NCBI GenBank assembly: GCA_018814445.1
Contig: JAHIZV010000139.1
Location: 4,342-68,341 of the forward strand
Direction: 5' to 3'
Length of the DNA: 64,000 nt
DNA from: Verrucomicrobiota bacterium
Lineage (GTDB): Bacteria; Verrucomicrobiota; Kiritimatiellia; JAHIZV01
Shown: one piece after another, positions 1-64,000 of the stretch
How the letters are laid out: every line of letters starts with the position of its first letter
Position numbering within the stretch: position 1 is the first letter of the stretch
Notes under the pieces: generated by a model
Seen by the model: only the letters and a program-made list of their open reading frames with translations
What the model was told of the DNA's origin: nothing
The model's database searches: none
Program-made: the position numbers and the translations under genes

Positions 1-339
1 GCAATAGGCGATGGGGTGGCTATTCCGCATGTGCGCAATCCGGTCGTCCTGCATATCCCCTGCCCGATGATCGCACTCTGTTTTCTGGAGAACGCCATCG
101 ACTTTCAGGCGCTGGACGGCAAGCTGGTGCATACCGTTTTCGTTATCGTCAGCCCGACCATCACCGCACATTTGAATCTGCTGTCCCGACTTGCGTTTGC
201 ACTTCGGCAACCTGAATTCACCGACGTCATCACGCGCCCGGCATCCAGAGAGGAGATCATCGCGAGCGCGCAACATATCGATCGCCTCATCGCAAGCCGA
301 AACGCCAACACTGCCGGAGATGGAGGCGACCGCAAATGA
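1..339 (+). CDS. PTS EIIA type-2 (PtsN/EIIA-Ntr-like) domain protein, C-terminal fragment (5' end outside window); stop overlaps the hyfB-like start (ATGA)
   Basis: Has the GVAIPH phospho-His motif of PTS EIIA-2; the frame is open from the window start; stop at 337-339 overlaps ATG 336. Confidence 0.6.
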   Translation, partial: AIGDGVAIPHVRNPVVLHIPCPMIALCFLENAIDFQALDGKLVHTVFVIVSPTITAHLNLLSRLAFALRQPEFTDVITRPASREEIIASAQHIDRLIASRNANTAGDGGDRK

Positions 340-2331
340 TCGGCGTCGAACTCGCGTTGCTGATCCTGATCGCCGGGGCTTTTCTGTGCCTGGCGACGCT
401 CGGACGGCCCGCCTGGGCGCGCGTGGTAGGTCCGACCGTCGCCGTTCTGGGTTGCGCCGCCGGCCTGATTCCCTCTGCCACCGTCCTGATCGGAGCTGCG
501 CCAATCAGCCTGCGCCTGCCCTGGCTCATCCCGCTCGGTTCGCTGTCTCTGGAAATGGACGCGTTATCCGCCGTGTTCGCCGTGCCGATATTGCTGATCA
601 CGGCATTGGCGGCGGTCTATGGCGCGGAGTATCTCCGACCCTATGAAGGGAAGAAAGAAACGTCGGCCTCATGGTTCTTCTTCAATATGCTCACCGCCAG
701 CATGCTGCTCGTGGTTCTGGCGCGCAACGCATTGCTTTTTCTCCTGGCGTGGGAGATCATGTCACTCGCTTCCTTCTTCCTGGTCATGTTCGAGCATGAG
801 AAGGAAAGCGTCCAGCGTGCGGGATGGGTCTACCTCATCGCGACGCATATCGGTACCGCCTTTATCCTGGTGCTGTTTGTCCTGCTGGGCCGCCAGAGCG
901 GAACGCTGGATTTCGTTGGATTCTCTCTGACGCAGGCGGCCCCCGCCCTGGCGGCAACGATCTTCATACTGGCGACGATTGGTTTCGGCACGAAGGCCGG
1001 CTTCATTCCCGTACACGTCTGGCTTCCTGAAGCCCATCCCGCCGCGCCTTCGCATGTGTCGGCAGTTATGAGCGGCGTGATGATCAAGACCGGAGTGTAC
1101 GGGCTTGTTCGCGTGCTGACCTTTCTCGGAACACCACCGTACTGGTTTGGTTGGACGCTCGTCGGCGTCGGCGCCGTATCGGGGATACTCGGTGTGCTGT
1201 TCGCACTCGCGCAGCATGACCTTAAACGCCTGCTCGCCTATTCCAGCGTGGAGAACATCGGGATTATCGCACTGGGCCTGGGCATCGGTCTACTGGGCGT
1301 CAGCTGCGACAGCCCCATCATGGCGACGCTCGGATTCGCGGGAGCCCTTCTGCATGTGATCAATCACGCGATATTCAAGAGCCTGCTCTTTCTCGGCGCG
1401 GGCTCGGTCTTGCATGCCTGCGGGACGCGGGACATGAACCGTCTGGGCGGCCTACTGAGGCGCATGCGTGTGACGGGATTGATCATTCTTGTGGGATCAG
1501 CGGCCATCTGCGGACTTCCACCCCTGAACGGTTTCGTCAGCGAGTTCATGATCTATTTTGGTGCGCTCACCGGACTCGCGACTACGCCCGACGGCGCTAT
1601 GGGGGGGGCTGGCCGCCGCCCTCATCGTCGCAACGGGCTCACTCGCACTGATCGGGGGTTTGGCCGTGGTCTGCTTCACCAAGGCATTCGGCATGGTCTT
1701 CCTCGGCGAACAGCGCAGCGCCCATACCACCCACGCGCACGAGGCGGGGCCCGCCATGCAAGTGCCCATGGCCATTCTGGCAGTACTGTGTGTCGTCATC
1801 GGTCTCTCCGGTCCGCTCCTTTTGCCTCTCATTCAGCCTGCTGTATCGGTCGTGGCGGGCATGTCATCGGGTGTTGCTCTAAATACGGCGTGGATCGGTC
1901 GCGCGCTGTGGATGCTCGCTTCAATCGCAGTCGGAGCAGTGGTCCTGGCGACACTCCTCGCGTTCTTGCGTGCCCGTCTGCTGAGGGGCCGGAGTGTGAA
2001 CACGACCGTCACGTGGGATTGCGGCTACGCCGCGCCATCGCCTCGCATGCAGTACAGCGCTTCCTCCTTCGCGGATCCCGTCACGCGCATGTTCAGGGCA
2101 TTCCTGCGGACAAGCTACCGTCATACGCCGCCATCCGGACTCTTCCCCGAGTCGGCATCCTTCGCAAGCCACACACCCGATGTGCTTCACGATAGGATGT
2201 ATCGACCGGTCTTCTCGCTGCTCGCTAAGTCCCTGGCCCGCTTTCGTTGGCTGCAACACGGTCGCGTCAATCTCTATGTCCTCTACATCATGCTGGCCCT
2301 GCTGGGTCTGCTAGCGTGGAAGCTGATGTGA
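336..2331 (+). CDS. Hyf/Ehr complex subunit B-like (NuoL/MrpA-type antiporter-like membrane subunit); reading frame interrupted by an apparent +1 frameshift in a G8 homopolymer at 1601-1608
   Basis: ORFs 336..2195 and 1558..2331 both carry HyfB/NuoL-like transmembrane sequence; in frame 0 the sequence turns Arg-rich nonsense after codon ~422; deleting one G restores a continuous ~665-aa protein. Confidence 0.7.
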
Positions 2332-2335
2332 AAAG

Positions 2336-3262
2336 ATGAAAACGCTCCTTCTGCATGCATTCATGTTGTTCTCGGGATTAATCGCCGCACCTTTCCTTCT
2401 CGGCGTTATCAACCGTACGAAAGCCCTGTTCGCCGGCCGTAAAGGTGCGCCGCTATTCCAACTTTACTTCGACATGGCTAAACTGCTGCGCAAAGGCGTT
2501 ACGTACAGCCGCACTACAACGTGGATATTCCGGGCGGCGCCGGTGATCGGCCTCTCCGCCGTAATGACAGCCATGACGCTCATGCCGCTCGCACGCATGT
2601 CCGCCCCGCTTTCTTTTCCGGGGGACCTCGTCCTCTTCGCGTATTGCCTCGGACTGATGCGCTTTGTCACGGTCCTCGCCGCGCTGGACACGGGTTCCAG
2701 TTTCGAAGGCATGGGCGCGAGCCGCGAAGTTCAATTTTCGGCCCTCGCCGAACCGGTCCTCATCATCGCGATCGCCGCGCTGGTCTGCGCCGCCGGCTCG
2801 CCTTCGCTGACGGCGATATTCGCGGCCATGACCCGCGCAACATGGCAGGCTCTGGGCCCCGCTCTCGTCCTGATCGTGGCAGCACTGCTGGTGATCTTTC
2901 TGGTCGAGAACGCACGCATTCCTGTCGACGATCCGAATACGCACCTCGAACTCACGATGATTCATGAGGTGATGGTGCTGGATTACTCCGGCCCGGACCT
3001 GGCGTTCATTCTCTATGCGGCGTCACTGAAGCTCTGGGTGCTCGGAACGCTGATCGTGAATATCGCCATCTCCTTCCTGGACCTGCACGGTTTCTTCACA
3101 CCGCTCGCTTTTACTGCAGGCATGTTAGTCCTTGCTGTCCTTGTCGGCATCATCGAGTCGATCATGGCCCGCCTGAGTCTTCTCAAAGTCCCCCGTTTGC
3201 TGATGGGCGCGCTGGTACTGGCGGTGCTGGCGTTTGCTTTCATCGCGAGGTTCACGTCATGA
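2336..3262 (+). CDS. Hyf/Ehr complex subunit C-like (NuoH/HycD family membrane subunit)
   Basis: 308 aa, polytopic, resembles HycD/NuoH; tightly packed after the hyfB-like gene. Confidence 0.7.
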   Translation: MKTLLLHAFMLFSGLIAAPFLLGVINRTKALFAGRKGAPLFQLYFDMAKLLRKGVTYSRTTTWIFRAAPVIGLSAVMTAMTLMPLARMSAPLSFPGDLVLFAYCLGLMRFVTVLAALDTGSSFEGMGASREVQFSALAEPVLIIAIAALVCAAGSPSLTAIFAAMTRATWQALGPALVLIVAALLVIFLVENARIPVDDPNTHLELTMIHEVMVLDYSGPDLAFILYAASLKLWVLGTLIVNIAISFLDLHGFFTPLAFTAGMLVLAVLVGIIESIMARLSLLKVPRLLMGALVLAVLAFAFIARFTS

Positions 3263-3903
3263 CCGCTCTTCAGGATACCGTGCTTGTCCTGCTCGTCCTC
3301 TCCAGCTTCGCCTTGCTGGGAGCCAGCAGGCTGGGCGCGTGTATCCGCTTCGTCGCGCTCCAAGGCATCGTGACGGGTCTGCTTCCTATCGCTGTAAGTG
3401 GACACGGCCCGACTCCGCGCGTTGCCGTGATCGGCGCCACCGTGATCCTCATCAAGGGATTCTTTTTTCCTCACCTTCTAACCCGCGCGATGCGAGAAGC
3501 CCAGACTCGCCGCGAATTACAGCCTTTTGTCGGATACGTGACGTCGCTGGCCTTCGGCGTGCTCGCGCTGATCGGTTCGTTCTGGCTGGATAGCCGACTC
3601 AATCTGCCCATTCATGGAGCGTCTGATCTGGTCGTACCGGTAGCGCTCGCGACGATGATTATCGGTCTGTTTCTTATTGTCAGCCGACGGATTGCCGTCA
3701 GCCAGGTCATCGGTTTCCTCGTGCTCGAAAATGGAATATACGCCTTCGGAGTAGCGATCGTGCGGGATGTGCCCGCACTGATTGAACTGGGTATTCTAAT
3801 GGACGTCTTTGTGGCGGTGTTCGTCATGGGCATCGCCATCTATCACATTAACCGCGAATTTGATCACATCGATACCGATCGACTCACGATGTTGAAGGGC
3901 TGA
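3259..3903 (+). CDS. Hyf/Ehr complex subunit E-like small membrane subunit
   Basis: 214 aa hydrophobic protein, size and position as HyfE; overlaps the upstream stop (ATGA). Confidence 0.6.
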   Translation: MTALQDTVLVLLVLSSFALLGASRLGACIRFVALQGIVTGLLPIAVSGHGPTPRVAVIGATVILIKGFFFPHLLTRAMREAQTRRELQPFVGYVTSLAFGVLALIGSFWLDSRLNLPIHGASDLVVPVALATMIIGLFLIVSRRIAVSQVIGFLVLENGIYAFGVAIVRDVPALIELGILMDVFVAVFVMGIAIYHINREFDHIDTDRLTMLKG

Positions 3904-5388
3904 ATGATGCATACAGGATGGATACTGCCGGCGATGGTCCTGGCGCCGGTGCTGCTCGCCTTGATCAGCCTGCTGCTGCATTCGCCGCGCGCGATTCTGC
4001 GGCTGAGCGCTTTCGGGACGCTAAGCACGGCGGCACTTTCGGGTTTCGCCGTTTGGCGGGTCTTCAGGCAGGGCCCAATGTTCGCCGCCGGTCATTGGTT
4101 CATGCTGGATGCCCTGTCGGCATACCATGTAGCCGTGATGATGACCGTCTTCTCCGTTGCATCCCTCTTCGGTATCAGCTACTTCCGCGAGGAAACAGCC
4201 GACGGACGCTTTGGTCGTCGACAGTCTCGACGCTACGGCAGTCTCTGGTTCGGCTCGCTGGCCGCCATGATGCTCGTCCTTGTTTCAAATAACCTTGGTA
4301 TCATGTGGATTGGCATCGAGGCCACCACCCTGCTGACCGCTTTTCTGATCTGCGTCCACGTGGCGCCGGCCGCGCTTGAGGCTATGTGGAAGTACCTGCT
4401 CATGTGCTCGGTCGGCGTCGCACTCGCGTTCACAGGAACCTTGCTGACGGCGGCATCGGCCGAACACGCCTCGCTGCACGGCACCGACGTACTGCTTTGG
4501 ACCAACCTGCGTGACGCGGCCCAGTTCCTGAATCCCGCCCTGTTGAAAGCCGGCTTCATCTTTCTGGTCGTCGGCTATGGCACGAAGGCGGGCCTTGCTC
4601 CCATGCACAACTGGTTGCCCGACGCGCACAGTCAGGCCCCCGCGCCGGTTTCAGCCATCTTCTCGGGTTTCCTGCTCAACGCGGCTCTGTATTGCATTCT
4701 GCGCTTCCTCCCCCTGGTCGAAGCAGCCACTGGCCATACCGGCTGGGGCCGAAGTATTCTGGTGGTATTCGGTCTGTTGTCGGTTCTTATGGCGTCAGCA
4801 TTCATCGTGACTCAGTGCGACGTGAAACGTCTGCTTGCCTATTCCAGCGTGGAGCATATCGGCGTCATGACACTCGGTTTCGGCATCGGCGGTCTCGGCA
4901 CACTCGCAGCACTCTTTCACATGCTGAGCCACTCACTGTGCAAGACGCTTGCATTCTGCTGTGCGGGACGACTGGGCCAGGTGTTCGGAACGCACGATAT
5001 GCGACGCATAACACGCGTCTTGTCTATCGCGCCAATGTGGGGCGCCGGACTGTTGGGAGGTCTCCTCGTCCTGATCGGCTCCGCTCCTCTGGCCCTGTTT
5101 ACCAGCGAGTTCCTCATCCTCAAGGCAGCCATGGACCGCGGCTCATATGTCGTCGGCGGTCTCTTTCTCGTCGGTCTGGCCGTTGTCTTCGTCGCCGTCC
5201 TCCGCCGCATGATCGCAATGGCATGCAGCCCCGCCGCTGACCGAACATCGCCCTTGCAGACGCACCGCGCTGAATCCCTGCTGATACTCACTTCGTTGAT
5301 CGCGATGCTCGTTCTCGGCCTCTTCTGGCCTCCGCCTCTCATGCGCGCTCTTGCCGCCGCCGCGAACATCCTCGGAGGCGCATTATGA
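3904..5388 (+). CDS. Hyf/Ehr complex subunit F-like (NuoN/NuoM-type antiporter-like)
   Basis: 494 aa; contains the KAGxxPxHxWLPDAH and LLAYSSVEH motifs of complex I antiporter-like subunits. Confidence 0.7.
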   Translation: MMHTGWILPAMVLAPVLLALISLLLHSPRAILRLSAFGTLSTAALSGFAVWRVFRQGPMFAAGHWFMLDALSAYHVAVMMTVFSVASLFGISYFREETADGRFGRRQSRRYGSLWFGSLAAMMLVLVSNNLGIMWIGIEATTLLTAFLICVHVAPAALEAMWKYLLMCSVGVALAFTGTLLTAASAEHASLHGTDVLLWTNLRDAAQFLNPALLKAGFIFLVVGYGTKAGLAPMHNWLPDAHSQAPAPVSAIFSGFLLNAALYCILRFLPLVEAATGHTGWGRSILVVFGLLSVLMASAFIVTQCDVKRLLAYSSVEHIGVMTLGFGIGGLGTLAALFHMLSHSLCKTLAFCCAGRLGQVFGTHDMRRITRVLSIAPMWGAGLLGGLLVLIGSAPLALFTSEFLILKAAMDRGSYVVGGLFLVGLAVVFVAVLRRMIAMACSPAADRTSPLQTHRAESLLILTSLIAMLVLGLFWPPPLMRALAAAANILGGAL

Positions 5389-6887
5389 CCATCGACCGCA
5401 CCCTCCCCAATGGCGGCAGCATCCCGCTTGACTCGACACCCGATCTCGCCGCACCCGAGTTCCGCCGCCGAGTCCTGGAGGGCGTGACGAACGGCGCTCG
5501 AATCGCCGCTCTCTTCGGTTGCCCGGAAGGCGACTCCGTGCGTCTCTTTTCAATTCTCGCATGGGAGGACACAGGATTGCTGTCGGTCCTTTCCACTACA
5601 GTCAAAGACCGCTATCCGTCGTTGACGCCGGATTGCCCGCAGGCACATCTTTTCGAGCGCGAACTCGCCGAGCAGTGGAGGATCACACCCGAAGGCCATC
5701 CGTGGCTCAAACCGGTTCGGTTCCAAACACCCATGCGCGGCAAATCCAACGAGCCTCTGCCCACCCAGTGCGGAGTCGCGGATTTCTTTCAAATGACCGG
5801 TGAAGAGGTCCACGAAGTGGCCGTCGGGCCCGTGCATGCCGGCATCATTGAGCCGGGCCATTTCCGCTTTCAGTGCCATGGCGAGACAGTTCACCACTTG
5901 GAAATATCCCTTGGCTATCAACACCGCGGCATAGAAAAGGCGCTGGCCGGAGGTCCCGACAAAAGAACGCTGCACTACATGGAGACACTTGCCGGCGATA
6001 CGACCATTGGCCACACAACGGCCTATTGTCGAACGATCGAGGCACTGACCAAATCCCGTGTCCCAGCGCGCGCACAGGTCGTTCGAGGCATCGCTCTCGA
6101 ACTTGAACGCATAGCAAATCACATCGGGGATCTCGGCGCCCTTGCCGGCGACATTGGATTTCTGCCGACCATGTCCTATTGCGGGCGGATTCGCGGCGAT
6201 GTGCTTAATCTGACCGCGCTGCTTTGCGGCAACCGTTTCGGCCGCCGACTCATCGAACCCGGAGGAACAGGCTACGATTTGACCGAAGACAGCCTGGCGC
6301 AACTTCGAGACCGGTTGAAGACCGCCATAACGGATGCCGAACAGGCGATCAGTCTCTTGTGGAAGACGCCATCCGTCCTGGCACGGTTTGAAGGCGCGGG
6401 CCCGATCAGCCGTAAGACCGCCGAGGAAATAGGACTGGTCGGCGTCTCCGCGCGCGCCTGTGGCCTGGAACGGGATGTCCGTCGCGATTTCCCCTACGGC
6501 ATCTTCCAGATGGCTCACATCCCGATCGTCACATGGCACACCGGCGATGTGTTTGCCCGCGCCTTCGTCCGCTGGCTGGAGATTGAGCGCTCCGCCATGT
6601 TCATCCTCGACCAGTTAGAATCTCTCCCCGCACGACCTCCGGCTGCGCCCTTCACCAGACAGATGTCCTCGCGGCATCTCGCCCTGGCCCTGGTAGAAGG
6701 CTGGCGCGGCGAAATCTGCCATGTGGCCGTCACAAATGAGGCCGGCCGGTTCGCATGCTATAAGATCGTGGATCCATCGTTCCATAATTGGTTCGGCCTT
6801 GCGCTCGCGCTGCGGGAGCAGCAGATATCCGATTTCCCGCTCTGCAACAAGAGCTTCAATCTCTCCTATTGCGGTCACGATCTGTAG
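5385..6887 (+). CDS. NuoC-NuoD fused, group-4 [NiFe]-hydrogenase large-subunit homologue lacking all four Ni-Fe cysteine ligands (Ehr-type, non-hydrogenase)
   Basis: N-terminal 30-kDa/NuoC-like region followed by HycE-like VGPVHAGIIEPGHFRF; the RxCGxCxxxH site reads LAGDTTIGHTTAY and the C-terminal DPCxxC reads DPSFHNW. Confidence 0.75.
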   Translation: MTIDRTLPNGGSIPLDSTPDLAAPEFRRRVLEGVTNGARIAALFGCPEGDSVRLFSILAWEDTGLLSVLSTTVKDRYPSLTPDCPQAHLFERELAEQWRITPEGHPWLKPVRFQTPMRGKSNEPLPTQCGVADFFQMTGEEVHEVAVGPVHAGIIEPGHFRFQCHGETVHHLEISLGYQHRGIEKALAGGPDKRTLHYMETLAGDTTIGHTTAYCRTIEALTKSRVPARAQVVRGIALELERIANHIGDLGALAGDIGFLPTMSYCGRIRGDVLNLTALLCGNRFGRRLIEPGGTGYDLTEDSLAQLRDRLKTAITDAEQAISLLWKTPSVLARFEGAGPISRKTAEEIGLVGVSARACGLERDVRRDFPYGIFQMAHIPIVTWHTGDVFARAFVRWLEIERSAMFILDQLESLPARPPAAPFTRQMSSRHLALALVEGWRGEICHVAVTNEAGRFACYKIVDPSFHNWFGLALALREQQISDFPLCNKSFNLSYCGHDL

Positions 6888-6898
6888 AGGAACACCCG

Positions 6899-7669
6899 AT
6901 GATCGAGATACTCAAAGTCAGACTGAAACAGGGATGCAGGACTATGTCCTATCCGGCGGGTCCAGCACCGGAAATGCCCCCGCATTTTACAGGCAGGCCG
7001 GTCATCCACCCAGAATCCTGCGGCGAAGACTGCCGCGAATGCATAGAGGTATGCCCTTCCGATGCGATCAGTGTGACCGGATCAGAAGTGCGGATCGATA
7101 CCGGCCGGTGTATCTTCTGCGCAAAGTGTCGTCAGGTATGTCCTGAACAGATTATTGACTTCAGTCCCGATTTCCGGCTCGCTGCGGCTCGACGCGAAGA
7201 CCTCGTTCTGGGTTCCGGCGACGACCCCGTCCCATCCGCATCCAGCGCCGTGGCGAAGAAGCTCTTCGGCCGATCCCTCAAACTCCGGCAGGTTAGCGCC
7301 GGAGGTTGCAACGCCTGTGAGGCGGACACCAATGTACTCAACACACTCGCGTGGGATCTCGGACGTTTCGGCATTCAGTTCGTGGCCTCTCCACGCCATG
7401 CCGACGGCCTTCTCGTCACCGGACCGGTCACAAACCACATGGAACTCGCCTTGAAGAAGACCTACGAGGCGCTGCCCGACCCGAAAATCGTCATCGCCGT
7501 TGGAGCCTGCGCCGCCTCGGGCGGAATCTTTCGCACACACCCGGAGTCGAGCAAAGTCCTCGCCGATATCATCCCCGTCGACTTGTTCATCCCGGGGTGT
7601 CCACCCCATCCGGCCACAATACTCGACGGGTTGCTGCGGTTGGTCGGCCGAATAGATGAGAAAGAGTAG
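6899..7669 (+). CDS. Fused 2x[4Fe-4S] ferredoxin (HycF/NuoI-like) and NuoB/HycG-like small subunit
   Basis: Two CxxCxxCxxxCP motifs followed by GGCNACE...GACAASGGIF...GCPPHP; start chosen at ATG 6899 with AGGAAC RBS (ORF track allows 6788). Confidence 0.7.
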   Translation: MIEILKVRLKQGCRTMSYPAGPAPEMPPHFTGRPVIHPESCGEDCRECIEVCPSDAISVTGSEVRIDTGRCIFCAKCRQVCPEQIIDFSPDFRLAAARREDLVLGSGDDPVPSASSAVAKKLFGRSLKLRQVSAGGCNACEADTNVLNTLAWDLGRFGIQFVASPRHADGLLVTGPVTNHMELALKKTYEALPDPKIVIAVGACAASGGIFRTHPESSKVLADIIPVDLFIPGCPPHPATILDGLLRLVGRIDEKE

Positions 7670-7768
7670 GTCTCGCGGCTGGCCCGCATGTTGCACCGGC
7701 GTGTGTCGATCCGCGAAGCATACGCTCAGATACCCATGACCTCCGGGCTTGATCTCGGTCTTGTGGAA

Positions 7769-8209
7769 TCAGGTCGCGATCTTATCGATGGCTTTACTGA
7801 TCGCATGCCATGACATGGTCGCACATTTGATCCTGAGCGGATAGCGGCGGACGCCCTCCAGAGAGGCCATGTCGCCCAACTCCGCCAGGTCTGAATCCTT
7901 CTCGCCGCGCATCACGGCCACGAAATCGGCGATGATCTGCCTGGCCTCGTCCACGGGCTTGCCAACGACCGCTTCGGCCATCATCGACGCCGATGCCATG
8001 CTGATGGCGCAGCCGTGGCCATCGTAGCGGATATCTTTGACTACACCGTCGGCAACCACGGCCGTCATCCGGATCTGGTCGCCGCACGTCGGATTATACT
8101 CGTCCACCAGAACTTCGTCGTCATTCAGTTCAGAGAAGTGGCGCGGGTTCTTGAAGTGATCAAGGATGATCTCCTGGTAGAGTTCATCCATATCTGCATT
8201 GCTGCTCAT
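7769..8209 (-). CDS. sufU: SUF Fe-S cluster assembly scaffold SufU (NifU/IscU-like)
   Basis: 146 aa with conserved Cys/His (CGD...GHGC...C); directly downstream of sufS. Confidence 0.75.
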   Translation of the reverse strand: MSSNADMDELYQEIILDHFKNPRHFSELNDDEVLVDEYNPTCGDQIRMTAVVADGVVKDIRYDGHGCAISMASASMMAEAVVGKPVDEARQIIADFVAVMRGEKDSDLAELGDMASLEGVRRYPLRIKCATMSWHAISKAIDKIAT

Positions 8210-9474
8210 ACCTTAAAGAAATCCTTTGCTTTTCCAATCGCGTAGACCAACTGGTCAACGTCCTCTTCCACGTTATACAGATACACGCTCGCCCGGCTCA
8301 CGGCGCCGACTCCTAACCGCTTCATCAACGGTTGAGCGCACATATGTCCGGCCCGTATTGCGACGCCCTCACGGTCGACAAGCTGCGAAAGATCATGTGG
8401 ATGAATGCCGGCCACTTCAAACGAAATCGCCCCGCCCCGCTCGGGCGCCTTGCCGAATATCTTAATGCCCTCTATCGCCGAAAGTTTTTCGATGGTGTAC
8501 GCCGTCAACCGCCGATCGTGTTCGAGAATCTTGTCCATACCCAGGTTCGCCAGGAAGTCGACGGCCACACCCAATCCAACAGCCCCGGAGATGTTGGGTG
8601 TTCCCGCCTCGAATTTGTGAGGAACCTCCGCCCAGGTCGCGTCATCAAGACTAACGCGATTGATCATCTCTCCTCCACCCATGAAAGGATCCATGTCCTC
8701 CAGAAGCTCGCGTCTTGCATAAAGAGCGCCTATGCCTGTCGGCGCGCACATCTTGTGACCGGAGAAAGCAAAGAAATCCACTCCCAGGTCCTGCACGTCA
8801 ATCGGCATATGGGGAGCGCTTTGCGCTCCGTCCACCAGCACTCGCGCCCCCGCAGCCCGAGCGGCGTCCGCAAGTTCCTTGACAGGATTAATGGTTCCCA
8901 GCACGTTCGACATATGCGTTACGGCGAACAGTTTCACCTTTGAAGACAGGCTTCTATGAAAAGCCTCGATATCAAGGGATCCGTCGTCGAGCACAGGAAC
9001 GTAGACGAGTTTCGCCCCTTTTTCCCGCGCGAGAATCTGCCAGGGGATGATGTTGCTGTGGTGCTCCATTTCCGTGAGCAGAATCACGTCGCCCTCTTCT
9101 ATGAACTTCCTCCCCCACGCATAAGCAACGAGATTGATACTTTCTGTCGTGCCGCGCGTGAAGACTACAGACTCCTCCTGCCCGGCGCCAATGAAGCGCG
9201 CCACTTTCCTGCGCGATTCGTCATATTGCTCCGTCGCCCTTTCCGCGAGTTCATGCAGGGCGCGATGCACGTTTGAATTACAGAATTCATAGTACTCGCA
9301 AAGGGCGCATATGACCGGTTGCGGCTTCTGTGTCGTCGCCGCGTTGTCGAGATAGGCGAGGCGCTTGTCCCCGTGAATCTTCTGGGCCAGTATGGGAAAC
9401 TGAAACCGCAGCATGGCCGGATCAAAACCAGGCCCGCGGAGGATGTCGTCCCCTGTGACAGGCGTCGTGGTCAT
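8206..9474 (-). CDS. sufS: Cysteine desulfurase SufS
   Basis: 422 aa class-V aminotransferase with SGHKMCAPTG PLP-Lys motif and C-terminal catalytic Cys region. Confidence 0.85.
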   Translation of the reverse strand: MTTTPVTGDDILRGPGFDPAMLRFQFPILAQKIHGDKRLAYLDNAATTQKPQPVICALCEYYEFCNSNVHRALHELAERATEQYDESRRKVARFIGAGQEESVVFTRGTTESINLVAYAWGRKFIEEGDVILLTEMEHHSNIIPWQILAREKGAKLVYVPVLDDGSLDIEAFHRSLSSKVKLFAVTHMSNVLGTINPVKELADAARAAGARVLVDGAQSAPHMPIDVQDLGVDFFAFSGHKMCAPTGIGALYARRELLEDMDPFMGGGEMINRVSLDDATWAEVPHKFEAGTPNISGAVGLGVAVDFLANLGMDKILEHDRRLTAYTIEKLSAIEGIKIFGKAPERGGAISFEVAGIHPHDLSQLVDREGVAIRAGHMCAQPLMKRLGVGAVSRASVYLYNVEEDVDQLVYAIGKAKDFFKV

Positions 9475-9491
9475 AGACGCCCTGCCCGTTT

Positions 9492-9526
9492 GGTGTTCGA
9501 TGTTCCATGTTCGATGTTCGATGTTC
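9492..9526. repeat. TTCGATG-family heptamer tandem repeat upstream of sufS
   Basis: gtgttcgatgttccatgttcgatgttcgatgttc. Confidence 0.8.
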
Positions 9527-9529
9527 TTC

Positions 9530-9856
9530 TCACGCTTTCACCAGAATCTTCTCGCCTTCGATTTTCACTTTGAACGTCGGGATCGGCTTTGTGGCCGGCA
9601 GACTCAACTGTTGACCGTTTCGAATATCAAAACGCGCGCCGTGAAACGGACAGGTCAACTCACATCCTGCCAGATCGCCGCTGATCAGAGACATTCGCTG
9701 ATGACTGCACCAGGCGCTCACTGCGTGAAACTGACCATCGACCTTGAAAAGCCCAATCTGCTTCTCTCCGCCCAGATCCACCAGCTTCCGATCCGTTTCC
9801 TCAAACTCGCCGACCGTGGCGACCTCATGCCACTCCTTGCTGTCAAACAGTCCCAT
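9530..9856 (-). CDS. Rieske [2Fe-2S] ferredoxin-like protein embedded in the suf operon
   Basis: CSH...CPFHG Rieske ligand pairs; 108 aa. Confidence 0.7.
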   Translation of the reverse strand: MGLFDSKEWHEVATVGEFEETDRKLVDLGGEKQIGLFKVDGQFHAVSAWCSHQRMSLISGDLAGCELTCPFHGARFDIRNGQQLSLPATKPIPTFKVKIEGEKILVKA

Positions 9857-9892
9857 CGTTATCTCCTGCTCCCTTTTTCCCTCGCTGCGAAG

Positions 9893-11200
9893 CTACCCTC
9901 TCTCCTGCACGTACGCATGCACCCGGTCACGAATAAACTCGTAGGGTATTCTTTGCGCGACCTCGTCGTAAAATCCGTTAATCACGACCTTGCGGGCCTC
10001 ATCCTGGCTGATTCCGCGCGAGCGAAGGTAAAACAACTGGTCTTCGTCAAGATTCCCTATCGTTGCTCCGTGACTGCACTTCAGGTCATCCGCATCAATC
10101 AGCAGACCCGGGATCGTGTCGGCTCTCGCCGAATCGCTCAGAACAAGATTGTTGTTCGTCTGATACGCATCGACTTTCACCGCTCCCGGCTTCGCGACGA
10201 TAATGCCCTGGTACACGGAGTGACTCTCGTCATTCACCGCTCCCTTGTACAGAAGCCGACTGTACGTATTCGGCGACGAGTGTATCTGCAAGGTCTTCTG
10301 GTCTACGTGCTGTTCGCCGTGCGTGAAGAACAGGCCGTCCAGTTCAGCCGCGGAGCCCTCGCCCGCAACATCACACGCGATTCGGGCTTTGACCAGGCGA
10401 GAACCGAAATTGAGCCCGATCCACTCAATGGTCGCGTTTCTTTCGACGCGGGCCCAGTCGTTGGCAAGATGCGCGCTCTGATCGTTCAGCTCCTGCAGGC
10501 TGATCACCTTCAGGACAGCACCATCTTCCACATACATTTCCTTCGTCGAGACACAGATCACCGCGCTGTCCGGACTGTTCCCGGTGCATTCGACTACGGT
10601 AGCGGACGACTGCGCACCGGATGAAAGGACCAGGCGAGGGACAAATGCCCCCGCTTCCGACTCGACGTCGCAACGCACCAGAATACCCCTCTCCAAGACC
10701 ACGTTGGGCTCTATCCGGACCAGCAACCCGAAATTCCAGAACGCGGAATTGAGCGCTTCGAACTTCCCGGCTTCCTCTCCGATCGCTTTGCCGTCAAGAT
10801 ACTGTGCCATCAATCCAGGCTCCTGTTCAGCAGCTTCGGAAAGACCCATCACTTTGACTTTGCCATCGGCAAGAAGTCCCGAGGCATCCTGTACGCCGAA
10901 GCCGTCCGCCGACACGCTCACCACGATGTCGAACAGGCTGTCATTGGGTCCCGCGACATATTTTCCTGCGGGAATGACGGGCAGAAGCTGCACTTTATCG
11001 AACGGGAACATCTGCGGGCTCGTGCGGCGCCACTCCTCATCCACTGCCCTGGGAGCGGGCAGGCCGAGGTAGCGCTCAAAAGCCTTCTGCCTTGCGGCGA
11101 TGGAGGCTTCCGCGTCGGTCAGTACCAGTTGCTCGAAAGCCCCGGCATCAAACCCGGGAATGTTCTCTTCTCGTTTCTCTGCTTCCATTTGCGTGTTCAT
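9893..11200 (-). CDS. sufD: Fe-S cluster assembly protein SufD
   Basis: 435 aa SufB/D family protein, positioned after sufB. Confidence 0.8.
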   Translation of the reverse strand: MNTQMEAEKREENIPGFDAGAFEQLVLTDAEASIAARQKAFERYLGLPAPRAVDEEWRRTSPQMFPFDKVQLLPVIPAGKYVAGPNDSLFDIVVSVSADGFGVQDASGLLADGKVKVMGLSEAAEQEPGLMAQYLDGKAIGEEAGKFEALNSAFWNFGLLVRIEPNVVLERGILVRCDVESEAGAFVPRLVLSSGAQSSATVVECTGNSPDSAVICVSTKEMYVEDGAVLKVISLQELNDQSAHLANDWARVERNATIEWIGLNFGSRLVKARIACDVAGEGSAAELDGLFFTHGEQHVDQKTLQIHSSPNTYSRLLYKGAVNDESHSVYQGIIVAKPGAVKVDAYQTNNNLVLSDSARADTIPGLLIDADDLKCSHGATIGNLDEDQLFYLRSRGISQDEARKVVINGFYDEVAQRIPYEFIRDRVHAYVQERG

Positions 11201-11228
11201 AACTCACAATCCAATCCACAATCCAAAA

Positions 11229-12677
11229 TCATCCGATGCTTCCCTCAAGTTTAATTTCCAGCAGTTTCGTGGCTTCGACCGCGAATTCCAGGGGAAGCTT
11301 CTTGAATACGTCCTTGCAGAACCCGTTGACCACGAGATTGATCGCGCTCTCTTCATCAATGCCGCGGCTCTTGATGTAGAACAGTTGATCCTCGCTGATC
11401 TTGGAAGTCGTGGCCTCGTGCTCGATAATCGCCGTGCTGTCTTCCGCTTCGATATACGGCACTGTATTCGCACTGCATTTGTCTCCGACCAACATGGAGT
11501 CGCAGATCGAGTAGTTTCTGCATCCCTTCGCACCCGGAACAACCTGAACAAGACCCCGATATGTATTAACGGACTCGTCACACGATATCCCTTTGGAGAC
11601 GATCGTACTCTTCGTGTTGTTGCCGACATGAATCATCTTCGTCCCGGTATCGGCCTGCATCCGGTTGTTGGTCACGGCCACGGAGTAGAATTCACCGGTG
11701 GAGCCGTCGCCCTCAAGGATACAGCTCGGGTACTTCCACGTGATCGCCGCACCCGCTTCCACCTGAGTCCAGGAGATTTTCGATTTCCTGCCCCGGCAGT
11801 GACCGCGCTTGGTCACAAAGTTGTAGATGCCGCCCCGGCCCTTTTCATCACCCGCGTACCAGTTCTGAATGGTCGCGTACTTGATCTCCGCGTTGTCCAT
11901 CGCGATCAATTCGACCACGGCGGCGTGCAGTTGGTTGGTGTCGCGCATCGGAGCCGTGCAGCCTTCGAGGTAGGACACGTAGGCGCCTTCGTCCGCGATA
12001 ATCAGCGTGCGCTCAAACTGCCCCGTGTCCTGCGCGTTAATACGAAAGTAGGTCGAGAGTTCAACCGGACATTTCACGCCCTTCGGAACGTAGACGAAGG
12101 ATCCATCCGTAAATACCGCAGAGTTCAGCGAGGCAAAGTAGTTGTCGGTGTGCGGGACTACCGCCCCCATGTACTTCTTGATCAGATCAGGATGCTTGAT
12201 AATCGCTTCTGAAATCGGACAGAAGATAATGCCCATCTCCTCGAGCATTTCCTGATGGGATGTAGCCACTGACACACTGTCAAAGACGGCATCGACAGCG
12301 ACACCCTCCAGGCGCTTCGCTTCACCGAGCGGAATGCCTAGTCGCTCAAAGGTCTTCGAAATCTCCGGGTCTATCTCCCCGTCTTCATTCTTGAAGCGGT
12401 CAATCATCTTCTTTGGAGCCGAGTAGTAGCGGATGTCCTGATAGTCGATCTCCGGATAGTCCAGCAACGCCCATCGCGGCTCTTTCCTTGTCGTCCACCA
12501 TCTGTACGCCTTCAAACGCCACTCAAGCATCCACTCCGGCTCATTCTTCTTGGCCGAAATAAAGCGAATGATATCTTCATTCAGCCCCTTCGGAGCCTCA
12601 TCAGCTTCGATGTCAGTAACGAAGCCGTACTTGTACTCGCCGGAGGCAAATGTCTCTTTTGTTTCAATTTCACTCAT
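11229..12677 (-). CDS. sufB: Fe-S cluster assembly protein SufB
   Basis: 482 aa, strong SufB-like sequence throughout. Confidence 0.9.
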
Positions 12678-12709
12678 ATACCTGACCTCTGACTTCTGCC
12701 TTCTCTCCC

Positions 12710-13498
12710 CTAACCAACCAGTACTTCATGGCCGAATTTCTCGCGCACCCAGTCGTAGCCCTTTTCCTCAAGTTCTTTGACCAGCTCACGGCCGCCCGTC
12801 ATGACGATCCTTCCATCGATCAGAATATGGATGTGGTCGGGGTGGATATAGCGGAGGATGCGCTCGTAATGGGTAATGACGAGGACGCTGAATTCAGGGC
12901 CGACCAGTCTGTTCACACCCTTCGAGACGACCTTGAGCGCATCGATATCCAGGCCGGAATCGGTCTCGTCCATGACGGCCAGGCCCGGCTTCAGCGTGAG
13001 CATCTGCAGGATCTCCATGCGTTTCTTCTCGCCACCCGAGAACCCGTCGTTCAGATAACGATTCACAAAGGTCTCATCCATCTCGAGGTACTTCATATTA
13101 TCGCGCAGTTCCTTAAGGAACTCGGTCGGCTTAACCTTCCCGCCTTCGCCGGCAATCGCATCAACCGCGCTTTTCAGAAACTTCGCGACGGTTACGCCCG
13201 GGATGGCCACGGGGTACTGAAAGGCCAGAAATAGCCCAAGGATCGCGCGCTCTTCGGGGTCCATTTCGAGGATATTCTCTCCCTTGAAGAAAATCTCACC
13301 CGCAGTCACTTCATAGGAGGGATGCCCCATAATCACACAGGCAAGAGTACTCTTGCCGGAACCGTTGGGTCCCATCAGCGCGTGCACTTCGCCCTTGTTG
13401 ATAGTCAGGTTCAAACCCTTAAGAATCAGCTTATCCTCCACGTTAGCGTGAAGGTTCTTGATCTGAAAATACGGCATCTCACTCATAGTTCTTCTCAT
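12710..13498 (-). CDS. sufC: Fe-S cluster assembly ATPase SufC
   Basis: Walker [13 protein letters not shown] signature and Walker B; precise start ambiguous (13498, 13486 or 13477). Confidence 0.9.
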
Positions 13499-13502
13499 TC
13501 AT

Positions 13503-13543
13503 TCGATGTTCATTGTTCGAAGTTCGATGTTCGATGTTCAAAG
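13503..13543. repeat. TTCGATG-family heptamer tandem repeat upstream of sufC
   Basis: ttcgatgttcattgttcgaagttcgatgttcgatgttcaaag. Confidence 0.8.
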
Positions 13544-13888
13544 ATCGAATCCAAGCTCCAACTTAGCTTCTTCAGACATCCGGTCCGGGCCCCAGGGGGG
13601 ATTCCAGATAACGTTCAAATTCACTGCCTTGATGCCCGGCTGTGTCTGCGCGGTCTGATCGACCTGGTACAGAAGCTGAGGACCATAGGGACAGCCCGGC
13701 GTCGTCAACGTCATATCGATATCCGCCGCGCCGTCTTTCACCCGCACATCATAGAGAAGTCCGAGATCCACAATGTTCATGTGCAGTTCGGGATCCAGAA
13801 CCGTCTTTAGAAGTTCACGTACAGCATCCTGCAGTTGTTCGTCTGTCAGCGTCTGCCCTTCCCCCTGTTCTTTCACTTCGTCCGTCAT
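13538..13888 (-). CDS. SufT/DUF59 (MIP18-family) Fe-S assembly protein
   Basis: 116 aa with a PGCP-containing DUF59 signature; located in the suf operon. Confidence 0.65.
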   Translation of the reverse strand: MTDEVKEQGEGQTLTDEQLQDAVRELLKTVLDPELHMNIVDLGLLYDVRVKDGAADIDMTLTTPGCPYGPQLLYQVDQTAQTQPGIKAVNLNVIWNPPWGPDRMSEEAKLELGFDL

Positions 13889-13916
13889 CTCCTCTTCCTC
13901 ACATTGGATCCCCCGG

Positions 13917-14345
13917 TCACCTGATCACCGGAGTGAGTCTTCTCTTCCCTCTGAACTGCCCGAGATTCATATTGTAGATGTAGGCAACAAGCTGGTCCTG
14001 CATCTGCGTGACAGGCTCCTTGATATTGCAGGTTCCATACTGCCGGCAGGCCTCAGGGTCTTCGCTGCAGGCCGCAATATGCACGGGACCGTCAATGGCC
14101 TCGATCACTTCGCCCAAGGTCATCTCATCCAGCTTCCGTGCGAGACGATATCCGCCGTGAGCCCCTGAGGTCGACTCCACGACCCCGCCTTTGGCAAGGC
14201 ACTGAAGCACTTTGCCGAGCAGTTCGCCTGGAATTCCGTATTGGTCGGACACCTCTTTGGCCGATGCCAGATTGCCCCGGCGCAGGCCGTCCATATGGAG
14301 GAGCGCCATCAGGCCATATTCAACTTTCTTGCTCAGTTTCAGCAT
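13917..14345 (-). CDS. Rrf2-family transcriptional regulator (IscR/SufR-like, three-Cys cluster ligand set)
   Basis: MLKLSKKVEYGL... HTH N-terminus; C-x5-C-x5-C (CSEDPEACRQYGTC); start at internal Met 14345, not ORF start 14534. Confidence 0.75.
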   Translation of the reverse strand: MLKLSKKVEYGLMALLHMDGLRRGNLASAKEVSDQYGIPGELLGKVLQCLAKGGVVESTSGAHGGYRLARKLDEMTLGEVIEAIDGPVHIAACSEDPEACRQYGTCNIKEPVTQMQDQLVAYIYNMNLGQFRGKRRLTPVIR

Positions 14346-14463
14346 CGCCCAGCCATCAGGGACCAAATAGGTCGCATTTACTTCCAAAAAAATAGACCGG
14401 TTCCCGATCTCTTGAGGCAATATAGCTTCCCCGTTGCGGCTGTCAAACGTTTGCGGCACGGAA

Positions 14464-15291
14464 TCAGCGGGACTCGGGCGGAGGTCCACGGTGCATATTC
14501 TCAAAGAAGGAGCGCATTGAAGTGACGTCGACAATGCCGTTCAGGTACTCAACAAACTGAACGGCTTCGTCTTCAGCGTAGCCGAAATCCAGACCTATCT
14601 CATAAAATTCCCGGTCCCGTTGCGCATCCAGCATGGGTGTCAGTTCCACGATGTTGTCCCGCATCTCGTGCATAAGTGGTCGCCGATCCTCCCGCGGGAT
14701 ATCGCCGCGAAGCTGTTCGGCAAGACTCCATGTGCGGTCGAGGAGCGTCAACATATGCTGATACTCCGCTGCTTCATCCTCGGACATGGACGACTTGTCC
14801 CGATCGAGAAAGTGAGCCGCTTTCTTAGCAAAACCTTCCCGCATGCGCTGCCTCGACTCTTCCCGCTGCTTCAGAATTTCCTGATAGCGCTCAGGGTCCT
14901 CCTCTTTGATTCGATCGAGCCAGTCGCGCCGGCTCTCCCAGCGGTTCGTGGAAACCAGCGTGATGTTCGTCTGAGACGCGCGCAGTGAATCAATACTGGC
15001 ATCGCGCTCGGAGATCACGTGCTCCAATTCGAGTATCTGATCCCGCAACTCAGCGATCAGTTCGGCATCCCCCTGATCAGACCGATTCGACTGATCAGTC
15101 GGATCAGTCGGCGCCAACATCACGGGAGTCGCCACTTGCTCGGCTCTATAAAGTTCCAACTCTCCGCGGCGAAATCGCTCTTCTTCGGCGACTCGCTTGA
15201 AGTGGTAGGCCGCGGTGGAAGCCGCGCCCAGCAGAAGCAACATCGTGAGCTCCACCACCCAATACGCTTTCACAGATCTCTTCATATGCAC
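14464..15291 (-). CDS. Hypothetical membrane-anchored coiled-coil protein
   Basis: N-terminal TM helix followed by a charged, E/R/D-rich coiled-coil-like sequence; no recognised domain. Confidence 0.4.
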   Translation of the reverse strand: MHMKRSVKAYWVVELTMLLLLGAASTAAYHFKRVAEEERFRRGELELYRAEQVATPVMLAPTDPTDQSNRSDQGDAELIAELRDQILELEHVISERDASIDSLRASQTNITLVSTNRWESRRDWLDRIKEEDPERYQEILKQREESRQRMREGFAKKAAHFLDRDKSSMSEDEAAEYQHMLTLLDRTWSLAEQLRGDIPREDRRPLMHEMRDNIVELTPMLDAQRDREFYEIGLDFGYAEDEAVQFVEYLNGIVDVTSMRSFFENMHRGPPPESR

Positions 15292-15353
15292 TCCCCGTTA
15301 CACTCTTCACAGCGTCTTGCCGACCGAAGACTGACCGCCCCACAGGAACTGTG

Positions 15354-16289
15354 CTACATCCTCTCACTGCACGACGCGCCGTAGGCGAAGCAGGAGAAGC
15401 AGCGATGATGTTTCATCATAATGCGGGCCTTCATGGCATCACTCAATGTGCTCCCGAGATCGTAGTCCGCATCATCGTCAACCAGCGTGCAGGCATAGAC
15501 CCGCATTTCTCCGTCTTTCTTCAGGACGAACTTGGTATAGTCGCACATGAAGCCGGAGCGGCTCTTCTCGGTGTGATACGTCGTCATACAGTTCTCGGTG
15601 ATCTCCGGCACGTCGGGTGTCTCTCCCGGCGTCAGAAATTCCGGAAAGCTGACGATATTGATGTCGGTCGGAACGCCGATCTCATCGAGGAACGGAGCGA
15701 ACTGCCGGTCAATCGCCTCTGCGTCTTCATCCTTCGCCCGCTGACGCGCAATCGAAACAGGAAAACCGTAGACATGAAGTCTGCGCAGGGCGTCCAGCGA
15801 CTGCCGGAACGTTCCCGGGCCCCTTCCCTGCTCGTGCTTCGTCTCATCGGGATAGTCTATGCTGACGCGAAATTTCAGCGGATGCGGCTTCTCAAGCAGA
15901 GGCAATACTTCTTCCATTCTATTCAGAAGAGGCTCGGTGCCGTTGGTAAGGACAAGACACGGGCAGTGATCCAATGCGCGGTCCAGGATTCTGACAAACT
16001 CAGGAATCACGAAGGGTTCACCGCCTGTGAACGAGAACTGCTCCACGCCCATCGACATCGCCTCGTCTATGAAAGGCTTCGCGTCATCGAACGTGATTGG
16101 GTTGATCCGGTTGTCGCCCGGTTTTGATCCTTCGAGACAGAACGGACAACGAAGATTGCAGGTTGTCCCCGTATGAAACCACAGTTCGGTCAGCTTCTCA
16201 GGCAGAATATACCCCCTGGCTTCCCCCCGTGAGGTCAGAAGCCAGTCGCTCTCTGCCTTTGAACGTTGAACGTTGAACTTCGAACTCAT
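15354..16289 (-). CDS. Radical SAM protein with C-terminal Cys-rich region (possibly ArsS/TIGR04167-like)
   Basis: CNLRCPFC (Cx3Cx2C) plus C-terminal CxxC...C cluster; start placed at ATG 16289 forming an ATGA overlap with the upstream stop. Confidence 0.65.
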   Translation of the reverse strand: MSSKFNVQRSKAESDWLLTSRGEARGYILPEKLTELWFHTGTTCNLRCPFCLEGSKPGDNRINPITFDDAKPFIDEAMSMGVEQFSFTGGEPFVIPEFVRILDRALDHCPCLVLTNGTEPLLNRMEEVLPLLEKPHPLKFRVSIDYPDETKHEQGRGPGTFRQSLDALRRLHVYGFPVSIARQRAKDEDAEAIDRQFAPFLDEIGVPTDINIVSFPEFLTPGETPDVPEITENCMTTYHTEKSRSGFMCDYTKFVLKKDGEMRVYACTLVDDDADYDLGSTLSDAMKARIMMKHHRCFSCFAYGASCSERM

Positions 16290-16957
16290 GCGCTGTACGA
16301 CGCGTTGAAAAAGCACTCTCTGTGAATCCGGGTTATGACCACTCCCTTTGCTTCAAGCCAGCGCGACACTTCATCAATCATGCTGTCGAGGCCGCACAGG
16401 TAGTAGTTGATATCATCGGCAACCGGCAGATCTTCGAGCAGACCCGTGACCCTTCCATGGAAGTAGTCGGGATGATCCTCCCGCGAAACAGCCAGGCGTA
16501 GGTCGCAGCGACCAGCGAGATAAGCCCTCTCGCACGCGTCATCCAACTTACGTACACCGTGGAGGCACTGGATAGGAGTGCGCGCGGGATCAGAGCGGAA
16601 GAACGAAAGAAACGGCGCAATCCCTGTGCCCGTGGCCACGAATACGAAGCGGTCGCCGTGTACCGGCGCTCCCGGTCGGAACCAGCCGAAAGGCGGACTG
16701 ATCTGAACCGTGTCCCCCGGTTTTCTGTCAGCGAGATACGGAGAGACTATGCCGCCTTCCATGCGGCGGATCAGAAAGCGCAGGACCTTTTCATCGGTGC
16801 CGGAGGCTATGCTGTAAGGTCTGGACGTCTTTCCATCCGCGCTGAAAAGAGCAAGACAGTCGCCCGGCACAAAAGAAATCCCGTTACGTTCGAGATCGAG
16901 CTCAAAGATCTGGTCCGAAAGCCAACGTCTTTCGCAAACTGTAAGAGATGCATTCAT
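16286..16957 (-). CDS. FNR-like FAD/NAD(P)-binding oxidoreductase (ferredoxin/flavodoxin reductase family)
   Basis: RPYSIAS FAD-binding motif and GTGIAP NAD-binding motif; 223 aa. Confidence 0.7.
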   Translation of the reverse strand: MNASLTVCERRWLSDQIFELDLERNGISFVPGDCLALFSADGKTSRPYSIASGTDEKVLRFLIRRMEGGIVSPYLADRKPGDTVQISPPFGWFRPGAPVHGDRFVFVATGTGIAPFLSFFRSDPARTPIQCLHGVRKLDDACERAYLAGRCDLRLAVSREDHPDYFHGRVTGLLEDLPVADDINYYLCGLDSMIDEVSRWLEAKGVVITRIHRECFFNASYSA

Positions 16958-17155
16958 TGATAAAGGGTAGTCGAGAGTTGTAGCTCTATCTTACTATTCA
17001 TATGCAGCGAGCGTCATCGGGAGGAGCAACTTGTCATCCATAGCTTGCAGAGCGACGGAGGAAGCGATGCGGCGATCCAGGGGAGAACGTCTGGATTGCC
17101 ACGCTCCGCCATTCGGCGAAGCTCGCGATGACAGCGTCTGGCCTGTTTCGGTAGT

Positions 17156-18172
17156 CTAAAAGAAATCGTCCCGGTGCTCCTCTCCTTCAAACTCACCCAG
17201 GTAGCGTACCTCACGCTTAAGCTCAAGATCGAACCTGTCCTTCACGGCATGTGCCATCTGTTCGACAAGATCCCTGACATCCTGCGCGGTACACCCTTCG
17301 CCCTTAACGACGATATTGGCGTGCTTCTCGAACACGCGGGCGCCGCCGACTCGCATGTCCAGTGCACCGGCCTCCTCCAGAAACCAGCCTGCCGCCTGTC
17401 GCCGTCCTGCCGCTGAGGTCGGTTCGATGTTCCGGAATATACTGCCGATACACGGGTCTACCGAGAGATCGGGGTGCTTCTCAGCCCTGATCTTCAGAAT
17501 GCGCGCGCGTTCCTCCATCTGCTTCGCGCGATCACCGTTTCCCGATGAGAAACATGCGGAAATGATCGTTTCGCCTGACTGCTGAATGTCCGAGCGCCGA
17601 TACGCGAATCCCAGCGTGGAGGCGTCTGCTTCGCGGACCGCTCCCGTTTCATCCATCAGCGTCACTGACTGCAACACATCGGCAATCTGTTCGCCCCATG
17701 CTCCCGCGTTTCCGGCAATCGCGCCGCCAACAGTTCCCGGGATGCCGGTACAGCTCATCAACCCGGAAATGCCCTCCCGGGCAGTGAACTCCGCGAGCTT
17801 GTCGAGCGGTGAGCAGGCCGTGACTTCGAAGAAATGATCCTCCCGCTCAATCGACAGCCGGTCAGAAACAAATCGAACAACGACACCGTCGTATCCGGCA
17901 TCCGAGACAAGAACGTTGGAACCGCCGCCAAGGATAACAAACTTCACGCCGGTCGTTGTCAGACTGCCGACTGTCCGGATAAGTTCATCAGGGGCACTGC
18001 ACGATATGAGACAGCGGCACGGACCACCCAGCTTGAAAGTCGTGTAACCGCTGAGCGGCGCGTTCTCGCGAATGTCTATGCCGGGGAGCAACTCTGAGAA
18101 ATCAGCCATATCGTGTTCACAAACCGCCATGCACCGGCTCACATGAAGTTCGCCCTCCAGAGATTCAGTCAT
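17156..18172 (-). CDS. murB: UDP-N-acetylenolpyruvoylglucosamine reductase MurB
   Basis: FAD-binding TFKLGGP...GGGSNVL motifs; N-terminal start uncertain. Confidence 0.8.
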   Translation of the reverse strand: MTESLEGELHVSRCMAVCEHDMADFSELLPGIDIRENAPLSGYTTFKLGGPCRCLISCSAPDELIRTVGSLTTTGVKFVILGGGSNVLVSDAGYDGVVVRFVSDRLSIEREDHFFEVTACSPLDKLAEFTAREGISGLMSCTGIPGTVGGAIAGNAGAWGEQIADVLQSVTLMDETGAVREADASTLGFAYRRSDIQQSGETIISACFSSGNGDRAKQMEERARILKIRAEKHPDLSVDPCIGSIFRNIEPTSAAGRRQAAGWFLEEAGALDMRVGGARVFEKHANIVVKGEGCTAQDVRDLVEQMAHAVKDRFDLELKREVRYLGEFEGEEHRDDFF

Positions 18173-18713
18173 CTTTCAGAAATGTTTTTGAATCTTCCTC
18201 CAGCCTCGCAAGAAGCCACAGGTAGTCCGAGAGGCGATTCATCCAGACCAGCAGATGCTGATTGCCGACAAGCCCCCCCTCGACAAGCTTAACGACCTTC
18301 CGCTCGCATCTTCGCGCCACGGTCCGTGCGTGATCAATATGCGCGGCGGCAACGGTACCCCCGGGAATGACAAAGCCCGAAGGCATGGCAACCACGGCCT
18401 CAATCGCCTCCCGCCTGCTTTCCAGAAGCCCTAGCATTTCCTCGTCCACCCGGTTCTCCAGCCGTCCGACATGTTCCTCGCCCGTGGCCAGCTCCGCCGC
18501 CACGATAAACAGATCCCGCTGAATCTCCAGAAGGGCTCCCGCGACCTCTTCGTTTCGACAAAGATTGCGGGCGACACCGAGTATGCTGTTCAGCTCGTCG
18601 ATATCTCCGTATGCATCCGTTCGCGGAGAATCTTTTGAGACAAACTCTCCGGAAAAGAGCTGAGTCTGACCTTTGTCACCGGTCTTCGTCGTAATGCTGG
18701 GCTTCTTCTCCAT
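18165..18713 (-). CDS. PduO-type ATP:cob(I)alamin adenosyltransferase
   Basis: TKTGDKGQT...DAYGDIDELNS motifs; 182 aa. Confidence 0.8.
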   Translation of the reverse strand: MEKKPSITTKTGDKGQTQLFSGEFVSKDSPRTDAYGDIDELNSILGVARNLCRNEEVAGALLEIQRDLFIVAAELATGEEHVGRLENRVDEEMLGLLESRREAIEAVVAMPSGFVIPGGTVAAAHIDHARTVARRCERKVVKLVEGGLVGNQHLLVWMNRLSDYLWLLARLEEDSKTFLKDD

Positions 18714-18764
18714 AGGACCTTAGATTCCGCCAAAGCACACGGGATGTCAACGGATACGGAAGGA

Positions 18765-18837
18765 GTTCAAAGTCCTCAGTTCAAGGTTCAAAGAGTCTCT
18801 ATGCCTCCTTTGAACTATAAACTTTGAACTTTGAACC
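18765..18837. repeat. Inverted GTTCAAA/TTTGAAC heptamer arrays in the divergent PduO/suhB promoter region
   Basis: gttcaaagtcctcagttcaaggttcaaag...ctttgaactataaactttgaactttgaacc. Confidence 0.8.
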
Positions 18838-18860
18838 TTAAGCACTAGGCTCTGAGAATC

Positions 18861-19652
18861 ATGTCTGATCCTTCTTACACAGACTACCTCGAGACAGCGA
18901 TCGCTGCCGCCCGCGCCGGCGGAGAGCACGCGTATGCCAATCAGTATCGCCGCAACGAGGTGGACGAACAGTTCGCGCATGACGTGAAACTGGTCCTGGA
19001 CCGCGAGACGCAGGCGGTCGTGGAGAAGGTCCTTCGCGACAGGTATCCGGAACACGCGATCCTGGGTGAAGAAGGCGGCGAGGCGGACGATTCGCGTCCG
19101 ACGTGGATCGTGGATCCCATCGACGGCACCGTTAACTACTTTCACGGCATGCCGATCTGGTGCTGTTCCGTCGCGATACAGGTGGACCGACGTATCGTAG
19201 CCGGAGCCGTCTATGTCCCTCCTCTGAACGAACTCTATACGGCAACGACAGATGGGCCGGCCCTTCTGAACGGCGAACCCATCGGGCCGTCCAAAGTCGC
19301 CTCACTCGCGGAGGGCATGGTGGCTACGGGTCTTTCTAAAAACGTGAGTGCCGGAGGGGTTATCGACCGGCTTACACGGCTCTCCCTGTCGGCTCAGAAG
19401 GTACGAATCATGGGTGCAGCCGCTGTCGATATCTGTCACGTCGCCTGCGGACGGGCGGATGGATATATCGACTCGGGCATCTACATCTGGGACGTCGCGG
19501 CCGCAGGACTGATCGCAGAACGCGCAGGCGCACAGGTGGAGATCATCGAATACATCGACGATATGCAGTTCCGGTATCTCTGCTCAAACGGGCTGATTCA
19601 CGATGATTTGAAGAAGATCATCACAGATCAGTATCAAGAGCCCGAAGACTGA
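18861..19652 (+). CDS. Inositol monophosphatase family protein (SuhB-like)
   Basis: WIVDPIDGT metal-binding motif and the IMPase fold signature. Confidence 0.8.
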   Translation: MSDPSYTDYLETAIAAARAGGEHAYANQYRRNEVDEQFAHDVKLVLDRETQAVVEKVLRDRYPEHAILGEEGGEADDSRPTWIVDPIDGTVNYFHGMPIWCCSVAIQVDRRIVAGAVYVPPLNELYTATTDGPALLNGEPIGPSKVASLAEGMVATGLSKNVSAGGVIDRLTRLSLSAQKVRIMGAAAVDICHVACGRADGYIDSGIYIWDVAAAGLIAERAGAQVEIIEYIDDMQFRYLCSNGLIHDDLKKIITDQYQEPED

Positions 19653-20019
19653 CCGTCACGCGAACGGAAGGCCGTTCTTTCATCGAGACCGTCACAACGT
19701 CCCACGCAACCGTCTCGCGGCCCACCTTCACAAATCCTTCTTCGCTGTCGACGTCCCACTCCCCGGCGGCGTCACCATCTTCCAGACCCAACTGCCGGCT
19801 GGTGAATGTCGATTGCGCACCAAGCGCCGCCTCTTGAAACAGCTGAGCCTGTCTCTCCGCGGTAAGCGAGCGTATGAGCGATGTGCCTACAACAGTTGCC
19901 AGCACACCGACAATCAGAAGGGCGACGAGCACCTCAATGAAGGAGAATCCGTTCTCTTTGAACTTTGAACTGAGAACTTTAAACTTAGGAATCCCCACTG
20001 GAAATATCCGCCGCATCAT
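19621..20019 (-). CDS. Minor pseudopilin (prepilin-type N-terminal cleavage/methylation domain)
   Basis: G|FSFIEVLVALLIVGVLA prepilin signature; leader overlaps the 3' end of the upstream pseudopilin gene; start codon uncertain. Confidence 0.55.
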   Translation of the reverse strand: MMRRIFPVGIPKFKVLSSKFKENGFSFIEVLVALLIVGVLATVVGTSLIRSLTAERQAQLFQEAALGAQSTFTSRQLGLEDGDAAGEWDVDSEEGFVKVGRETVAWDVVTVSMKERPSVRVTVSLRALDTDL

Positions 20020-20458
20020 CCACTCCGCCGGGTTCGCCGTCGCTTCCGTAGCTGATAATCTCATAAGGCAGGTTATCTCTCCCCGGAACCAGGTAGATGT
20101 ACGGCCGCCCCCACGGATCGAGGGGCACATCCCTGCTTTCGAGATACCCTTCGTCCGGATAGTTGCGGGGAACCGGCGCGGTCGCGGGCTCCCTGACCAG
20201 CGCATCAAGTCCCTGCTGTTGAGTCGGAACGAAACCGTTCTCCGTGCGATAGACCTGGATCGCAGTCTGCAGATTCTTGATCTGCACTTTCGCGGCAGTG
20301 ATCCGCGCTTCGGCAGGCTTCCGCAATACGTTGCCCCCCACAATCCCCGCCAAGACCGCGATGATGACGAGAGCGACGAGAATCTCAATCAACGTGAAGC
20401 CCTGCCTGCGATCGCCTCGATGTCCGATGTTCGATGTTCGATGTTCGATGTTTTCCAT
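19985..20458 (-). CDS. GspG-like major pseudopilin (type II secretion/type IV pilus-like)
   Basis: G|FTLIEILVALVIIAVLA plus DPWGRPY GspG motif; ATG 20458 with GGAGG SD (GTG 20464 would overlap the polB stop); the 20-aa leader is encoded by the AACATCG x3 repeat. Confidence 0.7.
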   Translation of the reverse strand: MENIEHRTSNIGHRGDRRQGFTLIEILVALVIIAVLAGIVGGNVLRKPAEARITAAKVQIKNLQTAIQVYRTENGFVPTQQQGLDALVREPATAPVPRNYPDEGYLESRDVPLDPWGRPYIYLVPGRDNLPYEIISYGSDGEPGGVDDAADISSGDS

Positions 20459-20460
20459 CC

Positions 20461-22713
20461 TCACCCTCCGAGTCCCAACTCCTGCTGAGCAGTCTCATTT
20501 TCAATAGTCGCAAACTTCTTGTACAGCGCCTCGAGCTTCGCCACATAGTAGGGAACATTCTCATCCCTGTTGTCCGGATCCCATTCTGCCACGGATCTGG
20601 CCGCTTCGTAAACAGCGACGCTCTTCTTCGCACCCGTCACGTAGTACGATATCTGATCCCCCGCCTGGTAAGCCCGTCCCGAATTCAAGGCCAGCTCGTA
20701 TGCCGCGTTGCGGCCCCGGCTCTTGCCCTTGATCTTCTCCGCGTACGTGGCGGGGGCGTCCTGGAGTGTCTCGGTCTTGGCGAGCATCTGAATCGGCCAG
20801 GTCTTCTCCTCGATGCACTTTCTATACTGATCGTGCAGTTCACCGATCCGCTCGTTGTTCCGCTCGAGCTTCAATCTTAACATCTCCCGCAAAAACTCCC
20901 GCTGGAATCTCTCCAGGCCGCGGGACTTGAGGGCCGCACCCTTGATGATTACCTCATCATGCTCGTCAAGAAGTGCATAGTTCTTCATCTTGTAGCTGAA
21001 CATCGCCTTGTACTCGGCATCAAATTCGATATCGATGCCCTCAGGCAATGAGGCCTCAAAGTCGGCTCTGAACTTCTTCAGCTCCTTATCTGACTTGAAG
21101 GGCGGCGGAACGAAGTAGATACCGTCGGTGTCGATCTCGATGGTCTTCGCGCCATTGCCGTCGAGCCACTTGATCATCTGCTTCAGAAGCTGTCTTCCCT
21201 CGTAGGCCACTTTCTCGGCGGAAGAGAAATCGCTGAAGCGCGCCTGACGAAAACCCAGGTAACCGTAAAACGAATTGATCAGGATCTTAAACGTGCTCTG
21301 AAGCGCGTCAAGGTAGACCTTCTCGTCAGCGTTCTTTGTGTTCTGCATTTTCGTCTTCGCGTCGATCCTGAACGAACGCAAGTAGTCGAGCAACTCGAGG
21401 AATATCCTCAATTCGTCTGTCCTGGGGCACAACTGCTGAGTCAGCATCAGGGATGGATACAGCGAGCGAACGTCACAATGATGAACATTCTCCTCAACGC
21501 CGACGACAAACACGTCGGTGTATCCCCCGGCGAACTCCCGCGGTATATCCGGATACGGGATAGCCTCATCCCGCCGGACGTATTCACGGAGCAGAAGAGA
21601 GTCAATCTTCGCTCCGTTGCCCCTGACGCTGACATTCTGATACGAGAAAGGAAGAATCTGGGCCTGCGCGAAGTAGATCGGGGACAGGATGTTGCTGATT
21701 TCACGCGTCTCGATGATGTCATCACAGGCGTAGTCCATGAGCGTTGAGGGATCCTTATCGAACATGGACGCAATCTCCGCTCCCTCGATGTACGTCCTTC
21801 CTTCGGGAGCAACGCCGAAGTGGATAGCGACTTCTTTCAGTCCAAATCCCTCAAGCGCACGGTTGGTGATATCGTAAAGCTGGACCAGGAAAAGCGTGTC
21901 GATGACGTGCCGGCCGAATATGTCGAACTTCGGATACGTGATGGACCGCTCCCCTGCGATAAAACGGCCGGGACGGCTCTTAATCGTGCTTCCGTCCCTG
22001 CCAAGCGTCATCTTCACTTTGTGACGCTTCGCGCGCGTCGCGATGAACGGCAGATCGAATCTGAAAATGTTGTGTCCCTCGATAACGTCAGGATCTTTCT
22101 CCTTCACTATCTCGACGAACTTCTGCAGAAGCGCCTTCTCGTCGAGTTCCGCCCCTGAGAGCACTTCCGTCCATCCCGTCTCGTCCGCCAGGGCAATCGC
22201 GATGATCCTGTCCTCTTCACGTTCGGCGTTGGGGAACTCATAGCCTTTCGTCGTGTAGGTCTCGATATCGACCTGGAGCCGTTTGAGTTCTCCGAACTTC
22301 AATCCCTTGAACAGCGTTCTGCCAGTGAGCAGTAGGTACTGTTGGACCGGATCGGTGAGGTAGTAATAGGGAGCTTCTCCTGAAGAGGGATTCTGGCCCG
22401 TTTTCCTTCGCAGGAACTTAACCGCGTCCTGGCAATCCTTCCACGAATCGAACTCGGCCCGGTATTTGAAGGCCCCCTTCCCTGACAGGTCGTGAATCCC
22501 GTGTCGTATTTCCGAATCAGACAGCAGATCCGGGCTGACCAACCAGATGAACGGCTTGAAGGGCTCCTTCTCCTGTGTGAGTGCGTTGCCGGCGCGAACG
22601 AACCGGGTGATCTCATCGGCGGCGTCCTTGTTCCTCGTCAACTCAACGGCAACAAGACCTTCACCGGGATGGTGACCGAAGATGAGGCGGTTGTCAGACG
22701 GGTCCTTGATCAT
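20461..22713 (-). CDS. Family B DNA polymerase (Pol II-like) with 3'-5' exonuclease domain
   Basis: Exo I DIETY; motif A DVRSLYPS; motif B KILINSFYGYLG; motif C IDTDGIY; 750 aa. Confidence 0.8.
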   Translation of the reverse strand: MIKDPSDNRLIFGHHPGEGLVAVELTRNKDAADEITRFVRAGNALTQEKEPFKPFIWLVSPDLLSDSEIRHGIHDLSGKGAFKYRAEFDSWKDCQDAVKFLRRKTGQNPSSGEAPYYYLTDPVQQYLLLTGRTLFKGLKFGELKRLQVDIETYTTKGYEFPNAEREEDRIIAIALADETGWTEVLSGAELDEKALLQKFVEIVKEKDPDVIEGHNIFRFDLPFIATRAKRHKVKMTLGRDGSTIKSRPGRFIAGERSITYPKFDIFGRHVIDTLFLVQLYDITNRALEGFGLKEVAIHFGVAPEGRTYIEGAEIASMFDKDPSTLMDYACDDIIETREISNILSPIYFAQAQILPFSYQNVSVRGNGAKIDSLLLREYVRRDEAIPYPDIPREFAGGYTDVFVVGVEENVHHCDVRSLYPSLMLTQQLCPRTDELRIFLELLDYLRSFRIDAKTKMQNTKNADEKVYLDALQSTFKILINSFYGYLGFRQARFSDFSSAEKVAYEGRQLLKQMIKWLDGNGAKTIEIDTDGIYFVPPPFKSDKELKKFRADFEASLPEGIDIEFDAEYKAMFSYKMKNYALLDEHDEVIIKGAALKSRGLERFQREFLREMLRLKLERNNERIGELHDQYRKCIEEKTWPIQMLAKTETLQDAPATYAEKIKGKSRGRNAAYELALNSGRAYQAGDQISYYVTGAKKSVAVYEAARSVAEWDPDNRDENVPYYVAKLEALYKKFATIENETAQQELGLGG

Positions 22714-22843
22714 TCGAACAGTATAGGGAAGAAGTCCGAGATCAGAAGTCAGAAGTCAGAGGGCCGCGCAGAAGCACCCGTTCCAGGCGTGGAACTTCCA
22801 ATGCCTGGAAATTCCGACGGAAAAAGTTCCAAGCCCTGGAACT

Positions 22844-23023
22844 TTACTTCTTTGTGGATATCTTGAGCGGACAGTAGAGGGGGCACCACCCGATCAAACC
22901 CGTAATCAGAGGTATCGCGCCGACGGCCCCCCACCAGTTTTTGAAGTAGAGTCCGGCACCGATGATGGCCACGCCGACGAGTACCCGAATGATCTTATCC
23001 GTCTTTCCAACATTGCTTTTCAT
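22844..23023 (-). CDS. DUF2892 (YgaP-like) small inner-membrane protein, 59 aa (below the ORF-track size cutoff)
   Basis: Hand translation gives MKSNVGKTDKIIRVLVGVAIIGAGLYFKNWWGAVGAIPLITGLIGWCPLYCPLKISTKK, which fits the DUF2892 pattern. Confidence 0.55.
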   Translation of the reverse strand: MKSNVGKTDKIIRVLVGVAIIGAGLYFKNWWGAVGAIPLITGLIGWCPLYCPLKISTKK

Positions 23024-23060
23024 AGTGTGTTTCTCCCGCTGTTAGGACACTCTGCTGAGT

Positions 23061-24515
23061 CTACTTTATCCCGTATTTATCGATTTGCGAGCAGCTCTCA
23101 CACGATTCGCGACTCAGTTCATCTTCGATGCCCCGCAGCACCTCTTCCGCGATCGCTTTTTCGGTCCTGAACCTTTCAACCAGTTCTTCTACGGTGACGT
23201 AGCCGTATTTTTCACTGAGCCGCACCCAGTCACGCCCGTACCTGTAGGCTCTGCCCAGCATCGCCTTGCGGATGATCGGCCGCGCATGCAGAACCGGCGC
23301 GAGATCCAACTGCCTGTACTCAACACCGGCTGCCTGCAAACGGAGAAACCACTCCGTGTCTTCCGCGTTCCCGAAGTCGCTATTGCGTACGAACTTTCGG
23401 ATCAGATCGGCAGGACCCGCCGTGTTTGACATGTTGGGAGTTGTATCGGTGATGGTAACACCGTGAACGATGGCGTTCGGCACAACGGCCGCCGCCAGTT
23501 CCGTCAGCCAGTTTTCGTTCAGCGGAGAGCAGTCTGTCTCGGTGAACACAATGATATCGCCGGTGGCTTTGTCGACGGCCTCCTGAAAAGCCTCGGCCAG
23601 GCCGGGCGCGGTGGAAGTGCAAAACTCAAAAGATGGATAAGCCTGCTTCCGAAGCTCGCGCATCTTCTCTTCAATCTCGGCATCTGTCTTCGCGACGAGC
23701 ACGATGCTTATTTTCGGAGGCTTGTCCGTTCCCTGTTTCTCTGCAGTGATCCACGGCTGTAACCGGTATCTCCGCACTACTTTCTCGAAGTCAGGATCCC
23801 TTGCGCCTTCGACCCGCGCCCGGGTGTGATTCCGGTCGTGGACCCGGTAGTGGAAGGCCGTATCCGGCACATACTTTCCGACCTGGTTCTGTTCGAGGAG
23901 CCGCAGCCATAAATCCCAGTCGTGATACGTGCGCAAACTCGGATCCAGTTGGACCGATGTCCGCCAGAGCATGGAGCATGTGTCGATATAGTTACCCCGG
24001 CGAAGGCGATCTGGATCAAAGTCACCGACTTCTACCCGTGTGACATCGGAGCCCTCAGGATCATAGTCGGGATGCCACGATGCTTCATAGTGCATGATCC
24101 TGTCGCCGTAAGCGAATGCCGGTCGAGATCCGTTCCTGCCGCGAGTCATCAATGCGCTCGCACACTTTCTCACAAAGTCGGGCTCAAGCCAGTTGTCTAC
24201 ATCGAGAAGAAGAATCCTGCGCCCACGACTCATCGACAGTCCGAATATGCGCGCCCGGTTCGCGTTTCCCTCCTCAATTCTGAAGTAGCGAATCCGCCTG
24301 CTACGCTTGCGATACCGCCTGACGACCTCTGATGTCGAATCTCGGGAGCTGTCGTCGACGACAATGATCTCGCGCGGCACATATCCCCTCTCCTGCTTGA
24401 GAATACTGTCGAGACAGGCCGGCAGAAAAGCGGCCCCATCCCGGCATGGAATGATGACAGACACGTCCCTGGCAAAACGACTTTCGGCAAATCTAAAAGG
24501 CACTCGCCCCTCCAC
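23061..24515 (-). CDS. Family 2 glycosyltransferase (two GT-like domains)
   Basis: VIIPCRDGAAFL...DDSSRD...LLDVD GT-A/DxD signatures in the N-terminal half, plus a second GT-like half. Confidence 0.7.
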   Translation of the reverse strand: MEGRVPFRFAESRFARDVSVIIPCRDGAAFLPACLDSILKQERGYVPREIIVVDDSSRDSTSEVVRRYRKRSRRIRYFRIEEGNANRARIFGLSMSRGRRILLLDVDNWLEPDFVRKCASALMTRGRNGSRPAFAYGDRIMHYEASWHPDYDPEGSDVTRVEVGDFDPDRLRRGNYIDTCSMLWRTSVQLDPSLRTYHDWDLWLRLLEQNQVGKYVPDTAFHYRVHDRNHTRARVEGARDPDFEKVVRRYRLQPWITAEKQGTDKPPKISIVLVAKTDAEIEEKMRELRKQAYPSFEFCTSTAPGLAEAFQEAVDKATGDIIVFTETDCSPLNENWLTELAAAVVPNAIVHGVTITDTTPNMSNTAGPADLIRKFVRNSDFGNAEDTEWFLRLQAAGVEYRQLDLAPVLHARPIIRKAMLGRAYRYGRDWVRLSEKYGYVTVEELVERFRTEKAIAEEVLRGIEDELSRESCESCSQIDKYGIK

Positions 24516-24583
24516 TGACTACCGCTCACACCCGAACACAGCGGATCCATAGTGAAGTCCTTAAGCCCATAAGGCAACCTCTC

Positions 24584-25519
24584 CTATTTCAGGAACCACT
24601 CGACGGTGCGGGCAAGACCTTCATCGAACGGCACCGAGGGATTCCAGCCGAGAAGTTCCCTGGCCCTGGTCGAATCGGCCTGGGAATCGCGCACGTCCCC
24701 AGGACGCGGTTTGCCGTGAAGCGGCGGGATGTTTTTGCCCATGATAGCTGAGATTTTCGCGGCGAGTTCGTTGATTGACGTGCGGTAGCCCCACGCAAGA
24801 TTGTATACACCGCCCGCGGCATCCTCCGGCGCCGTGCAACAGCACAGATTACCGGCGATGACGTCCGCGACAAACGTGAAGTCGCGCGTCTGTTCCCCAT
24901 CGCCGTCAATCGTCGGAGGGCGCTCGTTCTTGAATGCGTCAACGAACAACGGGATCACCGCGGCGTACTGTGAACCCGGATCCTGCCTGGGGCCGAAGAC
25001 ATTAAAGTAGCGCAGTGCAAATGTCTTCAACCCGTAGAGACGGTGGAAAATGCGGCAGTAGTGTTCGCCGGTCAACTTGTTCAGCGCGTAGGGCGAAAGC
25101 GGATTGGGAGTCATATCTTCCCGCTTCGGCAAAGTGGGGGTATCGCCGTACACGGAAGAAGACGAAGAAAAGACAAAACGGTCGACGCCGGCATCGCGGG
25201 CCGCGATCAGAAGATTCAATGTGCCTGTCACATTGACTTCGTTGCTCGTGAATGGATCCTCGACCGAACGGACCACCGACCCAAGTGCTCCGAGATGCAG
25301 GACGAAGCGAACGCCATCAACAGCTCTCTGAAGATCGTCAACGTTTCTCAGGTCGCCCACGACAAGGTCGATACTGCTTTCGAGACCCGCGAGGTTCTCA
25401 CGCCGCCCGGTCGAGAAGTTATCGAGCACGCGGACGCTTGATCCATCGGAAACAAGTTTGTGAACAATGTTGGAGCCGATAAAGCCCCCACCGCCGGTTA
25501 CAAGGTAGTCAACAGCCAT
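24584..25519 (-). CDS. NAD-dependent nucleotide-sugar epimerase/dehydratase
   Basis: TGGGGFIGSN Rossmann motif, YxxxK; start at Met MAVDYLVTGG. Confidence 0.8.
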   Translation of the reverse strand: MAVDYLVTGGGGFIGSNIVHKLVSDGSSVRVLDNFSTGRRENLAGLESSIDLVVGDLRNVDDLQRAVDGVRFVLHLGALGSVVRSVEDPFTSNEVNVTGTLNLLIAARDAGVDRFVFSSSSSVYGDTPTLPKREDMTPNPLSPYALNKLTGEHYCRIFHRLYGLKTFALRYFNVFGPRQDPGSQYAAVIPLFVDAFKNERPPTIDGDGEQTRDFTFVADVIAGNLCCCTAPEDAAGGVYNLAWGYRTSINELAAKISAIMGKNIPPLHGKPRPGDVRDSQADSTRARELLGWNPSVPFDEGLARTVEWFLK

Positions 25520-25535
25520 GCAGAAATATCCCCAG

Positions 25536-27698
25536 TTATCGTCCCAGATCCAGGTGAGCCCTGGGCAGCGCCAGTATCCAGAGCTGAGCCCATACAGTGA
25601 TGTCGTTATCGACCTCTTTCCACCCGACGCCCCAGCCAAGACAGTCCATTTTATGGTCTATCTCATAGCGATGCTCTTCGATATCGTTGCCGTCGAGGTC
25701 ATAACGCCAGTAGGCTCGGTAGGTCCATTTCTCCTCTGGAAACAGTTCCGTACTGAATGCGATCTGATCACGCCTCTCATCGATGAATCTGTACTCAAGT
25801 CCGGCGGTCGACCCCGCCCGGCTCTCCAAATACATCTGCGCGTTGAACTCTTCGATATTGGTGTCATAGAAATTGTAGCGGCCATCGACATCCAGGGAGT
25901 ACCAGTCGACAAATCTGAATTCCGCATCGACATCCAACGTCGAGAAATCATCCTCTCCCTCTGCCGGATCAAGGCGGTAGTCGGTATGAACGTCGAGATC
26001 AAGGAGGTCCCGGATCTGCTTCTGCTTCTTTGTCTGGAACTTGTTCCTGACGCCGAGCCTGATCTGATGAAACTTGTCCAGCGCGTCGATATCATCGAAC
26101 TGGTAAAGGTCTGCGGGTTCAACGCTGGGCGTCGGGACGTAGGTGTACTGGGCATAGGGCTCGACTACGTGGCGCAAGCCGCGGCCGAACCGGTTCTGGT
26201 TGGGACTGATCTCCTTGAACGATTTGAACGAGGTCTCGAAGCCCAGTTCAAAGAGGGAGCGGAATTCGGCGCCTCCGCTCGCCACTGTGATTTCGATGTT
26301 GGTTTCGGTGCCGATCACCACACCATTCGTATCAGTCAGAGGCGACAAGACCTCATTCTCCGTGGCCAGGGGGGTATCCGAGTAATATGTGCCTCTCACT
26401 CCTGCCTGCGGGATGAAGTTCAGAAACCCGAAATGCCGTGTGGGATAGATAAAGACATGGTGCGTATCGAGGCGAAGAGAGTCGTAATCCTCGATTCCCG
26501 AGCCCTCCGGGAATACGCGCGCCAACCGGGCGAGGCTGTTGTCACTCTCGTAGTAGAATCCAGAACTGCCGACCTCCTGGCGGCTTATATCGAGGGTCAG
26601 TTCCGGCGTCCGGTCCACACTCTCGTAGAAGTCATTCAGCCTCTTGGTAACCTCCGCGCCCACCGTGTAGTCGTCTTCGCGGTGCAGGAGAGAAACGCGA
26701 TTCTCCGGCTGGGAGTTCCTCCTGAACTCGCCGTCGAAGAAATCCTCGAGTACGTCCGGATCACTCAGGTAGTTCAGTTCGGTGATAAGGTAGGTCCGGT
26801 CGCTCATCTTCTGGTTGTGCGACAGCCGCGCGCGGTAGCGCTCACTGCTTATTAAATCGCCGCGATCCAGTTCTTCTTCTTTGCTGTCAAAGGGCTCCTT
26901 GTCATCAAGGTAATACAACCTCAATCTCCCCGCGTAGTCGCGGTCCGGCGATTTCCATTCAAAGTCCTGGCCAACACCGACCCCCCGCTTCGAGCGGTAG
27001 TCGAGATGGGTTCTGCCTTTGGTGACGGGTGTTACATTGTAGTTGTAGGAGGACAGAAGAAAGGCCCCCATCTTACCGCTATAACCGGGTGTGACATCGA
27101 TGCCTGTATCCCGGTCGTCAAAATCCCGTTTGGCCCACGGCAGGTAGAAGATAGGCACGGGACCGAGAAACACGCCGAAATGCTTCACTTTCAGAATGTG
27201 ATTGTCTATCAGCCTTCCCTCGCGCGCTCTGAAGGAATACTCGGAGTCGCCGGGTTTGCACGTACTCATTCTCAGCTTATAGAGATGGAATTCGTTGCTT
27301 GAGACGCGCTCGGAATCTTCAGCATGTACGTAGTAGGGATCGAATTCCGCGGAGAATTCGCCGAAGTCGCCCTGCTGTGTATCGAAGTTGTAGTGAACTT
27401 CCTCGCCTGCCCAGGTGCGCCCGCCACGGTCAAATACGACATGGCCGCGGGCATACACTTCTGATGTCTCTGTTTCGACTTCGATATAGTCGGCCCGAAG
27501 CTCATCGCCGCTATCCGTTACAACAACGTTGCCGACACCTACCAGGATCTTACGGCCGGCATCGTATTCCAGCCGGTCGGCCTGAATATCCACCCCGCCG
27601 GCTGCGACACCGACGTCGGCAGCGAGAATCGTCTTCTCCAAAAGGAACCCTGTTGCCGCCGCAAGCAGCAGAACCAGCCAGAATCTGTGAAGTGTCAT
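25536..27698 (-). CDS. lptD: LPS-assembly protein LptD (OstA family)
   Basis: Signal peptide, OstA N-terminal domain and large beta-barrel C-terminal domain; ~720 aa. Confidence 0.75.
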   Translation of the reverse strand: MTLHRFWLVLLLAAATGFLLEKTILAADVGVAAGGVDIQADRLEYDAGRKILVGVGNVVVTDSGDELRADYIEVETETSEVYARGHVVFDRGGRTWAGEEVHYNFDTQQGDFGEFSAEFDPYYVHAEDSERVSSNEFHLYKLRMSTCKPGDSEYSFRAREGRLIDNHILKVKHFGVFLGPVPIFYLPWAKRDFDDRDTGIDVTPGYSGKMGAFLLSSYNYNVTPVTKGRTHLDYRSKRGVGVGQDFEWKSPDRDYAGRLRLYYLDDKEPFDSKEEELDRGDLISSERYRARLSHNQKMSDRTYLITELNYLSDPDVLEDFFDGEFRRNSQPENRVSLLHREDDYTVGAEVTKRLNDFYESVDRTPELTLDISRQEVGSSGFYYESDNSLARLARVFPEGSGIEDYDSLRLDTHHVFIYPTRHFGFLNFIPQAGVRGTYYSDTPLATENEVLSPLTDTNGVVIGTETNIEITVASGGAEFRSLFELGFETSFKSFKEISPNQNRFGRGLRHVVEPYAQYTYVPTPSVEPADLYQFDDIDALDKFHQIRLGVRNKFQTKKQKQIRDLLDLDVHTDYRLDPAEGEDDFSTLDVDAEFRFVDWYSLDVDGRYNFYDTNIEEFNAQMYLESRAGSTAGLEYRFIDERRDQIAFSTELFPEEKWTYRAYWRYDLDGNDIEEHRYEIDHKMDCLGWGVGWKEVDNDITVWAQLWILALPRAHLDLGR

Positions 27699-28007
27699 GC
27701 TCACCCTCATGCTTGAAATCGTGGCGCGCACCGTAGCACAGGGGCCCCCAGACGCAAAGGAGAATGTCAAATTGGACTGCAGGGGTAATCGGGGTGGAGC
27801 GGTGGTGCAGAGATCTCATCTCCATGATCCATCAACCATGGGCGGCTCTCCGGGTTGGCCTCAGCTGACTTAAGGCCGGGACATGCCTTACGGCATTGAC
27901 TACGAACGATGCAAACTTCGTCTATTGTTTGTAGTGAAGCCCGTCAGGGCTGTGCCTTTCTTTGCCTGGCGCATCCGAAAGTGGTCTTAAGTCAGCGGCA
28001 TTCGCCC

Positions 28008-28274
28008 TCAGTCCATCCGCTTGATCTTGATAATGCGGGGTTTAGGCTTCGGCATCAGCAATTCGGGAGGAACATCAATACGGACGGTCGACCCCTTGGT
28101 TTGATCGAGACTCTCCGGAGCTTCGCGGATACCTTCGTCGGACTGTTCCACCTCTGGAGAAGGTATGGTGACACCCCTGCCGCACACGGGACACTCAATC
28201 TCGACACCCGCCATGTCATCAGGCGCATCGAGATTCTGCCCGCAGCCGGGGCAGTCAAAATTGATATCAGCCAT
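28008..28274 (-). CDS. Small zinc-ribbon protein (two CPxCG motifs), Pro/Lys-rich tail
   Basis: MADINFDCPGCGQ...CPVCGR. Confidence 0.5.
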   Translation of the reverse strand: MADINFDCPGCGQNLDAPDDMAGVEIECPVCGRGVTIPSPEVEQSDEGIREAPESLDQTKGSTVRIDVPPELLMPKPKPRIIKIKRMD

Positions 28275-28390
28275 AATGACCTCGAGTTTCCGACCCCTCC
28301 GGTTCCGCACCGAACGGAACACCCTCTATAGATTAAGTAGCACACGACGGTGTGCCATGTTAAGCCAAATCATCGGGTTCGAACCCCACG

Positions 28391-28843
28391 CTACACCATC
28401 CGCAGGACGTGTTTGAACTGCGCCCCGGTGACGGGCTGAACCGACAAGCGAGAACCTTTCTGAACGACCATCATGTCCTTGAGCGCCGCGTCCTGCTTCA
28501 ACTCGGCGAGTGCGACAATACGCGGGAACTTCTCCACAAATTCGACGTCGACCATCATCCAGACCGGTTTTTCCGGCGTGGAACGCTCATCGAAGTACCT
28601 GCTCTTCCTGTTCCACGCAAAGTGATCAGGATAACCCTCGCGGCAGATGCGGCCCACCCCTGCCACCCCGGAAGGATCGGCATTCGAATGATAGAAGAGA
28701 ACCGGATCCCCCACCCTCATATCGTCGCGCATGATGTTCCGCGCCTGGTAGTTGCGGACACCTTCCCATTGCGTAGCCCCGTCCCGTTCCAGATCGTCAA
28801 TCGAGTAGACAGACGGTTCACACTTCATCAGCCAGTATTTCAT
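28391..28843 (-). CDS. EVE (PUA-like) domain protein
   Basis: MKYWLMKCEP... typical EVE/DUF55 N-terminus; 150 aa. Confidence 0.75.
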   Translation of the reverse strand: MKYWLMKCEPSVYSIDDLERDGATQWEGVRNYQARNIMRDDMRVGDPVLFYHSNADPSGVAGVGRICREGYPDHFAWNRKSRYFDERSTPEKPVWMMVDVEFVEKFPRIVALAELKQDAALKDMMVVQKGSRLSVQPVTGAQFKHVLRMV

Positions 28844-28994
28844 GAAAGCAGGTTTCGGTGTTCAGGTTTGCTGCGCGCCGCTCCCGCGACGCTTGCCCTT
28901 CGGGCCACGCCAAGTCGTGTCTGCTCCCGCGCCTACCCTCGGCGCGTCCGCTCAGGTTTCGAAGAGTAGATACATCCCCCATTCCATTTTCAAC

Positions 28995-30599
28995 TCAGCG
29001 CTTGTGCCTGCTGCTTCCTTCCGCGGACGTGCCTCCGAAAATGCGGCGTTTGGGTTGACTCAATCTGGCGGGAAGCCGCCATTCGGTACCTGCCAGCTTC
29101 TCTTCACGGGCATGCGCCTGCGAGATAAAGCGTTCCGTGATCTTCTGAGGAGATTCCTCAACGGTCTGTTCCAAGGGCTGGTCTATCTGAACAATAGCTG
29201 CTTCGACGGGTTCCTCGATGTCTTCCGGAAGAATATTCTCCTCGGTCGGAAGGATCATGATGGCCGGTTCTTCAGCTTCGCCCTTCACCGCCAGTTCCTC
29301 GCGGAAAGACTTCATCGCATCTTTCAGCTCGCGAATCTCCGCAGCCAGCTCACTCTTTTCTCTTTCCATCCGGGCTATCTCATTCTGATATTCTTTTTCG
29401 ATGCTCCTCTTCCGGGCCGCCTCCGTTTCCAGGCTGGCCTTCATCGCCGACAAATCGGCCTGCAGAGACTTAAGTGAATTTTCGTCCATCTTGGCCCTCC
29501 CAGCCTCCGCCTCAAGTTCAGTCACGCGCGCAGTCAACTGATCCCGCTCCGCCGCGGTCTTCCGGAGTTCTGCACCAATCTTCTCCGCCTCGACCCGCGC
29601 CTTCACCAGATCCTCTTCAGCGCTCTTTCCACGGACCTCCAGTTCCTTCTTCTCCCCCTCAAGCGCTTCTATCCGCGCGGGCGACGCCGCGATCTCCAGG
29701 CGAAGCTTCGCGATCTGTCTTTCACGGGCAAGCTGTTCTTCGACCAGCCGCGCCTTCTCCTCTTCCACGTTCTTAAGTTGTTTCGAGGAGGCTTTACTCA
29801 GGATCCCTGCTTCGGCGGCGGCCTTCTTTGCCTGTTCACAGTCATTGGCAAGTTCCCGGTTCTGCCGCTGAAGGCTTTCGACCTCGCTTTTCGCGGCAGC
29901 AAGCTCCTCGCCACCCGCCGCCTGGCTTGACGCCAGTTCCTCGTGCTTCGTCCGAAGTTCCTCCAGATCTTTCTTCGTCTTCTGAAGAGCGGACTTGATC
30001 TCGTCCAGCGCGCTCTGAGCGGTGGCAACGGCTTCATCCCGTTCTGCAATGACCTTGTCCCTGTCCGCCAATTCCAGAACTCTCTGTTTGATCTCCTTAT
30101 CCTTTGACGAGAGTTGCCGGCGGTACTCATCACTCTCAGCCAGAGACGACTTCGCCTGCGCCAGCTGTTCTCTCAACGCCACAAGCTCCTTTTCATCGAC
30201 CGGCGGCCGTGTCGGAGTCTGCGCGGCAGAGAGCTTCTCGATATGTTTGCGCGCCTTGTCCACCTCCGTCATCAGAAGAGGGAGCAAGGCATCAGCCATC
30301 GACACGTTGTCGCCGGTCCGCCGATTGGTAAGATGGAACGAGCGTTCAATTTCACCGTCCGACAACAGATTCTGAACCGCCAGCAAAGTGATTGGCCCGT
30401 ACGTGGTGGAGTCGTCGATATGCACGATCCATTCCATCTTGAGCGCCTCGTATTCGTACGCCGGCTCCCAGTTCTTCTGATCGAGAGACAACTCGTCCTC
30501 CGGCCCCACGCGGCCGTCCGCGGCCCAGAGGCGCAGTTCATCAAATCCTACGGGTCCATATACCGATGAATCGGATTTCTTGAGGTACCATTTACTCAT
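28995..30599 (-). CDS. DUF4339 (GYF-like) domain protein with long coiled-coil region
   Basis: Two WY..GPvg..EL..L DUF4339-like N-terminal repeats, then a ~350-aa heptad coiled coil (many EELR/ELEA repeats). Confidence 0.55.
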   Translation of the reverse strand: MSKWYLKKSDSSVYGPVGFDELRLWAADGRVGPEDELSLDQKNWEPAYEYEALKMEWIVHIDDSTTYGPITLLAVQNLLSDGEIERSFHLTNRRTGDNVSMADALLPLLMTEVDKARKHIEKLSAAQTPTRPPVDEKELVALREQLAQAKSSLAESDEYRRQLSSKDKEIKQRVLELADRDKVIAERDEAVATAQSALDEIKSALQKTKKDLEELRTKHEELASSQAAGGEELAAAKSEVESLQRQNRELANDCEQAKKAAAEAGILSKASSKQLKNVEEEKARLVEEQLARERQIAKLRLEIAASPARIEALEGEKKELEVRGKSAEEDLVKARVEAEKIGAELRKTAAERDQLTARVTELEAEAGRAKMDENSLKSLQADLSAMKASLETEAARKRSIEKEYQNEIARMEREKSELAAEIRELKDAMKSFREELAVKGEAEEPAIMILPTEENILPEDIEEPVEAAIVQIDQPLEQTVEESPQKITERFISQAHAREEKLAGTEWRLPARLSQPKRRIFGGTSAEGSSRHKR

Positions 30600-30702
30600 A
30601 AGATGGGCTTCCAGTTTCGACTTGAGCACCAATATAGGCGATGATCACTATTTAGATCAAATTGATATATGCCGGACGGCGCCGGATGTTAACAGGGAGT
30701 GC

Positions 30703-31377
30703 ATGTTGGATCCTCTCGCGAGTCAGAAACAGTGCGTTGCAGTTTTCTGTAAGTATCCTGCCGACGGCGAGGTAAAGACGCGACTGGCTGAGTCTATCGG
30801 AGACGCGGCGACAAACAGGCTCTACCGCGCCATGGTGAACAGGACCCTCGATATCTGCGGTCAGCTTCAACATCCGGCCGACACGCTGGTCTTCTGCGCT
30901 CCAAATGCGAAGGATGAAGCGTACGTCGAATGGCTTGGTGCGGACCACCGGTATCGCAGGCAGTCGGGACAGGATCTCGGTGAGCGCATGCTGAATGCGT
31001 TTGAACGGACAAGGGACGAGGGATACACGGCAACGGTGCTCGTCGGAACGGACTGCCCCGCCCTGACCCCCGCTCTGATCGAACAGGCATTCTGTGAACT
31101 GGATCTCCATGAAATCGTTCTGGGCCCTTCTCACGATGGCGGATACTACCTTATCGGCGAAGTCTCTCCGCATCCCGGACTCATGAGCGGCATCGCGTGG
31201 AGCACCGACGAGGTGTTGTCACAAACCCTGCAGAAACTGCAGGAGGCCGGCACGAGCTACGCAATGCTTGAACCCCTGCAGGATCTCGACAATATGGAAA
31301 ACCTCATTTTCTACAAGGATCTCGGTCTGCCCCACTTTGATGTTGAACGACTGCTGGCCGGGCTTTATTCGCTGTGA
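30703..31377 (+). CDS. DUF2064/TIGR04282-family glycosyltransferase-like protein
   Basis: VFCKYPADGEVKTRLA...LYRAMVNRTLD pattern typical of DUF2064. Confidence 0.6.
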   Translation: MLDPLASQKQCVAVFCKYPADGEVKTRLAESIGDAATNRLYRAMVNRTLDICGQLQHPADTLVFCAPNAKDEAYVEWLGADHRYRRQSGQDLGERMLNAFERTRDEGYTATVLVGTDCPALTPALIEQAFCELDLHEIVLGPSHDGGYYLIGEVSPHPGLMSGIAWSTDEVLSQTLQKLQEAGTSYAMLEPLQDLDNMENLIFYKDLGLPHFDVERLLAGLYSL

Positions 31378-31614
31378 TTTTCGTCGACATCGTCACACGG
31401 CAGTCGGCGCGCACCCATGGTGTGCGTGTTGTTCTGGCACGCGGCATCCTGGGGCTCACGCCCCAGGCTAACGTCGTGATGCCGCTCTGCGGCAACCATC
31501 CAAGCCGCATCGCGGCGGCAGACGATTTTCTCAATGTCACCGCAGTCCCTTCATAATTGCTTTTGATATTCCGGTCGCTTGCTGTAAATTACGGCAGACT
31601 ATAGACCTAAGATT

Positions 31615-32793
31615 ATGCGCTTTCTGCTATCAACGTTATGTATTGCAGTCCTTCTCGCGGCCGGCCCGGTTCAGGGACTGACTAACGGGGTCAGGCTGAC
31701 CCTTGACGTGAGCTCGGATCTCCTGGGTGAGAACTTCCACGATGACGAGGCCGTTTCGTTGGGGCCCAACGCAGCCGGCACCATGATCGATTTCACCGCC
31801 TACGGGGTGCCCGAACGGGTTGGTATCGACGCCCTGATGGTTTACAGTAATCGTGTCGTGTTCTCCGGCGATGTGGATTTCTATACGAACGCCGAATACC
31901 ACGCGGATGAAGATCTGCTCGACCTCAATGTCACCGGCGGAACATTCACGGCTTTCTGGAACGGAGACTACGCGGGTATTCCCCGGGCCGCCGACGTTGA
32001 CGCCGCGTGTTTTGTGACGCCCGGCGGACAGTTCCTATTCTCCATCGATATCACGACGGAACTGCCGGGCGCGGGCACGGTCACGGACGACGACGTCATC
32101 AGGTGGAACGGAGCTTTCAGCAAAGCCTACGACGGGCAGACAAATCTCTCCATCCCCCCCGCCGCCGACATCGACGGTCTGTATCTCGGCACCAACAACG
32201 TACTCTACTTCTCTCTCGATACCACAGCCACCATCAACGGCTACACCGGGCAGGACGAAGACGTGTGGGCCTACGACATAGGGTCCGCGATTGTTACTCT
32301 CGCTGTCGACTATGACTCCCTCCGGACCGGCGCAGATGTCGTGGGCCTCGACAAAGCGACTGACAGCGACAGTGACTGGCTGACTGATTTTGAGGAAATC
32401 ACGGGTCTTGATGAACCCGGAATTACGATTCCGGGAACCGCCACACCGGTCGATCCCGAAGGCAGTACGTCCAATCCGAATGACAACGATACGGATGACG
32501 ACGGAGCTTCGGACGGTGAAGAAGCCGTCGCCGGCACGAATCCCCGGGACGGCAGTGACCTTCTGAAGATCACGCAGATCGATCGGGGGAGTCTGACAAA
32601 CCTCGTGGCCTGGTCAACCAAGACAAACCGCACCTACATTCTCGAAGCCACTACAAATCTGGTGACCACCCAATTCGCGCCTGTCGAGACCAGCATCGTC
32701 CCCGTGCCCGGCAGCACCAATACGGTCAGAAAACACCTGACCGGCAACACGAATGTGGCGGTGTACCGAGTGCGAGTACAGACGTCGCCGTAG
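31615..32793 (+). CDS. Secreted protein with thrombospondin type-3-like (Asp-rich calcium-binding) repeats
   Basis: Signal peptide; DSDSDW..D, NPNDNDTDDDGASDGEE, NPRDGSD repeats. Confidence 0.55.
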   Translation: MRFLLSTLCIAVLLAAGPVQGLTNGVRLTLDVSSDLLGENFHDDEAVSLGPNAAGTMIDFTAYGVPERVGIDALMVYSNRVVFSGDVDFYTNAEYHADEDLLDLNVTGGTFTAFWNGDYAGIPRAADVDAACFVTPGGQFLFSIDITTELPGAGTVTDDDVIRWNGAFSKAYDGQTNLSIPPAADIDGLYLGTNNVLYFSLDTTATINGYTGQDEDVWAYDIGSAIVTLAVDYDSLRTGADVVGLDKATDSDSDWLTDFEEITGLDEPGITIPGTATPVDPEGSTSNPNDNDTDDDGASDGEEAVAGTNPRDGSDLLKITQIDRGSLTNLVAWSTKTNRTYILEATTNLVTTQFAPVETSIVPVPGSTNTVRKHLTGNTNVAVYRVRVQTSP

Positions 32794-32922
32794 AAGAAGG
32801 TTTTGGGTGTTCGGTGTTCGGTGTTCGGTTGAGATAACTGCTTATTCAACCATCCCCCATCAACCATCAACTATGGGTGGTTCTGTCGGGCGGCAATCCA
32901 TGGGTGGCGAATTGGGGGGAGT

Positions 32923-32997
32923 TGGCTCCGGCGGTAGGGCTCGAACCTACGACCTAGTGGTTAACAGCCACCCGCTCTACCATTGAGCTACGCCGGA
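32923..32997 (-). tRNA. tRNA-Asn (GTT)
   Basis: Folded by hand: acceptor UCCGGCG/CGCCGGA, D arm GCUC-AAUGGUA-GAGC, anticodon loop CUGUUAA, T loop UUCGAGC, encoded CCA. Confidence 0.85.
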
Positions 32998-33058
32998 ACA
33001 GGATGAACTCCGAGAAGATAATGATGCAGGAACCTAAGTCAAGTCCGGGATTCTTCTT

Positions 33059-33652
33059 TCACATCTCTGTCCGGCCCTCGATTGCGCGGGAAAGAGTGAC
33101 GGAATCGGAATAGGCCAGGCCGCTGCCTGCCGGAATGCCCAGAGCCAGCCTGGTTACACGGACTTTAAGCCTCGAAAGGACGTCACGCAGGTAGCTTGCC
33201 GTCGCATCGCTTTCGACATCAGAATTCAGAGCTAAAATGATCTCTTTGAAGCCTTCTTCGCGAACGCGCCTGATCAGCGCCTCGACGCGAATGTCTTCAA
33301 TGCCTTTCTGGTTCATCGGAGAAATCTTGCCCATCAGGGCATGGTATCTGCCGCGATACCCTCCCGTTCTCTCGACCAGGGAAATGTCCGATGGTCCCTC
33401 GACGACACAGAGTACGGAATCATCGCGAGAGGGATCGGTGCACAGGCGGCAGGGATCTTTGTCGACCCGGGTGATGTTCCCGCATTTCGAACAGCACCGC
33501 AGTGACGCCCTGGCATCCTCCAGCGCCGCGATCAGTTCAGGAACGAGTTTCTCCGACTCCATGACAAGCCGCAGCGCCATCCGCTCAGCGGAACGCCAAC
33601 CGATGCCCGGCAATCGGCCCAGAGCCTTGATTAGTCTTTCGAGAGAATCCAT
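33059..33652 (-). CDS. recR: Recombination protein RecR
   Basis: LPGIG...zinc finger C-x2-C...C-x2-C, Toprim; start at MDSLERL (the upstream Met codons lie in the heptamer repeat). Confidence 0.85.
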   Translation of the reverse strand: MDSLERLIKALGRLPGIGWRSAERMALRLVMESEKLVPELIAALEDARASLRCCSKCGNITRVDKDPCRLCTDPSRDDSVLCVVEGPSDISLVERTGGYRGRYHALMGKISPMNQKGIEDIRVEALIRRVREEGFKEIILALNSDVESDATASYLRDVLSRLKVRVTRLALGIPAGSGLAYSDSVTLSRAIEGRTEM

Positions 33653-33655
33653 AAG

Positions 33656-33749
33656 AAACATCGAACATCGAACACCAAACATCAAACAGCGAACAGCGAA
33701 CGTTTTCCGGATTCGGAATTCGATGTTCGATGTTCAGAGTTCGATGTTC
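33656..33749. repeat. Inverted pair of heptamer tandem arrays (AACATCG x3... / ...TTCGATG x3) between ybaB and recR
   Basis: Read directly from the sequence. Confidence 0.8.
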
Positions 33750-34067
33750 CTACAAGCCCATCCCCGGCGGAAGTCCCATTCCCTGAGTGAGCTTGCCCAT
33801 CTCCTCCGCGGCCATGTCTTTAGCGGCCAACAGAGCTCCGTCCACGGCCGTTGTTACCAGGTCTTCCAGCATTTCGACGTCGTCAGGATCGACACATTGG
33901 GGATCAATCTTGATCGAAGCAATCGTCATGTCTCCTCTCGCCACCGCCGTGACCATGCCGCCGCCGCTCGTAAATTCTACCGTCTTGTCGGCAAGTTCCG
34001 CCTGCATCTTCTGCGCATTCTTCTGCATTTCAGCGGCCTGCTTCATCAGCTTCATCATATTAACCAT
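33750..34067 (-). CDS. ybaB: Nucleoid-associated protein YbaB/EbfC
   Basis: 105 aa, typical YbaB sequence, sits between dnaX and recR. Confidence 0.85.
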   Translation of the reverse strand: MVNMMKLMKQAAEMQKNAQKMQAELADKTVEFTSGGGMVTAVARGDMTIASIKIDPQCVDPDDVEMLEDLVTTAVDGALLAAKDMAAEEMGKLTQGMGLPPGMGL

Positions 34068-34159
34068 AAAGGCCTCTCATTAACCCGATCCCGGATTCCG
34101 GTTTCCGGATGTCGGATCGCGCCTGTTCCATCCGGCATCTGGAATCGGGCATCCGACAT

Positions 34160-35863
<1,704 letters not shown>

Positions 35864-35882
35864 GTCGCTTCGCTCCATTCAT

Positions 35883-35958
35883 GAATGGGGGATTGGGAGA
35901 AAGGGGGAAAGGGAGATCGCCCTCTCTTCCATTCACCCATTCTCCCACTCTCACTTCT
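35883..35958. repeat. G/A-rich 'AATGGGAGAAAGGGGGAAAGGGAGA' palindromic element (family also at 37183-37220 and 41363-41418)
   Basis: Three copies in the window, all at gene 3' ends or flanks; each contains an inverted GAATGGGAG/CTCCCATTC stem. Confidence 0.7.
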
Positions 35959-36009
35959 CCGCCCCGGGCGGAAAAGTGGTCGTGCACCCTTGTTCGTCCG
36001 ATCGATCAA

Positions 36010-36140
36010 AAACCGACGATCCCTGTTCAGACTCTGACCAGGTAGACCTACGGCACCCGAATATCATGACTTACCGCTGCTACCTTCCGGTCCTGACGGG
36101 GTTCACCAGCACTCGTCGCATAGGGCCCAGTCGTCAACGC
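36010..36140 (-). ncRNA. ffs: Signal recognition particle RNA (4.5S/ffs-like), approximate ends
   Basis: Minus-strand GUGCUGGUGAACCCCGUCAGGACCGGAAGGUAGCAGCGG matches the conserved SRP RNA domain-IV motif; canonical position upstream of dnaX; U-run at ~36008-36014. Confidence 0.6.
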
Positions 36141-36293
36141 CATTCCAGGAGGCCGATCCAGAATCTCACAGCCTCACGCGGGAATTAAACCCTGCTATAG
36201 CGGGTTGCAGGTCTTCCGCCAAGGCGGAATCAGGGCACCGCTACCTCCCCGTCTAGCACGACCAAGGGAGAGCCTACCCTCGGAGGGCAGGCA

Positions 36294-36409
36294 GTTCAAA
36301 GTCTAAAGTTCAACGTTCAAAGCCTTTCAAAGTTCGATGTTTGATGTTCGGTGTTCTGCGGTGCCTTTTTCCTCGCATCGGGCACCCGGTATCTGGTATC
36401 CGGTATCGG
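36294..36409. repeat. Composite heptamer arrays (GTTCAAA, TTCGATG, then GGTATCN x3) ending 3 nt before the surE start
   Basis: Read directly from the sequence. Confidence 0.8.
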
Positions 36410-36411
36410 TC

Positions 36412-37164
36412 ATGCGAATCCTCCTCTCCAACGACGACGGCATTCACGCCCCCGGCATCCGGGCGCTTTACGATGCCGTGAAGGATCTCGGCGATGTATT
36501 TGTCGTCGCCCCGAGCGTCGAGCAGAGCGCGGTGGGTCACGCGATCACGGTTTTCGATCCCATCAAGTGCAAACGCATCACCAAGGACGGGGCTTTTGAA
36601 GGATATGCCGTGGGCGGGACGCCGGCCGACTGTATCAAGCTGGCCGTCACGGAGATTCTGGACGGACCTCCTGATCTCGTGCTGAGCGGCATCAACCTCG
36701 GGCCGAACACGGGCATCAGCGTCATCTACTCCGGGACGGTGTCGGCGGCCACCGAAGGTACGGTCCTCGGCATTCCCAGCATCGCGTTTTCACTCGACAC
36801 CTTCAGCGAGCCGCGTTGGGACACGGCCGCCGCGATCGCCAGAAAAATCGTGATCGGCTCCCGGGAGAACGGTATTCCGGATGAGACTCTTCTCAATGTG
36901 AACATTCCTAATCTGCCACTTGACGAGATCAAAGGCTGTGCGGTCACACTCATGGGAAGATCGCGATGGATAGAGAAGTTCCACAAACGCAACGACCCGC
37001 GCGGCAATCATTACTTCTGGCTGGATGGAGAGATGGAGCAGTTGGACAATTCGGAAGGAACGGACATCCGCGCCGTTGCCGACGGCTTCGTTTCCATTAC
37101 CCCCATTGGTCTCGACCTCACGCGATATGAGGCAGTTGAAGAGCTTCAGAAGTGGGAACTCTAG
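36412..37164 (+). CDS. surE: 5'/3'-nucleotidase SurE
   Basis: MRILLSNDDGIHAPGI N-terminus; the heptamer array GGTATCN x3 ends 3 nt before the ATG. Confidence 0.85.
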   Translation: MRILLSNDDGIHAPGIRALYDAVKDLGDVFVVAPSVEQSAVGHAITVFDPIKCKRITKDGAFEGYAVGGTPADCIKLAVTEILDGPPDLVLSGINLGPNTGISVIYSGTVSAATEGTVLGIPSIAFSLDTFSEPRWDTAAAIARKIVIGSRENGIPDETLLNVNIPNLPLDEIKGCAVTLMGRSRWIEKFHKRNDPRGNHYFWLDGEMEQLDNSEGTDIRAVADGFVSITPIGLDLTRYEAVEELQKWEL

Positions 37165-37357
37165 CGGCGAAGCCGCTAGAGCGGGAATGGGAGAAAGGGA
37201 GAGCAGGCGAATGGGAGCCCGAAGATGCCCGCCATACCCATTCAACCATTAACCATCGACCATGGTGCAGTCGGCGTACATGGGGATGATTTCTTCCGAT
37301 ATTGGAAGTTGAGAGTTCGATGTTCGTTGTTCGATGTTTCGCGGTCGACGGCCGCGG

Positions 37358-38077
37358 CTACAGCCCCTTAATCACGCTTTCCTCTGCCCTGCGGATCGCG
37401 TCGTAGAGTTCCGCCGGATCATCGCTCTCCCGAAGCTTCACCAGCAGATCCGTGTTGTGGCACATCATGCAAAGACGGGCCAGAACGTGGAGATGTATCT
37501 TGTCGTCCTGACAGCAGATGAGAAAGAAAATGTCGGTCGTCCTGCCGTCGGGCGCGCCGAATGGAAGAGCCTGAATCGTGCGCCCCAGAACCACAAACGA
37601 GTCCTCGAAGGTGTACGGATCGTGGTGCCGCGGATGCAGCATAGCCACTCCTCCCTCCAGGGCAGTCGAGTACAGCGCCTCGCGGTCCCGCAAACCTGCC
37701 AGCAGATCTTCCGGATGGATCAGAAGATCCGTTTTCGCCGCAAGGTCAGACATCGCGCGCAGAAGAGCTGGCTTGGTCCGTGACACGATCTGTGGATCAA
37801 TAAATTGCGGCTGCATCAGTTCGGTGACAATGGCTGCGTCGCGGGAGAGGTTATGCACCTTCGCCGAGGTCACCTTGTGGTAGTCCGTGAGATCCCTCTC
37901 AGAGAACCCCATAATGCGTTGAGACGCCCACGCATCCAGCTCGCGCTTTCGGAAAACCACACGGTCCCCCATCCGTTCAAACGGAATTTCCCCTCGTTTG
38001 ACAAGTTGCTCGATGTCGACGGACTTGACGTGCAAGTACTCCGCCGCCGAATCTACGCTGAACATTTGATGTGGCAT
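37358..38077 (-). CDS. Excisionase/MerR-type HTH plus PTS EIIA type-2 (PtsN-like) domain protein
   Basis: N-terminal AEYLHVKSVDIEQLVKRGEIP HTH; C-terminal GGVAMLHPRH EIIA-2 phospho-His motif. Confidence 0.6.
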   Translation of the reverse strand: MPHQMFSVDSAAEYLHVKSVDIEQLVKRGEIPFERMGDRVVFRKRELDAWASQRIMGFSERDLTDYHKVTSAKVHNLSRDAAIVTELMQPQFIDPQIVSRTKPALLRAMSDLAAKTDLLIHPEDLLAGLRDREALYSTALEGGVAMLHPRHHDPYTFEDSFVVLGRTIQALPFGAPDGRTTDIFFLICCQDDKIHLHVLARLCMMCHNTDLLVKLRESDDPAELYDAIRRAEESVIKGL

Positions 38078-38243
38078 CGCTGTGATCGTCCGGTAAGACG
38101 CTCTTTTACCCTATGGTGCGGTTTTGGCAAGACTAAGCACGGGGTATGAAGAAGGGCTCGAACGTCGGGGTCAGATCCAGGCGAGTCCTTTTCACACCTT
38201 GACTTTGGTGTACACCTTCCTAATATTCTCGCCCTTTCTACGT

Positions 38244-38319
38244 GGCCAACGTAGCTCAGTTGGTAGAGCAGCTCACTCGTAATGAGCAGGTCGTCGGTTC
38301 GAATCCGACCGTTGGCTCC
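38244..38319 (+). tRNA. tRNA-Thr (CGT)
   Basis: Folded by hand: acceptor GCCAACG/CGUUGGC, anticodon stem-loop GCUCA-CUCGUAA-UGAGC, T loop UUCGAAU, CCA encoded. Confidence 0.85.
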
Positions 38320-38428
38320 AGTCTTCGCAACCAGCACAGGAAACCCAGCGCTCGTTGACTACGGCTTGGCATGCCCTTCTCCCGGAAGTCATCCGGCATC
38401 AGGCTTCCGGATACCGGCATCGGCGGAG

Positions 38429-39310
38429 CTACTCAATCGCTTCCCGCAGGGCTTCTTGAATTCCAACGGGCTCATCCGGCGCGCTTTGCGGTTCCGGGCG
38501 AACGACGGGCCTGGTCAGGCGTCCCGGATCGTACCCCATAACGATGTGGCTTTCACCTTCACTCAAGAGCTCGACTCTCACCTGCTCAAGTAGCTCCCCA
38601 CGCGGCTTCTGGAGAGTCTTGATGCTGAGATCGTAGTGCATCATCTGGCGCCGCGGAAGACTTACGGAGCTTATGACAAGTTCAAACCCGTCCATGGCAG
38701 CCAGCGTTGCTCCTTCTGCCGTCCGCCAGCGCACCTTGCCGTCCTGAATCGTGACCCGCGTCACCGGCGGCACCTTGGCCTGCGCCCTGCCGCTTTCCTC
38801 TTCGCGCGATGCGGCTGAATCCTCGCCCCCTCCGCCTTGCACTTGATCCGGCACTCCGACCCACTCGGTTAACCTTTCACCGGCTTTTCCAAGGATCTCA
38901 GGCAGCCACTGCCCCCGTCCGTTCGGCACCAGCGACAAAGCAAATCCTGACAGACTGAGCGAATCGAGTGCGAACTCCCGGCCCAGGAAGATTCGGCTGA
39001 AGTCAAAGTTGGCGTTCAACATCTCGGCCGTCACGGAAGGAGCGGTCTTCTTTTCACTATCCTTGCTGCTCACACCCTTCAATTGAAGGACCAATGCCGG
39101 AGACAATTGCGCTTCTTCAACAGTGATGTCCAGACCGAGTGACTCGCTGAGACGGTCTTCGATCAGGTAAAGGAATCCATCAGTTCTGGCGATCAACTGC
39201 GCGGCCACATAGAGCACGGCGAAGATGATCAGAACCGTCAGCGACAAGCGGAAGTAACTGTCCGCAATTCGTCCGCGTTTGCTCTCTTCCCGCTTTTTCC
39301 GGTGCGACAT
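38429..39310 (-). CDS. Hypothetical membrane protein (single TM, basic N-terminus)
   Basis: TM LSLTVLIIFAVLYVAA; no recognisable domain; start at MSHRKKRE overlapping the proC stop. Confidence 0.4.
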   Translation of the reverse strand: MSHRKKREESKRGRIADSYFRLSLTVLIIFAVLYVAAQLIARTDGFLYLIEDRLSESLGLDITVEEAQLSPALVLQLKGVSSKDSEKKTAPSVTAEMLNANFDFSRIFLGREFALDSLSLSGFALSLVPNGRGQWLPEILGKAGERLTEWVGVPDQVQGGGGEDSAASREEESGRAQAKVPPVTRVTIQDGKVRWRTAEGATLAAMDGFELVISSVSLPRRQMMHYDLSIKTLQKPRGELLEQVRVELLSEGESHIVMGYDPGRLTRPVVRPEPQSAPDEPVGIQEALREAIE

Positions 39311-39311
39311 A

Positions 39312-40130
39312 TCAGCTTCCCGAGAGTTCTTTGGATCTGTGTTCCGCTGCTTTAACGGCGTTGACGATGGCCTCTCCGACTCCGCTCTTCTCAAATACGG
39401 CCACGGCGGCGGCCGTGGTCCCGCCTTTCGACGTGACACGGGCCCTCAAATCCTCGGCACTCGATCCCGATTCGCTCATCAGCTTCGCGGCCCCCTGGAC
39501 AGTAGCCAGAACAAGGCCCCTGGCCGTGTCAGCGTCCATGCCTAATTCATCAGCGGCCTTGAGCATGTGCTCGATCAGGTAGAACACATAGGCCGGGCCG
39601 CTTCCGCTCAGCGCAGTGACGGCATCCATCGCATCCTCGTCAACTCGCACGACGATACCGACAGAGCCGAGCAGCTTCTCCGCGACGGCCAGGTCGTCAT
39701 CTGTCGCACGCGAGCCGGACGCTATAGCCGCCGCGCCGAGCCCGACGAGCGCAGGCGTATTCGGCATGACGCGAACAAGACGAATCCTGTCGCCAAGAGC
39801 CGATTCAAAGACCGTGCTTCGCAGTCCTGCGGCAATACTGATCACAAGTGTTTTCTCGCCGATCGCGCCGCGAAGTTCATCAAGGACCTCGGTCATGACC
39901 TGCGGCTTGACGGCCAGCACAACGATATCCTTCCCATCGACTGCTTTGCGATTGTCTGTCTCCGTCCCGACGCCGAATTTTTCACGGAAGATCGCCAGAC
40001 GGGCTTCCGCGATATCCGTAACAACAATATTGGCCGCGGGGCATACGCCTTTGCTGACGATGCCGCTGACGAGCGCCTCCGCCATGTTGCCCGCGCCGAT
40101 GAAGCAGATGGTTGATGGTTGATGGTTCAT
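39312..40130 (-). CDS. proC: Pyrroline-5-carboxylate reductase ProC
   Basis: ICFIGAGNMAEAL Rossmann N-terminus and P5CR fold; codons 2-8 are encoded by an AACCATC x3 repeat. Confidence 0.85.
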   Translation of the reverse strand: MNHQPSTICFIGAGNMAEALVSGIVSKGVCPAANIVVTDIAEARLAIFREKFGVGTETDNRKAVDGKDIVVLAVKPQVMTEVLDELRGAIGEKTLVISIAAGLRSTVFESALGDRIRLVRVMPNTPALVGLGAAAIASGSRATDDDLAVAEKLLGSVGIVVRVDEDAMDAVTALSGSGPAYVFYLIEHMLKAADELGMDADTARGLVLATVQGAAKLMSESGSSAEDLRARVTSKGGTTAAAVAVFEKSGVGEAIVNAVKAAEHRSKELSGS

Positions 40131-40165
40131 GGTTCAGATTCCGGGTTTCGGGTTTCGGGTTTCAG
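40107..40165. repeat. Heptamer arrays spanning the proC start: GGGTTTC x3 upstream and GGTTGAT x3 inside the first codons
   Basis: Read directly from the sequence. Confidence 0.8.
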
Positions 40166-40227
40166 AGAAGAGCGTGGTCCAGCATCCCATCATGTATCTC
40201 CCTGTGCCCATGTCTTCGCAGTAAAGA

Positions 40228-40917
40228 TCATCCTCTCCTCGGACCAAACAAGTCCGTGCCGACGCGAATATATGTCGCGCCTTCTTCGATGGCGACTTCG
40301 AAATCGTGCGACATCCCCATCGAAAGGTCAGCCAATGGAAAACCCCATTCCGTTTCACAACGTGTCTTCAATCCGGCAAGCTCGCGAAAGTGTCCACGCG
40401 CTTTTTCCGGGTCATCCGACCAGGGAGGCATAGTCATCAGCCCGCGCACCTCTATGTGCGGGCAGTTGACCGTTGATTCGAGCAGGTCCTGCAGATCGTC
40501 GGGATTCACCCCGAACTTCGCCGGCTCGCCGGAGACGTTCACCTCCACGAAGATCGGCATGATCTTGCCCAACTCCGCACAGGCCGCTTCAACGGATTCG
40601 AGCAGGAGGACGGAGTCGACGGAATGAATCATGTCGAACACGCGCACGGCCCGCCTTACCTTGTTCCGCTGGAGGTGACCGATAAGATGCCATGTGATCT
40701 GTCCCGGACAACGCGGAATTTTCGCCTCTGCTTCCTGGACCTTGCTCTCACCAAAGACGATCAGCCCGCAATCAGCCGCTTCGGCAATCTCCTCGGGTCC
40801 GCGCGTCTTGGAGACTGCCACCAGTGTTATGCAGGACGGATCACGGCCGCATCTCCCGCATGCGCTGTTGATGCGTGCCTGTACGGCAGTCCATCTTTCC
40901 TCAAACGACGTCTCCAT
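40228..40917 (-). CDS. YggS-family PLP homeostasis protein (alanine racemase N-terminal fold)
   Basis: 229 aa, LVAVSKT PLP-Lys motif. Confidence 0.8.
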   Translation of the reverse strand: METSFEERWTAVQARINSACGRCGRDPSCITLVAVSKTRGPEEIAEAADCGLIVFGESKVQEAEAKIPRCPGQITWHLIGHLQRNKVRRAVRVFDMIHSVDSVLLLESVEAACAELGKIMPIFVEVNVSGEPAKFGVNPDDLQDLLESTVNCPHIEVRGLMTMPPWSDDPEKARGHFRELAGLKTRCETEWGFPLADLSMGMSHDFEVAIEEGATYIRVGTDLFGPRRG

Positions 40918-40997
40918 ACGTTCATACTTCCAGACATTGGAAGTTCATGGCGAGAAATTTCCGAACCTTGGAAGCAAAGCAAGTGTTGAGTCAGGGG

Positions 40998-41059
40998 CCC
41001 GTAATCGTAATCATAATCCTACTCCTGATCTCTGCCTGTCGATTACGATTAGGATTACG
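40998..41059. repeat. Inverted CGTAATC/GATTACG heptamer arrays upstream of the DUF1805-like gene
   Basis: cgtaatcgtaatcataatcc...cgattacgattaggattacg. Confidence 0.8.
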
Positions 41060-41070
41060 AAAGGATAGGG

Positions 41071-41361
41071 ATGGTCATGGAACACACAGAAGTACAACTC
41101 AGCACCAGGAAGGCCGACGGTTATGTAATTCCTGCAGGCCCCTTCAACCTTGTTGCGGTTCTGACCGATGCGGGCATGATCGGATGCGGCGCTTTTGACG
41201 TGAAGGCGCTCGACGCCTTCAGCTATCCGGCAGTCAGGATCTCCGGCGTGGCCACGATCGACGACCTTCTGAACGGCATCGTGAAAGAAGCGAACACAAA
41301 CGCCCAGGCCCGCGGCATCAAGGAAGGCATGACCGGCCGGGAAGCGGCGGAGCTGCTTTAA
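41071..41361 (+). CDS. Small DUF1805-like protein
   Basis: 96 aa, GCGAFDV...ISGVATIDDLL pattern resembling the YunC/DUF1805 family. Confidence 0.45.
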   Translation: MVMEHTEVQLSTRKADGYVIPAGPFNLVAVLTDAGMIGCGAFDVKALDAFSYPAVRISGVATIDDLLNGIVKEANTNAQARGIKEGMTGREAAELL

Positions 41362-41423
41362 GTGAATGGGAGGTATCTCCCACTCTCCCATTCTCCCTTT
41401 CCCCCACTCTCCCCTTCCAGGCT

Positions 41424-44387
41424 TTAGGGCAGCTTCACTCCCGTCCGATAGAAGCTCTTCAGAGCGACATTGGTAATGGCGAACGTGACCGCTCCGCCGT
41501 TCGGCGCACCCGGAATATCGTATTTCATCGGAATCCACGCGCCACCACCCGTCACGCGATCACGTGACCACACGTCGTACACCCGGCTGTTGGTCGTCGG
41601 AGGCCCCGCCTGCAGGACGATGACTCCGAAGCCGTCCAGATTCGTGATCGAGTTGTCGAAGTACGATCCGCCGTTCGTCGGAATCGTATCGGCAATCCAT
41701 TCTTCCCCGTTGGAGGCAGGGTCGGCATCGCCGTTCGACTGCGCGTCGGCATTCGTGATGCCTCCGAAGTACTTCATCTCCCACCAGTCAGGAATGCCAT
41801 CACCATCCGTATCGCCAAGTCCCGGGGCGCCGAAGAAGGCGTCATCCACTTTCAGAGACTTATTACCCGGGGCCTCGTTTCTATGCCATTGAGCGAGCAC
41901 GACGGGCCGGACTTCAAACAGTTCAACATCGGTACAGGTACCCACCACCGAGTACTGCCGCCACACGTAATCCTTCGGTACGGTGATATTCGTCACACTG
42001 TCCGGTTGAACCTTGTTGAAGTTCCTGTCGAGCCACTCGATCCTCAATTCCGTGTTGGTGAGGTCGATCGCATCTTCGGCCTGCATCCAGACCGCAAACT
42101 GATAGGTTCCGGTCGATATGTTCAAGCCCTGGCTCAGGGCCCCGGTATACGTCAGGTTGTTCGTCAGATAGCCTTTGAATCCGCCACCCCAGGCGCCGGA
42201 TTTAGCCGCCCAGGACTCCTTGCTGACCCAATCGCTGACAACGGGATCCCAGTACCCCCCGTGAAACGCGTTTGTGCCTATTTCGAAGCTGGCGTTGGCC
42301 AGCTCGTGCACACCGGTAAATCCGCCGCTGTACAACTCGGCGTTGTCCAGAATCACGGCTTCGTGGAACGGATGCGTGCCGGCGTTCCAGCCCGCTGCGA
42401 CGACCGGACGAACAGTTAGAGCGTCGGCGTTCGTGTACGTGCTGTTCACGTAGACGCGATGCCATCGCTCGTCCGCCGGAATGCTTGCGGCAGACAGCGT
42501 GTCGACGTGCACGTTCTGCATGGCGGTGTTATACCACTCGAGCTTTATGTCCAGCGTGTTCACGGCCGCGCCCAGCATGCGCTTGACGAAGATCGAGAAA
42601 GTGTAGTTTGACTCCGTTGCCGAGACATCCTGATAGAGGCCTCCGCCCCCGGCGGTCCAGCTTGCAAAGTACGCGCCGCGCTCCCCTTCATAGGCAGCCC
42701 AGTCAGCCCTGGCGATGTTGCCATACGTGCCCCAGAATGCGTTCGCGAAATCGTTAGCGAGCGGAGTTTCGAAGTCCGCATTCTGCAGAGTTGCGTGTCT
42801 GACAGGATTGAGCGTTACGGAATAGTCGCGTCCTTCCGGCGCATCCGCAAACAGTTGCGCGAGGTTATTCGTCGTTGTGTCCGTGCCGGAAGCAACCAGA
42901 TATCGCCGGTCCGTTTCCTGCACTCCATTAGTCGAGCGGAGATATGGGGCGTAGTAGAGTGGAATCTGATTCGTGTAGAGAATATTGCTGTCGTCTCGCG
43001 GGAAGCCCTGAGTGTACGACCAGAGATCAAGCATCTTACTGCCTGCGGCGGGCATCCCATGGAATCCACCCGTACCCACAGTCACTGTACCCACGCGTGT
43101 CATCATCACGTACAGGTTCGTCCACGCGAGGGTGTCCGGCTTCTGCCAGGACATACGCAGGCTCACATCACTTCCCTCATCGCCGTACAGGGCCGCGTCC
43201 GGGTCCGCCAGCACGTAGAACATCATATTCGAACTCGCATAGTCCACCTGCAGGAAAGCCCCGACATTTGTTCCCGGCACCTGTTCAAGCGATGATTTCT
43301 TGCCGGCCGCGTTGTGATACGTCCAGTCCTCCTGAAGCGAACTGCCATCGTAGATTCCATGAAGGAACCTGGCGTCATCGACACGCGCCGCTTTGGAAGC
43401 TACCGGGTTCGTATTGCCGTCCCACTCATAGAGAATGACCGGACGGACCTCCCACAGAGCGGCGTTGTTACAGGTTCCCGTCACAGAGTACTCGCGCCAG
43501 ACGTTGTCGTTCGAAACGGTGATCGAGGAGATCGCGTCCGGACACACCTTGTTAGTGAGAGAGCTGTCATAAAACTCCAGGCGGAGTTCCGCATTGGTCA
43601 ACAGGAAGTTCTGCTCGCGTGAAGACCAGATAACAAAAGTGTACGTACCGGTTCCGGGATATACGGGCTGGGCGCCGTGCATTTCAAATCCTGAGCCTTC
43701 ATCCCATCCGAACAGGGCCACGCCCCATGCACCCGAGCGGTCACCCCAGTCACGGCGGCCAAAGCGCTGATCGAGCGTCGAAGAGCTCCACTTGCCCAAA
43801 TGCCAGTCATCCGGCAAGCCCTCTTCGAAACTGCCGCTCTCCAGGTACAGCGAACCGGGCGACTCGCCCTGCACGAGAACAGCGTCATCAAACATAAGAA
43901 CGTCCGACCCTCCGCCGAGAGGAGGGTTCCACGTTCCCGAAACAACCGCGCGAACATTCCCGAGTGAAGGACTCGTCGCCACGCCGGATACCTTCAGAAG
44001 ATGCCAGAGATCATCGCCCGGAACGGTTGCGTAGTTGACCATGGTGTCTGCCTGGACTTTCGAGGCAAGGCCCGCGTCCCAGAACTCGATTTTGACTTCA
44101 AGATTCGTGATATCGACGTTATGCCGTTTTTGAGACCAGATCGTGAACGAGTACAGGCCGGTCTGCGTCGCCGAAACGGCCTGATAAATCTCACCTGTCC
44201 CGGGATTCCAGCCATTGAACGCGACGCCGTTCGACACACTCCGCGCCGACCACCAACCCCAGGTGGCATCGTTGTTGACTGTCCACTGTGTGTTCGTTTC
44301 GAACCCTGGGTCATTCAATAGATTCGCCTGAGACATCGAGACTGAAAAGAGAAGCAGAATAACTGTCAGGACACTGAACTTTCGCAT
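41424..44387 (-). CDS. Large secreted protein with four tandem ~170-aa beta-sandwich (CBM-like) repeat modules and a distinct C-terminal domain
   Basis: Signal peptide; four internally homologous modules (...GWNPGTG..Y..VSAT.TGTYSFTIW...LTNTEL[RK]IE[FW][YWL]D...); AT-rich upstream region. Confidence 0.6.
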   Translation of the reverse strand: MRKFSVLTVILLLFSVSMSQANLLNDPGFETNTQWTVNNDATWGWWSARSVSNGVAFNGWNPGTGEIYQAVSATQTGLYSFTIWSQKRHNVDITNLEVKIEFWDAGLASKVQADTMVNYATVPGDDLWHLLKVSGVATSPSLGNVRAVVSGTWNPPLGGGSDVLMFDDAVLVQGESPGSLYLESGSFEEGLPDDWHLGKWSSSTLDQRFGRRDWGDRSGAWGVALFGWDEGSGFEMHGAQPVYPGTGTYTFVIWSSREQNFLLTNAELRLEFYDSSLTNKVCPDAISSITVSNDNVWREYSVTGTCNNAALWEVRPVILYEWDGNTNPVASKAARVDDARFLHGIYDGSSLQEDWTYHNAAGKKSSLEQVPGTNVGAFLQVDYASSNMMFYVLADPDAALYGDEGSDVSLRMSWQKPDTLAWTNLYVMMTRVGTVTVGTGGFHGMPAAGSKMLDLWSYTQGFPRDDSNILYTNQIPLYYAPYLRSTNGVQETDRRYLVASGTDTTTNNLAQLFADAPEGRDYSVTLNPVRHATLQNADFETPLANDFANAFWGTYGNIARADWAAYEGERGAYFASWTAGGGGLYQDVSATESNYTFSIFVKRMLGAAVNTLDIKLEWYNTAMQNVHVDTLSAASIPADERWHRVYVNSTYTNADALTVRPVVAAGWNAGTHPFHEAVILDNAELYSGGFTGVHELANASFEIGTNAFHGGYWDPVVSDWVSKESWAAKSGAWGGGFKGYLTNNLTYTGALSQGLNISTGTYQFAVWMQAEDAIDLTNTELRIEWLDRNFNKVQPDSVTNITVPKDYVWRQYSVVGTCTDVELFEVRPVVLAQWHRNEAPGNKSLKVDDAFFGAPGLGDTDGDGIPDWWEMKYFGGITNADAQSNGDADPASNGEEWIADTIPTNGGSYFDNSITNLDGFGVIVLQAGPPTTNSRVYDVWSRDRVTGGGAWIPMKYDIPGAPNGGAVTFAITNVALKSFYRTGVKLP

Positions 44388-44688
44388 TGCAGAGACTCCT
44401 TAATTTGCCGAGGCCGTGAATATCTAATCTACACCGTCACGACCAAGAGTTGAGAGCTAAAGAAAGTGAAAAGCTGATTTACCAATCCATCAACAAATGA
44501 ATGCGCTGCATTCACTCTTACTATATATGCATGTAAACGATTACATATAATGAAGGCATTGATGTCTGTCAATGCTTGCTTATCGTCTTGGCCCGCCGTC
44601 TTGCGCCATGGACGCGACCGAGGACCGATGAAGACCGACAAAACTACGGGTTTCCAATGACGCGCGCGAAGCGCGTGCTGACGGGACT

Positions 44689-45807
44689 CTACTTTTCCCG
44701 CTTCTCTATGCCGACTGTCAATGGTCTGCCGGGATCACCCGCCAGGTAGGTCGTCTGCGACGGGAAGGCGAAGTCTATGCCCTCTTCGCTGAAGCGACGC
44801 AGGATTTCCATGTTCACCTTTTCGTTGAATGCGCAGTAAGCCCAGTAGTCGGGTGGATGGAACCAGTAAAGCACCATAATGTTGAGCGAGCTGTCGTTGA
44901 ATTCGTTGAAGAACACGCGAGGCGGGAAGTCTTCTTTCATCCCCTCATGATCCTTGAGGATATCTTTGAGAATCTCCACTGCCCTGTCGACTTTTTCCGG
45001 AGGCGTGTCGTAGGTAATCATGATGTTCATCACACGCTTTATATAAGGACGCTTGCCGATGTTCTGGATGATCTTGTTTGCGAGGTCAGCATTCGGAACA
45101 GTGACGAGATGCCCGTCCAAAGTCCGAATTCGCGTCGATCGGAATCCCACCTCTTCGACCGGACCGTCAAAGCTGTCCACCACGATGCGGTCACCAAGCT
45201 CAAAAGGCTTGTCCGCAAAAATGACCAGCGACCCGAAAAAGTTCTTCAGCGTGTCCTGGGCCGCAAGCGCGATGGCTATGCCGCCGACACCGAGCCCGGC
45301 AATGATCGACGTGATCGGTTTATCGCTGAGTGCCTGCGCTATCTGGACAAGAACCAGAACTACAACGGTCACCTTCAAACTCTTGCGAACCATCGGCACA
45401 AGCATGTCATCCAGTTTACTTGCAGTCCGTGATGCGAGGCGGGTGAGCCAGACGTTGACGACATCAACAAGACAGTAGACGACGAAGCCGACGGCGGCGC
45501 AGACAACAATCTGCGTCACATCGTCGGCCAGACCCGCGACACCCTCACCGAGAACGAGTACCTTGACTCCCTGGCGTAGACCGATGCCGAAGCCGACGAG
45601 CAGTGATGAGCGGCCGATAGCGCGGCATGTACTGGCGACGATCGGCTTGCGTTCCGAATCCAGCCTCTTTGCCGCCGCGGACAGAAAGTACTTCACGGTC
45701 TGCCCGACAGCGAGACCGGCCAGGATGGACCCGAAGAGAGTCAGAATCCGCCACCACTCATTTGCACCGACTCCCGTTGTCTGCAATGTTGTCAAAAGAT
45801 TCGTCAT
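44689..45807 (-). CDS. Mechanosensitive ion channel (MscS family)
   Basis: TM3 pore helix and the FADKPFELGDRIVVD beta-domain motif. Confidence 0.8.
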   Translation of the reverse strand: MTNLLTTLQTTGVGANEWWRILTLFGSILAGLAVGQTVKYFLSAAAKRLDSERKPIVASTCRAIGRSSLLVGFGIGLRQGVKVLVLGEGVAGLADDVTQIVVCAAVGFVVYCLVDVVNVWLTRLASRTASKLDDMLVPMVRKSLKVTVVVLVLVQIAQALSDKPITSIIAGLGVGGIAIALAAQDTLKNFFGSLVIFADKPFELGDRIVVDSFDGPVEEVGFRSTRIRTLDGHLVTVPNADLANKIIQNIGKRPYIKRVMNIMITYDTPPEKVDRAVEILKDILKDHEGMKEDFPPRVFFNEFNDSSLNIMVLYWFHPPDYWAYCAFNEKVNMEILRRFSEEGIDFAFPSQTTYLAGDPGRPLTVGIEKREK

Positions 45808-45927
45808 GCGGAATACCTCAGTCTCGGAACTTCCTCACATCTACAGGAAAGCCGCGGAGCAACAAGCAGTTTTTTTCGCGAGCACACGCTTGCATGCGCG
45901 GAGTCGCGCCGATTATCATGATTACGT

Positions 45928-46707
45928 ATGGACATTGCCTCTCTTTGGGATCCTTTTGAATTGCCGCCGGGCCGATGCACTCACTGGCAGATCGGGCCTC
46001 TCGATCTCTGGATTCGCCGAACGGCGCTGGAATGGCATATCGCGTCCTCACGGGATCCACTGAAGGAAGAGCGCCTGAAGGTGGAGAATGATGCGAATCC
46101 CGGCGAAGATCTGAATTGGCGGCGCTGGACGGCCGGCAAGGACCAGACCCGGGTTCAGTTGACGGCAGTCATGCCCGACCGGCCGATCATCATCAGGCCC
46201 GACGGCGCCTTCACGGTCCTCCCCCACGAGGAAGTCCAATTCTTCGTGGGCATACCCGTCTGGATAAGTGTAAAGGCCGGTGACAACGAACTCCAGGAGA
46301 TGGCGACGTTGGTTCTCACCAATTCGTGGTTTGGCGACCCGACCGACGGGGAACTCTGTTACGGCCTGCTCACGACTGCCAAGCGCACTCCCGAAGATCT
46401 CCACAACCGGCCTTACCGGGCGGTGTGCCCGATCCGGATCAAGAACTCTTCAGACGAGAACCTCGATTTCCAACGTCTCTGCCTGCGCACGCAATTTCTG
46501 ACCGTGTTCCTCGGAAAGAACCACCTGTGGACCTCGGAGGGCCGGGTGACCTACCGCGGCGAAGCCAAATTCAGCCGGCTCATATACGGACGGAACGCAC
46601 CGGAATTCGATGACGCGGAAAGAAAAATTGGAGAGGCACGCAAATCGCCGGAACGCGGGCTCTGGGCAAAGTCGTTTGACGGATTGCGCTCTTACGTTGA
46701 TCTATAA
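45928..46707 (+). CDS. Hypothetical protein
   Basis: 259 aa, no recognised motif; consistent coding compositional bias. Confidence 0.4.
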   Translation: MDIASLWDPFELPPGRCTHWQIGPLDLWIRRTALEWHIASSRDPLKEERLKVENDANPGEDLNWRRWTAGKDQTRVQLTAVMPDRPIIIRPDGAFTVLPHEEVQFFVGIPVWISVKAGDNELQEMATLVLTNSWFGDPTDGELCYGLLTTAKRTPEDLHNRPYRAVCPIRIKNSSDENLDFQRLCLRTQFLTVFLGKNHLWTSEGRVTYRGEAKFSRLIYGRNAPEFDDAERKIGEARKSPERGLWAKSFDGLRSYVDL

Positions 46708-46717
46708 GTAGAAGACC

Positions 46718-47617
46718 ATGACAAATGTTGTTACAGAGGCACTGCAGACCATGCAACTGCACCACTACGCACCACTGATTCGGGCCGTCCTGCTGCTCGT
46801 CATCGGGTTGCCGATCTTCAAGGCACTTTCAACCATCATGGCCCGGTTTCTGAAGGGACACGTTTCGGATCAATCGGTGCTTCTTCTGTCCAAGTCCGTC
46901 CTTTACGGGGGATCGACTCTTCTTCTGATCATGTTCATGCGCGAACTCGGCTTCAAACTGACGACCCTTCTCGGCGCAGCGGGGATCGCGGGCGTGGCGA
47001 TCGGCTTCGCGTCACAGACCAGCCTCTCGAACCTGATCAGCGGCCTCTTTCTTATCTGGGAGAAACCTTTTCAGATCGGCGATGTGCTGAACGTCGGCGA
47101 CTCGGCCGGAGTTGTTCATTCGATTGATCTTCTGTCCGTGAATCTCCGTACCTTCGACAATCGCTTCATCAGGATTCCGAATGAGAACCTCATCAAGACT
47201 TCCTTCACCAACGTCACGCGCTTCCCTATTCGTCGAATGGACCTTGATATTGGTGTCGCCTATAAAGAGGACGTCGGCAGAGTAACGAAGATCCTGCAGG
47301 AACTTGCCGCGAACAACCCGTACTGTCTTGACGAGCCGGCTCCGCTGGTTCTCTTCAAGGGATTCGGCGATTCGGCACTGGAATTCCTGTTCGGCATCTG
47401 GTTCGTAAAGACCGACTTTGTACAGCTTCGCAACTCGATCATGAGGGAAATCAAGGAGCGCTTAGACGCAGAAGGCATAGAAATCCCATTCCCGCACAGG
47501 ACGCTTTACGCAGGCGCGGCCACCGCCCCCTTCCCCGTGCGCGTCGTGGAAGATCCCGCCGGACTGATTTCACGGACCTCACCCCCAGAAAAGGAGCAGC
47601 AGAACGATGTCTATTAA
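46718..47617 (+). CDS. Mechanosensitive ion channel (MscS family)
   Basis: WEKPFQIGDVLNVGDSAGVV MscS signature. Confidence 0.8.
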   Translation: MTNVVTEALQTMQLHHYAPLIRAVLLLVIGLPIFKALSTIMARFLKGHVSDQSVLLLSKSVLYGGSTLLLIMFMRELGFKLTTLLGAAGIAGVAIGFASQTSLSNLISGLFLIWEKPFQIGDVLNVGDSAGVVHSIDLLSVNLRTFDNRFIRIPNENLIKTSFTNVTRFPIRRMDLDIGVAYKEDVGRVTKILQELAANNPYCLDEPAPLVLFKGFGDSALEFLFGIWFVKTDFVQLRNSIMREIKERLDAEGIEIPFPHRTLYAGAATAPFPVRVVEDPAGLISRTSPPEKEQQNDVY

Positions 47618-49016
47618 GCTCAGTTTCCTCGGAGCCGCGCAAAACGTTACAGGATCATGCTACCTGCTTGAACAGGGCAACCGACGCATAGTCATCGACT
47701 GCGGGATGTTCCAGGAGCGCGACTTCCGAGGGCGCAACTGGGAGCCGTTCCCTGTGGCCCCGAACAGCATTGATACAGTGCTTCTTACTCACGCCCATCT
47801 CGACCACTGCGGTCTGCTTCCGAAACTTGTGAAGGAAGGATTCAAAGGAAAGATCCTCGGCACTCCGGCGTCTCTTGAGATCGCCCAGATCATCATGCTG
47901 GACTCAGGAAAGATCCAGCAGGAAGACGCCGCCTTTAAGAAGAAGCGGCACGAACGCGAGGACCGGAAAGGACCCCATCCTGTTGAGGCGCTTTACACAG
48001 TTGAAGATGCCGAAGCTGTTCCGCCTCTCTTTTCGCCGGTCGAATATGTTAAACCCATCGATCTCGGCGACGGGCTGTCCGCAAGTTTTCACGAGTCCGG
48101 TCATATACTCGGCGCCACATCCATCCGATTGGAGTTCGGTACAAACGGGACGCGGAAGTCGATTCTCTTCTCGGGCGATGTCGGACGCTGGGACTCCCCC
48201 ATCATCCGCGACCCGAACCCTGACACGGGGGCCGATTATGTCGTTACGGAGTCCACCTATGGAAACCGCGTTCACGCCCCCACCGCCGACATTCCTGAGA
48301 AACTGGCTGACATCATCAACTCAACCCGCGAGCGCGGCGGAAACGTCGTGGTGCCCAGCTTCGCCGTGGAACGGACGCAGGAACTACTCTTCCACATGAC
48401 CCTGTTGCGGCAGGCGAAGAAGATTCCGCACCTGATGGTCTTCGTCGACAGCCCCATGGCCATCCGCGTCACTGAAGTGTTCCGCAAACATCCCGAGCTG
48501 TTCGATGAAGAGGCGCGCGAACTGCTCAGGCAGGGGCGGCATCCGTGTGACTTCCCCGGACTGACCATGACGCGGTCGGCCAACGAGTCAAAGGCCATCA
48601 ACCAGATCAAGGGAACCGCCGTGATCATCGCGGGTTCGGGAATGTGCACGGGCGGACGCATCAAACATCACCTCGCCAACAACATCAGCCGCGAAGAAAG
48701 CACGATCATGTTTGTCGGCTACCAGGCGGTCGGCACACTGGGCAGAATCATTCTCGAGAAGCAGCACGAGGAGATACGTATTCACGGTCAGATGTATCCG
48801 CTGCGGGCACGCATAGAGAAGATCAACGGTTTCTCCGCTCACGGAGACAAGAACGAGCTTTTCCGCTGGATCAGTTCGCTCAACAAAGTTCCCCAGCGCG
48901 TCTTCGTGACACACGGGGAAGTGGAGGCGGCGGAAGACTACGCCCAGCTCCTGCGGGACAAGTTGAAATGCGAAGTCACTGTTCCTGAGTACAAGCAGGA
49001 TGTTGTTCTTGATTGA
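47607..49016 (+). CDS. MBL-fold beta-CASP ribonuclease (RNase J/CPSF-like RNA-metabolising metallo-beta-lactamase)
   Basis: LTHAHLDHCG motif 2, followed by beta-CASP and RMMBL-like C-terminus; 469 aa. Confidence 0.75.
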   Translation: MSIKLSFLGAAQNVTGSCYLLEQGNRRIVIDCGMFQERDFRGRNWEPFPVAPNSIDTVLLTHAHLDHCGLLPKLVKEGFKGKILGTPASLEIAQIIMLDSGKIQQEDAAFKKKRHEREDRKGPHPVEALYTVEDAEAVPPLFSPVEYVKPIDLGDGLSASFHESGHILGATSIRLEFGTNGTRKSILFSGDVGRWDSPIIRDPNPDTGADYVVTESTYGNRVHAPTADIPEKLADIINSTRERGGNVVVPSFAVERTQELLFHMTLLRQAKKIPHLMVFVDSPMAIRVTEVFRKHPELFDEEARELLRQGRHPCDFPGLTMTRSANESKAINQIKGTAVIIAGSGMCTGGRIKHHLANNISREESTIMFVGYQAVGTLGRIILEKQHEEIRIHGQMYPLRARIEKINGFSAHGDKNELFRWISSLNKVPQRVFVTHGEVEAAEDYAQLLRDKLKCEVTVPEYKQDVVLD

Positions 49017-49027
49017 ATGCGAATGGG

Positions 49028-49798
49028 CTACGAATCTGATACCGGCAGGAGGAAACGGAAGCAGGCTCCGCCAAAATCTGAGTCAATCACTTCGATCTTT
49101 CCCCCAAGTTCCCGTACGCACGCTTTGACTGATACGAGTCCCAGGCCATTGCCGTCTTCCTTTGTCGTGTAGAATGGTTTGAAGATTTCCTCCCGGTCTT
49201 CAGGATTCACGCCGGGGCCTGAATCGTGGACTTCCAGAATAACGCACTCATCTTTCCTGATCGCCCTCAATTCCACCTTCCCAATTCCTTCTATTGCCTG
49301 AACCCCGTTCAAGACAAGATTCACAAGCGCCCGGTACAGCAACGCCGGCTTCGCTTTCACTCGAAGCGGCCCGGTAATCCGTGTCGAAAAATCACAATGC
49401 CGCGCGGCTTCATGGCTGCGGATGAATGACATGATTTCACAGAAGACAACGCCAAGGTCGACATCCTCCCCTTCAGCGCACGCTGCTCCCCGCCCGTCGC
49501 GCATCAGCCGAATCGACATCTGTTTGATCTTGTCAACCGCAGAGGCCATCTCCTCAATCGCTCTGACATTCGCGCCCTCCAGATTCGCATCATTTCTGAT
49601 TTCAGCGATATTGAAATCCATGACACCAAGTATGTTGCGAATGTCGTGAGCCACACTGCAGGCGAGCAGACCGGCCATCGCCCGTTTCTCCGCAGAGATC
49701 AACGCTCTTTGCTGCCGCAGAATCACTTCTTCATTCCGGGCGATACGCTTCAGAAGAACGAGTGCGAATACGAACAAAGCAATGGCCGTCACAACCAC
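49028..49798 (-). CDS. Sensor histidine kinase (1 TM, HisKA + HATPase_c)
   Basis: H-box SVAHDIRN; N, G1 and G2 boxes. Confidence 0.8.
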   Translation of the reverse strand: MVVTAIALFVFALVLLKRIARNEEVILRQQRALISAEKRAMAGLLACSVAHDIRNILGVMDFNIAEIRNDANLEGANVRAIEEMASAVDKIKQMSIRLMRDGRGAACAEGEDVDLGVVFCEIMSFIRSHEAARHCDFSTRITGPLRVKAKPALLYRALVNLVLNGVQAIEGIGKVELRAIRKDECVILEVHDSGPGVNPEDREEIFKPFYTTKEDGNGLGLVSVKACVRELGGKIEVIDSDFGGACFRFLLPVSDS

Positions 49799-49893
49799 AA
49801 AGGCCAGTCCCTTGAACGTCTCAATGCCCTCAAGTTGTCTAACAGTCTCAGACAGATGTGCGGCCGCCTGCCGATGTTCTTATCGAAATTGCC

Positions 49894-50106
49894 TCAACCC
49901 TTTCTCCGCCTCACAATCAGGAGTGAAGTCAGCAAGCCCAGACCGAAACCGAGGAGTGCGGCAAGGAACAGCAGGAATGCGCGCGGCATGGTGACCGTGG
50001 CAAAGAGTATCTTCGTTTCAACGGCTGCCGTGTTCTGAAGAACAACGATCGTCAGAAAAAGAATCAGGACCAGAATGACTACCAGTTTGAATTTTGCGCT
50101 TCTCAT
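49894..50106 (-). CDS. Small membrane protein (LapA/DUF1049-like)
   Basis: 70 aa with two TM helices and an RRRKG tail. Confidence 0.45.
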   Translation of the reverse strand: MRSAKFKLVVILVLILFLTIVVLQNTAAVETKILFATVTMPRAFLLFLAALLGFGLGLLTSLLIVRRRKG

Positions 50107-50127
50107 AAAATGACCTCCGTTTTACTG

Positions 50128-50754
50128 CTACCAGTCTTTCTTCCACTGAACCGCCGCCGCCCCGTTCTCATCCTCGTTCCCCGACGCGTCGTAGATGAAC
50201 CAGAATTTTCTCCCGGGCAATCCAAGTTCAATGCGCTGCATGATGTACGATTCGTTTTCCGGGCTCCATAACCCTCCAACGCCCAGCGACAGCGAGCTCG
50301 TGACGGTACCGGACGCGCTTCGGAGCTGCTTGAGCTGATCCGTGTTGAGCTTCAGACGCATGGGAGTCTGTGCTTCCGGCTTTGGCCCGAAAGTCATGGT
50401 GCCGTCCGGTTGAGTAACCAGGAGCGGAACGCCGGACCGGGCAATACGCTGGGCTACGAAACGCTCAAGATTCGATGCCGTTCCCGATGAGTCCCCGCGA
50501 TACAGCACGTACAGGTCAGGCCGTTCCGCGCGAGAGATGTAGTTGGTGAACTGTTGCGGCGTCATGTTCGTACCATTGACGACAAGCCCCCCGCTTTCAG
50601 TCATGCGGATGTCAGCCTGGCTCACCACCCTTGAGCATTGCGATGTGTCACTCGCCGCGCGGGAGCCAGCGATCAGAGCCGGAAAAAGCAGTAGAAACAG
50701 TACTAATATACAGCGCATAACAGTTCTCTCGATGCCGACATAGAGCCCAGACAC
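50128..50754 (-). CDS. Hypothetical secreted protein
   Basis: Signal peptide, 208 aa, no recognised domain. Confidence 0.4.
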   Translation of the reverse strand: MSGLYVGIERTVMRCILVLFLLLFPALIAGSRAASDTSQCSRVVSQADIRMTESGGLVVNGTNMTPQQFTNYISRAERPDLYVLYRGDSSGTASNLERFVAQRIARSGVPLLVTQPDGTMTFGPKPEAQTPMRLKLNTDQLKQLRSASGTVTSSLSLGVGGLWSPENESYIMQRIELGLPGRKFWFIYDASGNEDENGAAAVQWKKDW

Positions 50755-50792
50755 CCCCCTCGCATCCGCGCCCCCTGACTACTGATCACTGA

Positions 50793-51905
50793 TTACTCAT
50801 TCTCGACGTCTGACGAAGATCTGAGCCAGCCTTTTCTCTTGAAGAACCAGAGCATTCCGCCCGCAACCAATATCATCACGACCCAAATCAACGGGTAGCC
50901 CCATTTCCAGGTCAGCTCAGGCATGTTGAAACGGGAGGCCTCGTTGCTGAAGTTCATGCCGTAGATACCGGCGATGAAGGTCAAGGGAATGAAGACGGAA
51001 GCCATGATCGTCAGTACCTTCATAACTTCATTCATGCGGTTGCTTACCTGTGACAGATAGAAATCCATCAGACTCGAGCACATCTCCCGCAGACCTTCGT
51101 TCATTTCAATGATGCGAAGGGAGTGGTCATAGGCGTCACGCAGATAGAGAAGCGTCTCCTTCTCGAAATGGCGCGACTGGTCCCGCGTCAGCGTGTTGAG
51201 CATATCACGCACACCCCACATCACCCGGCGGATGGAAACAAGACACCTCTTCATGCGATAGATTCGTTTGACGCTTCCGCTGTTCGTCGATTGCATGATA
51301 GCAGCCTCGATGTCTTCGACGTCCTCATCATTCTTCTCAAGAAGGGGGAAATAGGAATCGATAATGACGTCTATCATCGTATAGGCCAGGTAACCCGAAG
51401 ATGATTTTCTCACGCGGCCTTTATCCTGCACGATTCGATCCAGTATGGTCTCCAGCCGGTGTATGGAGGTTGACTGAAACGTCACGACGTAGCCCTTGCC
51501 CAGGTAAATGCAGATCTGCTCAAAGTCGAGCCCGTTCTCGAACACCGGATACTGCATGACGATAAAGAGGTAGTCGTCATACTCTTCGACCTTCGGGCGC
51601 TGGTTGAGACTGACGACATCCTCCAGCGACAGCCTGTGGAAGCCGAACAGGTCGCCCAGCTTCGTCAGGAGCCCCTCGTCTCCAAGTCCGTTAACGTCGA
51701 CCCACACAACACTGGACTTCCCAAGAAAGGGCTTGATTTCATCAGGATCGGCAACTCGCTTTTGAACCACCTCTGCCGCGCTGTACGCTATGACGTCAAT
51801 GGTCGGAAGAGGTGAGTCTTCAGGGATATTGAGATGCCCGGGGGGCAGTCCGATGTCGCGCGTGTACGAAGCCTTCATCCTCCACGTCTCCTCAGTAATC
51901 GTCAA
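50793..51905 (-). CDS. corA: Magnesium/cobalt transporter CorA
   Basis: YGMNF...MPEL signature and two C-terminal TM helices. Confidence 0.85.
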   Translation of the reverse strand: MTITEETWRMKASYTRDIGLPPGHLNIPEDSPLPTIDVIAYSAAEVVQKRVADPDEIKPFLGKSSVVWVDVNGLGDEGLLTKLGDLFGFHRLSLEDVVSLNQRPKVEEYDDYLFIVMQYPVFENGLDFEQICIYLGKGYVVTFQSTSIHRLETILDRIVQDKGRVRKSSSGYLAYTMIDVIIDSYFPLLEKNDEDVEDIEAAIMQSTNSGSVKRIYRMKRCLVSIRRVMWGVRDMLNTLTRDQSRHFEKETLLYLRDAYDHSLRIIEMNEGLREMCSSLMDFYLSQVSNRMNEVMKVLTIMASVFIPLTFIAGIYGMNFSNEASRFNMPELTWKWGYPLIWVVMILVAGGMLWFFKRKGWLRSSSDVENE

Positions 51906-52018
51906 AACGAACCTGACTCATTTGTCATTTGCACAGTAGCACAGAATCCCGCGGATGACACCCCGCAATCGTCCAGGACAACCATCCCGGCAATAGCTTT
52001 CCGCGCCGGTCACACGGG

Positions 52019-54787
52019 GTGGACAAAGAGATTCTGTTCTGGGATACTTCTCCGATGGTATCGGGGGGTTCGATGTCAACTGGACAAGTGCGGGTACTGG
52101 CGATAGACGACATTCAGGATAGCCTGGATCTAATCGGACATGTGCTGCGCGCCCATTTTCCCGGAGCTGAACTCGTTACCGCCCTGAACGGCACGGAGGG
52201 AATTCAGAAGGCCAGGACCTCTCAACCGAGCATCATCCTTCTCGATGTGCTCATGCCCGAAATGGATGGCTTCGAGGCTTGTCGACGGCTCAAATCCGAC
52301 CCGGCGACGGCGCATATCCCGGTCCTCATGATTTCGGGTATCCGGGTCGCGGATATCGACCGTACAATCGGCGTCCAGTCCGGGGCCGACGGATATCTCT
52401 GTAAACCCTACGAACCGAACGAGCTCATCTCGCAAATCCATTCACTCCTGCGCATAAGCGCGAACGAGCAACACCTTCGCGAACAGCGGGAAGAACTTCG
52501 GGCCGAACTGTCGGAAACGCTCCGGCATCTTGAGGATCAGCGAAACTATCTCAAATCACTTTTCGACGAGTCTCCGGACGCCATTTTCGTGGAAGATGTG
52601 CAGGGAAACGTGCTCGACGTCAATAGACGGGCATGTGAACTACATGATCTCTCCCGCGAGGAGCTCATCGGAAAGAATGTCCTCGATCTCGTTCCCCCTG
52701 AAGAACGTGAACGAGTCGCGGGGGATTTTCCAAAGTGGTCGGCGGGCTCAATCCATCACTATTCCGGCTTCAGCTACAAGGCCGACGGGACGGCGATTCC
52801 CGTGGAAATCCGGCGCAGTTCGATCATCCACAAAGGACAGGAAGCGCATCTTCTTCACGTCAGGGACGTAAGCGAGCGCGTTGAGGCGGAGAAGAAGATT
52901 CAATTCACGGAATTCTCACTCGCCCATGCATCGCTCGCAGCCTTCTGGGTGGCGGAAGACGCGAGTTTTGCCTATGCGAATGAAGCCGCAGCCCGCAGTC
53001 TCGGATACACGAAGGAAGAGCTTCTCAGTATGGGCGTTCCGGATATCGACCCGCTTTATACGGCGGAAGCGTGGCCCGAGCATTGGAAGGTCTTTTCCCG
53101 CGAGAAAGTACTTACGTTTGAATCACTGCACAGGCGAAAAGACGGCACCACTTTCCCGGTTGAAATCACGACCAACTATGTCGAGGTGGACGGGAAGCCT
53201 TTCATGTTTTCCTTCGCCCAGAATATCGCGGAACGGAAGCAGGCCGAAGAATCCCTTAGACAAAGCGAGGCCCGGTTCAGAGAACTCGTAGCACTTCTGC
53301 CTGAGCTCATCTTTGAAATCAGCCCCGATGGGCATGTGTTGTTTGCCAACAGAACCGGCCTCGAAATGTTCGGGTACACAGAAGAAGAGCTGGCCGCCGG
53401 CCTGAACGCTTTCAATATGTTCGCGCGACGGGACGTTCCTCGTGTGGTGTCAAACATGTCGAAAGTTGTTCGTGGCGAGAACATCGGACACACCGAGTAC
53501 ATGGCTAAACGTAAGAACGGAACTTTCTTTCCGGTGTCCGCCTATGTCGCCCCTATCATTAAGGAGGGCACGATTGTGGGTCTCCGGGGTATCGGCGTCG
53601 ACGTAACAGACCGCAAACGCGCGGAAGAAATCGAAGCCAGGATGATGCAGGCGGATAAACTCGAGAGCATCGGCGTGCTCGCCGGGGGCATCGCGCACGA
53701 TTTCAATAACATTCTGATGTCGATCATTGGCTACTGTGATCTCGCTCTTCAGGACTCGAAAGAAGGAAACGATGTACGCGGTCATCTGGAGGAGATCATG
53801 TCCGCCGGGAAGCGGGCGCGGACACTGATAAAACAAATCCAGACATTCTCGCGCGAATCCGACTCCGAGAAGAAGCCGGTCGACATTCGGTCAGTCGTTC
53901 AGGAAGCGCTTCACTTCTTGCGGGTCTCGATTCCCGTAATGATCAGGATCGACACGGATTTGCATGAAGATTGCGGCACGATAGCGGCTGATCCGACACA
54001 GGTTCACCAGGTGGTCATGAACATATGCACGAATGCTTACCAGGCCATGGAATCAACCGGCGGGGTGCTGCGCATCGCGGTTGAGCCGATTGAGGTGACG
54101 CCCGACCTGGCAGCCAGGAATCCTGATCTGCACCCGGGCCCCTATGTCCGCCTCATCATCGAAGACAACGGCCCCGGAATTGACCCCTATCACCTGCCCC
54201 GCATCTTCGATCCGTTTTTTACAACTAAAGATCCAACCAAAGGAACGGGGTTGGGGCTTTCCGTGGTCCACGGAATCATTTCAGGTCACCATGGCGCCGT
54301 AACCGTCGAGTCCGAACCCGGCAAGGGCACGAGATTTGAAATCTATCTTCCAAGAGCCAAGACGCCTGCGGCGGATGCGACAGCCTCCACGCAGGAGTTA
54401 CAGCCGCAGAAAGGCACGGAAAGGATTCTTTGTGTGGATGATGAAGAGAGAATCGCGCAGCTTTCCAAAAGACTCCTGGAAACACTCGGATACACGGCGG
54501 ATAGCTTCTCGAGCAGCGCCGAAGCCCTCGCGGCCTTCCGTGAGAATCCTGATATGTACGATCTGGTTCTCACGGACCTTGCGATGCCGGAGCTTACGGG
54601 AACCGAACTGGCTTCAACCATTCTGCAGATACGGCCGGACATTCCGATTGTCCTGTGTACGGGCTATAACCAGACAGTGACGCAGGAAGAAGTGGTGCGA
54701 ACAGGCATATCCAAGCTGGTCCACAAGCCTTTCACCCGCGATCAGATTGCCAGAGACTTGCGGGAGCTGCTGGACAGGAAAGGGTAA
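52019..54787 (+). CDS. Hybrid sensor histidine kinase/response regulator (REC-PAS x3/4-HisKA-HATPase-REC)
   Basis: N-terminal REC (DVLMPEMDG), PAS repeats, H-box GIAHDFNN, HATPase and C-terminal REC. Confidence 0.85.
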   Translation: MDKEILFWDTSPMVSGGSMSTGQVRVLAIDDIQDSLDLIGHVLRAHFPGAELVTALNGTEGIQKARTSQPSIILLDVLMPEMDGFEACRRLKSDPATAHIPVLMISGIRVADIDRTIGVQSGADGYLCKPYEPNELISQIHSLLRISANEQHLREQREELRAELSETLRHLEDQRNYLKSLFDESPDAIFVEDVQGNVLDVNRRACELHDLSREELIGKNVLDLVPPEERERVAGDFPKWSAGSIHHYSGFSYKADGTAIPVEIRRSSIIHKGQEAHLLHVRDVSERVEAEKKIQFTEFSLAHASLAAFWVAEDASFAYANEAAARSLGYTKEELLSMGVPDIDPLYTAEAWPEHWKVFSREKVLTFESLHRRKDGTTFPVEITTNYVEVDGKPFMFSFAQNIAERKQAEESLRQSEARFRELVALLPELIFEISPDGHVLFANRTGLEMFGYTEEELAAGLNAFNMFARRDVPRVVSNMSKVVRGENIGHTEYMAKRKNGTFFPVSAYVAPIIKEGTIVGLRGIGVDVTDRKRAEEIEARMMQADKLESIGVLAGGIAHDFNNILMSIIGYCDLALQDSKEGNDVRGHLEEIMSAGKRARTLIKQIQTFSRESDSEKKPVDIRSVVQEALHFLRVSIPVMIRIDTDLHEDCGTIAADPTQVHQVVMNICTNAYQAMESTGGVLRIAVEPIEVTPDLAARNPDLHPGPYVRLIIEDNGPGIDPYHLPRIFDPFFTTKDPTKGTGLGLSVVHGIISGHHGAVTVESEPGKGTRFEIYLPRAKTPAADATASTQELQPQKGTERILCVDDEERIAQLSKRLLETLGYTADSFSSSAEALAAFRENPDMYDLVLTDLAMPELTGTELASTILQIRPDIPIVLCTGYNQTVTQEEVVRTGISKLVHKPFTRDQIARDLRELLDRKG

Positions 54788-54904
54788 TCGGCGGGGCGGA
54801 CACGGCGTTTTGAGGCCATTCCAGGACAGTCTTCAGTTCTGACAGCGACTGCTTGACACTTCCGCGCATATACATATATTGGCCCTTCACTTCGCGGGAA
54901 GGCC

Positions 54905-54980
54905 GGGGGGTTAGCTCAGTTGGGAGAGCGCCTGAATGGCATTCAGGAGGTCGTGGGTTCGACCCCCATACCCTCCACCA
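54905..54980 (+). tRNA. tRNA-Ala (GGC)
   Basis: Acceptor GGGGGGU with the G3:U70 alanine identity pair; anticodon loop AUGGCAU; CCA encoded. Confidence 0.85.
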
Positions 54981-55099
54981 GCCTTCGCGAGTTCATGATC
55001 GCCGCTTGACTCCCCCCGTTCCGGCCCCACAATACCCATGTCGATGAACTTAACGTCCAGGCGGGAAAGTCATATTCTTAACGTCGGAGGGAGAAGAGA

Positions 55100-55693
55100 A
55101 TGAAAGCACAGCATATAGTCGTCCTCAGCATTGTTTTCGGCCTGTTCTGCGGTTTCACGTCGGCCTTCGGGCAGGATGCAGAAACGGAGACTCCGGCTGT
55201 ACCGCGGATCCTCGTGATTCTTCCCGAGCAGGTTGATGTGGAATGGTTCTGGTATCACTACACGGCCCAGTCCCAGCATATTGTCCAGACCGCCATCGAG
55301 CAGGAGCTGGTTCGTGCCGGTTTTGACCTGGTCGACGTTTCCGCCGCGGAAGGCGCAAAGGCATATGGTTCGATTGACGCACTCCTGAACAAAGACAACG
55401 CAATCAAACTCGCTAAAGAACTCGGAGCTCAGTACGTCATCATCGGCCAGGCAAGTGCTGTCCGCGCCAGTCATGACGTGGCCTACGGCGTAAATGTATA
55501 CCGTTCAGAGGCTGTCGCCAGCGCGAAAATTATCCGCGTTGAAGACGGGAAGATACTCGACGTTGTGGAAATAGATGCCGATGCCGGCGGACAGTCCCAG
55601 CGGACAGCGGGAAGAGACGCGCTGAAGGATGCGGGAAAATCGCTCGCTAAAGAAGTGCGCAGGCAGACAAAAGGACTGTTGCCGCCCGAATAA
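55100..55693 (+). CDS. Hypothetical secreted protein (possibly LPP20/FlgO-like fold)
   Basis: Signal peptide; 197 aa; no firm motif. Confidence 0.4.
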   Translation: MKAQHIVVLSIVFGLFCGFTSAFGQDAETETPAVPRILVILPEQVDVEWFWYHYTAQSQHIVQTAIEQELVRAGFDLVDVSAAEGAKAYGSIDALLNKDNAIKLAKELGAQYVIIGQASAVRASHDVAYGVNVYRSEAVASAKIIRVEDGKILDVVEIDADAGGQSQRTAGRDALKDAGKSLAKEVRRQTKGLLPPE

Positions 55694-55736
55694 GCCAACT
55701 CATTTCCGAGTTTCGAATGCTGATTTTCGATGGGGG

Positions 55737-56297
55737 ATGTTTGTGTCCGGGAACCACAGACCGAAATTCAGGAATCGAAATTCGAAAATCGTTTTCTCCT
55801 GGCCCGATCCCCCTCTGAACGTTGTCCTTGTCGAACCTGAGATCCCCCCCAACACGGGCAACATCGCGCGGCTGTGCGCGGCGACGGGCTCGACACTTCA
55901 CCTCGTAGGACCTCTTGGTTTCCGCCTGACCGATCGCGCGCTCAAACGGGCCGGTCTGGATTACTGGAAGTCTGTCACCATCGTCCGTCACAAGGATCTG
56001 CAGGAGTTCCTGCCCGCGATCACCGGCCGGCGGTTTCATCTCCTCAGCACGTCAGGGGAGACCTGCTACACAGAAGCATCATTCGCCCCAGGGGACTTTC
56101 TCATCTTCGGAAGTGAGACAAGGGGTCTGCCCGGAGACTTTCTGGAAGCATATAGAGAACGCGTTCTCGGCGTCCCCATGATCACCAGTAGTGTCCGGTC
56201 CCTGAACTTGGCAACAACTGCCGGGATCGTGCTGTACGAAGCTCTTCGGCAAGCGGGAAGGCCCGCCTCTCCTCCGATGGTTGATGGCGCGTCCTGA
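55737..56297 (+). CDS. trmL: tRNA (cytidine/uridine-2'-O)-methyltransferase TrmL (SpoU/TrmH family)
   Basis: EPEIPPNTGNIARLCAATGSTLHLVGPLGF SPOUT motifs; the ATG lies inside an inverted heptamer-repeat structure, so the start is uncertain. Confidence 0.75.
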   Translation: MFVSGNHRPKFRNRNSKIVFSWPDPPLNVVLVEPEIPPNTGNIARLCAATGSTLHLVGPLGFRLTDRALKRAGLDYWKSVTIVRHKDLQEFLPAITGRRFHLLSTSGETCYTEASFAPGDFLIFGSETRGLPGDFLEAYRERVLGVPMITSSVRSLNLATTAGIVLYEALRQAGRPASPPMVDGAS

Positions 56298-56429
56298 ACC
56301 CGGGTTTGGGATTTCAGTTTTTCTTTCTCACTTTCCCCTTTTTTGTTTGAACAAAACGCTCTCTTCTCAGTCAGTATTGAGAGACTCTAAACAGGCAGAT
56401 AGCTGTGGAAAGAAATACAGGAGTTCATC

Positions 56430-57419
56430 ATGGAAGCAGGCATAAGCGTCATAAATGAACGAGTGAAACAGGAGGGCGCATTCATCCAGGCCCTCAAGTA
56501 CGAAATCCGCAAGGTGATTGTGGGTCAGGAGTATCTGATCGACCGCCTCGTGATCGGCCTGCTCGCCAACGGGCATATCCTTCTCGAAGGCGTTCCGGGC
56601 TTGGCGAAAACACTGGCCGTGAAAACACTGGCCGCCGCCATCGACACCTCCTTCCAGAGAATCCAGTTCACACCCGACCTTCTGCCCGCCGATCTTATCG
56701 GGACGCTTGTCTACAACCCGAAAGACGGAAATTTCACCACGAAGAAGGGGCCTGTATTCGCCAACGTGATTCTGGCCGATGAAATAAATCGCGCGCCTGC
56801 CAAAGTTCAGAGCGCACTGCTCGAAGCCATGCAGGAACGCCAGGTGACGATCGGAAGTCAGACCTTTCCCCTCCCTACCCCGTTCCTCGTAATGGCAACG
56901 GAGAACCCCATCGAGCAGGAAGGAACCTATCCCCTCCCCGAGGCACAGGTCGACCGGTTCATGCTGAAGCTCAGGATCACGTATCCCAGTATCGAAGAGG
57001 AACGGCAGATTCTCGACGCGATGGCCGTGACGCAGACGAATATAGAAGTGTCGCCCGCGGTGAAGCCGGAGGCCATCCTGAGCGCGCGCAAGGTAGTCGA
57101 TGAAGTGTACGTGGACGACAAAATCAAGGACTACATTCTGAGTATTGTTTTTGCCACGCGGGAACCGAAGAAGTACTCGCTCGACATCGAGGATTACATC
57201 CGGTACGGCGCGTCTCCGCGGGCCACCATCTACCTGACCGTTGCAGCCAAGGCCCACGCTTTTCTGCACGGCCGCGGATATGTGACCCCGCAGGATGTGA
57301 AGTCTATCGCCCCCGACATCCTCCGCCACCGATTGATTGTCACGTACGAGGCGGAGGCCGAAGAGCTCACGTCTGACGACCTGGTGACAAGGCTGTTGAA
57401 CGAACTGCCGGTTCCTTAG
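56430..57419 (+). CDS. MoxR-family AAA+ ATPase
   Basis: Walker A GVPGLAKT; typical MoxR length and sequence. Confidence 0.85.
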   Translation: MEAGISVINERVKQEGAFIQALKYEIRKVIVGQEYLIDRLVIGLLANGHILLEGVPGLAKTLAVKTLAAAIDTSFQRIQFTPDLLPADLIGTLVYNPKDGNFTTKKGPVFANVILADEINRAPAKVQSALLEAMQERQVTIGSQTFPLPTPFLVMATENPIEQEGTYPLPEAQVDRFMLKLRITYPSIEEERQILDAMAVTQTNIEVSPAVKPEAILSARKVVDEVYVDDKIKDYILSIVFATREPKKYSLDIEDYIRYGASPRATIYLTVAAKAHAFLHGRGYVTPQDVKSIAPDILRHRLIVTYEAEAEELTSDDLVTRLLNELPVP

Positions 57420-57448
57420 AGGTTCAAGGTCCCATGTCCCGGATCCAA

Positions 57449-57489
57449 AGTCAGACACTCAGGTCTCAGGTCTCAGGTTTCAGGTTTCC
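57449..57489. repeat. CAGGTCT/CAGGTTT heptamer array ending 3 nt before the DUF58 start
   Basis: ctcaggtctcaggtctcaggtttcaggtttcc. Confidence 0.8.
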
Positions 57490-57492
57490 CAT

Positions 57493-58377
57493 ATGATTCC
57501 AAAGGAAATCATACGCAAGGTTCGGCACATCCAGATCCGGACACGTCACATGGTCAATGACGTGTTTGCGGGCCAGTATCACAGTGTGTTCAAGGGACAG
57601 GGCATCGAATTCGAAGAGGTGCGCGAGTACGTTCCGGGGGACGATATTCGTTCTATTGACTGGAACGTGACCGCCCGCATGGGGCATCCCTATATCAAGA
57701 AATTCGTCGAAGAACGTGAAATGACGGTCATGCTTCTTGTGGACATCAGTGCTTCAAATGTTTTCGGGAGCACTCAACAGCTTAAGAAGGACCTCGCGGC
57801 GGAAATTGCCGCTGTGCTGGCTTTCTCCGCCATCCGGAACAACGACCGCGTCGGATTGATTCTTTTCACCGACGAAGTGGAACGCTACGTTCCCCCGCAG
57901 AAGGGCGTCCGACACGTCCTGCGTGTCATTCGGGAAGTTCTTCACTTTGAACCCAGGCAGAAGAAAACGCGGGTCGTCCCGACGCTTGATTTTCTGAATC
58001 ACGTCGCCACGCGCAAAGCAGTCACGTTTCTCATCAGCGATTTTCTTTTCCCCGAAGACTATAAGCGGGCATTGACTGTAACCGCGAAACGCCACGACCT
58101 CGTCGGCGTCATTGTCAGGGATAAACGCGAACAGGCATGGCCGAAGGTCGGGCTTGTGGACTGGGAAGACGCGGAGTCGGGTCGGCGATATCTCGTGGAT
58201 TCAAGCGACGCGTCCGTAAGGCGCGCCCTGGCGAGAATGGAAGAGGCGAAAATGGAGAGGACGCGCGAGATTCTCCGGAGCTCAGGCTGCGACCGGATTG
58301 AAGTGTTCGCAGGCGAGTACTACGAAAAGGAATTCATCAAGTTCTTCCGCATGAGAGAGCGGAGGTTGAGGGTATGA
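57493..58377 (+). CDS. DUF58 (vWA-like) protein, MoxR partner
   Basis: Conserved DUF58 core; follows moxR. Confidence 0.8.
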   Translation: MIPKEIIRKVRHIQIRTRHMVNDVFAGQYHSVFKGQGIEFEEVREYVPGDDIRSIDWNVTARMGHPYIKKFVEEREMTVMLLVDISASNVFGSTQQLKKDLAAEIAAVLAFSAIRNNDRVGLILFTDEVERYVPPQKGVRHVLRVIREVLHFEPRQKKTRVVPTLDFLNHVATRKAVTFLISDFLFPEDYKRALTVTAKRHDLVGVIVRDKREQAWPKVGLVDWEDAESGRRYLVDSSDASVRRALARMEEAKMERTREILRSSGCDRIEVFAGEYYEKEFIKFFRMRERRLRV

Positions 58378-59408
58378 AGACGTGTGGAAGTGTGAAAGTG
58401 CGTGAGTATGGAAGTGGACCGACCCCCACACCCCCGTACTCCCACACCCCCATACTGCTTCTTTGCCTGACACTTCTTGTTTCCGCCTGCTCGCAAACCA
58501 ACGCTCCCTCAGGTGCGAGCCAACATGTGACCGCCTCCCTCAGCACGAATACCATTCACATCGGCGATGAAGTAATCGCCACACTGTCAGTGATTCATCC
58601 GGCAGGCACACACGTTCAACTGGATGAGCCCGGACGGGGTAAGGCCATCATCGTCCGCGACAGAAAATGGGATTCCTCCGAGCTGAATCCAACACAACTG
58701 ATTTCGCGCGCGACCTACACGCTCACCTCTCTGGAGATCGGCGATCACAGTGTGTCCACGGGCAGAGTCCAGATTGTGAGCGAAGAGGGGGATGCCGTTT
58801 CGGCGCCTTATCCCGATATTCAACTGCATGTCGTAAGTGCGCTGGAATCAGAAGACACCCAGCCGCACGACATCAAAGACCTGGCCGTCTGGCCCCGACG
58901 TTTTCCCCGCTGGATCGGCGTTCTCATCGGCATCGCACTGGCCGCCCTTGCGATTGCTTTGCTGGTTGGCCGCTTTCTCTCAAAACCCCGCACGATTATT
59001 CACGAACCTCCACCCATTCCGGCTCACGAGAAGGCGCTCCGCGCATTGATGCTTCTGAAGGAGAAGGGATGGATCGAGGCTTTGAACATAGAACCCTTCT
59101 ATGTTGCCCTCTCAGATGTCGTTCGCCATTACATCGAAGACCGGTTTCGTCTTCACGCACCCGAGCGGACGACGGAGGAGTTTATCCGCGAAGCGGCGGC
59201 CAACTCTGATCTCAATACAGATCACCGAATGCTGGTGTCCGACTTCCTGACCCAGTCCGACCTGGTTAAGTTCGCAAAGTACCAACCGGAACAGCGCGAC
59301 ATGCAATCAGCCTTCGACTCAGCAGAGCGCCTGATACACGAAACCACCTCTTCTGTACCCCCAGACTCCCACACTCCCACACACGGGGAAAGGGGGCGGC
59401 AAACATGA
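58374..59408 (+). CDS. Bat-operon membrane protein (DUF4381-like); N-terminal region encoded by octamer/heptamer repeats
   Basis: Lipobox-like LVSAC, central TM helix; position between DUF58 and BatA. Confidence 0.5.
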   Translation: MKTCGSVKVREYGSGPTPTPPYSHTPILLLCLTLLVSACSQTNAPSGASQHVTASLSTNTIHIGDEVIATLSVIHPAGTHVQLDEPGRGKAIIVRDRKWDSSELNPTQLISRATYTLTSLEIGDHSVSTGRVQIVSEEGDAVSAPYPDIQLHVVSALESEDTQPHDIKDLAVWPRRFPRWIGVLIGIALAALAIALLVGRFLSKPRTIIHEPPPIPAHEKALRALMLLKEKGWIEALNIEPFYVALSDVVRHYIEDRFRLHAPERTTEEFIREAAANSDLNTDHRMLVSDFLTQSDLVKFAKYQPEQRDMQSAFDSAERLIHETTSSVPPDSHTPTHGERGRQT

Positions 59409-60400
59409 CCTTCCGCTACCCATGGCTGTTGCTCCTGGTCCTGCTCGTGCCTCTGCTGACGTATGTCCGGTACGGGCGGCGACGGACTCCGTCCCTCCGG
59501 TTCAGCGACGGCACGACACTCGGAAAGCTCCCTCTCTCGTGGGCCGTGCTGGGACACAATCTGCTCCCCGCCCTGTATACAATAGGCCTGCTGTGCCTGG
59601 TAGTCGCGCTCGCGCGCCCTCAGAAAGGACTCGAGGAAAGCCGGGTTCGCACCGAGGGCGTCGACATCGTTCTCCTCGTTGACGTTTCGACATCAATGAA
59701 TGCCGAAGATTTCTCGTCATTGACGAAACACATAAATCGGCTGGATGCCGCAAAGCTGGTCATAGAGAAGTTCGTAAGAAAACGCGATAACGACCGTATT
59801 GCCATGGTCGCCTTTGCCGCCCTGCCCTACACGATCGTGCCTCTCACGCTGGACCACGGATGGCTCATCGGTCAGATGGACAGGCTGCAGACCGGTATGC
59901 TTGAAGACGGTACAGCGATTGGCTCCGCTCTTGGTTCAGCCATCAACAGACTCAGGGAAAGTGAAGCAAAGAGCAAAGTGGTGATACTCCTGACTGACGG
60001 GGTGAACAACGCAGGCACTCTATCGCCCGAGAATGCGGCCGAAGCGGCACGAGCGCTGGGGATTAAGGTCTATACGGTCGGCGCCGGTTCCAGCGGCTAT
60101 GTGCGAGTTCCGGTCACTGACGCCTTCGGCGGACAGCGCTACATCCGCCAACTTTCGGAAATCGATGAGCGGACACTCCAGCATATAGCCCGGACGACCG
60201 ATGCAAGGTACTTCCGTGCAGAGGATCTGAAAGCCCTTTCAGACGTGTACGACGAGATCGACAAACTTGAGCGAACGGAGATCGATGTCGAACAGTTCAC
60301 CACGTTCGAGGAGAAGTTCATGGGATTTGTCTGGGCGGCGGTTATTCTGCTTCTTCTCGATAAACTGATGTCGTTCGGAAGATTAGGGAGGCTTCCATAA
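59405..60400 (+). CDS. batA: BatA-like vWA domain membrane protein
   Basis: Two N-terminal TM helices, vWA MIDAS DVSTSM...TDG. Confidence 0.75.
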   Translation: MTFRYPWLLLLVLLVPLLTYVRYGRRRTPSLRFSDGTTLGKLPLSWAVLGHNLLPALYTIGLLCLVVALARPQKGLEESRVRTEGVDIVLLVDVSTSMNAEDFSSLTKHINRLDAAKLVIEKFVRKRDNDRIAMVAFAALPYTIVPLTLDHGWLIGQMDRLQTGMLEDGTAIGSALGSAINRLRESEAKSKVVILLTDGVNNAGTLSPENAAEAARALGIKVYTVGAGSSGYVRVPVTDAFGGQRYIRQLSEIDERTLQHIARTTDARYFRAEDLKALSDVYDEIDKLERTEIDVEQFTTFEEKFMGFVWAAVILLLLDKLMSFGRLGRLP

Positions 60401-61410
60401 TGAAATGGGCTGATCCGGATGCGTTGCAGGGATTGTGGAAGCTGATCCTTCTTGCCGTTGTTCTCTATGTCGGCGTGCGGCATCGACGGCGGAGGCTGGC
60501 AAAGATGGCGGATCCCCGGGCTCTTGCTGCACTTGCCGGAAACCTGCATCCTACCCGTTATCAGCATCGTCAGATGCTCTGGTTCATTGCGGTCGCTCTG
60601 CTCTTCCTCTCCGTCGCGCGGCCACAGTGGGGTTTCAAGTGGCAGGAAGTCAAACGCCGCGGGCTGGATATGATCGTCGTCCTTGACACCTCAAACAGTA
60701 TGCTGGCAACCGACGTGAAACCCAATCGCCTCCAGCGCGCGAAATGGGGCATCAAAGACGTCATACAGAATCTCAAAGGAGACAGAGTCGGGCTCGTTAC
60801 TTTTGCCGGAAGTGCTTTCCTCCAATGCCCGCTCACTATCGACTACGGCGCTTTTCTAATGAACCTGGAAGACGTCTATGCGGGCATTATTCCTCGCGGC
60901 GGAACGGCGATTTCTCAAGCACTGCAGAAGGCCATCGAGAGCTTTGACGACAAGACAGGGGCTGACCGCGTTATCGTGCTGATTACGGACGGCGAAGACC
61001 ACGAGGGAGATCCCAGATCACTCCTTCCCCTCCTCAAGGAGGAGAAGATCAAAGTCTACTCAGTCGGTGTCGGCAGTCTTGAAGGTGATTTGATTCCTCA
61101 GCAGGACGACGGCGGCAGAATGGGGTTCCTCAAGAATAAGAACGGAGAAGTCGTCAAATCGGCCCTCCAGGAGAGCGCGCTGCAGGATCTGGCGCTGGCG
61201 ACGGGAGGCAGCTATGTCCGTTCCGCGCCGGGCGATTTCGGACTCGATCGACTTGTCGAACAGGGCATGGCGAATCTTCAGCGGGACGAACGGGAGTCGC
61301 GCATGGTCAAACAGTATGAAGACCGATTCACGTGGTTCATCGCCGCGGCCATGATTCTCCTCGCCGTCGAAGCCGTCTGGACTGAACGAGTAAAGGGAGT
61401 GCGCGCGTGA
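60400..61410 (+). CDS. batB: BatB-like vWA domain membrane protein
   Basis: vWA MIDAS DTSNSM...TDGED, C-terminal TM helix. Confidence 0.75.
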   Translation: MKWADPDALQGLWKLILLAVVLYVGVRHRRRRLAKMADPRALAALAGNLHPTRYQHRQMLWFIAVALLFLSVARPQWGFKWQEVKRRGLDMIVVLDTSNSMLATDVKPNRLQRAKWGIKDVIQNLKGDRVGLVTFAGSAFLQCPLTIDYGAFLMNLEDVYAGIIPRGGTAISQALQKAIESFDDKTGADRVIVLITDGEDHEGDPRSLLPLLKEEKIKVYSVGVGSLEGDLIPQQDDGGRMGFLKNKNGEVVKSALQESALQDLALATGGSYVRSAPGDFGLDRLVEQGMANLQRDERESRMVKQYEDRFTWFIAAAMILLAVEAVWTERVKGVRA

Positions 61411-62240
61411 GACCGACACGATCCATTCTTCTCCTCTGCATATTCCTCGGCACAATACGTGCTGCCTCCTCGGAAGATGCGCGTTCCATGCTACGTGAAG
61501 GCGCCGGGAAGATGAAAGAAAACGCATTCGCGGAGGCCGCGCCGTTGTTTGAACAGGCTCAGTCCCAGGCCCCTGACGAGGGTCTCGATCCCGCCGTTGC
61601 GGCATACGACAAGGGAAATGCTTTGTACCGCGCAGGCCTGTACGATCAGGCTATCAGCGCCTTCACGGAGGCCCAGTCGTCGCCGGACCTGGGCCTTCAG
61701 CAGCGGGCCTATTTCAACCGGGGCAATGCCCTCGTTGAGCAAAGCAAGGCCCTTGTTGAAGAACAACAGCAAATGGACGCAGGAATTCAAGGTCTCGAAG
61801 CCGCCCTGGCGGCCTATGAGCGCGCCATGTCGCTCAGTCCGGGGGACAAAGCCCCGAAGATCAACTATGAACTCGCGGACCAACTCAAACAGCAGTGGCA
61901 GGAGATGCAGCAACAGCAGCAGGATCAACAACAGCAGGACCAACAGCAGCAGAATCAGAAGAACGAGGATCAGAAGGAGCAAGATCAGTCCGACCAGCAA
62001 CAACAGGACCAGCAACAGCAGCAGGATCAACAGGACCAGTCAAATCAACAGAAGGAGCAGCAACAGCAATCGCCACAGCAACAGCAGCAAAGTCCTTCAG
62101 GCGAACTGCAGCGGCCCGAAGAGATGACGCCGGAGGAAGCCATGATGCTGCTGGATGCTCTGAAGGAAGAAGAGCAGGCCGACAGAGACAAGATGCGACT
62201 CTTGCTTGGACGCCCCATGCCCGCGGACAAAGACTGGTGA
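61407..62240 (+). CDS. batC: BatC-like TPR-repeat protein with Gln-rich low-complexity region
   Basis: TPR-like YNRGNAL...YERAMSL; Q/D-rich tract 61900-62100. Confidence 0.65.
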   Translation: MRPTRSILLLCIFLGTIRAASSEDARSMLREGAGKMKENAFAEAAPLFEQAQSQAPDEGLDPAVAAYDKGNALYRAGLYDQAISAFTEAQSSPDLGLQQRAYFNRGNALVEQSKALVEEQQQMDAGIQGLEAALAAYERAMSLSPGDKAPKINYELADQLKQQWQEMQQQQQDQQQQDQQQQNQKNEDQKEQDQSDQQQQDQQQQQDQQDQSNQQKEQQQQSPQQQQQSPSGELQRPEEMTPEEAMMLLDALKEEEQADRDKMRLLLGRPMPADKDW

Positions 62241-62286
62241 TTCAGGATGGAGATTCTGAAGACCTCGCTTTAGAGTGAAATCTGTT

Positions 62287-64000
62287 ATGAGACGTTGGCA
62301 ATCCAATCCAGTCAGGCGGCAGAAACCACGCACGCTGATCGCTGTTGTGGTTACTCTGCTGGCAGCTCTCACCTACGCCTTCGCGGATGTCTCAGTTACC
62401 TTTGACGTTCAGCCCCGGACCATCAAAGTCGGCGATTCCGCCGTGTGTACGTTCACCATTCGCGGAGCCAACAACCCCTCAACTCCCTCATTGCCTCAGA
62501 TTGATGGTCTGCAGTTCAGCGGACCTGCGGTCCAGCGGAATTTCTCAATGGTCAACGGTAAGATTGATAATTACGTGTCGTATCAATACCAGGTCGTGCC
62601 TATTCGCAACGGCAGCTTCTCAATCGGCCCGTTTAAGTACCAGGCTGGCAATCAGGTTCTCGACCTGCCATCCATCACGCTTCAGGCCTTATCTCGGTCG
62701 GCAGACGCATCACAATCCGGACAGCAACAGGGGCAGGACTGGCTTTTTGCCAGACTCAGTGCCAGCAAGACAAACGTGATCAACCAGGAGAGCTTCGAGA
62801 TACTGATTTCCGTGTATATCGCTCAGGGACTCAGCATCGGTCGTGAGATATCTCTTGCCAACATGCCTGATGCCGGATTGACCATTCAGAACTTTCATGA
62901 AATCAGCGGTGTTCGGGAGGCCGTCAACAACAAGGCTTACGAAGTAAAGAGGTTCCGGGCGAACGCCCGTGCCCTCACGGAAGGAACATTCGTCCTGGAA
63001 CCTGTCATCCGAGCCAGTCTGCGGGTTCCAAGAAATTCACGCAGTCGTCCGAGAAGCATGTTTGACGACTCCTTTTTCGACAGCTTCTTCGGTCGAACTG
63101 AAGCACAACCCGTCGATCTTCACGTTAAACCCGTCAACATCACCGTCGCCGCCGTGCCCGGCGAAGGCAAACCTGAGTCTTTCTCGGGGGCTGTGGGACT
63201 TTTCACATTCGATGTCGATGTGAAACCGACCGAGCTGACCGTCGGTGATCCCGTCACCATGACGGCGCGAATCGCGGGACAAGGCAATATAGACTCCTTA
63301 TCCGCCCCATTGCTCAAGGCCGATGACCATTTCAAACTCTACGAGTCCCGACTTGTTTCAAAGAACATCAATGAAGCAGGAACGGCCGGCGAGAAAATAT
63401 TCGAACAGGTTCTGATTCCGCGGTCGGAGGACGCCGCCACAGTCCCCCCCCTTGAATTCTCATTCTTTGACCCGGAGAAGAAAGCCTATCAGGTAATTCG
63501 CCGAGGGCCGTTCACACTGGCGCTCAAGCCCGCTGAAAATGGAACCGCCCGCATAGTGCAGTCGACAACCGAACGTGCCGGCCCAACAAGGATTCTAGGA
63601 ACGGACATCGTTTATCTTAAACCGCCTCCTTCAGCCTGGAACGACACTCTGAAAAGCGCCGTATACACGCGGTCATCGTTCTGGATTGTCCAAGCCATCC
63701 CCTTACTGGGTGTAGCGCTGGTGTATGTTACCTCTCTCCGGAAGCGCCAACTGCAGACAGATGTGGCTTTCGCCCGCAGGCAGAGAGCCCCGAAGGCGGC
63801 GCGAGCGGGACTTAGAAAAGCCGAAACGGCCCTTCGGGAAACCAATGCAGCTGAGTTCTATGAAGCGATGTGGGATGCCCTGTCCTCCTATTTCGGGAAC
63901 CGGCTCAATCTTGCGCCGGGCGAAGTCACAGACCGGTCCATTCTGGATGCTGTGGAGCATTCAGGAATGGAAATGTCAGACATAAGCATCCTCAAGTCAC
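62287..64000 (+). CDS. batD: BatD-like protein (3' end beyond window)
   Basis: Frame open from ATG 62287 to the window end (not in the ORF track because no stop); hand translation is coding-like throughout. Confidence 0.6.
   Translation, partial: MRRWQSNPVRRQKPRTLIAVVVTLLAALTYAFADVSVTFDVQPRTIKVGDSAVCTFTIRGANNPSTPSLPQIDGLQFSGPAVQRNFSMVNGKIDNYVSYQYQVVPIRNGSFSIGPFKYQAGNQVLDLPSITLQALSRSADASQSGQQQGQDWLFARLSASKTNVINQESFEILISVYIAQGLSIGREISLANMPDAGLTIQNFHEISGVREAVNNKAYEVKRFRANARALTEGTFVLEPVIRASLRVPRNSRSRPRSMFDDSFFDSFFGRTEAQPVDLHVKPVNITVAAVPGEGKPESFSGAVGLFTFDVDVKPTELTVGDPVTMTARIAGQGNIDSLSAPLLKADDHFKLYESRLVSKNINEAGTAGEKIFEQVLIPRSEDAATVPPLEFSFFDPEKKAYQVIRRGPFTLALKPAENGTARIVQSTTERAGPTRILGTDIVYLKPPPSAWNDTLKSAVYTRSSFWIVQAIPLLGVALVYVTSLRKRQLQTDVAFARRQRAPKAARAGLRKAETALRETNAAEFYEAMWDALSSYFGNRLNLAPGEVTDRSILDAVEHSGMEMSDISILKS

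Follow-up and report, generated by a model that had tools for sequence, protein, structure and literature searches.

Ehr (energy-converting / Ech-hydrogenase-related) complexes have been described as lacking [NiFe] ligands, and their function is called unknown (PMC12342949, PMC10284858, PMC6349859). They were named in the Geobacter/Pelobacter lineage, and Geobacter sulfurreducens expresses all Ehr subunits, with higher abundance on formate (PMC7894505). The G. sulfurreducens complex is listed as GSU0739-0745 (EhrA-1 ... EhrC, EhrL, EhrS) in what PMC7894505 and PMC4758237 relay from Coppi 2005 and Marreiros et al. 2013. Ehr-like proteins are also found in CPR bacteria and Riflemargulisbacteria, and full ubiquinone/menaquinone synthesis pathways were not found in Riflemargulisbacteria genomes (PMC6349859, PMC7304191). 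Further systems for comparison are E. coli hydrogenase 4 (HyfABCDEFGHI) and hydrogenase 3 / formate hydrogenlyase (HycBCDEFG; PDB 7z0s), complex I/NDH-1, and the Pyrococcus furiosus complexes MBH (6cfw) and sulfur-reducing MBS/Mbx (6u8y), which share the group 4 architecture. MBS is another group 4 descendant and is not known to make H2 any more.

We analysed a stretch of 64,000 nucleotides from a Verrucomicrobiota bacterium (contig JAHIZV010000139.1), referred to here as the window. Pfam and NCBIfam profile matches revealed six co-directional genes in Hyf order at 336-7669 (+), preceded by a seventh gene that is truncated by the window start:

1-339, + strand: 3' part of a regulator gene, HTH_17 + PTS_EIIA_2 (Pfam PTS_EIIA_2, E 1.8e-13; translation)
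336-2331, + strand: ehrA, HyfB/NuoL-like antiporter-like subunit, frameshifted (Proton_antipo_M, E 1e-54)
1601-1608, + strand: G8 homopolymer with a one-base insertion, inside ehrA (three-frame translation)
2336-3262, + strand: ehrB, NuoH/HycD/HyfC-like membrane subunit (Pfam NADHdh, E 2e-28)
3259-3903, + strand: ehrC, HyfE-like membrane subunit, C-terminal part NuoK-like (NCBIfam 'hydrogenase 4 membrane subunit', E 8e-26)
3904-5388, + strand: ehrD, HyfF/NuoM/N-like antiporter-like subunit (Proton_antipo_M, E 1e-47; NCBIfam HyfF, E 1e-116)
5385-6887, + strand: ehrL, NuoC-NuoD/HycE-like large subunit without [NiFe] ligands (PDB phmmer, Foldseek)
6899-7669, + strand: ehrS, fusion of HycF/NuoI-like and HycG/MbhJ/NuoB-like parts (Pfam Oxidored_q6 and Fer4 families)

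Blastp against E. coli matched gene 1 to HyfB (39%), gene 2 to HycD/HyfC (30%), gene 3 to HyfE (34%), gene 4 to HyfF (38%), gene 5 to HycE (28%) and gene 6 to HycF (35%) and HycG (42%), in agreement with an earlier sequence-only reading of this DNA as a six-gene Hyf-type module with these homologies. The ehrC product also gave a weak Pfam match to Oxidored_q2. ehrS probably starts at ATG 6899 and not at TTG 6788; alignments with homologs begin at the first residue of the protein made from ATG 6899. Pfam scans of the window's other large ORFs (at least 200 aa, and two shorter ones) revealed no hyp or hyc genes, no formate dehydrogenase, no second hydrogenase and no additional antiporter-like gene; for these ORFs, the earlier statement that hyp, hyc, formate dehydrogenase and hyfD genes are missing from the window holds. 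The genes nuoEF, hycI, fdhF and hyfA/hycB were likewise absent from the Pfam-scanned ORFs of the window.

The gene order B-C-E-F-G-H-I is that of E. coli hydrogenase 4, and hydrogenases 4 and 3 provide the best sequence and fold matches for every subunit. In contrast to Hyf/Hyc, HyfA/HycB, HyfD, HyfJ and HycH/I are lacking, HyfH and HyfI are fused, and no formate dehydrogenase or hyp genes lie nearby in the window. The G. sulfurreducens Ehr, compared by description, shares the NuoL-like, NuoH-like and HyfE-like subunits, the second antiporter-like subunit, the large subunit without [NiFe] cysteines and the small Fe-S subunit. However, it comprises seven genes, and to judge from the name EhrA-1 there are two EhrA subunits; in the window there is only one, and its gene is frameshifted. 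The two-EhrA variant is present in loci L016, L064 and L073. The locus of Geobacter sp. AOG1 has the same six genes, with an HTH_17-EIIA_2 gene nearby.

EhrL was aligned to HycE. HycE C241, C244, C531 and C534 correspond to A203, T206, S494 and G497, confirming the earlier claim that all four [NiFe] cysteines are absent. Both N-terminal cysteines are lost, since LAGDT aligns with HycE VCGIC, as had been read. The C-terminal motif, in contrast, had been misaligned: DPSFHNWFG, taken for the DPCxxC site, aligns with HycE RAATYANWP, and the true site is NLSYCGHDL, aligned to HycE DPCYSCTDR. What had been read as an extra Cys-containing tail is the normal C-terminus, which contains this site. The last residue of EhrL corresponds to HycE R537, where mature HycE ends, and there is no C-terminal extension for protease maturation. 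P0258, a relative that has all four cysteines (CCCC), shares this C-terminal frame (NKSFELCYSCTDL) and so confirms the register of the alignment. The four cysteines have given way to small or polar residues, and a near-invariant aspartate, D205, has been gained. EhrL carries the Ehr family hallmarks G204-D205 and the C-terminal DFPLCNKSFNLSYCGHDL, and only D205, S494 and G497 set the family apart from true hydrogenases. It keeps nearly all non-ligand residues conserved in group 4 large subunits, and retains conserved Arg, Asp and His residues and the Glu-Pro-Gly of the beta1-beta2 loop (E156-P-G), a loop shared with Hyf/Hyc. HycE was the top phmmer match in the PDB (7z0s_E, E 6e-43) and the best Foldseek match (TM 0.79); the AlphaFold monomer of EhrL is unreliable at residues 126-177 and 481-500. 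In sequence, EhrL matches HycE (150 bits) better than Nqo4 (117 bits), and its match to MbsL (77 bits) is also weaker than that to HycE. The Ehr family descends from hydrogenases and has lost the nickel-iron site, a loss also seen in the NuoD-like subunit of complex I.

The 12 cysteines for three [4Fe-4S] clusters are all present in EhrS, in which a HycF/NuoI-like 2x[4Fe-4S] domain is joined to a HycG/MbhJ/NuoB-like domain carrying the proximal [4Fe-4S] cluster. The PDB matches of EhrS were MbhJ of P. furiosus MBH (128 bits), to which the NuoB-like domain is most similar, HycG (107 bits) and HycF (60 bits), and comparison with them showed that the cysteines of GGCNACE/GACA/GCPP are retained, as noted previously. 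The proximal cluster has hydrogenase-type CxxC ligands as in Hyf/Hyc, unlike the tandem CC of complex I. Of 75 homologs, 71-75 retain each of the 12 ligand cysteines but just one has the non-ligand C13, a pattern that shows selection on the Fe-S ligands. EhrA and EhrD, the two antiporter-like subunits, retain the Hyf/NuoM pattern of buried Glu and Lys, with E140, K220, K251 and E403 aligned in EhrA and E139, K228 and E402 in EhrD, where N259 corresponds to HyfF N263. Subunits homologous to the Q-module and P-module of complex I (NuoB, CD, H, I, K, L, M, N) are shared, but NuoA and NuoJ are lacking, and the Mrp-type membrane subunits of MBH and MBS are missing from the window complex.

The family reaches at least 583 species genomes; at E<1e-30 it spans 885 clusters of 50% identity. 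The mean column identity of EhrL is 68% over 41 sequences, across phyla, and its median identity to the window is 61% across 80 loci. Such conservation across phyla would hardly be expected of a decayed relic. In a neighbour-joining tree, the window EhrL joined the large subunits of Geobacter sp. AOG1 and a Pelobacter MAG. Gene set and order, the loss of the four cysteines, the retained Fe-S sites, this tree grouping and the literature support the earlier Ehr assignment: the locus is a typical representative of a family that is very widespread and has already been named.

The ehrA gene contains a +1 frameshift, overlooked in the sequence-only reading, caused by one extra base in the G8 run in a variable loop. 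The frame opened at 336 ends at 2195 as Arg-rich junk, and the true product resumes in the next frame to 2331. Minus one G, the gene reads ...AMGGLAAALIVATGSLALIGGLAVVCFTKAFG... and the repaired product has 664 aa. Alignments of 71 homologs pass unbroken through this point, and the NCBIfam HyfB model is matched in two parts, over positions 10-416 by the first piece and over 428-665 by the second. It is therefore possible that the complex is inactive in this assembly, or that an assembly error added the G.

Because its [NiFe] site is gone, the locus is not a hydrogenase. A working Hyf-type [NiFe] hydrogenase or formate hydrogenlyase is scarcely conceivable, despite the Hyf-like gene order, the best matches to HyfB, HyfF and HycE, and database names such as 'Ni,Fe-hydrogenase III large subunit' or 'MAG: hydrogenase [Verrucomicrobia bacterium]', the latter given to a protein 100% identical to EhrL. 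Almost all representatives of the 150 closest 50%-identity clusters likewise lack all four ligand cysteines, the maturation extension is absent, the scanned ORFs of the window include no hyp, hycI, fdhF or hyfA/hycB gene, and ehr expression in N. moscoviensis was not raised with H2 present (PMC12342949). The intact charged residues of the antiporter-like subunits, with no catalytic metal site in EhrL, would also fit a redox-silent Mrp-like cation/proton antiporter whose hydrophilic subunits are structural only. This is very improbable given that Fe-S-ligand but not non-ligand cysteines are kept; moreover, the median identity of EhrL is the highest among the subunits, though loci were picked by EhrL similarity. 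If the frameshift is real, it removes the C-terminal third of EhrA, so that no functional complex would be made and the operon would be a dead or dying pseudogene cluster in this genome; Geobacter Ehr is regarded in one paper as non-functional and drifting (PMC13194489). We consider this unlikely: the frameshift is the sole lesion, none of the other five genes is damaged or lacks a hallmark residue, the 240 codons past the shift remain open and still match homologs, MAG assemblies commonly contain homopolymer miscalls, and conservation across the family argues for function.

Collectively, these results suggest that this Ehr complex is most likely a ferredoxin-linked, Fe-S-driven ion-translocating oxidoreductase. 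A soluble carrier of low potential, most likely ferredoxin, would feed electrons into the HycF-like domain; the ferredoxin-driven cyanobacterial NDH-1 is a plausible analogy for such a donor. The flanks of 80 loci contain no conserved partner dehydrogenase, in line with a soluble donor. From the HycF-like domain, electrons would run through the three clusters to an acceptor bound where the [NiFe]/quinone site used to be, at the EhrL/EhrS/EhrB interface, and the redox reaction would drive H+ or Na+ translocation via EhrA-D, or the reverse. The leading guess for the acceptor is a membrane quinone. Unlike complex I, however, EhrL has no quinone ligands (NuoD Tyr87 aligns with G204 and His38 with I155), and quinone is not a safe general Ehr acceptor because Ehr-like proteins occur in Riflemargulisbacteria, with no full quinone pathway found in their genomes, and in CPR bacteria. 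The latter are generally considered to lack quinones.

The missing ligands would also suit a quinone-free, ferredoxin- or gradient-coupled module that gives electrons to, or takes them from, an unlinked soluble or membrane partner, or that mainly energises another membrane process, for example DabAB-type CO2 uptake. A candidate partner is a formate dehydrogenase/NuoEF-like module, as in the 'FDH-Ehr' complex proposed for Margulisbacteria and Saganbacteria, in genomes that yielded no full ubiquinone or menaquinone pathway (PMC6349859), and the higher abundance of Geobacter Ehr on formate points the same way (PMC7894505). Three Planctomycete loci have dabA, dabB-like genes and a SulP gene after regulator-ehrL-ehrS, all on one strand; in two of them the SulP gene includes a P-II domain. 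This order, with ehrL-ehrS ahead of the DabAB vectorial carbonic-anhydrase system, recalls the CO2-hydrating NDH-1MS. Yet fdh and nuoEF are absent from the scanned ORFs of the window and are not conserved in the flanks of the 80 loci, and DabA occurs in only one of 167 loci (3/7 in the Planctomycete-type clade), so we give the quinone-free module only a minor chance. A Hyf/Hyc-derived, complex-I-like membrane Ehr oxidoreductase without a [NiFe] site, carrying out ferredoxin-linked ion translocation, is the best explanation and a probable one.

The truncated regulator gene also escaped the sequence-only reading, whose errors are confined to details: the C-terminal motif, the 'extra tail', the frameshift and this gene. 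Its fragment opens at the phospho-His motif AIGDGVAIPH, conserved in 55/55, and full-length homologs of ~232-236 aa combine HTH_17 and PTS_EIIA_2. In 54 of 57 related loci the gene immediately upstream, in the same orientation, is this regulator; conversely, in 62 of 63 metagenome loci a close relative of the regulator has Ehr genes after it. Its stop and the ehrA start overlap by 4 nt, so regulator and operon are probably translationally coupled. The regulator gene is dedicated to the ehr operon, and its domains suggest DNA binding and phosphorylation. Expression of ehr would probably be tied to a PTS(Ntr)-type phosphorelay reporting carbon, nitrogen or energy status.

Open reading frame (ORF) analysis of the window revealed six closely packed genes at 336-7669 on the forward strand. 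Pfam and NCBIfam assigned these, in order, as HyfB/NuoL-like (ehrA), NuoH/HyfC-like (ehrB), HyfE-like (ehrC), HyfF/NuoM-N-like (ehrD), a NuoC-NuoD/HycE-like large subunit (ehrL) and a 2x[4Fe-4S] ferredoxin-like plus NuoB-like fusion (ehrS). The products were compared by blastp with the E. coli K-12 proteins of the hyf, hyc and nuo loci. EhrA shared 39% identity with HyfB, EhrB 30% with both HycD and HyfC, EhrC 34% with HyfE and EhrD 38% with HyfF, while EhrL matched HycE (28%), HyfG (27%) and NuoCD (25%) and EhrS matched HycF (35%) and HycG (42%). The genes thus follow the Hyf order B-C-E-F-G-(H+I), with HyfA, D and J missing, which agrees with the Hyf-type order and content proposed in a sequence-only reading of the window. 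EhrL was 100% identical to a deposited protein named 'MAG: hydrogenase [Verrucomicrobia bacterium]'. Rfam and tRNA scans detected no element within the operon, and no terminator-like site was found downstream of ehrS. The sequence-only reading overlooked three things: a frameshift in ehrA, a regulator gene and the start of ehrS, which is likely ATG 6899. The first two are located as follows.

Regulator and frameshift features in the window
1-339, forward strand: regulator, C-terminal part of the PTS EIIA_2 domain, from the phospho-His motif AIGDGVAIPH onward; its stop overlaps the ehrA start
1601-1608, forward strand: G8 homopolymer with a one-base insertion, inside ehrA (336-2331)

The ORF starting at 336 became Arg-rich nonsense after approximately residue 424, and HyfB-like sequence resumed in the next frame up to 2331. 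The NCBIfam HyfB model matched the first piece with its positions 10-416 and the second with positions 428-665, and removal of one G from the G8 run gave a 664-aa EhrA. The alignments of 71 homologues were continuous across the break point, and the 240 codons downstream of it are still open and conserved. The G8 run is either a homopolymer or assembly error in the metagenome-assembled genome or a very recent inactivation. Programmed frameshifting or slippage at this site was rejected, as no supporting signal was found, the break sits in a variable loop and the homologues do not have the run there.

To the Pfam Complex1_49kDa family EhrL was assigned with an E value of 2e-34, and a phmmer search of the PDB matched it to HycE (7z0s_E) with an E value of 6e-43. 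The HycE chain numbering in 7z0s is offset by 12 from the native numbering and was checked against genomic HycE. In the phmmer alignment, LAGDT of EhrL lies opposite VCGIC of HycE, so that C241 is replaced by A203 and C244 by T206. NLSYCGHDL lies opposite the HycE L2 site DPCYSCTDR, replacing C531 by S494 and C534 by G497 and placing C496 of EhrL opposite S533 of HycE. The group 4a motifs L1 (RxCGxCxxxH) and L2 (DPCxxCxxR) are accordingly absent from EhrL, which has LAGDTTIGH and NLSYCGHDL instead. This register was confirmed by P0258, a distant relative that has all four cysteines in the same frame (ERICGVCAASH ... NKSFELCYSCTDL). The loss of all four [NiFe] cysteine ligands reported in the sequence-only reading is thus borne out, although the alignment behind it was partly wrong. 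The segment it took for the DPCxxC site, 'DPSFHNWFG', aligns with 'RAATYANWP' of HycE, a conserved stretch that precedes the metal site. Its 'extra Cys-containing tail' is the normal C-terminus, without a protease-removable extension, because EhrL ends at the equivalent of HycE R537, the residue at which the precursor is cut by HycI. Two cysteines of the tail, C487 and C496, were considered as a replacement metal site; they are invariant in close homologues but vary across the wider family (Y[C/S/A]G and L[C/I/N/S]NKS), which rules this out.

EhrL is 62-74% identical between close homologues of different phyla. Across 80 related loci from reference genomes its median identity of 61% was the highest of all subunits (39-57% for the others), a value inflated by the ranking of the loci by EhrL similarity. 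Among 76 Ehr-type sequences, down to 31% identity, nearly all residues conserved at 90% or above are common to HycE, HyfG and P0258, among them Glu-Pro-Gly in the beta1-beta2 loop as well as conserved Arg, Asp and His residues. Specific to Ehr in this set were D205 (Ile or Val in hydrogenases), S494 and G497, whereas positions 203 (A/S/C) and 206 (T/S) are variable family-wide. EhrL therefore differs from true hydrogenases essentially at three positions only, plus the variable replacements of the cysteines. An AlphaFold model of the EhrL monomer had a pTM of 0.83, and its best structural match in Foldseek was HycE (TM 0.79), with pLDDT below 50 at 126-177 and 481-500, exactly the regions of interest. 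The model is unreliable in these two segments, which presumably form interfaces.

The NuoB-like domain of EhrS best matched MbhJ (128 bits), followed by HycG (107 bits), and its N-terminal domain aligned with HycF. All four proximal-cluster cysteines are kept and are of the hydrogenase CxxC type (C137-x-x-C140), where NDUFS7 has CC. The 12 ligand cysteines of EhrS were retained in 71-75 of 75 homologues, compared to 1 of 75 for the single non-ligand cysteine, C13; the retention of the [4Fe-4S] cysteines noted from the sequence alone was therefore upheld. EhrA keeps E140, K220, K251 and E403, and EhrD keeps E139, K228 and E402, with N259 as in HyfF. Because these key residues are kept, the membrane arm looks competent for ion translocation. 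The NuoB-like Fe-S small subunit and the NuoH-like and Mrp/NuoL-type antiporter-like subunits are all encoded in the one cluster.

Compared with the group 4a Hyc/Hyf hydrogenases, Ehr shares the membrane arm and gene order of the Hyf type, with equivalents of HyfB, C, E, F, G and H-I, but HyfA, D and J have no counterpart in the operon, and EhrL lacks both the L1/L2 metal motifs and the protease-removed C-terminal extension of the group 4a large subunit. No hyp, hycI or FDH-H/HycB-type partner genes were found within the 64 kb window, matching the earlier observation that maturation and formate dehydrogenase genes are absent from it. Complex I differs at the quinone-site residues of NuoD: Tyr87 (T. 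thermophilus numbering), which is Y in E. coli NuoCD, aligns with EhrL G204, and His38 aligns with I155. NuoB has a tandem CC for cluster N2 in place of the C137-x-x-C140 of EhrS. No NuoA- or NuoJ-like genes are present in the operon, and Pfam detected a NuoK-like region in EhrC only weakly. The MBS/Mbx complexes were also more distant, as MbsL scored 77 bits to EhrL compared to 150 bits for HycE, and MbsJ scored 78 bits to EhrS compared to 128 bits for MbhJ. MBS/Mbx have the Mrp-type subunits MbsA-H, whereas the membrane genes of the Ehr operon are of the Hyf type only.

Clusters of exactly this kind have been described as Ehr, including GSU0739-45 of G. sulfurreducens with EhrA-1, EhrC (HyfE-like), EhrL and EhrS (PMC7894505, PMC8691401). 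Ehr is reported from about half of Nitrospirales genomes, where its 'function remains unknown' (PMC12342949), with further reports from comammox Nitrospira (PMC10284858), Methylacidiphilum (PMC6688271), Margulisbacteria, Saganbacteria and Melainabacteria (PMC6349859) and CPR bacteria (PMC7304191). The searchable literature yielded no structural or biochemical work on Ehr. A scan of species genomes with two EhrL peptide motifs returned at least 583 genomes, and the phyla among the matches listed included Planctomycetota, Verrucomicrobiota, Desulfobacterota, Myxococcota, Acidobacteriota, Omnitrophota, Latescibacterota, Zixibacteria, Spirochaetota, Lentisphaerota and others. HMMER against representatives of 50%-identity clusters gave 885 clusters at E<1e-30, and the cysteines were absent from nearly all full-length members among the best 150 of these. 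Several Geobacteraceae EhrL homologues were found. In a neighbour-joining tree, which is crude, carries no support values and leaves out G. sulfurreducens EhrL, the window EhrL grouped with a Verrucomicrobiia protein and proteins from Geobacter sp. AOG1 (P0375) and Pelobacter (locus L073). HycE, HyfG and P0258 fell beside or within the Ehr radiation in this tree, and NuoCD fell outside. A variant operon with two HyfB-like genes in tandem, each of about 650-680 aa, ahead of ehrB was observed in loci L016, L064 and L073 and is probably also carried by L033, L036, L051 and L056. This variant is probably the counterpart of the EhrA-1/EhrA-2 arrangement in Geobacter sulfurreducens. Homology to group 4/NuoD, absence of both CxxC motifs and the presence of an Fe-S small subunit and antiporter-like subunits show that the sequence-only assignment to Ehr was right once its C-terminal alignment is corrected. 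The operon is another member of an already known, widespread and uncharacterised family, and the window adds no new kind of system.

In the 80 reference-genome loci, the full regulator is a protein of ~232-236 aa with an N-terminal HTH_17 DNA-binding domain followed by EIIA_2. Of the 57 loci whose upstream DNA was long enough, 54 had it directly upstream on the same strand (a strict gap rule counted 49, and in 5 more it overlapped the EhrA start), and the motif G.[GA].A.PH was present in 55/55 regulators. In the reverse test, an EhrA- or EhrL-like gene directly followed the regulator in 62 of 63 metagenome loci with downstream DNA, a sample of close regulator relatives only (60-95% identity); in the remaining locus the Ehr gene was 345 nt downstream. 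The regulator gene of Geobacter sp. AOG1 is nearby but divergent. No mention of an Ehr-linked HTH_17 + EIIA_2 regulator was found in the searchable literature. Thus, a dedicated regulator with an intact phospho-His accompanies the Ehr operon across phyla, and its EIIA domain with this residue points to possible control through a phosphorelay of the PTS(Ntr) type. One homologue, P0452 (745 aa), is a single ORF with HTH_17, EIIA_2 and NuoC/NuoD-like domains. In loci L170, L172 and L173, at about 10001-10004, the stop of the regulator gene and the start of ehrL share 4 nt, so the P0452 fusion may be a one-base error or a real regulator-EhrL fusion. The window also encodes a second, distant HTH_17 + PTS_EIIA_2 protein (37358-38077, reverse strand; 239 aa), ~35% identical over a short stretch to the Ehr-linked regulator. 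Its gene follows AsmA/YhdP-like, proC and yggS-like genes and adjoins tRNA-Thr. Just downstream of it, ARAGORN called an unusual tRNA-like element of 94 nt, its anticodon having four bases (gatt), at 37256-37349 on the forward strand, which may be a false positive, as Rfam made no call there at the gathering threshold.

Loci of a Planctomycete-type clade have a divergent layout, regulator-ehrL-ehrS lying on the strand opposite to ehrDCBA. In three members, including the cultured Novipirellula aureliae, ehrS is followed on the same strand by genes for DabA (PF10070), a DabB-like protein, a second antiporter-like protein and a SulP transporter.

Loci with regulator-ehrL-ehrS-dabA-SulP in the Planctomycete-type clade
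L059, 177-12371
L168 (Novipirellula aureliae), 9286-20974
L169, 9178-21161

In L059 and L169 the SulP transporter has a P-II domain. The ehrABCD genes are divergent upstream in L168 and L169, and L059 is cut by the contig end. The arrangement was absent from clade members L170, L172 and L173. DabA occurred in 3 of the 7 loci of this clade and in 1 of a set of 167 loci. The link is therefore lineage-limited, and DabA was rejected as a general Ehr partner and kept as a lead. By analogy, the arrangement suggests that Ehr may be wired to energy-coupled inorganic-carbon uptake, recalling cyanobacterial NDH-1MS.

No FDH or NuoEF partner was present in the window. Clustering of flanking ORFs around the 80 loci, in which ORF picking was crude for high-GC DNA, likewise revealed no conserved FDH, NuoEF or ferredoxin partner and returned only sigma-54 activators, in 10 loci. 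In the window, a complete SUF Fe-S assembly operon (7769-14534, reverse strand: sufC, sufB, sufD, a Rieske [2Fe-2S] protein, sufS and a NifU/SufU-like gene), with an Rrf2-type regulator upstream of it, is convergent with ehrS. A functional link between SUF and Ehr was discarded, since this adjacency was not seen in the flanks of the 80 loci. The G+C content of the Ehr region (1-8000) is 0.59-0.61, slightly above that of the other 56 kb (0.53-0.58); taken with EhrL identities of 57-74% between phyla, this would fit a horizontal spread of the operon along with its regulator. Elsewhere, 41424-44387 on the reverse strand encodes a 987-aa secreted-looking protein with no Pfam match and several internal repeat modules (recurring '...TN.ELR.E..D......KV.PD...').

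The Ehr complex combines a Hyf-like architecture, three maintained [4Fe-4S] sites, no [NiFe] site, intact antiporter-like subunits and a dedicated regulator. Electrons would enter at the HycF-like domain from a low-potential carrier such as ferredoxin, as they do in Ech, Mbh and NDH-1. The electrons would pass to the proximal cluster and then to an acceptor at the EhrL/EhrS/EhrB interface, and the reaction would be coupled to H+ or Na+ movement, possibly reversibly. Given the analogy to complex I, a quinone would be the obvious candidate acceptor; our confidence in it is low because the NuoD Tyr/His ligands are absent and full ubiquinone/menaquinone synthesis pathways were not found in Ehr-bearing Riflemargulisbacteria genomes (PMC6349859). 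A joint reading, which we consider improbable as a whole, would make Ehr no relic but a PTS-phosphorelay-controlled, redox-driven ion pump, in which the former [NiFe] pocket (Asp205, Ser494, Gly497 and the retained hydrogenase proton-gate Glu156) now serves as a new coupling or substrate site free of metal. The pump would, in one or more Planctomycete lineages, be wired to DabAB and SulP-PII as a non-cyanobacterial counterpart of NDH-1MS powering CO2/bicarbonate uptake, and carbon/nitrogen status would then act on the complex through the HTH-EIIA regulator.

In evolutionary terms, Ehr complexes stand where energy-converting hydrogenases and complex I meet. The family reaches many bacterial phyla, and its hosts include Geobacter and, according to the literature, Nitrospira and methanotrophic Verrucomicrobia. 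The conservation of EhrL, the regulator that travels with the operon and the dab linkage in Novipirellula aureliae make the question of what Ehr does more testable, and in cultivable hosts.

Follow-up and report, generated by a model that had tools for sequence, protein, structure and literature searches.

Gene content of the locus

The window, which is the whole 64,000-nucleotide stretch of DNA analysed here, opens with the 3' end of a gene, here called the regulator gene, whose stop codon runs into the start of an Ehr-type operon. Six genes, ehrA, ehrB, ehrC, ehrD, ehrL and ehrS, follow on the same strand, and a complete gene related to the cut one lies further along on the opposite strand. 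The features are as follows.

1-339, plus strand: 3' end of the regulator gene, 112 codons and a stop, encoding an Ntr/Mtl/Fru-type EIIA domain minus its N-terminal third
28-30, plus strand: putative phosphorylated His codon in the motif GVAIPH, aligned to His73 of E. coli PtsN (PDB 1A6J)
169-171, plus strand: second conserved active-site His codon in TAHLNLL, aligned to His120 of E. coli PtsN (1A6J)
322-339, plus strand: translational-coupling junction, made up of a Shine-Dalgarno GGAGG within the regulator ORF (322-326) and the ATGA at 336-339
336-2195, plus strand: ehrA, NuoL/HyfB-like antiporter-type membrane subunit, 619 aa (Pfam Proton_antipo_M, E=1e-54)
2336-3262, plus strand: ehrB, NuoH-like membrane subunit, 308 aa (Pfam NADHdh, E=2e-28)
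3259-3903, plus strand: ehrC, HyfE/NuoK-like membrane subunit, 214 aa (Pfam Oxidored_q2, E=1e-5, a weak match)
3904-5388, plus strand: ehrD, HyfF/NuoM/N-like antiporter-type subunit, 494 aa (Pfam Proton_antipo_M, E=1e-47)
5385-6887, plus strand: ehrL, NuoC-NuoD/HycE-like large subunit, 500 aa (Pfam Complex1_49kDa and Complex1_30kDa)
6899-7669, plus strand: ehrS, fusion of a HyfH/NuoI-like 2x[4Fe-4S] ferredoxin with a NuoB/HyfI-like subunit, 256 aa (Pfam Fer4 families and Oxidored_q6)
37358-38077, minus strand: second HTH_17-EIIA_2 protein, complete, 239 aa (Pfam HTH_17 and PTS_EIIA_2)

The cut gene is free of stops in frame 1 across positions 1-339 and reads AIGDGVAIPHVRNP...GDRK before its stop codon. 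It matches Pfam PTS_EIIA_2 (PF00359) with 59.7 bits (E=4.1e-16; gathering score 27 bits), and since the match covers profile positions 54-139 of 144, about the first third of the EIIA domain lies off the window. The initial annotation had proposed that the gene encodes an EIIA(Ntr-like) domain whose phospho-histidine site is intact, and both the Pfam match and the GVAIPH motif bear this out. Against the PtsN equivalog model TIGR01419, the fragment scores 35.8 bits and full-length orthologues 58.4 and 67.0 bits (cut-off 138.7), and with NF008145 the scores are 50-56 bits (cut-off 221). A search with the fragment found no match above 66% identity. Exact-protein look-ups with EhrA, EhrB, SufU, the 37358-38077 paralogue and its identical copy P0055 returned only short Logan contigs of SRR2540949 or no match, yielding no 5' extension of the window; contigs from SRR2540949 match parts of the window exactly. 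Homology leads us to infer that the off-window part begins with a winged HTH (about 50 aa), continues through a linker and ends in the first section of the EIIA domain.

At the junction, the regulator TGA (337-339) overlaps the ehrA ATG (336-338), and the GGAGG ends 9 nt 5' of that ATG. The ATGA overlap at 336-339, from which translational coupling of the EIIA gene to the Ehr-type operon had been proposed, is thus confirmed. In 106 orthologous loci, a median of 2 bp separates the regulator stop from the ehrA start; the gap is at most 30 bp in 93, and 36 have an identical 4-bp stop/start overlap.

The downstream genes combine NuoL-, NuoH-, HyfE- and HyfF-like subunits with a NuoB-like subunit in one operon, as identified by Pfam and NCBIfam, and the group-4-hydrogenase-like large subunit is cysteine-less in its alignment to 7Z0S; these are the features that define an Ehr complex. 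In that alignment of EhrL with E. coli HycE (7Z0S), 'vCGiCgfaH' stands opposite 'lagdttigH' and 'DPCysC' opposite 'NLSyCG', which leaves EhrL with at most one of the four [NiFe] cysteines. The Cys ligands are likewise replaced in the alignment of EhrL with Nqo4 (2FUG). The top NCBIfam match of ehrA is hydrogenase 4 subunit B, under that model's cut-off. EhrS scores 117.4 bits against the NCBIfam NuoB subfamily (cut-off 116), with its Cys motifs visible, and the position and order of ehrC are kept in 79 loci.

The link between regulator and complex is conserved from both directions. Starting from the EIIA domain, the regulator is immediately followed by ehrA, B, C, D, L and S, in this order, in 79 of the best 80 loci, the exception having just 219 bp of downstream sequence. 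Starting from EhrL, the regulator is present in 33 of 36 informative metagenome loci; it is missing from the near-identical loci L144 and L154, and L145 holds a remnant alone. Loss of this linkage in relatives, which the initial annotation had named as a refutation, was therefore not what these genome and metagenome loci revealed. The orthologous loci have no further conserved neighbour around the module, including candidate genes for an Ehr electron donor, and apparent insertions of the L078 type are additional HyfB-like copies. Across many phyla, the regulator sits directly ahead of the Ehr operon and probably switches it.

Architecture of the HTH-EIIA proteins

All 108 distinct full-length orthologues of the cut gene carry an excisionase/MerR-like winged HTH followed by an EIIA domain. 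They measure 215-275 aa, typically about 235 aa, and derive from MAGs labelled as at least 10 phyla; Fontivita pretiosa B-254 carries an orthologue. The nearest ones, with 55-67% identity to the fragment, all pair HTH_17 with EIIA_2, and HTH and EIIA occur together in about 74 of the best 80 genome loci. Pfam scores for L005, L008 and L078 are 57-61 bits for HTH_17 and 78-84 bits for EIIA_2, and orthologues reach 40-44 bits with the excise model TIGR01764 (cut-off 28.8). In the first three relatives found, the HTH lies 5' of the EIIA domain and is split from it by assembly frameshifts. The presence of the HTH in every intact orthologue indicates that the first gene of the window shares the architecture of the 37358-38077 protein. 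Seemingly stand-alone PtsN matches of 137-190 aa proved to be cut by contig ends or frameshifts. None of the orthologues has a membrane domain, which rules out a transporter with an EIIA tail, the other refutation that had been named.

An AF2 model (pLDDT 85) places the winged HTH at residues 1-50, a low-confidence linker at 55-72 and the EIIA domain at 73-225. Its top PDB folds are the PtsN structures 3URR, 1A6J, 4GQX and 2A0J, and in Foldseek searches the EIIA domain also matches the cytoplasmic domains of band 3/AE anion exchangers. The HTH domain has weak matches to RacA, a MerR regulator and a phage Xis; sequence comparison of the HTH found no link to BldC itself. The PH pair of the GVAIPH motif is at least 98% conserved in the 108 orthologues, and the second active-site His (AHL) is invariant in alignments A2 and A3. 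Across both paralogue families, the phospho-His, the second His and the Arg-Glu active-site pair are at least 98% conserved.

The second protein, which the initial annotation had described as an excisionase-type HTH fused to an EIIA-2 domain, is exactly that: HTH_17 (PF12728) scores 36.4 bits over residues 6-54 (cut-off 27), PTS_EIIA_2 71.3 bits over residues 87-229, and the TIGR01764 excise domain 40.6 bits (cut-off 28.8). The domain matches at both loci are beyond chance. With about 30% identity to the 1-339 fragment over 64 aa, this protein is a distant paralogue, unlinked to Ehr. At least 704 homologues share its architecture; among 120 of these, the phospho-His is conserved in 98% or more. 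The identical copy (P0055, 100%) lies on a 73-kb NCBI MAG contig. No conserved partner gene emerged: the gene upstream of the paralogue is not homologous to that in L087, and contexts vary. An ARAGORN 'tRNA' call at 37256-37349 was discarded as it is without Rfam support. HTH_17-EIIA proteins as a whole fall into 7,000 or more clusters (90% identity). Their public annotation, 'PTS sugar transporter subunit IIA', is misleading.

Promoter repeat and phosphotransfer context

A tandem repeat, TGTCC-N5-TGTCCAA, lies 5' of the regulator at -10/+1 of a TTGACA-N17 promoter. A relaxed motif search up to 150 bp upstream found it in 59 of 78 loci (55 sense and 4 antisense), with 44 of the 55 sense copies positioned 50-59 nt before the start codon; the background is 0.0006 per 150 bp (11 matches in about 3 Mb). 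The L008 promoter illustrates the geometry: it reads TTGACA-17-TATATT (11/12 match), and the first repeat begins at the last T of the -10 element. Such a conserved operator-like repeat in the regulator's own promoter points to transcriptional control. BldC, a MerR/Xis-like winged-HTH protein, is known to bind direct repeats head-to-tail (PMC5859096).

The repeat is seen only where the HTH has canonical recognition residues. It occurs in 60 of 74 canonical-HTH loci versus 0 of 34 variant-HTH loci (Fisher p=3.6e-17, kinship ignored), and one variant-HTH clade has TACGT-N5-TAC[GA]T tandems instead. By single-linkage clustering, 22 of 48 clusters at 75% identity and 2 of 18 at 65% contain the repeat. 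About a quarter of the canonical loci, and every divergent clade, lack the TGTCC motif or show a degenerate form of it. A search of the rest of the window for TGTCC tandems that might mark a regulon found none.

Searches of the window for EI and HPr (tblastn queries EI from E. coli and HPr from E. coli and B. subtilis; a regular expression for the HPr active site) found none. The same approach around the module, by tblastn and the HPr expression, detected a single EI among about 160 loci; at this locus (L074), the enzyme I gene adjoins the regulator in divergent orientation. Since EI and HPr go undetected in the window and, one locus apart, beside the module, the case for phosphorylation rests on site conservation. 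The EIIA domain probably receives phosphate from HPr or NPr. The suggested link to the nitrogen PTS is unproven, as ptsP, ptsO and hprK were not found in the window. Regulatory EI in the absence of PTS transporters has been reported in Planctomycetes, Chlamydiales and Chlorobia (PMC2405797).

Regulatory model and its meaning

Together, these observations favour a reading to which we assign a probability of about 0.68: the cut ORF would be the C-terminus of a roughly 235-aa, autoregulated one-component transcription factor for Ehr, with phospho-His-controlled DNA binding. The protein is expected to start with a winged HTH (HTH_17), joined by a flexible linker to a C-terminal EIIA of the Ntr/Mtl/Fru type bearing the phospho-histidine site. 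Two or more HTH domains would bind the TGTCC-N5-TGTCCAA repeat, with its 10-bp period, head-to-tail. In the sigma70-type promoter of the module (TTGACA-N17-TAnnnT), the repeat extends from about -7 to +10, which suggests that the regulator autoregulates the operon, most simply by repression given this position. The phosphorylation state of the EIIA His may alter DNA binding or oligomerisation. That state could be set by EI and HPr/NPr of a regulatory PTS free of sugar transporters, reporting the PEP:pyruvate (carbon/energy) status, and expression of the ion-translocating, hydrogenase-like Ehr complex would thereby be tied to metabolic state. The regulator, as first cistron, and ehrABCDLS form a seven-gene module that probably moves between phyla as a unit. 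We infer DNA binding, phosphorylation and the sign of control from sequence features.

The evidence weighs differently on the alternatives. The initial annotation had envisaged a stand-alone PtsN-like EIIA acting by protein-protein binding; in its present form, such a protein would bind Ehr subunits and gate ion pumping by phosphorylation, with the HTH absent here or secondary. The domain's top sequence and fold matches are indeed PtsN proteins, and the conserved translational coupling to ehrA, including the ATGA, is what co-produced partners would display. Yet the HTH is present in 108 of 108 intact orthologues, always N-terminal and excisionase-type, the operator-like promoter repeat covaries with it, and orthologues score 58-67 bits on the PtsN equivalog model, far under its cut-off of 138.7. 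The stand-alone form is thus unsupported and the gating idea quite unlikely, though the protein may have a dual role. A further alternative keeps a DNA-binding ehr regulator but takes the EIIA domain out of the PTS, as an unphosphorylated module for dimerisation or for sensing a small molecule or protein. EIIA_2-like folds are reused outside the PTS, as the Foldseek matches to band 3/AE illustrate, and EI, HPr and NPr genes are absent from the window and from 115 of 116 related loci. Active-site conservation of at least 98% over large distances is nevertheless hard to explain without catalysis, and enzyme I does adjoin the regulator in L074; we consider an unphosphorylated domain unlikely, though worth keeping in view.

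It is uncommon for a regulator to be so tightly coupled to a membrane subunit, and the arrangement may point to a stoichiometric role instead. A third alternative makes the protein a structural or assembly subunit of Ehr, with the repeats bound by an unrelated host factor or by no protein at all. As a first cistron, tightly coupled, it nearly always accompanies the complex, as a subunit should. However, the module occurs in at least 10 phyla without another conserved neighbour, so the host factor would need to be universal; the repeat also changes along with the HTH, and HTH_17 is a DNA-binding fold. This explanation is highly improbable.

Comparison with known systems places the proposed transcription factor between several families. 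Known PtsN proteins control transporters and kinases by binding them, and we know of no characterised EIIA-Ntr protein that acts other than through protein-protein contacts. A review mentions no DNA-binding form (PMC13104625). The regulator's EIIA domain shares the fold of the four PtsN structures named above (TM 0.71-0.79, target-normalised; top sequence match E=5e-13) and keeps the phospho-His and second His. Unlike PtsN, typically a single-domain protein of about 150-165 aa, it is fused to an N-terminal winged HTH, has DNA binding as its predicted output in place of protein-protein regulation, and occurs mostly outside Proteobacteria. Its setting also differs from the rpoN-hpf-ptsN-rapZ-npr neighbourhood, judged by the next gene, which is ehrA here as it is in 79 of 80 orthologous loci.

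The closest analogues in mode of action are the PRD regulators of the BglG family (MtlR, LicR, ManR and LevR), DNA binders set by PTS phosphorylation, as is predicted here, whose EIIA(Mtl/Fru)-like domain also falls in this Pfam family. Unlike them, the regulator is without a PRD, an EIIB-like domain or an AAA+/sigma54 module; Pfam scans of the paralogue and three full-length orthologues found only HTH-type and PTS_EIIA_2 families and no PRD. It also has an excisionase/MerR-like HTH, measures about 235 aa versus 600-900 aa, and its targets are not sugar-utilisation genes. Its small winged HTH belongs to the superfamily of BldC, Xis and RacA, and the tandem 10-bp repeat fits the head-to-tail multimers of BldC (PMC5859096). 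Unlike those proteins, which have no sensor domain, it adds an EIIA domain, and its DNA binding is predicted.

On the Ehr side, gene order and subunit types match those of Geobacter sulfurreducens ehrA-S (GSU0739-0745; ehrA-1, B, C, D, L, S), and the large subunit is without [NiFe] cysteines as in other Ehr complexes. HyfR and FhlA, which regulate the E. coli hyf and hyc (formate hydrogenlyase) operons, are formate-responsive enhancer-binding proteins of the sigma54 type. Like them, the proposed factor is a dedicated transcription regulator tied to a Hyf-like membrane complex, but it has no sequence or domain relationship to them. Published accounts of Ehr describe its physiological role as unknown and name no dedicated regulator (PMC10284858, PMC6349859, PMC7894505), unlike the module here, which includes one. 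The abundance of Ehr proteins in Geobacter varies with the electron donor (PMC7894505). A full-text literature search, incomplete in coverage so that an earlier mention is possible, found no report tying EIIA/HTH proteins to Ehr.

More tentatively, at somewhat less than even odds, HTH_17-EIIA proteins may constitute a large unstudied one-component class through which a transporter-free PTS acts on DNA, with one subfamily serving as a dedicated, co-transferred Ehr switch. The phyla concerned include PVC bacteria, Desulfobacterota and Acidobacteriota, among others. In PTS terms, an EIIA(Ntr-like) domain would here be acting through its own contact with DNA and not with target proteins; the proteins that carry it are found in phyla where the PTS is considered to have regulatory functions only. 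Ehr complexes are widespread and related to complex I and the group 4 hydrogenases; if the class reading is true, they would be PEP/pyruvate-responsive energy-conserving machines whose inducing condition could be read from the regulator. An operon-borne regulator with a predicted operator and signal would offer a handle on when and why cells make Ehr.

The truncated gene that opens the Ehr operon

The window opens inside a gene whose reading frame is continuous in frame 1 from the first base to a TGA at 337-339, and its translation reads AIGDGVAIPHVRNPVVLHIP...ASRNANTAGDGGDRK. Pfam aligns this product with positions 54-139 of the 144-position PTS_EIIA_2 model (59.7 bits, E=4e-16); since the match begins at model position 54, the window begins inside the EIIA domain. 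The stop codon shares an ATGA with the start of ehrA, as read directly from the sequence, and a GGAGG lies 9 nt before the ehrA ATG. The six genes that follow have the same order as Geobacter ehrA-1, B, C, D, L and S.

Features of the regulator and Ehr genes
1-339, +: 3' end of the regulator gene
28-30, +: codon of the histidine in GVAIPH, cut gene
169-171, +: codon of a second conserved histidine, in TAHLNLL, cut gene
336-339, +: ATGA stop/start overlap of the cut gene and ehrA
336-2195, +: ehrA, HyfB/NuoL-like, 619 aa
2336-3262, +: ehrB, NuoH-like
3259-3903, +: ehrC, HyfE/NuoK-like
3904-5388, +: ehrD, HyfF-like
5385-6887, +: ehrL, NuoCD/HycE-like large subunit
6899-7669, +: ehrS, 2x[4Fe-4S] ferredoxin fused to a NuoB-like small subunit

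Aligned with E. coli HycE (PDB 7Z0S), ehrL places AGDT opposite CGIC and NLSYCG opposite DPCYSC, and it has no aligned equivalent of Nqo4 Tyr87; these replaced residues, as judged from the alignment, are what defines an Ehr complex. A 140-bp gap (2196-2335) separates ehrA from the presumed ehrB ATG, and at the other junctions the genes overlap or lie almost end to end. The gap may hold the real ehrB start or a small element. Convergent to the Ehr operon is a suf-type Fe-S cluster assembly operon (7769-13498, -) comprising SufC, SufB, SufD, Rieske, SufS and NifU_N/SufU (the last at 7769-8209, -). Its 108-aa Rieske [2Fe-2S] protein (9530-9856, -) is unusually placed. The suf neighbourhood is not kept beside Ehr in the other loci.

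A search with the 112-residue fragment recovered 54 relatives of up to 66% identity that resemble short stand-alone EIIA proteins; two of them (P0054 and P0022) carry an HTH or an HTH tail before the EIIA domain. In three long contigs, "stand-alone" gene calls are frameshift artefacts: an HTH ORF encoding M-x-L-x-V-R-x-x-A-x-LL-x-VSEKTIYRWI...QYRFNRAELLEWAT runs into the EIIA ORF. The fragment and its relatives were aligned, and when a set with one genome for each species was scanned with this alignment, at least 591 loci matched; the best 80 were kept. In these, record titles name Verrucomicrobiota, Planctomycetota, Lentisphaerota, Kiritimatiellia, Desulfobacterota, Acidobacteriota, Myxococcota, Binatia, Methylomirabilota, Fermentibacteria, Spirochaetota and others, with a single isolate, Fontivita pretiosa B-254. 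An ORF of 226-285 aa with an HTH is present in about 74 of the 80, the rest being cut by contig ends or frameshifts.

Genome and metagenome loci together provide 108 different full-length orthologues. In the three scanned with Pfam, it finds HTH_17 and PTS_EIIA_2 and no other type of domain. Full-length orthologues exceed the cut-off of the NCBIfam "excisionase family DNA-binding" domain and score 58-67 bits against the NCBIfam PtsN equivalog models, whose cut-off is 138.7. An AlphaFold model of a Kiritimatiellia orthologue (mean pLDDT 85) consists of a winged HTH (1-50), a low-confidence linker (55-72) and an EIIA fold (73-225). Its nearest solved structures are PtsN proteins, and structure and sequence comparison of this orthologue found no solved structure with both domains. 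EIIA-Ntr (PtsN) thus resembles the sensor domain in fold and best match, but score, architecture and gene context place the regulator outside PtsN. The idea of a stand-alone PtsN is therefore abandoned, since the relatives have an HTH; judging from those of 55-67% identity, the window's own copy almost certainly begins with one too. Some loci have two HTH-EIIA genes before the Ehr genes: L082 (2084-2794 and 4643-5344), L134 and L146, the latter two with two EIIA matches each. In L082 the second copy has diverged strongly, with EIIA_2 at just 29.7 bits.

Linkage to Ehr and a candidate operator

In 79 of 80 genome loci the regulator is followed by all six Ehr genes, co-oriented with it and in unchanged order; the sole exception has just 219 bp of downstream sequence. 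In the reverse test, the Ehr large subunit was searched against metagenome contigs, and the regulator is present in 33 of the 36 loci that extend far enough upstream, with a detectable HTH in 32. The linkage asserted by the initial annotation is thus kept in related genomes. The remaining loci are rare losses: in the near-identical L144 and L154, roughly 1 kb with few ORFs precedes ehrA, and L145 retains a decayed remnant at 150-233, a stop-riddled HTH piece (GQYRFNRSDLIEWA). Clustering of all ORFs in the genome loci reveals no other conserved gene around the seven-gene module, which forms a unit of its own and has passed from phylum to phylum. The median distance from regulator stop to ehrA start is 2 bp; it is at most 30 bp in 93 of 106 loci, 36 of which show the ATGA overlap seen in the window. 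An extra HyfB/NuoL-like copy stands between the regulator and the remaining operon in L078 (10368-14398, Fontivita pretiosa), L019, L126, L129, L137 and L146, recalling the ehrA-1 and ehrA-2 of Geobacter.

Regions upstream of the regulator cannot be aligned between phyla, save for three elements: TTGACA; about 17 bp on, an A/T-rich hexamer ending in T; and, starting at that last T, a tandem direct repeat, TGTCC-N5-TGTCCAA (anchored consensus CTTGACAtttgtGg.CAT...t...A..aTGTCCaaAgaTGTCCAAag). Within 150 bp upstream of the regulator, the relaxed pattern TG[TA]CN-N5-TGTC[CT] occurs in 55 of 78 loci, starting 50-59 nt before the start codon in 44 of them, and on the opposite strand in four further loci. 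The remaining ~3 Mb yields 11 matches on both strands, a background of 0.0006 per 150 bp. Most "negative" loci with a canonical HTH hold one-mismatch versions. In L008, which is closely related to the window, a promoter scan finds TTGACA-17-TATATT (11/12) with repeat 1 beginning at the final T of the -10, so the repeats would span roughly -7 to +10. The window contains no TGTCC tandem site because the module's promoter lies before base 1.

The motif accompanies the canonical HTH, defined by SE[KR]T[IVL]YRW and Q[YH]RF residues: 60 of 74 such loci have it, against 0 of 34 with a variant HTH (Fisher p=3.6e-17, uncorrected for shared ancestry). Single-linkage clustering finds it in 22 of 48 clusters at 75% identity and 2 of 18 at 65%, so the Fisher statistic makes the loci look more independent than they are; better evidence comes from the footprint shared by promoters that otherwise cannot be aligned. 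That the repeats are tandem and not inverted suits the winged HTH superfamily, as the MerR/Xis-like BldC binds direct repeats as head-to-tail multimers (PMC5859096), and the orthologue HTH shows weak sequence matches to RacA, a MerR regulator and a phage Xis. Three loci with a variant HTH (...TPPKQIYRW...DQPRF...; L129, L134, L146) carry TACGT-N5-TAC[GA]T tandems instead of TGTCC, after a TTGAC box and about 60-100 bp before the regulator start; this clade may have switched operator specificity.

Putative phosphorylation site and proposed mode of control

In the orthologues, conservation is at least 98% or complete for the equivalents of E. coli PtsN His73 and His120 and for the preceding A-R-E and S-T motifs, and the histidine is likewise conserved in the unlinked paralogue family. 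This conservation argues for a working phosphoryl-acceptor site. No gene for EI, HPr or NPr was found in the 64-kb window, or beside the module in all but one of about 116 informative loci. There, in L074 (a Thermoanaerobaculia MAG), a complete 638-aa Enzyme I with PEP-utilisers_N, mobile and C domains (7515-9431, -) diverges from the regulator, which starts near 9623. "Regulatory" Enzyme I is described from Planctomycetes, Chlamydiales and Chlorobia, which lack PTS transporters (PMC2405797), which makes a phosphorelay feeding the regulator plausible by analogy.

We propose that the cut gene encodes an autoregulated one-component transcription factor heading the ehr operon. Its HTH domains would bind the tandem repeat, covering the point where transcription from a near-consensus sigma70 promoter begins, and repression would be the simplest sign of control, judged by the position of the repeat. 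The phosphorylation state of the EIIA histidine would alter DNA binding or multimerisation and would itself be set by a regulatory PTS reporting PEP:pyruvate status, making synthesis of the Ehr complex dependent on metabolic state. In Geobacter, Ehr protein abundance varies with condition (PMC7894505), which is consistent with a regulated operon and silent on the present regulator.

Other arrangements appear less probable. The EIIA domain could be a sensor that is not phosphorylated; the scarcity of neighbouring PTS genes would suit this and the conserved active site would not, and we consider it unlikely. Somewhat less likely still is direct protein-protein control of Ehr, the model of the initial annotation, possibly as a second function: translational coupling would accord with it, and the HTH and upstream repeat point to DNA. 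The same coupling would also suit a structural subunit of Ehr, a role that the DNA-binding fold of the HTH, and the change of the upstream repeat along with the HTH, make very improbable.

The second HTH-EIIA protein and relation to known regulators

The window also encodes a complete protein in which Pfam matches HTH_17 (residues 6-54) and PTS_EIIA_2 (residues 87-229), so the fusion proposed at first sight is borne out; translation and Pfam agree with the initial annotation in every particular, here and at 1-339.

Features around the second protein
34160-35878: dnaX, followed by ybaB-like and recR-like ORFs
35980-36261, -: bacterial large-type SRP RNA upstream of dnaX (Rfam RF01854, 136 bits, full length)
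37358-38077, -: HTH_17-EIIA_2 protein

An ARAGORN call between surE and this gene (37256-37349, +; 94 nt, "tRNA-???", four-base anticodon gatt) has no Rfam support at the gathering threshold and is probably a false positive.

The second protein is 100% identical to P0055, from an NCBI "Verrucomicrobia bacterium" MAG, and belongs to a family that numbers at least 704 proteins, about 239 aa long and alike in architecture, from Verrucomicrobia, Kiritimatiellae, Lentisphaerae and Opitutae. It shares about 30% identity over 64 residues with the Ehr-linked fragment, and one Kiritimatiellia MAG holds both types on separate contigs (L008, L087). Its neighbours vary, with a convergent surE in the window and two other loci, and no PTS genes adjoin it in the window or the compared loci. 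Reading it as a likely PTS-controlled DNA binder, as was done earlier, makes sense. In two Verrucomicrobia MAGs (L089/L090, 4375-7824), a 1149-aa PPi-dependent PEP carboxykinase-like gene (PF26300) precedes a paralogue-type gene, which could hint at a PEP-related regulon or be coincidence.

The whole HTH_17-EIIA class comprises at least 7,086 clusters at 90% identity (E below 1e-20), and databases label its members "PTS sugar transporter subunit IIA" or "nitrogen PTS system EIIA component". Functionally, the Ehr-linked regulator comes closest to the PRD-type regulators (MtlR, LicR, ManR), in which a DNA-binding domain is likewise combined with an EIIA(Mtl/Fru)-like phosphorylation domain; unlike them, it has no PRD or EIIB domains, uses another HTH and is one third their size. 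The literature searched in full text mentions neither a DNA-binding EIIA nor any Ehr regulator, although the Ehr papers (Marreiros 2013, Coppi) may contain an earlier passing mention; a 2026 PTS-Ntr review mentions neither. We would place the regulator among the PTS-controlled transcription regulators. Its main value is that it offers an experimentally approachable switch tied to a complex of unknown function.

Follow-up and report, generated by a model that had tools for sequence, protein, structure and literature searches.

The 64-kb window, by which we mean the whole stretch of DNA analysed, contains 20–25 tandem arrays of seven-nucleotide units, a number that is real and represents a huge excess between genes. 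By type they belong with the heptanucleotide simple-sequence repeats known as STRR or "long SSR", here in the metagenome-assembled genome of an uncultured Kiritimatiellota-like bacterium, and they are a further example of an already described bacterial phenomenon. That they persist at places where the reading frame is safe is largely shown; that they are born by slippage, transcribed, constrained and possibly used at the RNA level is a reading to which we give about an even chance.

Results

With Tandem Repeats Finder (TRF; period 7, at least 2.5 copies) we recovered 23 rows, essentially at all the coordinates of the original prediction, which had claimed at least 20 such sites. Our own scan gave 20 arrays of period 7, against zero to four for periods 4–6 and 8–13, and the 12 arrays of period 14 are a harmonic of period 7. 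A stricter scan retained eight arrays of period 7 and none of periods 4–6 and 8–12; over 20 dinucleotide-preserving shuffles of the window its mean was 0 for periods 6–12 and rose to 0.2 at period 5 and 2.0 at period 4. Among single families, (GTTCAAA)3 had nine matches at four loci and (AACATCG)3, with up to three mismatches, 19 matches at seven loci, with none expected in either case. Genes cover ~90% of the window, and 506 of the 561 array bases (~90%) fall outside them. The sites are as follows, with the strand where one was assigned.

9488..9529, minus: (AACATCG)~5, which takes up the spacer between the Rieske-gene stop (9530) and a point 13 nt ahead of the sufS start (9474)
11205..11230, minus: (GGATTGT)~3 in mRNA sense (CACAATC on plus), the entire 28-nt sufB-sufD spacer, overlapping the sufB stop and ending 4 nt short of the sufD ATG
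12682..12704, minus: (AAGTCAG)3 in mRNA sense, sufC-sufB spacer, ending 4 nt short of the sufB ATG
13502..13549, minus: (AACATCG)~6.5, including the DUF59/FeS_assembly_P stop codon (13538-13540) and extending to 3–15 nt before the sufC start
16257..16286, minus: (GTTCAAC/GTTCAAA)~4 in mRNA sense, from the FAD/NAD oxidoreductase stop codon, upstream of a radical-SAM gene
18765..18836: inverted pair GTTCAAAG... / ...CTTTGAAC, divergent spacer between a cobalamin adenosyltransferase-like gene and an inositol monophosphatase gene; predicted hairpin, z −4.8
19956..19986, minus: (GTTCAAA)~4, overlapping the leader-peptide (5') end of a gene with a prepilin-type N-methylation motif
20417..20452, minus: (AACATCG)5 with four perfect units, 8 nt past the polB stop codon
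22730..22760, plus: (AGAAGTC)~4, weak, 16 nt upstream of the polB start and antisense to polB
32799..32871: (GGTGTTC)3.4, an AACACCG variant on the minus strand, + (TCAACCA)3.7, between gene 31615-32793 (plus) and tRNA-Asn (minus)
33657..33749, minus: inverted pair filling the ybaB-recR spacer, 5' arm (AACAUCG)4 directly after the ybaB stop, 3' arm (CGAUGUU)6 ending 4 nt short of the recR AUG; predicted 106-nt hairpin, −50.3 kcal/mol, z −9.3
34084..34160, minus: inverted pair of CCGGAWN-type heptads, 92-nt dnaX-ybaB spacer; z −2.8
35883..35952: period-8 inverted pair (GAAAGGGG)4 / (CCCACTCT)4, between the dnaX start and the SRP RNA 3' end; z −4.4
36293..36407: (GTTCAAA)~4, (GTTCGAT)3.6 and (CCGGTAT)3.1, surE / SRP-RNA divergent spacer, the last ending 4 nt short of the surE ATG
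37238..37340: (CCATTNAA)2.5 + (GTTCGAT)3.4, convergent spacer of surE and a PTS-EIIA/HTH gene, the latter array in AACAUCG sense, 17 nt after the EIIA stop
40104..40163, minus: (AAACCCG)3 then (AACCATC)4 in mRNA sense, yggS-proC spacer, the second providing the proC start codon and first ~7 codons
41000..41060: inverted pair CGTAATC... / ...GATTACG, period 6–7; z −2.6
50775..50799, minus: (CTGAYTA)3, weak, across the corA stop codon
57458..57488, plus: (CTCAGGT)4, moxR-DUF58 spacer, ending 4 nt short of the DUF58 ATG
58382..58456, plus: period-8 inverted pair (GUGUGGAA... / ...CCCACACC), directly after the DUF58 stop codon; z −4.5
59360..59382, plus: (CCCACACT)2.9, period 8, with the batA ATG 23 nt downstream

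Not every unit first proposed is a heptamer. TCCCACAC (59358) and GGAAGTG (58382; GGAAGTG/GTGTGAAA) have a period of 8, and CGTAATC (40998-41059), which does form an array and an inverted pair, was scored as period 6. The CTGA(C/T)TA array (50775) indeed crosses the corA stop, weakly and below the TRF threshold; CAGAAGT (22731) is likewise present, with only 72–75% matches, like the weak CGAAATT array (55762).

The expected placement at gene starts and boundaries was borne out: at 9 of 15 sites in the window the array begins 0–8 nt after the upstream stop codon, at 6–7 of the 15 it ends 3–5 nt before a start codon, and arrays fill intercistronic spacers in dnaX-ybaB-recR, yggS-proC and the suf operon, where they make up four of the five. 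Shine-Dalgarno content did not differ significantly between genes preceded by arrays (2/9) and other genes (14/37). The arrays are, as stated earlier, neither CRISPR nor MITEs, and the suggestion that inverted pairs can form hairpins agrees with folding against shuffles, where z ranges from −2.6 to −9.3 across the pairs, the ybaB-recR pair being followed by three others at −4.4 to −4.8. Single arrays fold no better than their shuffles.

A second assembly reproduces arrays: Logan contigs of run SRR2540949 are identical to the window at the arrays at 9488, 11205, 34084-34160 and 35883-35952, although these contigs probably derive from the same reads and thus represent a second assembler rather than a second sample. 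Contig ends coincide with the arrays at 33719 and 12686, as expected of dispersed repeats.

The original prediction took a varying orientation to mean DNA-level elements without strand specificity; AACATCG, the commonest family, is strongly strand-specific relative to transcription. Six of its seven loci in the window lie on the minus strand, that of the surrounding genes, and the one plus-strand copy forms a hairpin's 3' arm. For single AACATCG arrays between co-directional genes, with gene calls that are heuristic for all orientation counts, sense outnumbers antisense 15:1 in metagenome and 13:0 in viral contigs, 28:1 in total; AAGTCAG (23:5) and TTTGAAC (29:7) also prefer the sense orientation, as against 3:2 for a control heptamer. 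AACATCG arrays are rarer in divergent than in convergent spacers (3 versus 12), and inverted pairs have the geometry AACATCG..loop..CGATGTT in a ratio of 21:1. The rule is not general: the GTTCAAA family has one orientation at two operon sites of the window and the opposite one in most viral contigs, and among 27 non-AACATCG arrays A exceeds T in 12 and C exceeds G in 13, giving no common composition or orientation. As gene strand and GC skew coincide in the window, the sense bias could partly reflect a replication-strand bias.

Comparison with relatives points to fast turnover of the intergenic arrays. Orthologous junctions measure 7–14 nt or overlap in L083 and L085, and the same junctions are array-filled and 92–193 nt long in the window; L087 has arrays there too, but of different heptamer units. 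No arrays were found at the corresponding junctions of L083, L085, L211 and L215, and for those operons they are thus dispensable. The surE-SRP spacer has period-7 arrays in the window, L083, L085, L087 and L010. Farther afield, (AACATCG)n occurs in >120 metagenome contigs, in phage contigs and in Desulfoglaeba, with a modal length of 5–6 units, perfect at the 5' side and degenerate at the 3' side, and a recurrent module, (AACATCG)3-4 followed by AACGCCG or AACGTCC, then AACATCGAA and T/TG, recurs across unrelated loci, distant taxa and phage contigs. Exact 21-mers of the heptamers had 0–58 matches in viral contigs and those of the octamers 0–3, against an expectation of ~0.03 based on a rough estimate of the size of the viral collection; a random control heptamer, with 16 matches, forms arrays too.

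Arrays also occur in frame inside real genes such as ArgJ. A 42-nt array there shows no differences (0/42) between two genes whose flanks differ at 21 of 128 positions, and a third orthologue has undergone a concerted unit change; the loop varies in steps of seven amino acids (21 nt), and close orthologues carry different unit families in it. Array length did not change between L087 and L088, which are separated by 8 SNPs in 21.7 kb, or between the window and the Logan contigs.

Discussion

We suggest that the arrays arise when units are duplicated in tandem and replication slips, with an inherent preference for seven-nucleotide steps, a slippage bias already proposed in the literature, and that units are then expanded, contracted and homogenised, an occasional inverted duplication giving the paired arrays. 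As is largely shown, they survive where the reading frame stays intact: in intercistronic spacers, 3' trailers and 5' leaders and, where 21 nt or a multiple of it keeps the frame, in protein loops. Judged from position alone, they would share transcripts with the genes on either side, and constraint, possibly use, would then act on the RNA rather than on double-stranded DNA. A single array would provide a tract with little structure, placed immediately behind a stop codon or immediately in front of a start codon, and the AACATCG tract itself is without start and stop codons. Since such a tract replaces the tight or overlapping junction of relatives, it should set the initiation of the downstream cistron, perhaps through ribosome access or the docking of a putative single-strand RNA-binding protein. 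In paired arrays, the AUG-containing arm appears always to lie 3' of its complement, and the RNA is predicted to fold into a long hairpin, by which the tract could be masked; alternatively, the hairpin could act as a processing or stability element.

A rival account, less probable in our view but a serious competitor, is that heptamer-biased slippage litters non-coding DNA without any function, and that the regularities reflect only the purging of harmful configurations such as frameshifts, exposed AUG repeats and stop codons inside ORFs. Fast turnover and the array-free junctions of four relatives are consistent with this, as are the many unrelated units, the arrays of the control heptamer, the lack of a functional theme among neighbouring genes, and the concerted change and 21-nt steps in ArgJ; moreover, avoidance of AUG accounts for both the sense bias and the pair geometry of AACATCG. 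It does not predict the direction in which AAGTCAG and TTTGAAC are oriented, however, and it sits poorly with a length distribution that is modal rather than monotonic, the polar architecture, the unchanged ArgJ array between diverged flanks, and the recurrence of arrays in the surE-SRP spacer of five lineages.

The view of the original prediction, that these are double-stranded DNA elements, either arrays bound by operator-like or nucleoid proteins, comparable to the heptad operators of ribbon-helix-helix repressors, or cruciform-forming sites, we consider unlikely. In its favour, arrangements are both direct and inverted, and the divergent promoter spacers at 18714-18860 and 36262-36411 contain arrays. 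Ahead of the SRP RNA, the last TTGAAC unit occupies the position expected of a −35 hexamer, 17 bp from a TAGGCT, and Nostoc reporter data suggest that heptamers modulate the action of LexA and NtcA. Yet most arrays lie within operons, after stop codons or inside ORFs rather than at promoters, they show a strong strand bias relative to transcription, AACATCG is depleted in divergent spacers, the unrelated units number more than ten and would each need a binding protein, and in L087 the promoter-like hexamers of the SRP gene stand apart from the array.

Slightly less probable still is the copying of a pre-formed ~40-nt heptad module to new sites by a putative enzyme, in the manner of REPINs, which are copied by RAYT transposases. 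The AACATCG module shared across loci, taxa and phages, the modal size of 5–6 units and the different families in one ArgJ loop would suit such a process; shared flanks, target duplications and terminal repeats are lacking, the window ORFs scanned include no transposase-like gene, parallel transitions in GC-rich genomes can produce variants such as AACGCCG, and the control heptamer forms arrays as well. Phase-variable loci, with copy number switching expression, are suggested by simple repeats adjoining start codons and promoters but are very improbable given imperfect repeats of only 3–6 units, housekeeping neighbours (suf, dnaX, recR, proC, surE) and array lengths that are equal in L087 and L088 and in the window and the Logan contigs.

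The RNA-level reading thus concerns a class of element that, contrary to the original prediction, has been described: heptanucleotide repeats are documented in cyanobacteria, Xanthomonas, Beggiatoaceae and Geobacter and in a prokaryote-wide survey (PMC4692102, PMC4679880, PMC2700814). In that survey, as later papers summarise it, they are the most abundant class of long simple-sequence repeats (Mrazek et al. 2007; PMC4679880, PMC4692102). In Calothrix and Nostoc they are known as STRR. With the long SSRs and the STRR of Calothrix PCC 7601 our arrays share tandem 7-nt units, several families per genome, a strong excess over other non-triplet periods and a mostly intergenic position; they differ in belonging to a new phylum (Kiritimatiellota/Verrucomicrobiota), in having new units (AACATCG, GTTCAAA, AAGTCAG, AACCATC and others) and in being short (3–6 units).

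The TAACTGA repeats of Beggiatoaceae lie just upstream of start codons and within ORFs (MacGregor 2015, PMC4679880) and resemble our arrays in having two to six copies, some inside ORFs, and in occurring in distant phyla beside genes of all functions. TAACTGA is, however, a single unit with stop codons in all frames and one reported indirect repeat, whereas the window has many units, the main one free of start and stop codons, many arrays abutting stop codons and many inverted pairs. The GGGAATC and GGGGAYT repeats in Xanthomonas and in Nostoc (Rehm et al. 2015, PMC4692102) share other traits with our arrays: they mostly have about four units, are intergenic and near start or stop codons, include convergent inverted pairs capable of stem-loops, and keep their position between related species as length and sequence differ. 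Those units are quadruplex-capable G-tracts, unlike our period-7 units; only the period-8 arrays are G- or C-rich. In Geobacter metallireducens (heptanucleotide x4/x5) and Nostoc 7120 (recF/recO), four to eight contiguous heptamers stand by start codons or promoters at dozens of loci (PMC2700814; bioRxiv 10.1101/2022.06.06.494920). Their units differ from ours, although TTCAAAA of Nostoc recF resembles GTTCAAA, and reporter deletions in Nostoc changed expression modestly (10.1101/2022.06.06.494920).

REP, BIME and REPIN sequences are likewise scattered through intergenic DNA, often where the neighbouring genes converge or are co-transcribed, and their paired copies form hairpins in mRNA; our single arrays are direct repeats without self-complementarity or conserved flanking tetranucleotides, and no RAYT gene is present among the window ORFs scanned. 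What our analysis adds to the known systems is the in-frame occurrence of arrays in real genes and the spread of (AACATCG)n through metagenomes, phages and Desulfoglaeba, together with its strand bias, pair geometry and modal length, three features apparently without counterpart in the long-SSR and STRR descriptions as these are available to us (PMC4679880, PMC4692102).

Abundance and authenticity of the arrays

In the 64-kb window, Tandem Repeats Finder gave 23 rows of period 7 and 2.5 or more copies and confirmed essentially all of the positions at which the original prediction had placed tandem heptamer arrays at gene boundaries. In an independent scan, 20 arrays had period 7, while periods 4–6 and 8–13 yielded 0–4, the 12 at period 14 being a harmonic of 7; a stricter scan gave eight at period 7 and none at periods 4–6 and 8–12, and in 20 dinucleotide-preserving shuffles, it gave none at periods 6–12 and means of 2.0 and 0.2 at periods 4 and 5. 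With up to three mismatches, (AACATCG)3 has 19 matches at seven loci, and (GTTCAAA)3 has nine matches at four loci; none is expected for either, placing the arrays far above what base composition produces by chance. The AACATCG, GTTCAAA, AACCATC and AAGTCAG families occupy seven, four to five, three and two loci, respectively, and 506 of the 561 array bases (~90%) fall outside annotated genes and RNAs, the unannotated sequence being ~10% of the window. As tandem 7-mers of at least three copies, showing a period excess, noncoding and forming several multilocus families, the arrays pass as long SSRs of the STRR type.

Most of the units originally listed stand, but TCCCACAC and GGAAGTG have period 8 and CGTAATC has period 6, and the CTGAYTA, CGAAATT and CAGAAGT arrays are weak. 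A second repeat class, of period 8 and with G- or C-rich units (GAAAGGGG, CCCACNNN), lies at four or five junctions (sites 35883–35952, 41376–41418, 58382–58456 and 59360–59382), two of its sites being inverted pairs with a hairpin z of about −4.4. At 61898–62086, within the ORF 61407–62240, CAG/CAA-rich sequence repeats at periods 3, 15 and 18 and probably encodes a Gln/Asn-rich low-complexity segment.

An assembly artefact is ruled out. The Logan contigs of run SRR2540949, a second assembly of probably the same reads, show 100% and 99.98% identity to the window through several arrays and reproduce these without change, so the arrays are present in the reads and are not the product of one assembler; similar arrays occur in NCBI, ENA and JGI assemblies. 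The Logan contigs end at arrays, and the practical effects of such repeats include broken short-read assemblies, miscalled "hypothetical proteins" of 30–70 aa and false tRNA calls. At 37256–37349, ARAGORN reports a "tRNA-???" with a 4-base anticodon that spans a GTTCGAT array and has no Rfam call; the GTTCGAT and GTTCAAA units mimic the tRNA T-loop consensus, and the call is probably a false positive from the repeats.

Placement at gene junctions

The neighbors of the arrays are ordinary housekeeping genes, the window containing the suf operon, murB, polB, lptD, dnaX-ybaB-recR, the SRP RNA, surE, proC, yggS, corA and moxR-DUF58-batA. Only the SRP RNA and three tRNAs reach the Rfam thresholds, and no known RNA family does so at the arrays of the window. 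In the suf operon, arrays fill four of the five spacers, the one between sufD and the Rieske gene alone lacking an array and carrying a canonical AGGAG.

Arrays in the spacers of the suf operon
DUF59 gene to sufC, minus strand: (AACAUCG)~6.5, including the stop codon of the DUF59 gene
sufC to sufB, minus strand: (AAGUCAG)3
sufB to sufD, minus strand: (GGAUUGU)3, making up the whole 28-nt spacer
Rieske gene to sufS, minus strand: (AACAUCG)5

The expected position at gene starts and boundaries is borne out across the window: at 9 of 15 sites the array starts 0–8 nt past the upstream stop codon, and at 6–7 it ends 3–5 nt ahead of the downstream ATG (sufB, sufD, recR, surE and DUF58, with sufC ambiguous). 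At one site each, the array furnishes the proC start codon and encodes a prepilin leader. This position implies that the arrays are transcribed. A displacement of Shine–Dalgarno sites by arrays was considered and is not significant, the motif being present in 2 of 9 array-preceded genes and in 14 of 37 genes.

Turnover among relatives

SurE and DnaX are nearest to Kiritimatiellae/Pontiellaceae MAGs at only 63–66% identity, the best DnaX relative reaching no more than 65%. The yggS-proC-X-EIIA-surE-SRP-dnaX-ybaB-recR block is syntenic in three lineages whose DnaX is 63–64% identical to that of the window, and four of its junctions, all array occupied in the window, are short or overlapping in two related loci, L083 and L085.

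Junction lengths in L083/L085 and in the window
dnaX-ybaB: 12 nt; window, 92 nt
ybaB-recR: 7–14 nt; window, 99 nt
EIIA/surE: 8–13 nt; window, 193 nt
yggS/proC: overlapping; window, 97 nt

A further relative, L087, is no closer to the window than L083 and L085. Three of the window's array spacers hold heptamer arrays there too: an inverted GGGGAAT pair in dnaX-ybaB, an inverted AACGTCC/AACATCG pair in EIIA-surE and arrays in the surE upstream region. In the window, as in L083, L085, L087 and Tichowtungia (L010), period-7 arrays occupy the surE-SRP spacer. On these comparisons, the arrays are dispensable insertions recurring at permissive junctions.

Upstream of the SRP RNA, the last TTGAAC/TTGGAC unit lies at about the −35 position (window, 36262–36300; L083, 9582–9628; L085, 9637–9685); 17 bp separate the window's unit from a TAGGCT that ends 7–9 nt before the RNA 5′ end. 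A reading of the arrays as tandem −35 hexamers (TTGAAC) suits the SRP RNA upstream region of the window and agrees loosely with L083 and L085; it was rejected, the promoter-like hexamers of L087 standing apart from the array. A promoter role was likewise rejected for viral TTTGAAC arrays, which at 0–20 nt from start codons are too close.

Strand bias, size and hairpin geometry

Among single arrays between codirectional genes, the sense:antisense ratio for AACATCG is 15:1 in metagenome contigs (among the matches listed) and 13:0 in viral contigs, a pooled bias of 28:1 among the matches listed, and the ratios for AAGTCAG and TTTGAAC are 23:5 and 29:7; for the control unit ACAAGCT, it is 3:2. Divergent spacers hold fewer single AACATCG arrays (3) than convergent ones do (12) among the matches listed. 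Gene calls in the fetched loci are heuristic, being the longest ORFs filtered by codon-position GC. The original prediction of DNA-level elements indifferent to strand is contradicted for the commonest family. Within the window itself, gene strand coincides with GC skew, so that the sense bias is inseparable from a replication-strand bias. Near 52 kb (~50000–56000), mostly minus-strand genes give way to plus-strand ones and GC skew moves from negative to about zero or positive, which looks like a candidate replication origin.

The arrays have a modal length of 5–6 units in metagenome contigs (52 of 91 among the matches listed), and 28 of 57 viral arrays have five; choosing contigs with three perfect units shifts these statistics upward but creates no mode. 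AACATCG arrays are polar, with near-perfect 5′ units and degenerate 3′ units, and AATG is a common 3′ flank; in the variants (AACGCCG, AACGTCC, AACACCG), AAC is invariant and positions 4–5 change. Arrays of other families have no common composition and no start/stop-codon asymmetry, and no single base-composition rule was found for the sense strand of all arrays.

Only inverted pairs fold, single arrays doing no better than shuffles (z +0.6 to −0.3). The suspicion that such pairs could form hairpins holds, with RNA z scores from about −2.7 to −9.3.

RNA folding of inverted pairs in the window
ybaB-recR: −50.3 kcal/mol, z −9.3
18760–18840: z −4.8
58380–58460: z −4.5
35880–35955: z −4.4
Two further pairs: z about −2.7

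The order AACATCG..loop..CGATGTT occurs in 21 of 22 inverted AACATCG pairs (21:1) and reads alike on both strands, so whichever strand is transcribed, the AUG-containing arm would be made second and could pair at once. Intrinsic terminators (a short GC-rich stem and a U tract) were also considered; the terminator-like sites at 30–42 kb include none of the array pairs.

Arrays within genes

In metagenome contigs, some AACATCG arrays (15 in sense and two in antisense orientation among the matches listed) sit mid-gene and in frame within genuine genes. Agmatine deiminase, UvrD, EngA, ArgJ and a B12-binding/MeaB fusion are among these genes, and the arrays encode NIEHRTS-type peptides in loops or linkers. 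A peptide search with (NIEHRTS)6 returned mostly spurious short ORFs called over intergenic arrays. In the MeaB fusion, an array occupies the same linker in three diverged genes (L093, L103 and L148); it stands directly ahead of the P-loop motif VIGFTGPGGAGKTT, the remainder of the linker being unconserved.

In Verrucomicrobiota ArgJ (82–98% identity), one loop, between LANGLAGN and FQxALNHVCLELAK, holds translated arrays that differ among orthologs. The units are AACATCG, AACATCC, AACATTC, AGAAGTC and AAAATCA and the peptides, in proteins P0239–P0358, NIEHRTS, NIQHPTS, NIQHSTF, EVRSQKS and KIKNQKS; the lengths of a few orthologs vary in 7-aa steps, each equal to three units (21 nt). Such differences at this identity point to unit switching and 7-aa length steps within an essential enzyme. 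Between two ArgJ loci, L211 and L215, the 42-nt array is identical and 21 of the 128 flanking positions differ (chance identity, P ~ 7e-4), and a third, L212, shows a concerted change of three units to AACGCCG. The intergenic arrays of the ArgJ loci are not conserved.

Distribution beyond the window

Exact (AACATCG)3 occurs in at least 120 stretches of metagenome contigs with GC from 35% to 67%, and an AACATCG array is found in an AT-rich contig as well. In AACATCG-bearing contigs, period 7 accounts for 151 tandem arrays and any other period for at most 24 (among the matches listed). The complete genome of Desulfoglaeba alkanexedens ALDC carries AACATCG arrays of 11, 16 and 5.4 copies, the last inverted (L209, 9798–10883; CP040098, ~2.265 Mb); they are interleaved with ~270-bp higher-order repeats made of GTTCCCAAGC...GCTTGGGAAC palindromes, and a called gene for a 65-aa "hypothetical protein" spans one of the arrays. 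At locus L125 (491–1369), a ~97-nt higher-order repeat is present five times with one AACATCG-type array per copy (CAAACATCGAACATTCAACATC...).

Viral contigs were scanned for exact 21-mers, with two heptamers and two octamers as controls.

Matches in viral contigs
AACATCG: 30
GTTCAAA: 43
AAGTCAG: 58
Control heptamer ACGATCA: 0
Control heptamer ACAAGCT: 16
Two octamers: 0 and 3
One hexamer: 109 (presumably coding repeats)

The chance expectation is ~0.03, resting on a rough estimate of the collection size, and the heptamer excess fits the published rank of heptanucleotide repeats among long SSRs. Secondary arrays in AACATCG-bearing contigs match other window units in 21 of 72 cases against 8.9 ± 2.6 for shuffled units; the idea of a closed universal vocabulary of units is, however, weakened by the 16 viral matches of a random control heptamer. 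Several TTTGAAC-array viral contigs (among L246–L288) have long runs of the 8-nt repeat AACTNNNN downstream of the array, with AACTTGTG, AACTCGTA, AACTAAAA and similar units.

Interpretation

Overall, the arrays form a period-7 SSR family at noncoding junctions, with strand-specific main families, a fixed pair geometry, a modal size, fast turnover and in-frame coding loops. Several of these regularities go beyond what pure DNA slippage predicts: the 28:1 sense bias (among the matches listed), the 21:1 hairpin geometry, the mode of 5–6 units, the placement at stop and start codons and the in-frame enzyme-loop copies that are identical while their flanks diverge. The reading we favor, with its merits and doubts evenly balanced, combines an origin with a 7-nt bias, homogenization and RNA-level selection. 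The arrays would arise by slippage or duplication, as the literature proposes, and be homogenized through expansion and contraction; selection on the RNA would remove exposed AUG-bearing repeats and may keep structure-poor tracts, or hairpins, at cistron junctions.

That the arrays are a neutral by-product shaped by purifying filters alone is a less probable but serious alternative; their absence from the short junctions of L083 and L085 sits easily with it, and the modal size and the ArgJ array that is identical while its flanks diverge speak against it. More tentatively, a small vocabulary of strand-specific heptad modules such as (AACRYCG)5–6, common to distant phyla and phages, might be kept by nucleotide-level selection because a conserved single-strand RNA-binding protein docks on them. 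The sharers would be Kiritimatiellota, Verrucomicrobiota, Desulfobacterota and their phages, the candidate binders a cold-shock-domain or an S1-like protein, and the antisense arm of paired arrays might serve to mask the tract. CAUC/CACC, the variable cores of these arrays, are the preferred motifs of the YB-1 cold-shock domain; Rho, Hfq and CsrA were considered and dropped, as neither the 7-nt spacing nor the G-poor units suit their known site geometry. If true, the docking reading would amount to a widespread unrecognized post-transcriptional signal at cistron junctions.

Double-stranded DNA binding sites are an improbable explanation. Omega-type ribbon–helix–helix repressors do bind contiguous promoter heptads as double-stranded DNA regardless of strand, but most arrays here are intraoperonic or follow stop codons and are strongly strand biased. 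Mobile or templated insertion appears more improbable still; in about 100 aligned AACATCG arrays, there are no shared flanks, in keeping with the earlier view that these are not MITEs, which have terminal inverted repeats, a target-site duplication and a common internal sequence. Phase variation is the least credible. In one pair of near-identical strains of a related lineage, L087 and L088, no array changed in length across 8 SNPs in 21.7 kb, which may argue against hypermutable switches.

Why bacteria gather tandem repeats of exactly seven bases, and whether the repeats have any role, has been a question since 1990. Together with the new regularities, a cultured carrier of long AACATCG arrays, D. 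alkanexedens ALDC, opens it to experiment.

Comparison with known systems

Heptanucleotide repeats are the commonest class of long SSRs in most prokaryotic genomes (Mrazek et al. 2007, as summarized in PMC4679880 and PMC4692102). Tandem heptamers have been described as the STRR of Calothrix (PMC4692102, PMC4679880), as Xanthomonas GGGAATC repeats, which form convergent inverted pairs of conserved position and variable length (PMC4692102), as elements of four and five heptamers in Geobacter metallireducens (PMC2700814) and, in Nostoc 7120, at recF and recO, where reporter effects were modest (bioRxiv 10.1101/2022.06.06.494920). The arrays thus belong to a known kind, and the original claim of an undescribed class is too strong. 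The literature searched contains no mention of the AACATCG repeat itself. The cyanobacterial STRR1–3 units are CCCCAGT, TTGGTCA and CAACAGT, none of which, rotations and complements included, is among the Tandem Repeats Finder consensus units of the window.

The arrays are not CRISPR, as had been noted, the units being contiguous and without unique spacers. Unlike REP/BIME/REPIN elements, whose unit is a folding imperfect palindrome, single arrays here fold no better than shuffles. Among the ORFs scanned in the 64 kb available, there is no RAYT (Y1 transposase) gene of the sort associated with such elements. Unlike phase-variable contingency SSRs, which are perfect repeats in the promoter or 5′ coding region of surface or virulence genes, these have imperfect units and housekeeping neighbors, and unlike the G-quadruplex heptamers of Xanthomonas and Nostoc (at least four units with GGG), the period-7 units lack G-tracts except in (CGGGTTT)3. 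The TAACTGA repeat of Beggiatoaceae lies, in forward orientation, a short distance upstream of start codons and within ORFs, with S1, Csp or CsrA proposed as binders (PMC4679880). The unit is absent from the Tandem Repeats Finder list of the window, its nearest match being the weak CTGAYTA at 50775; like TAACTGA, however, the window arrays end 3–5 nt before the ATG of sufB, sufD, recR, surE and DUF58 and overlap that of proC, and with them the window adds a new phylum to the heptamer-repeat question.
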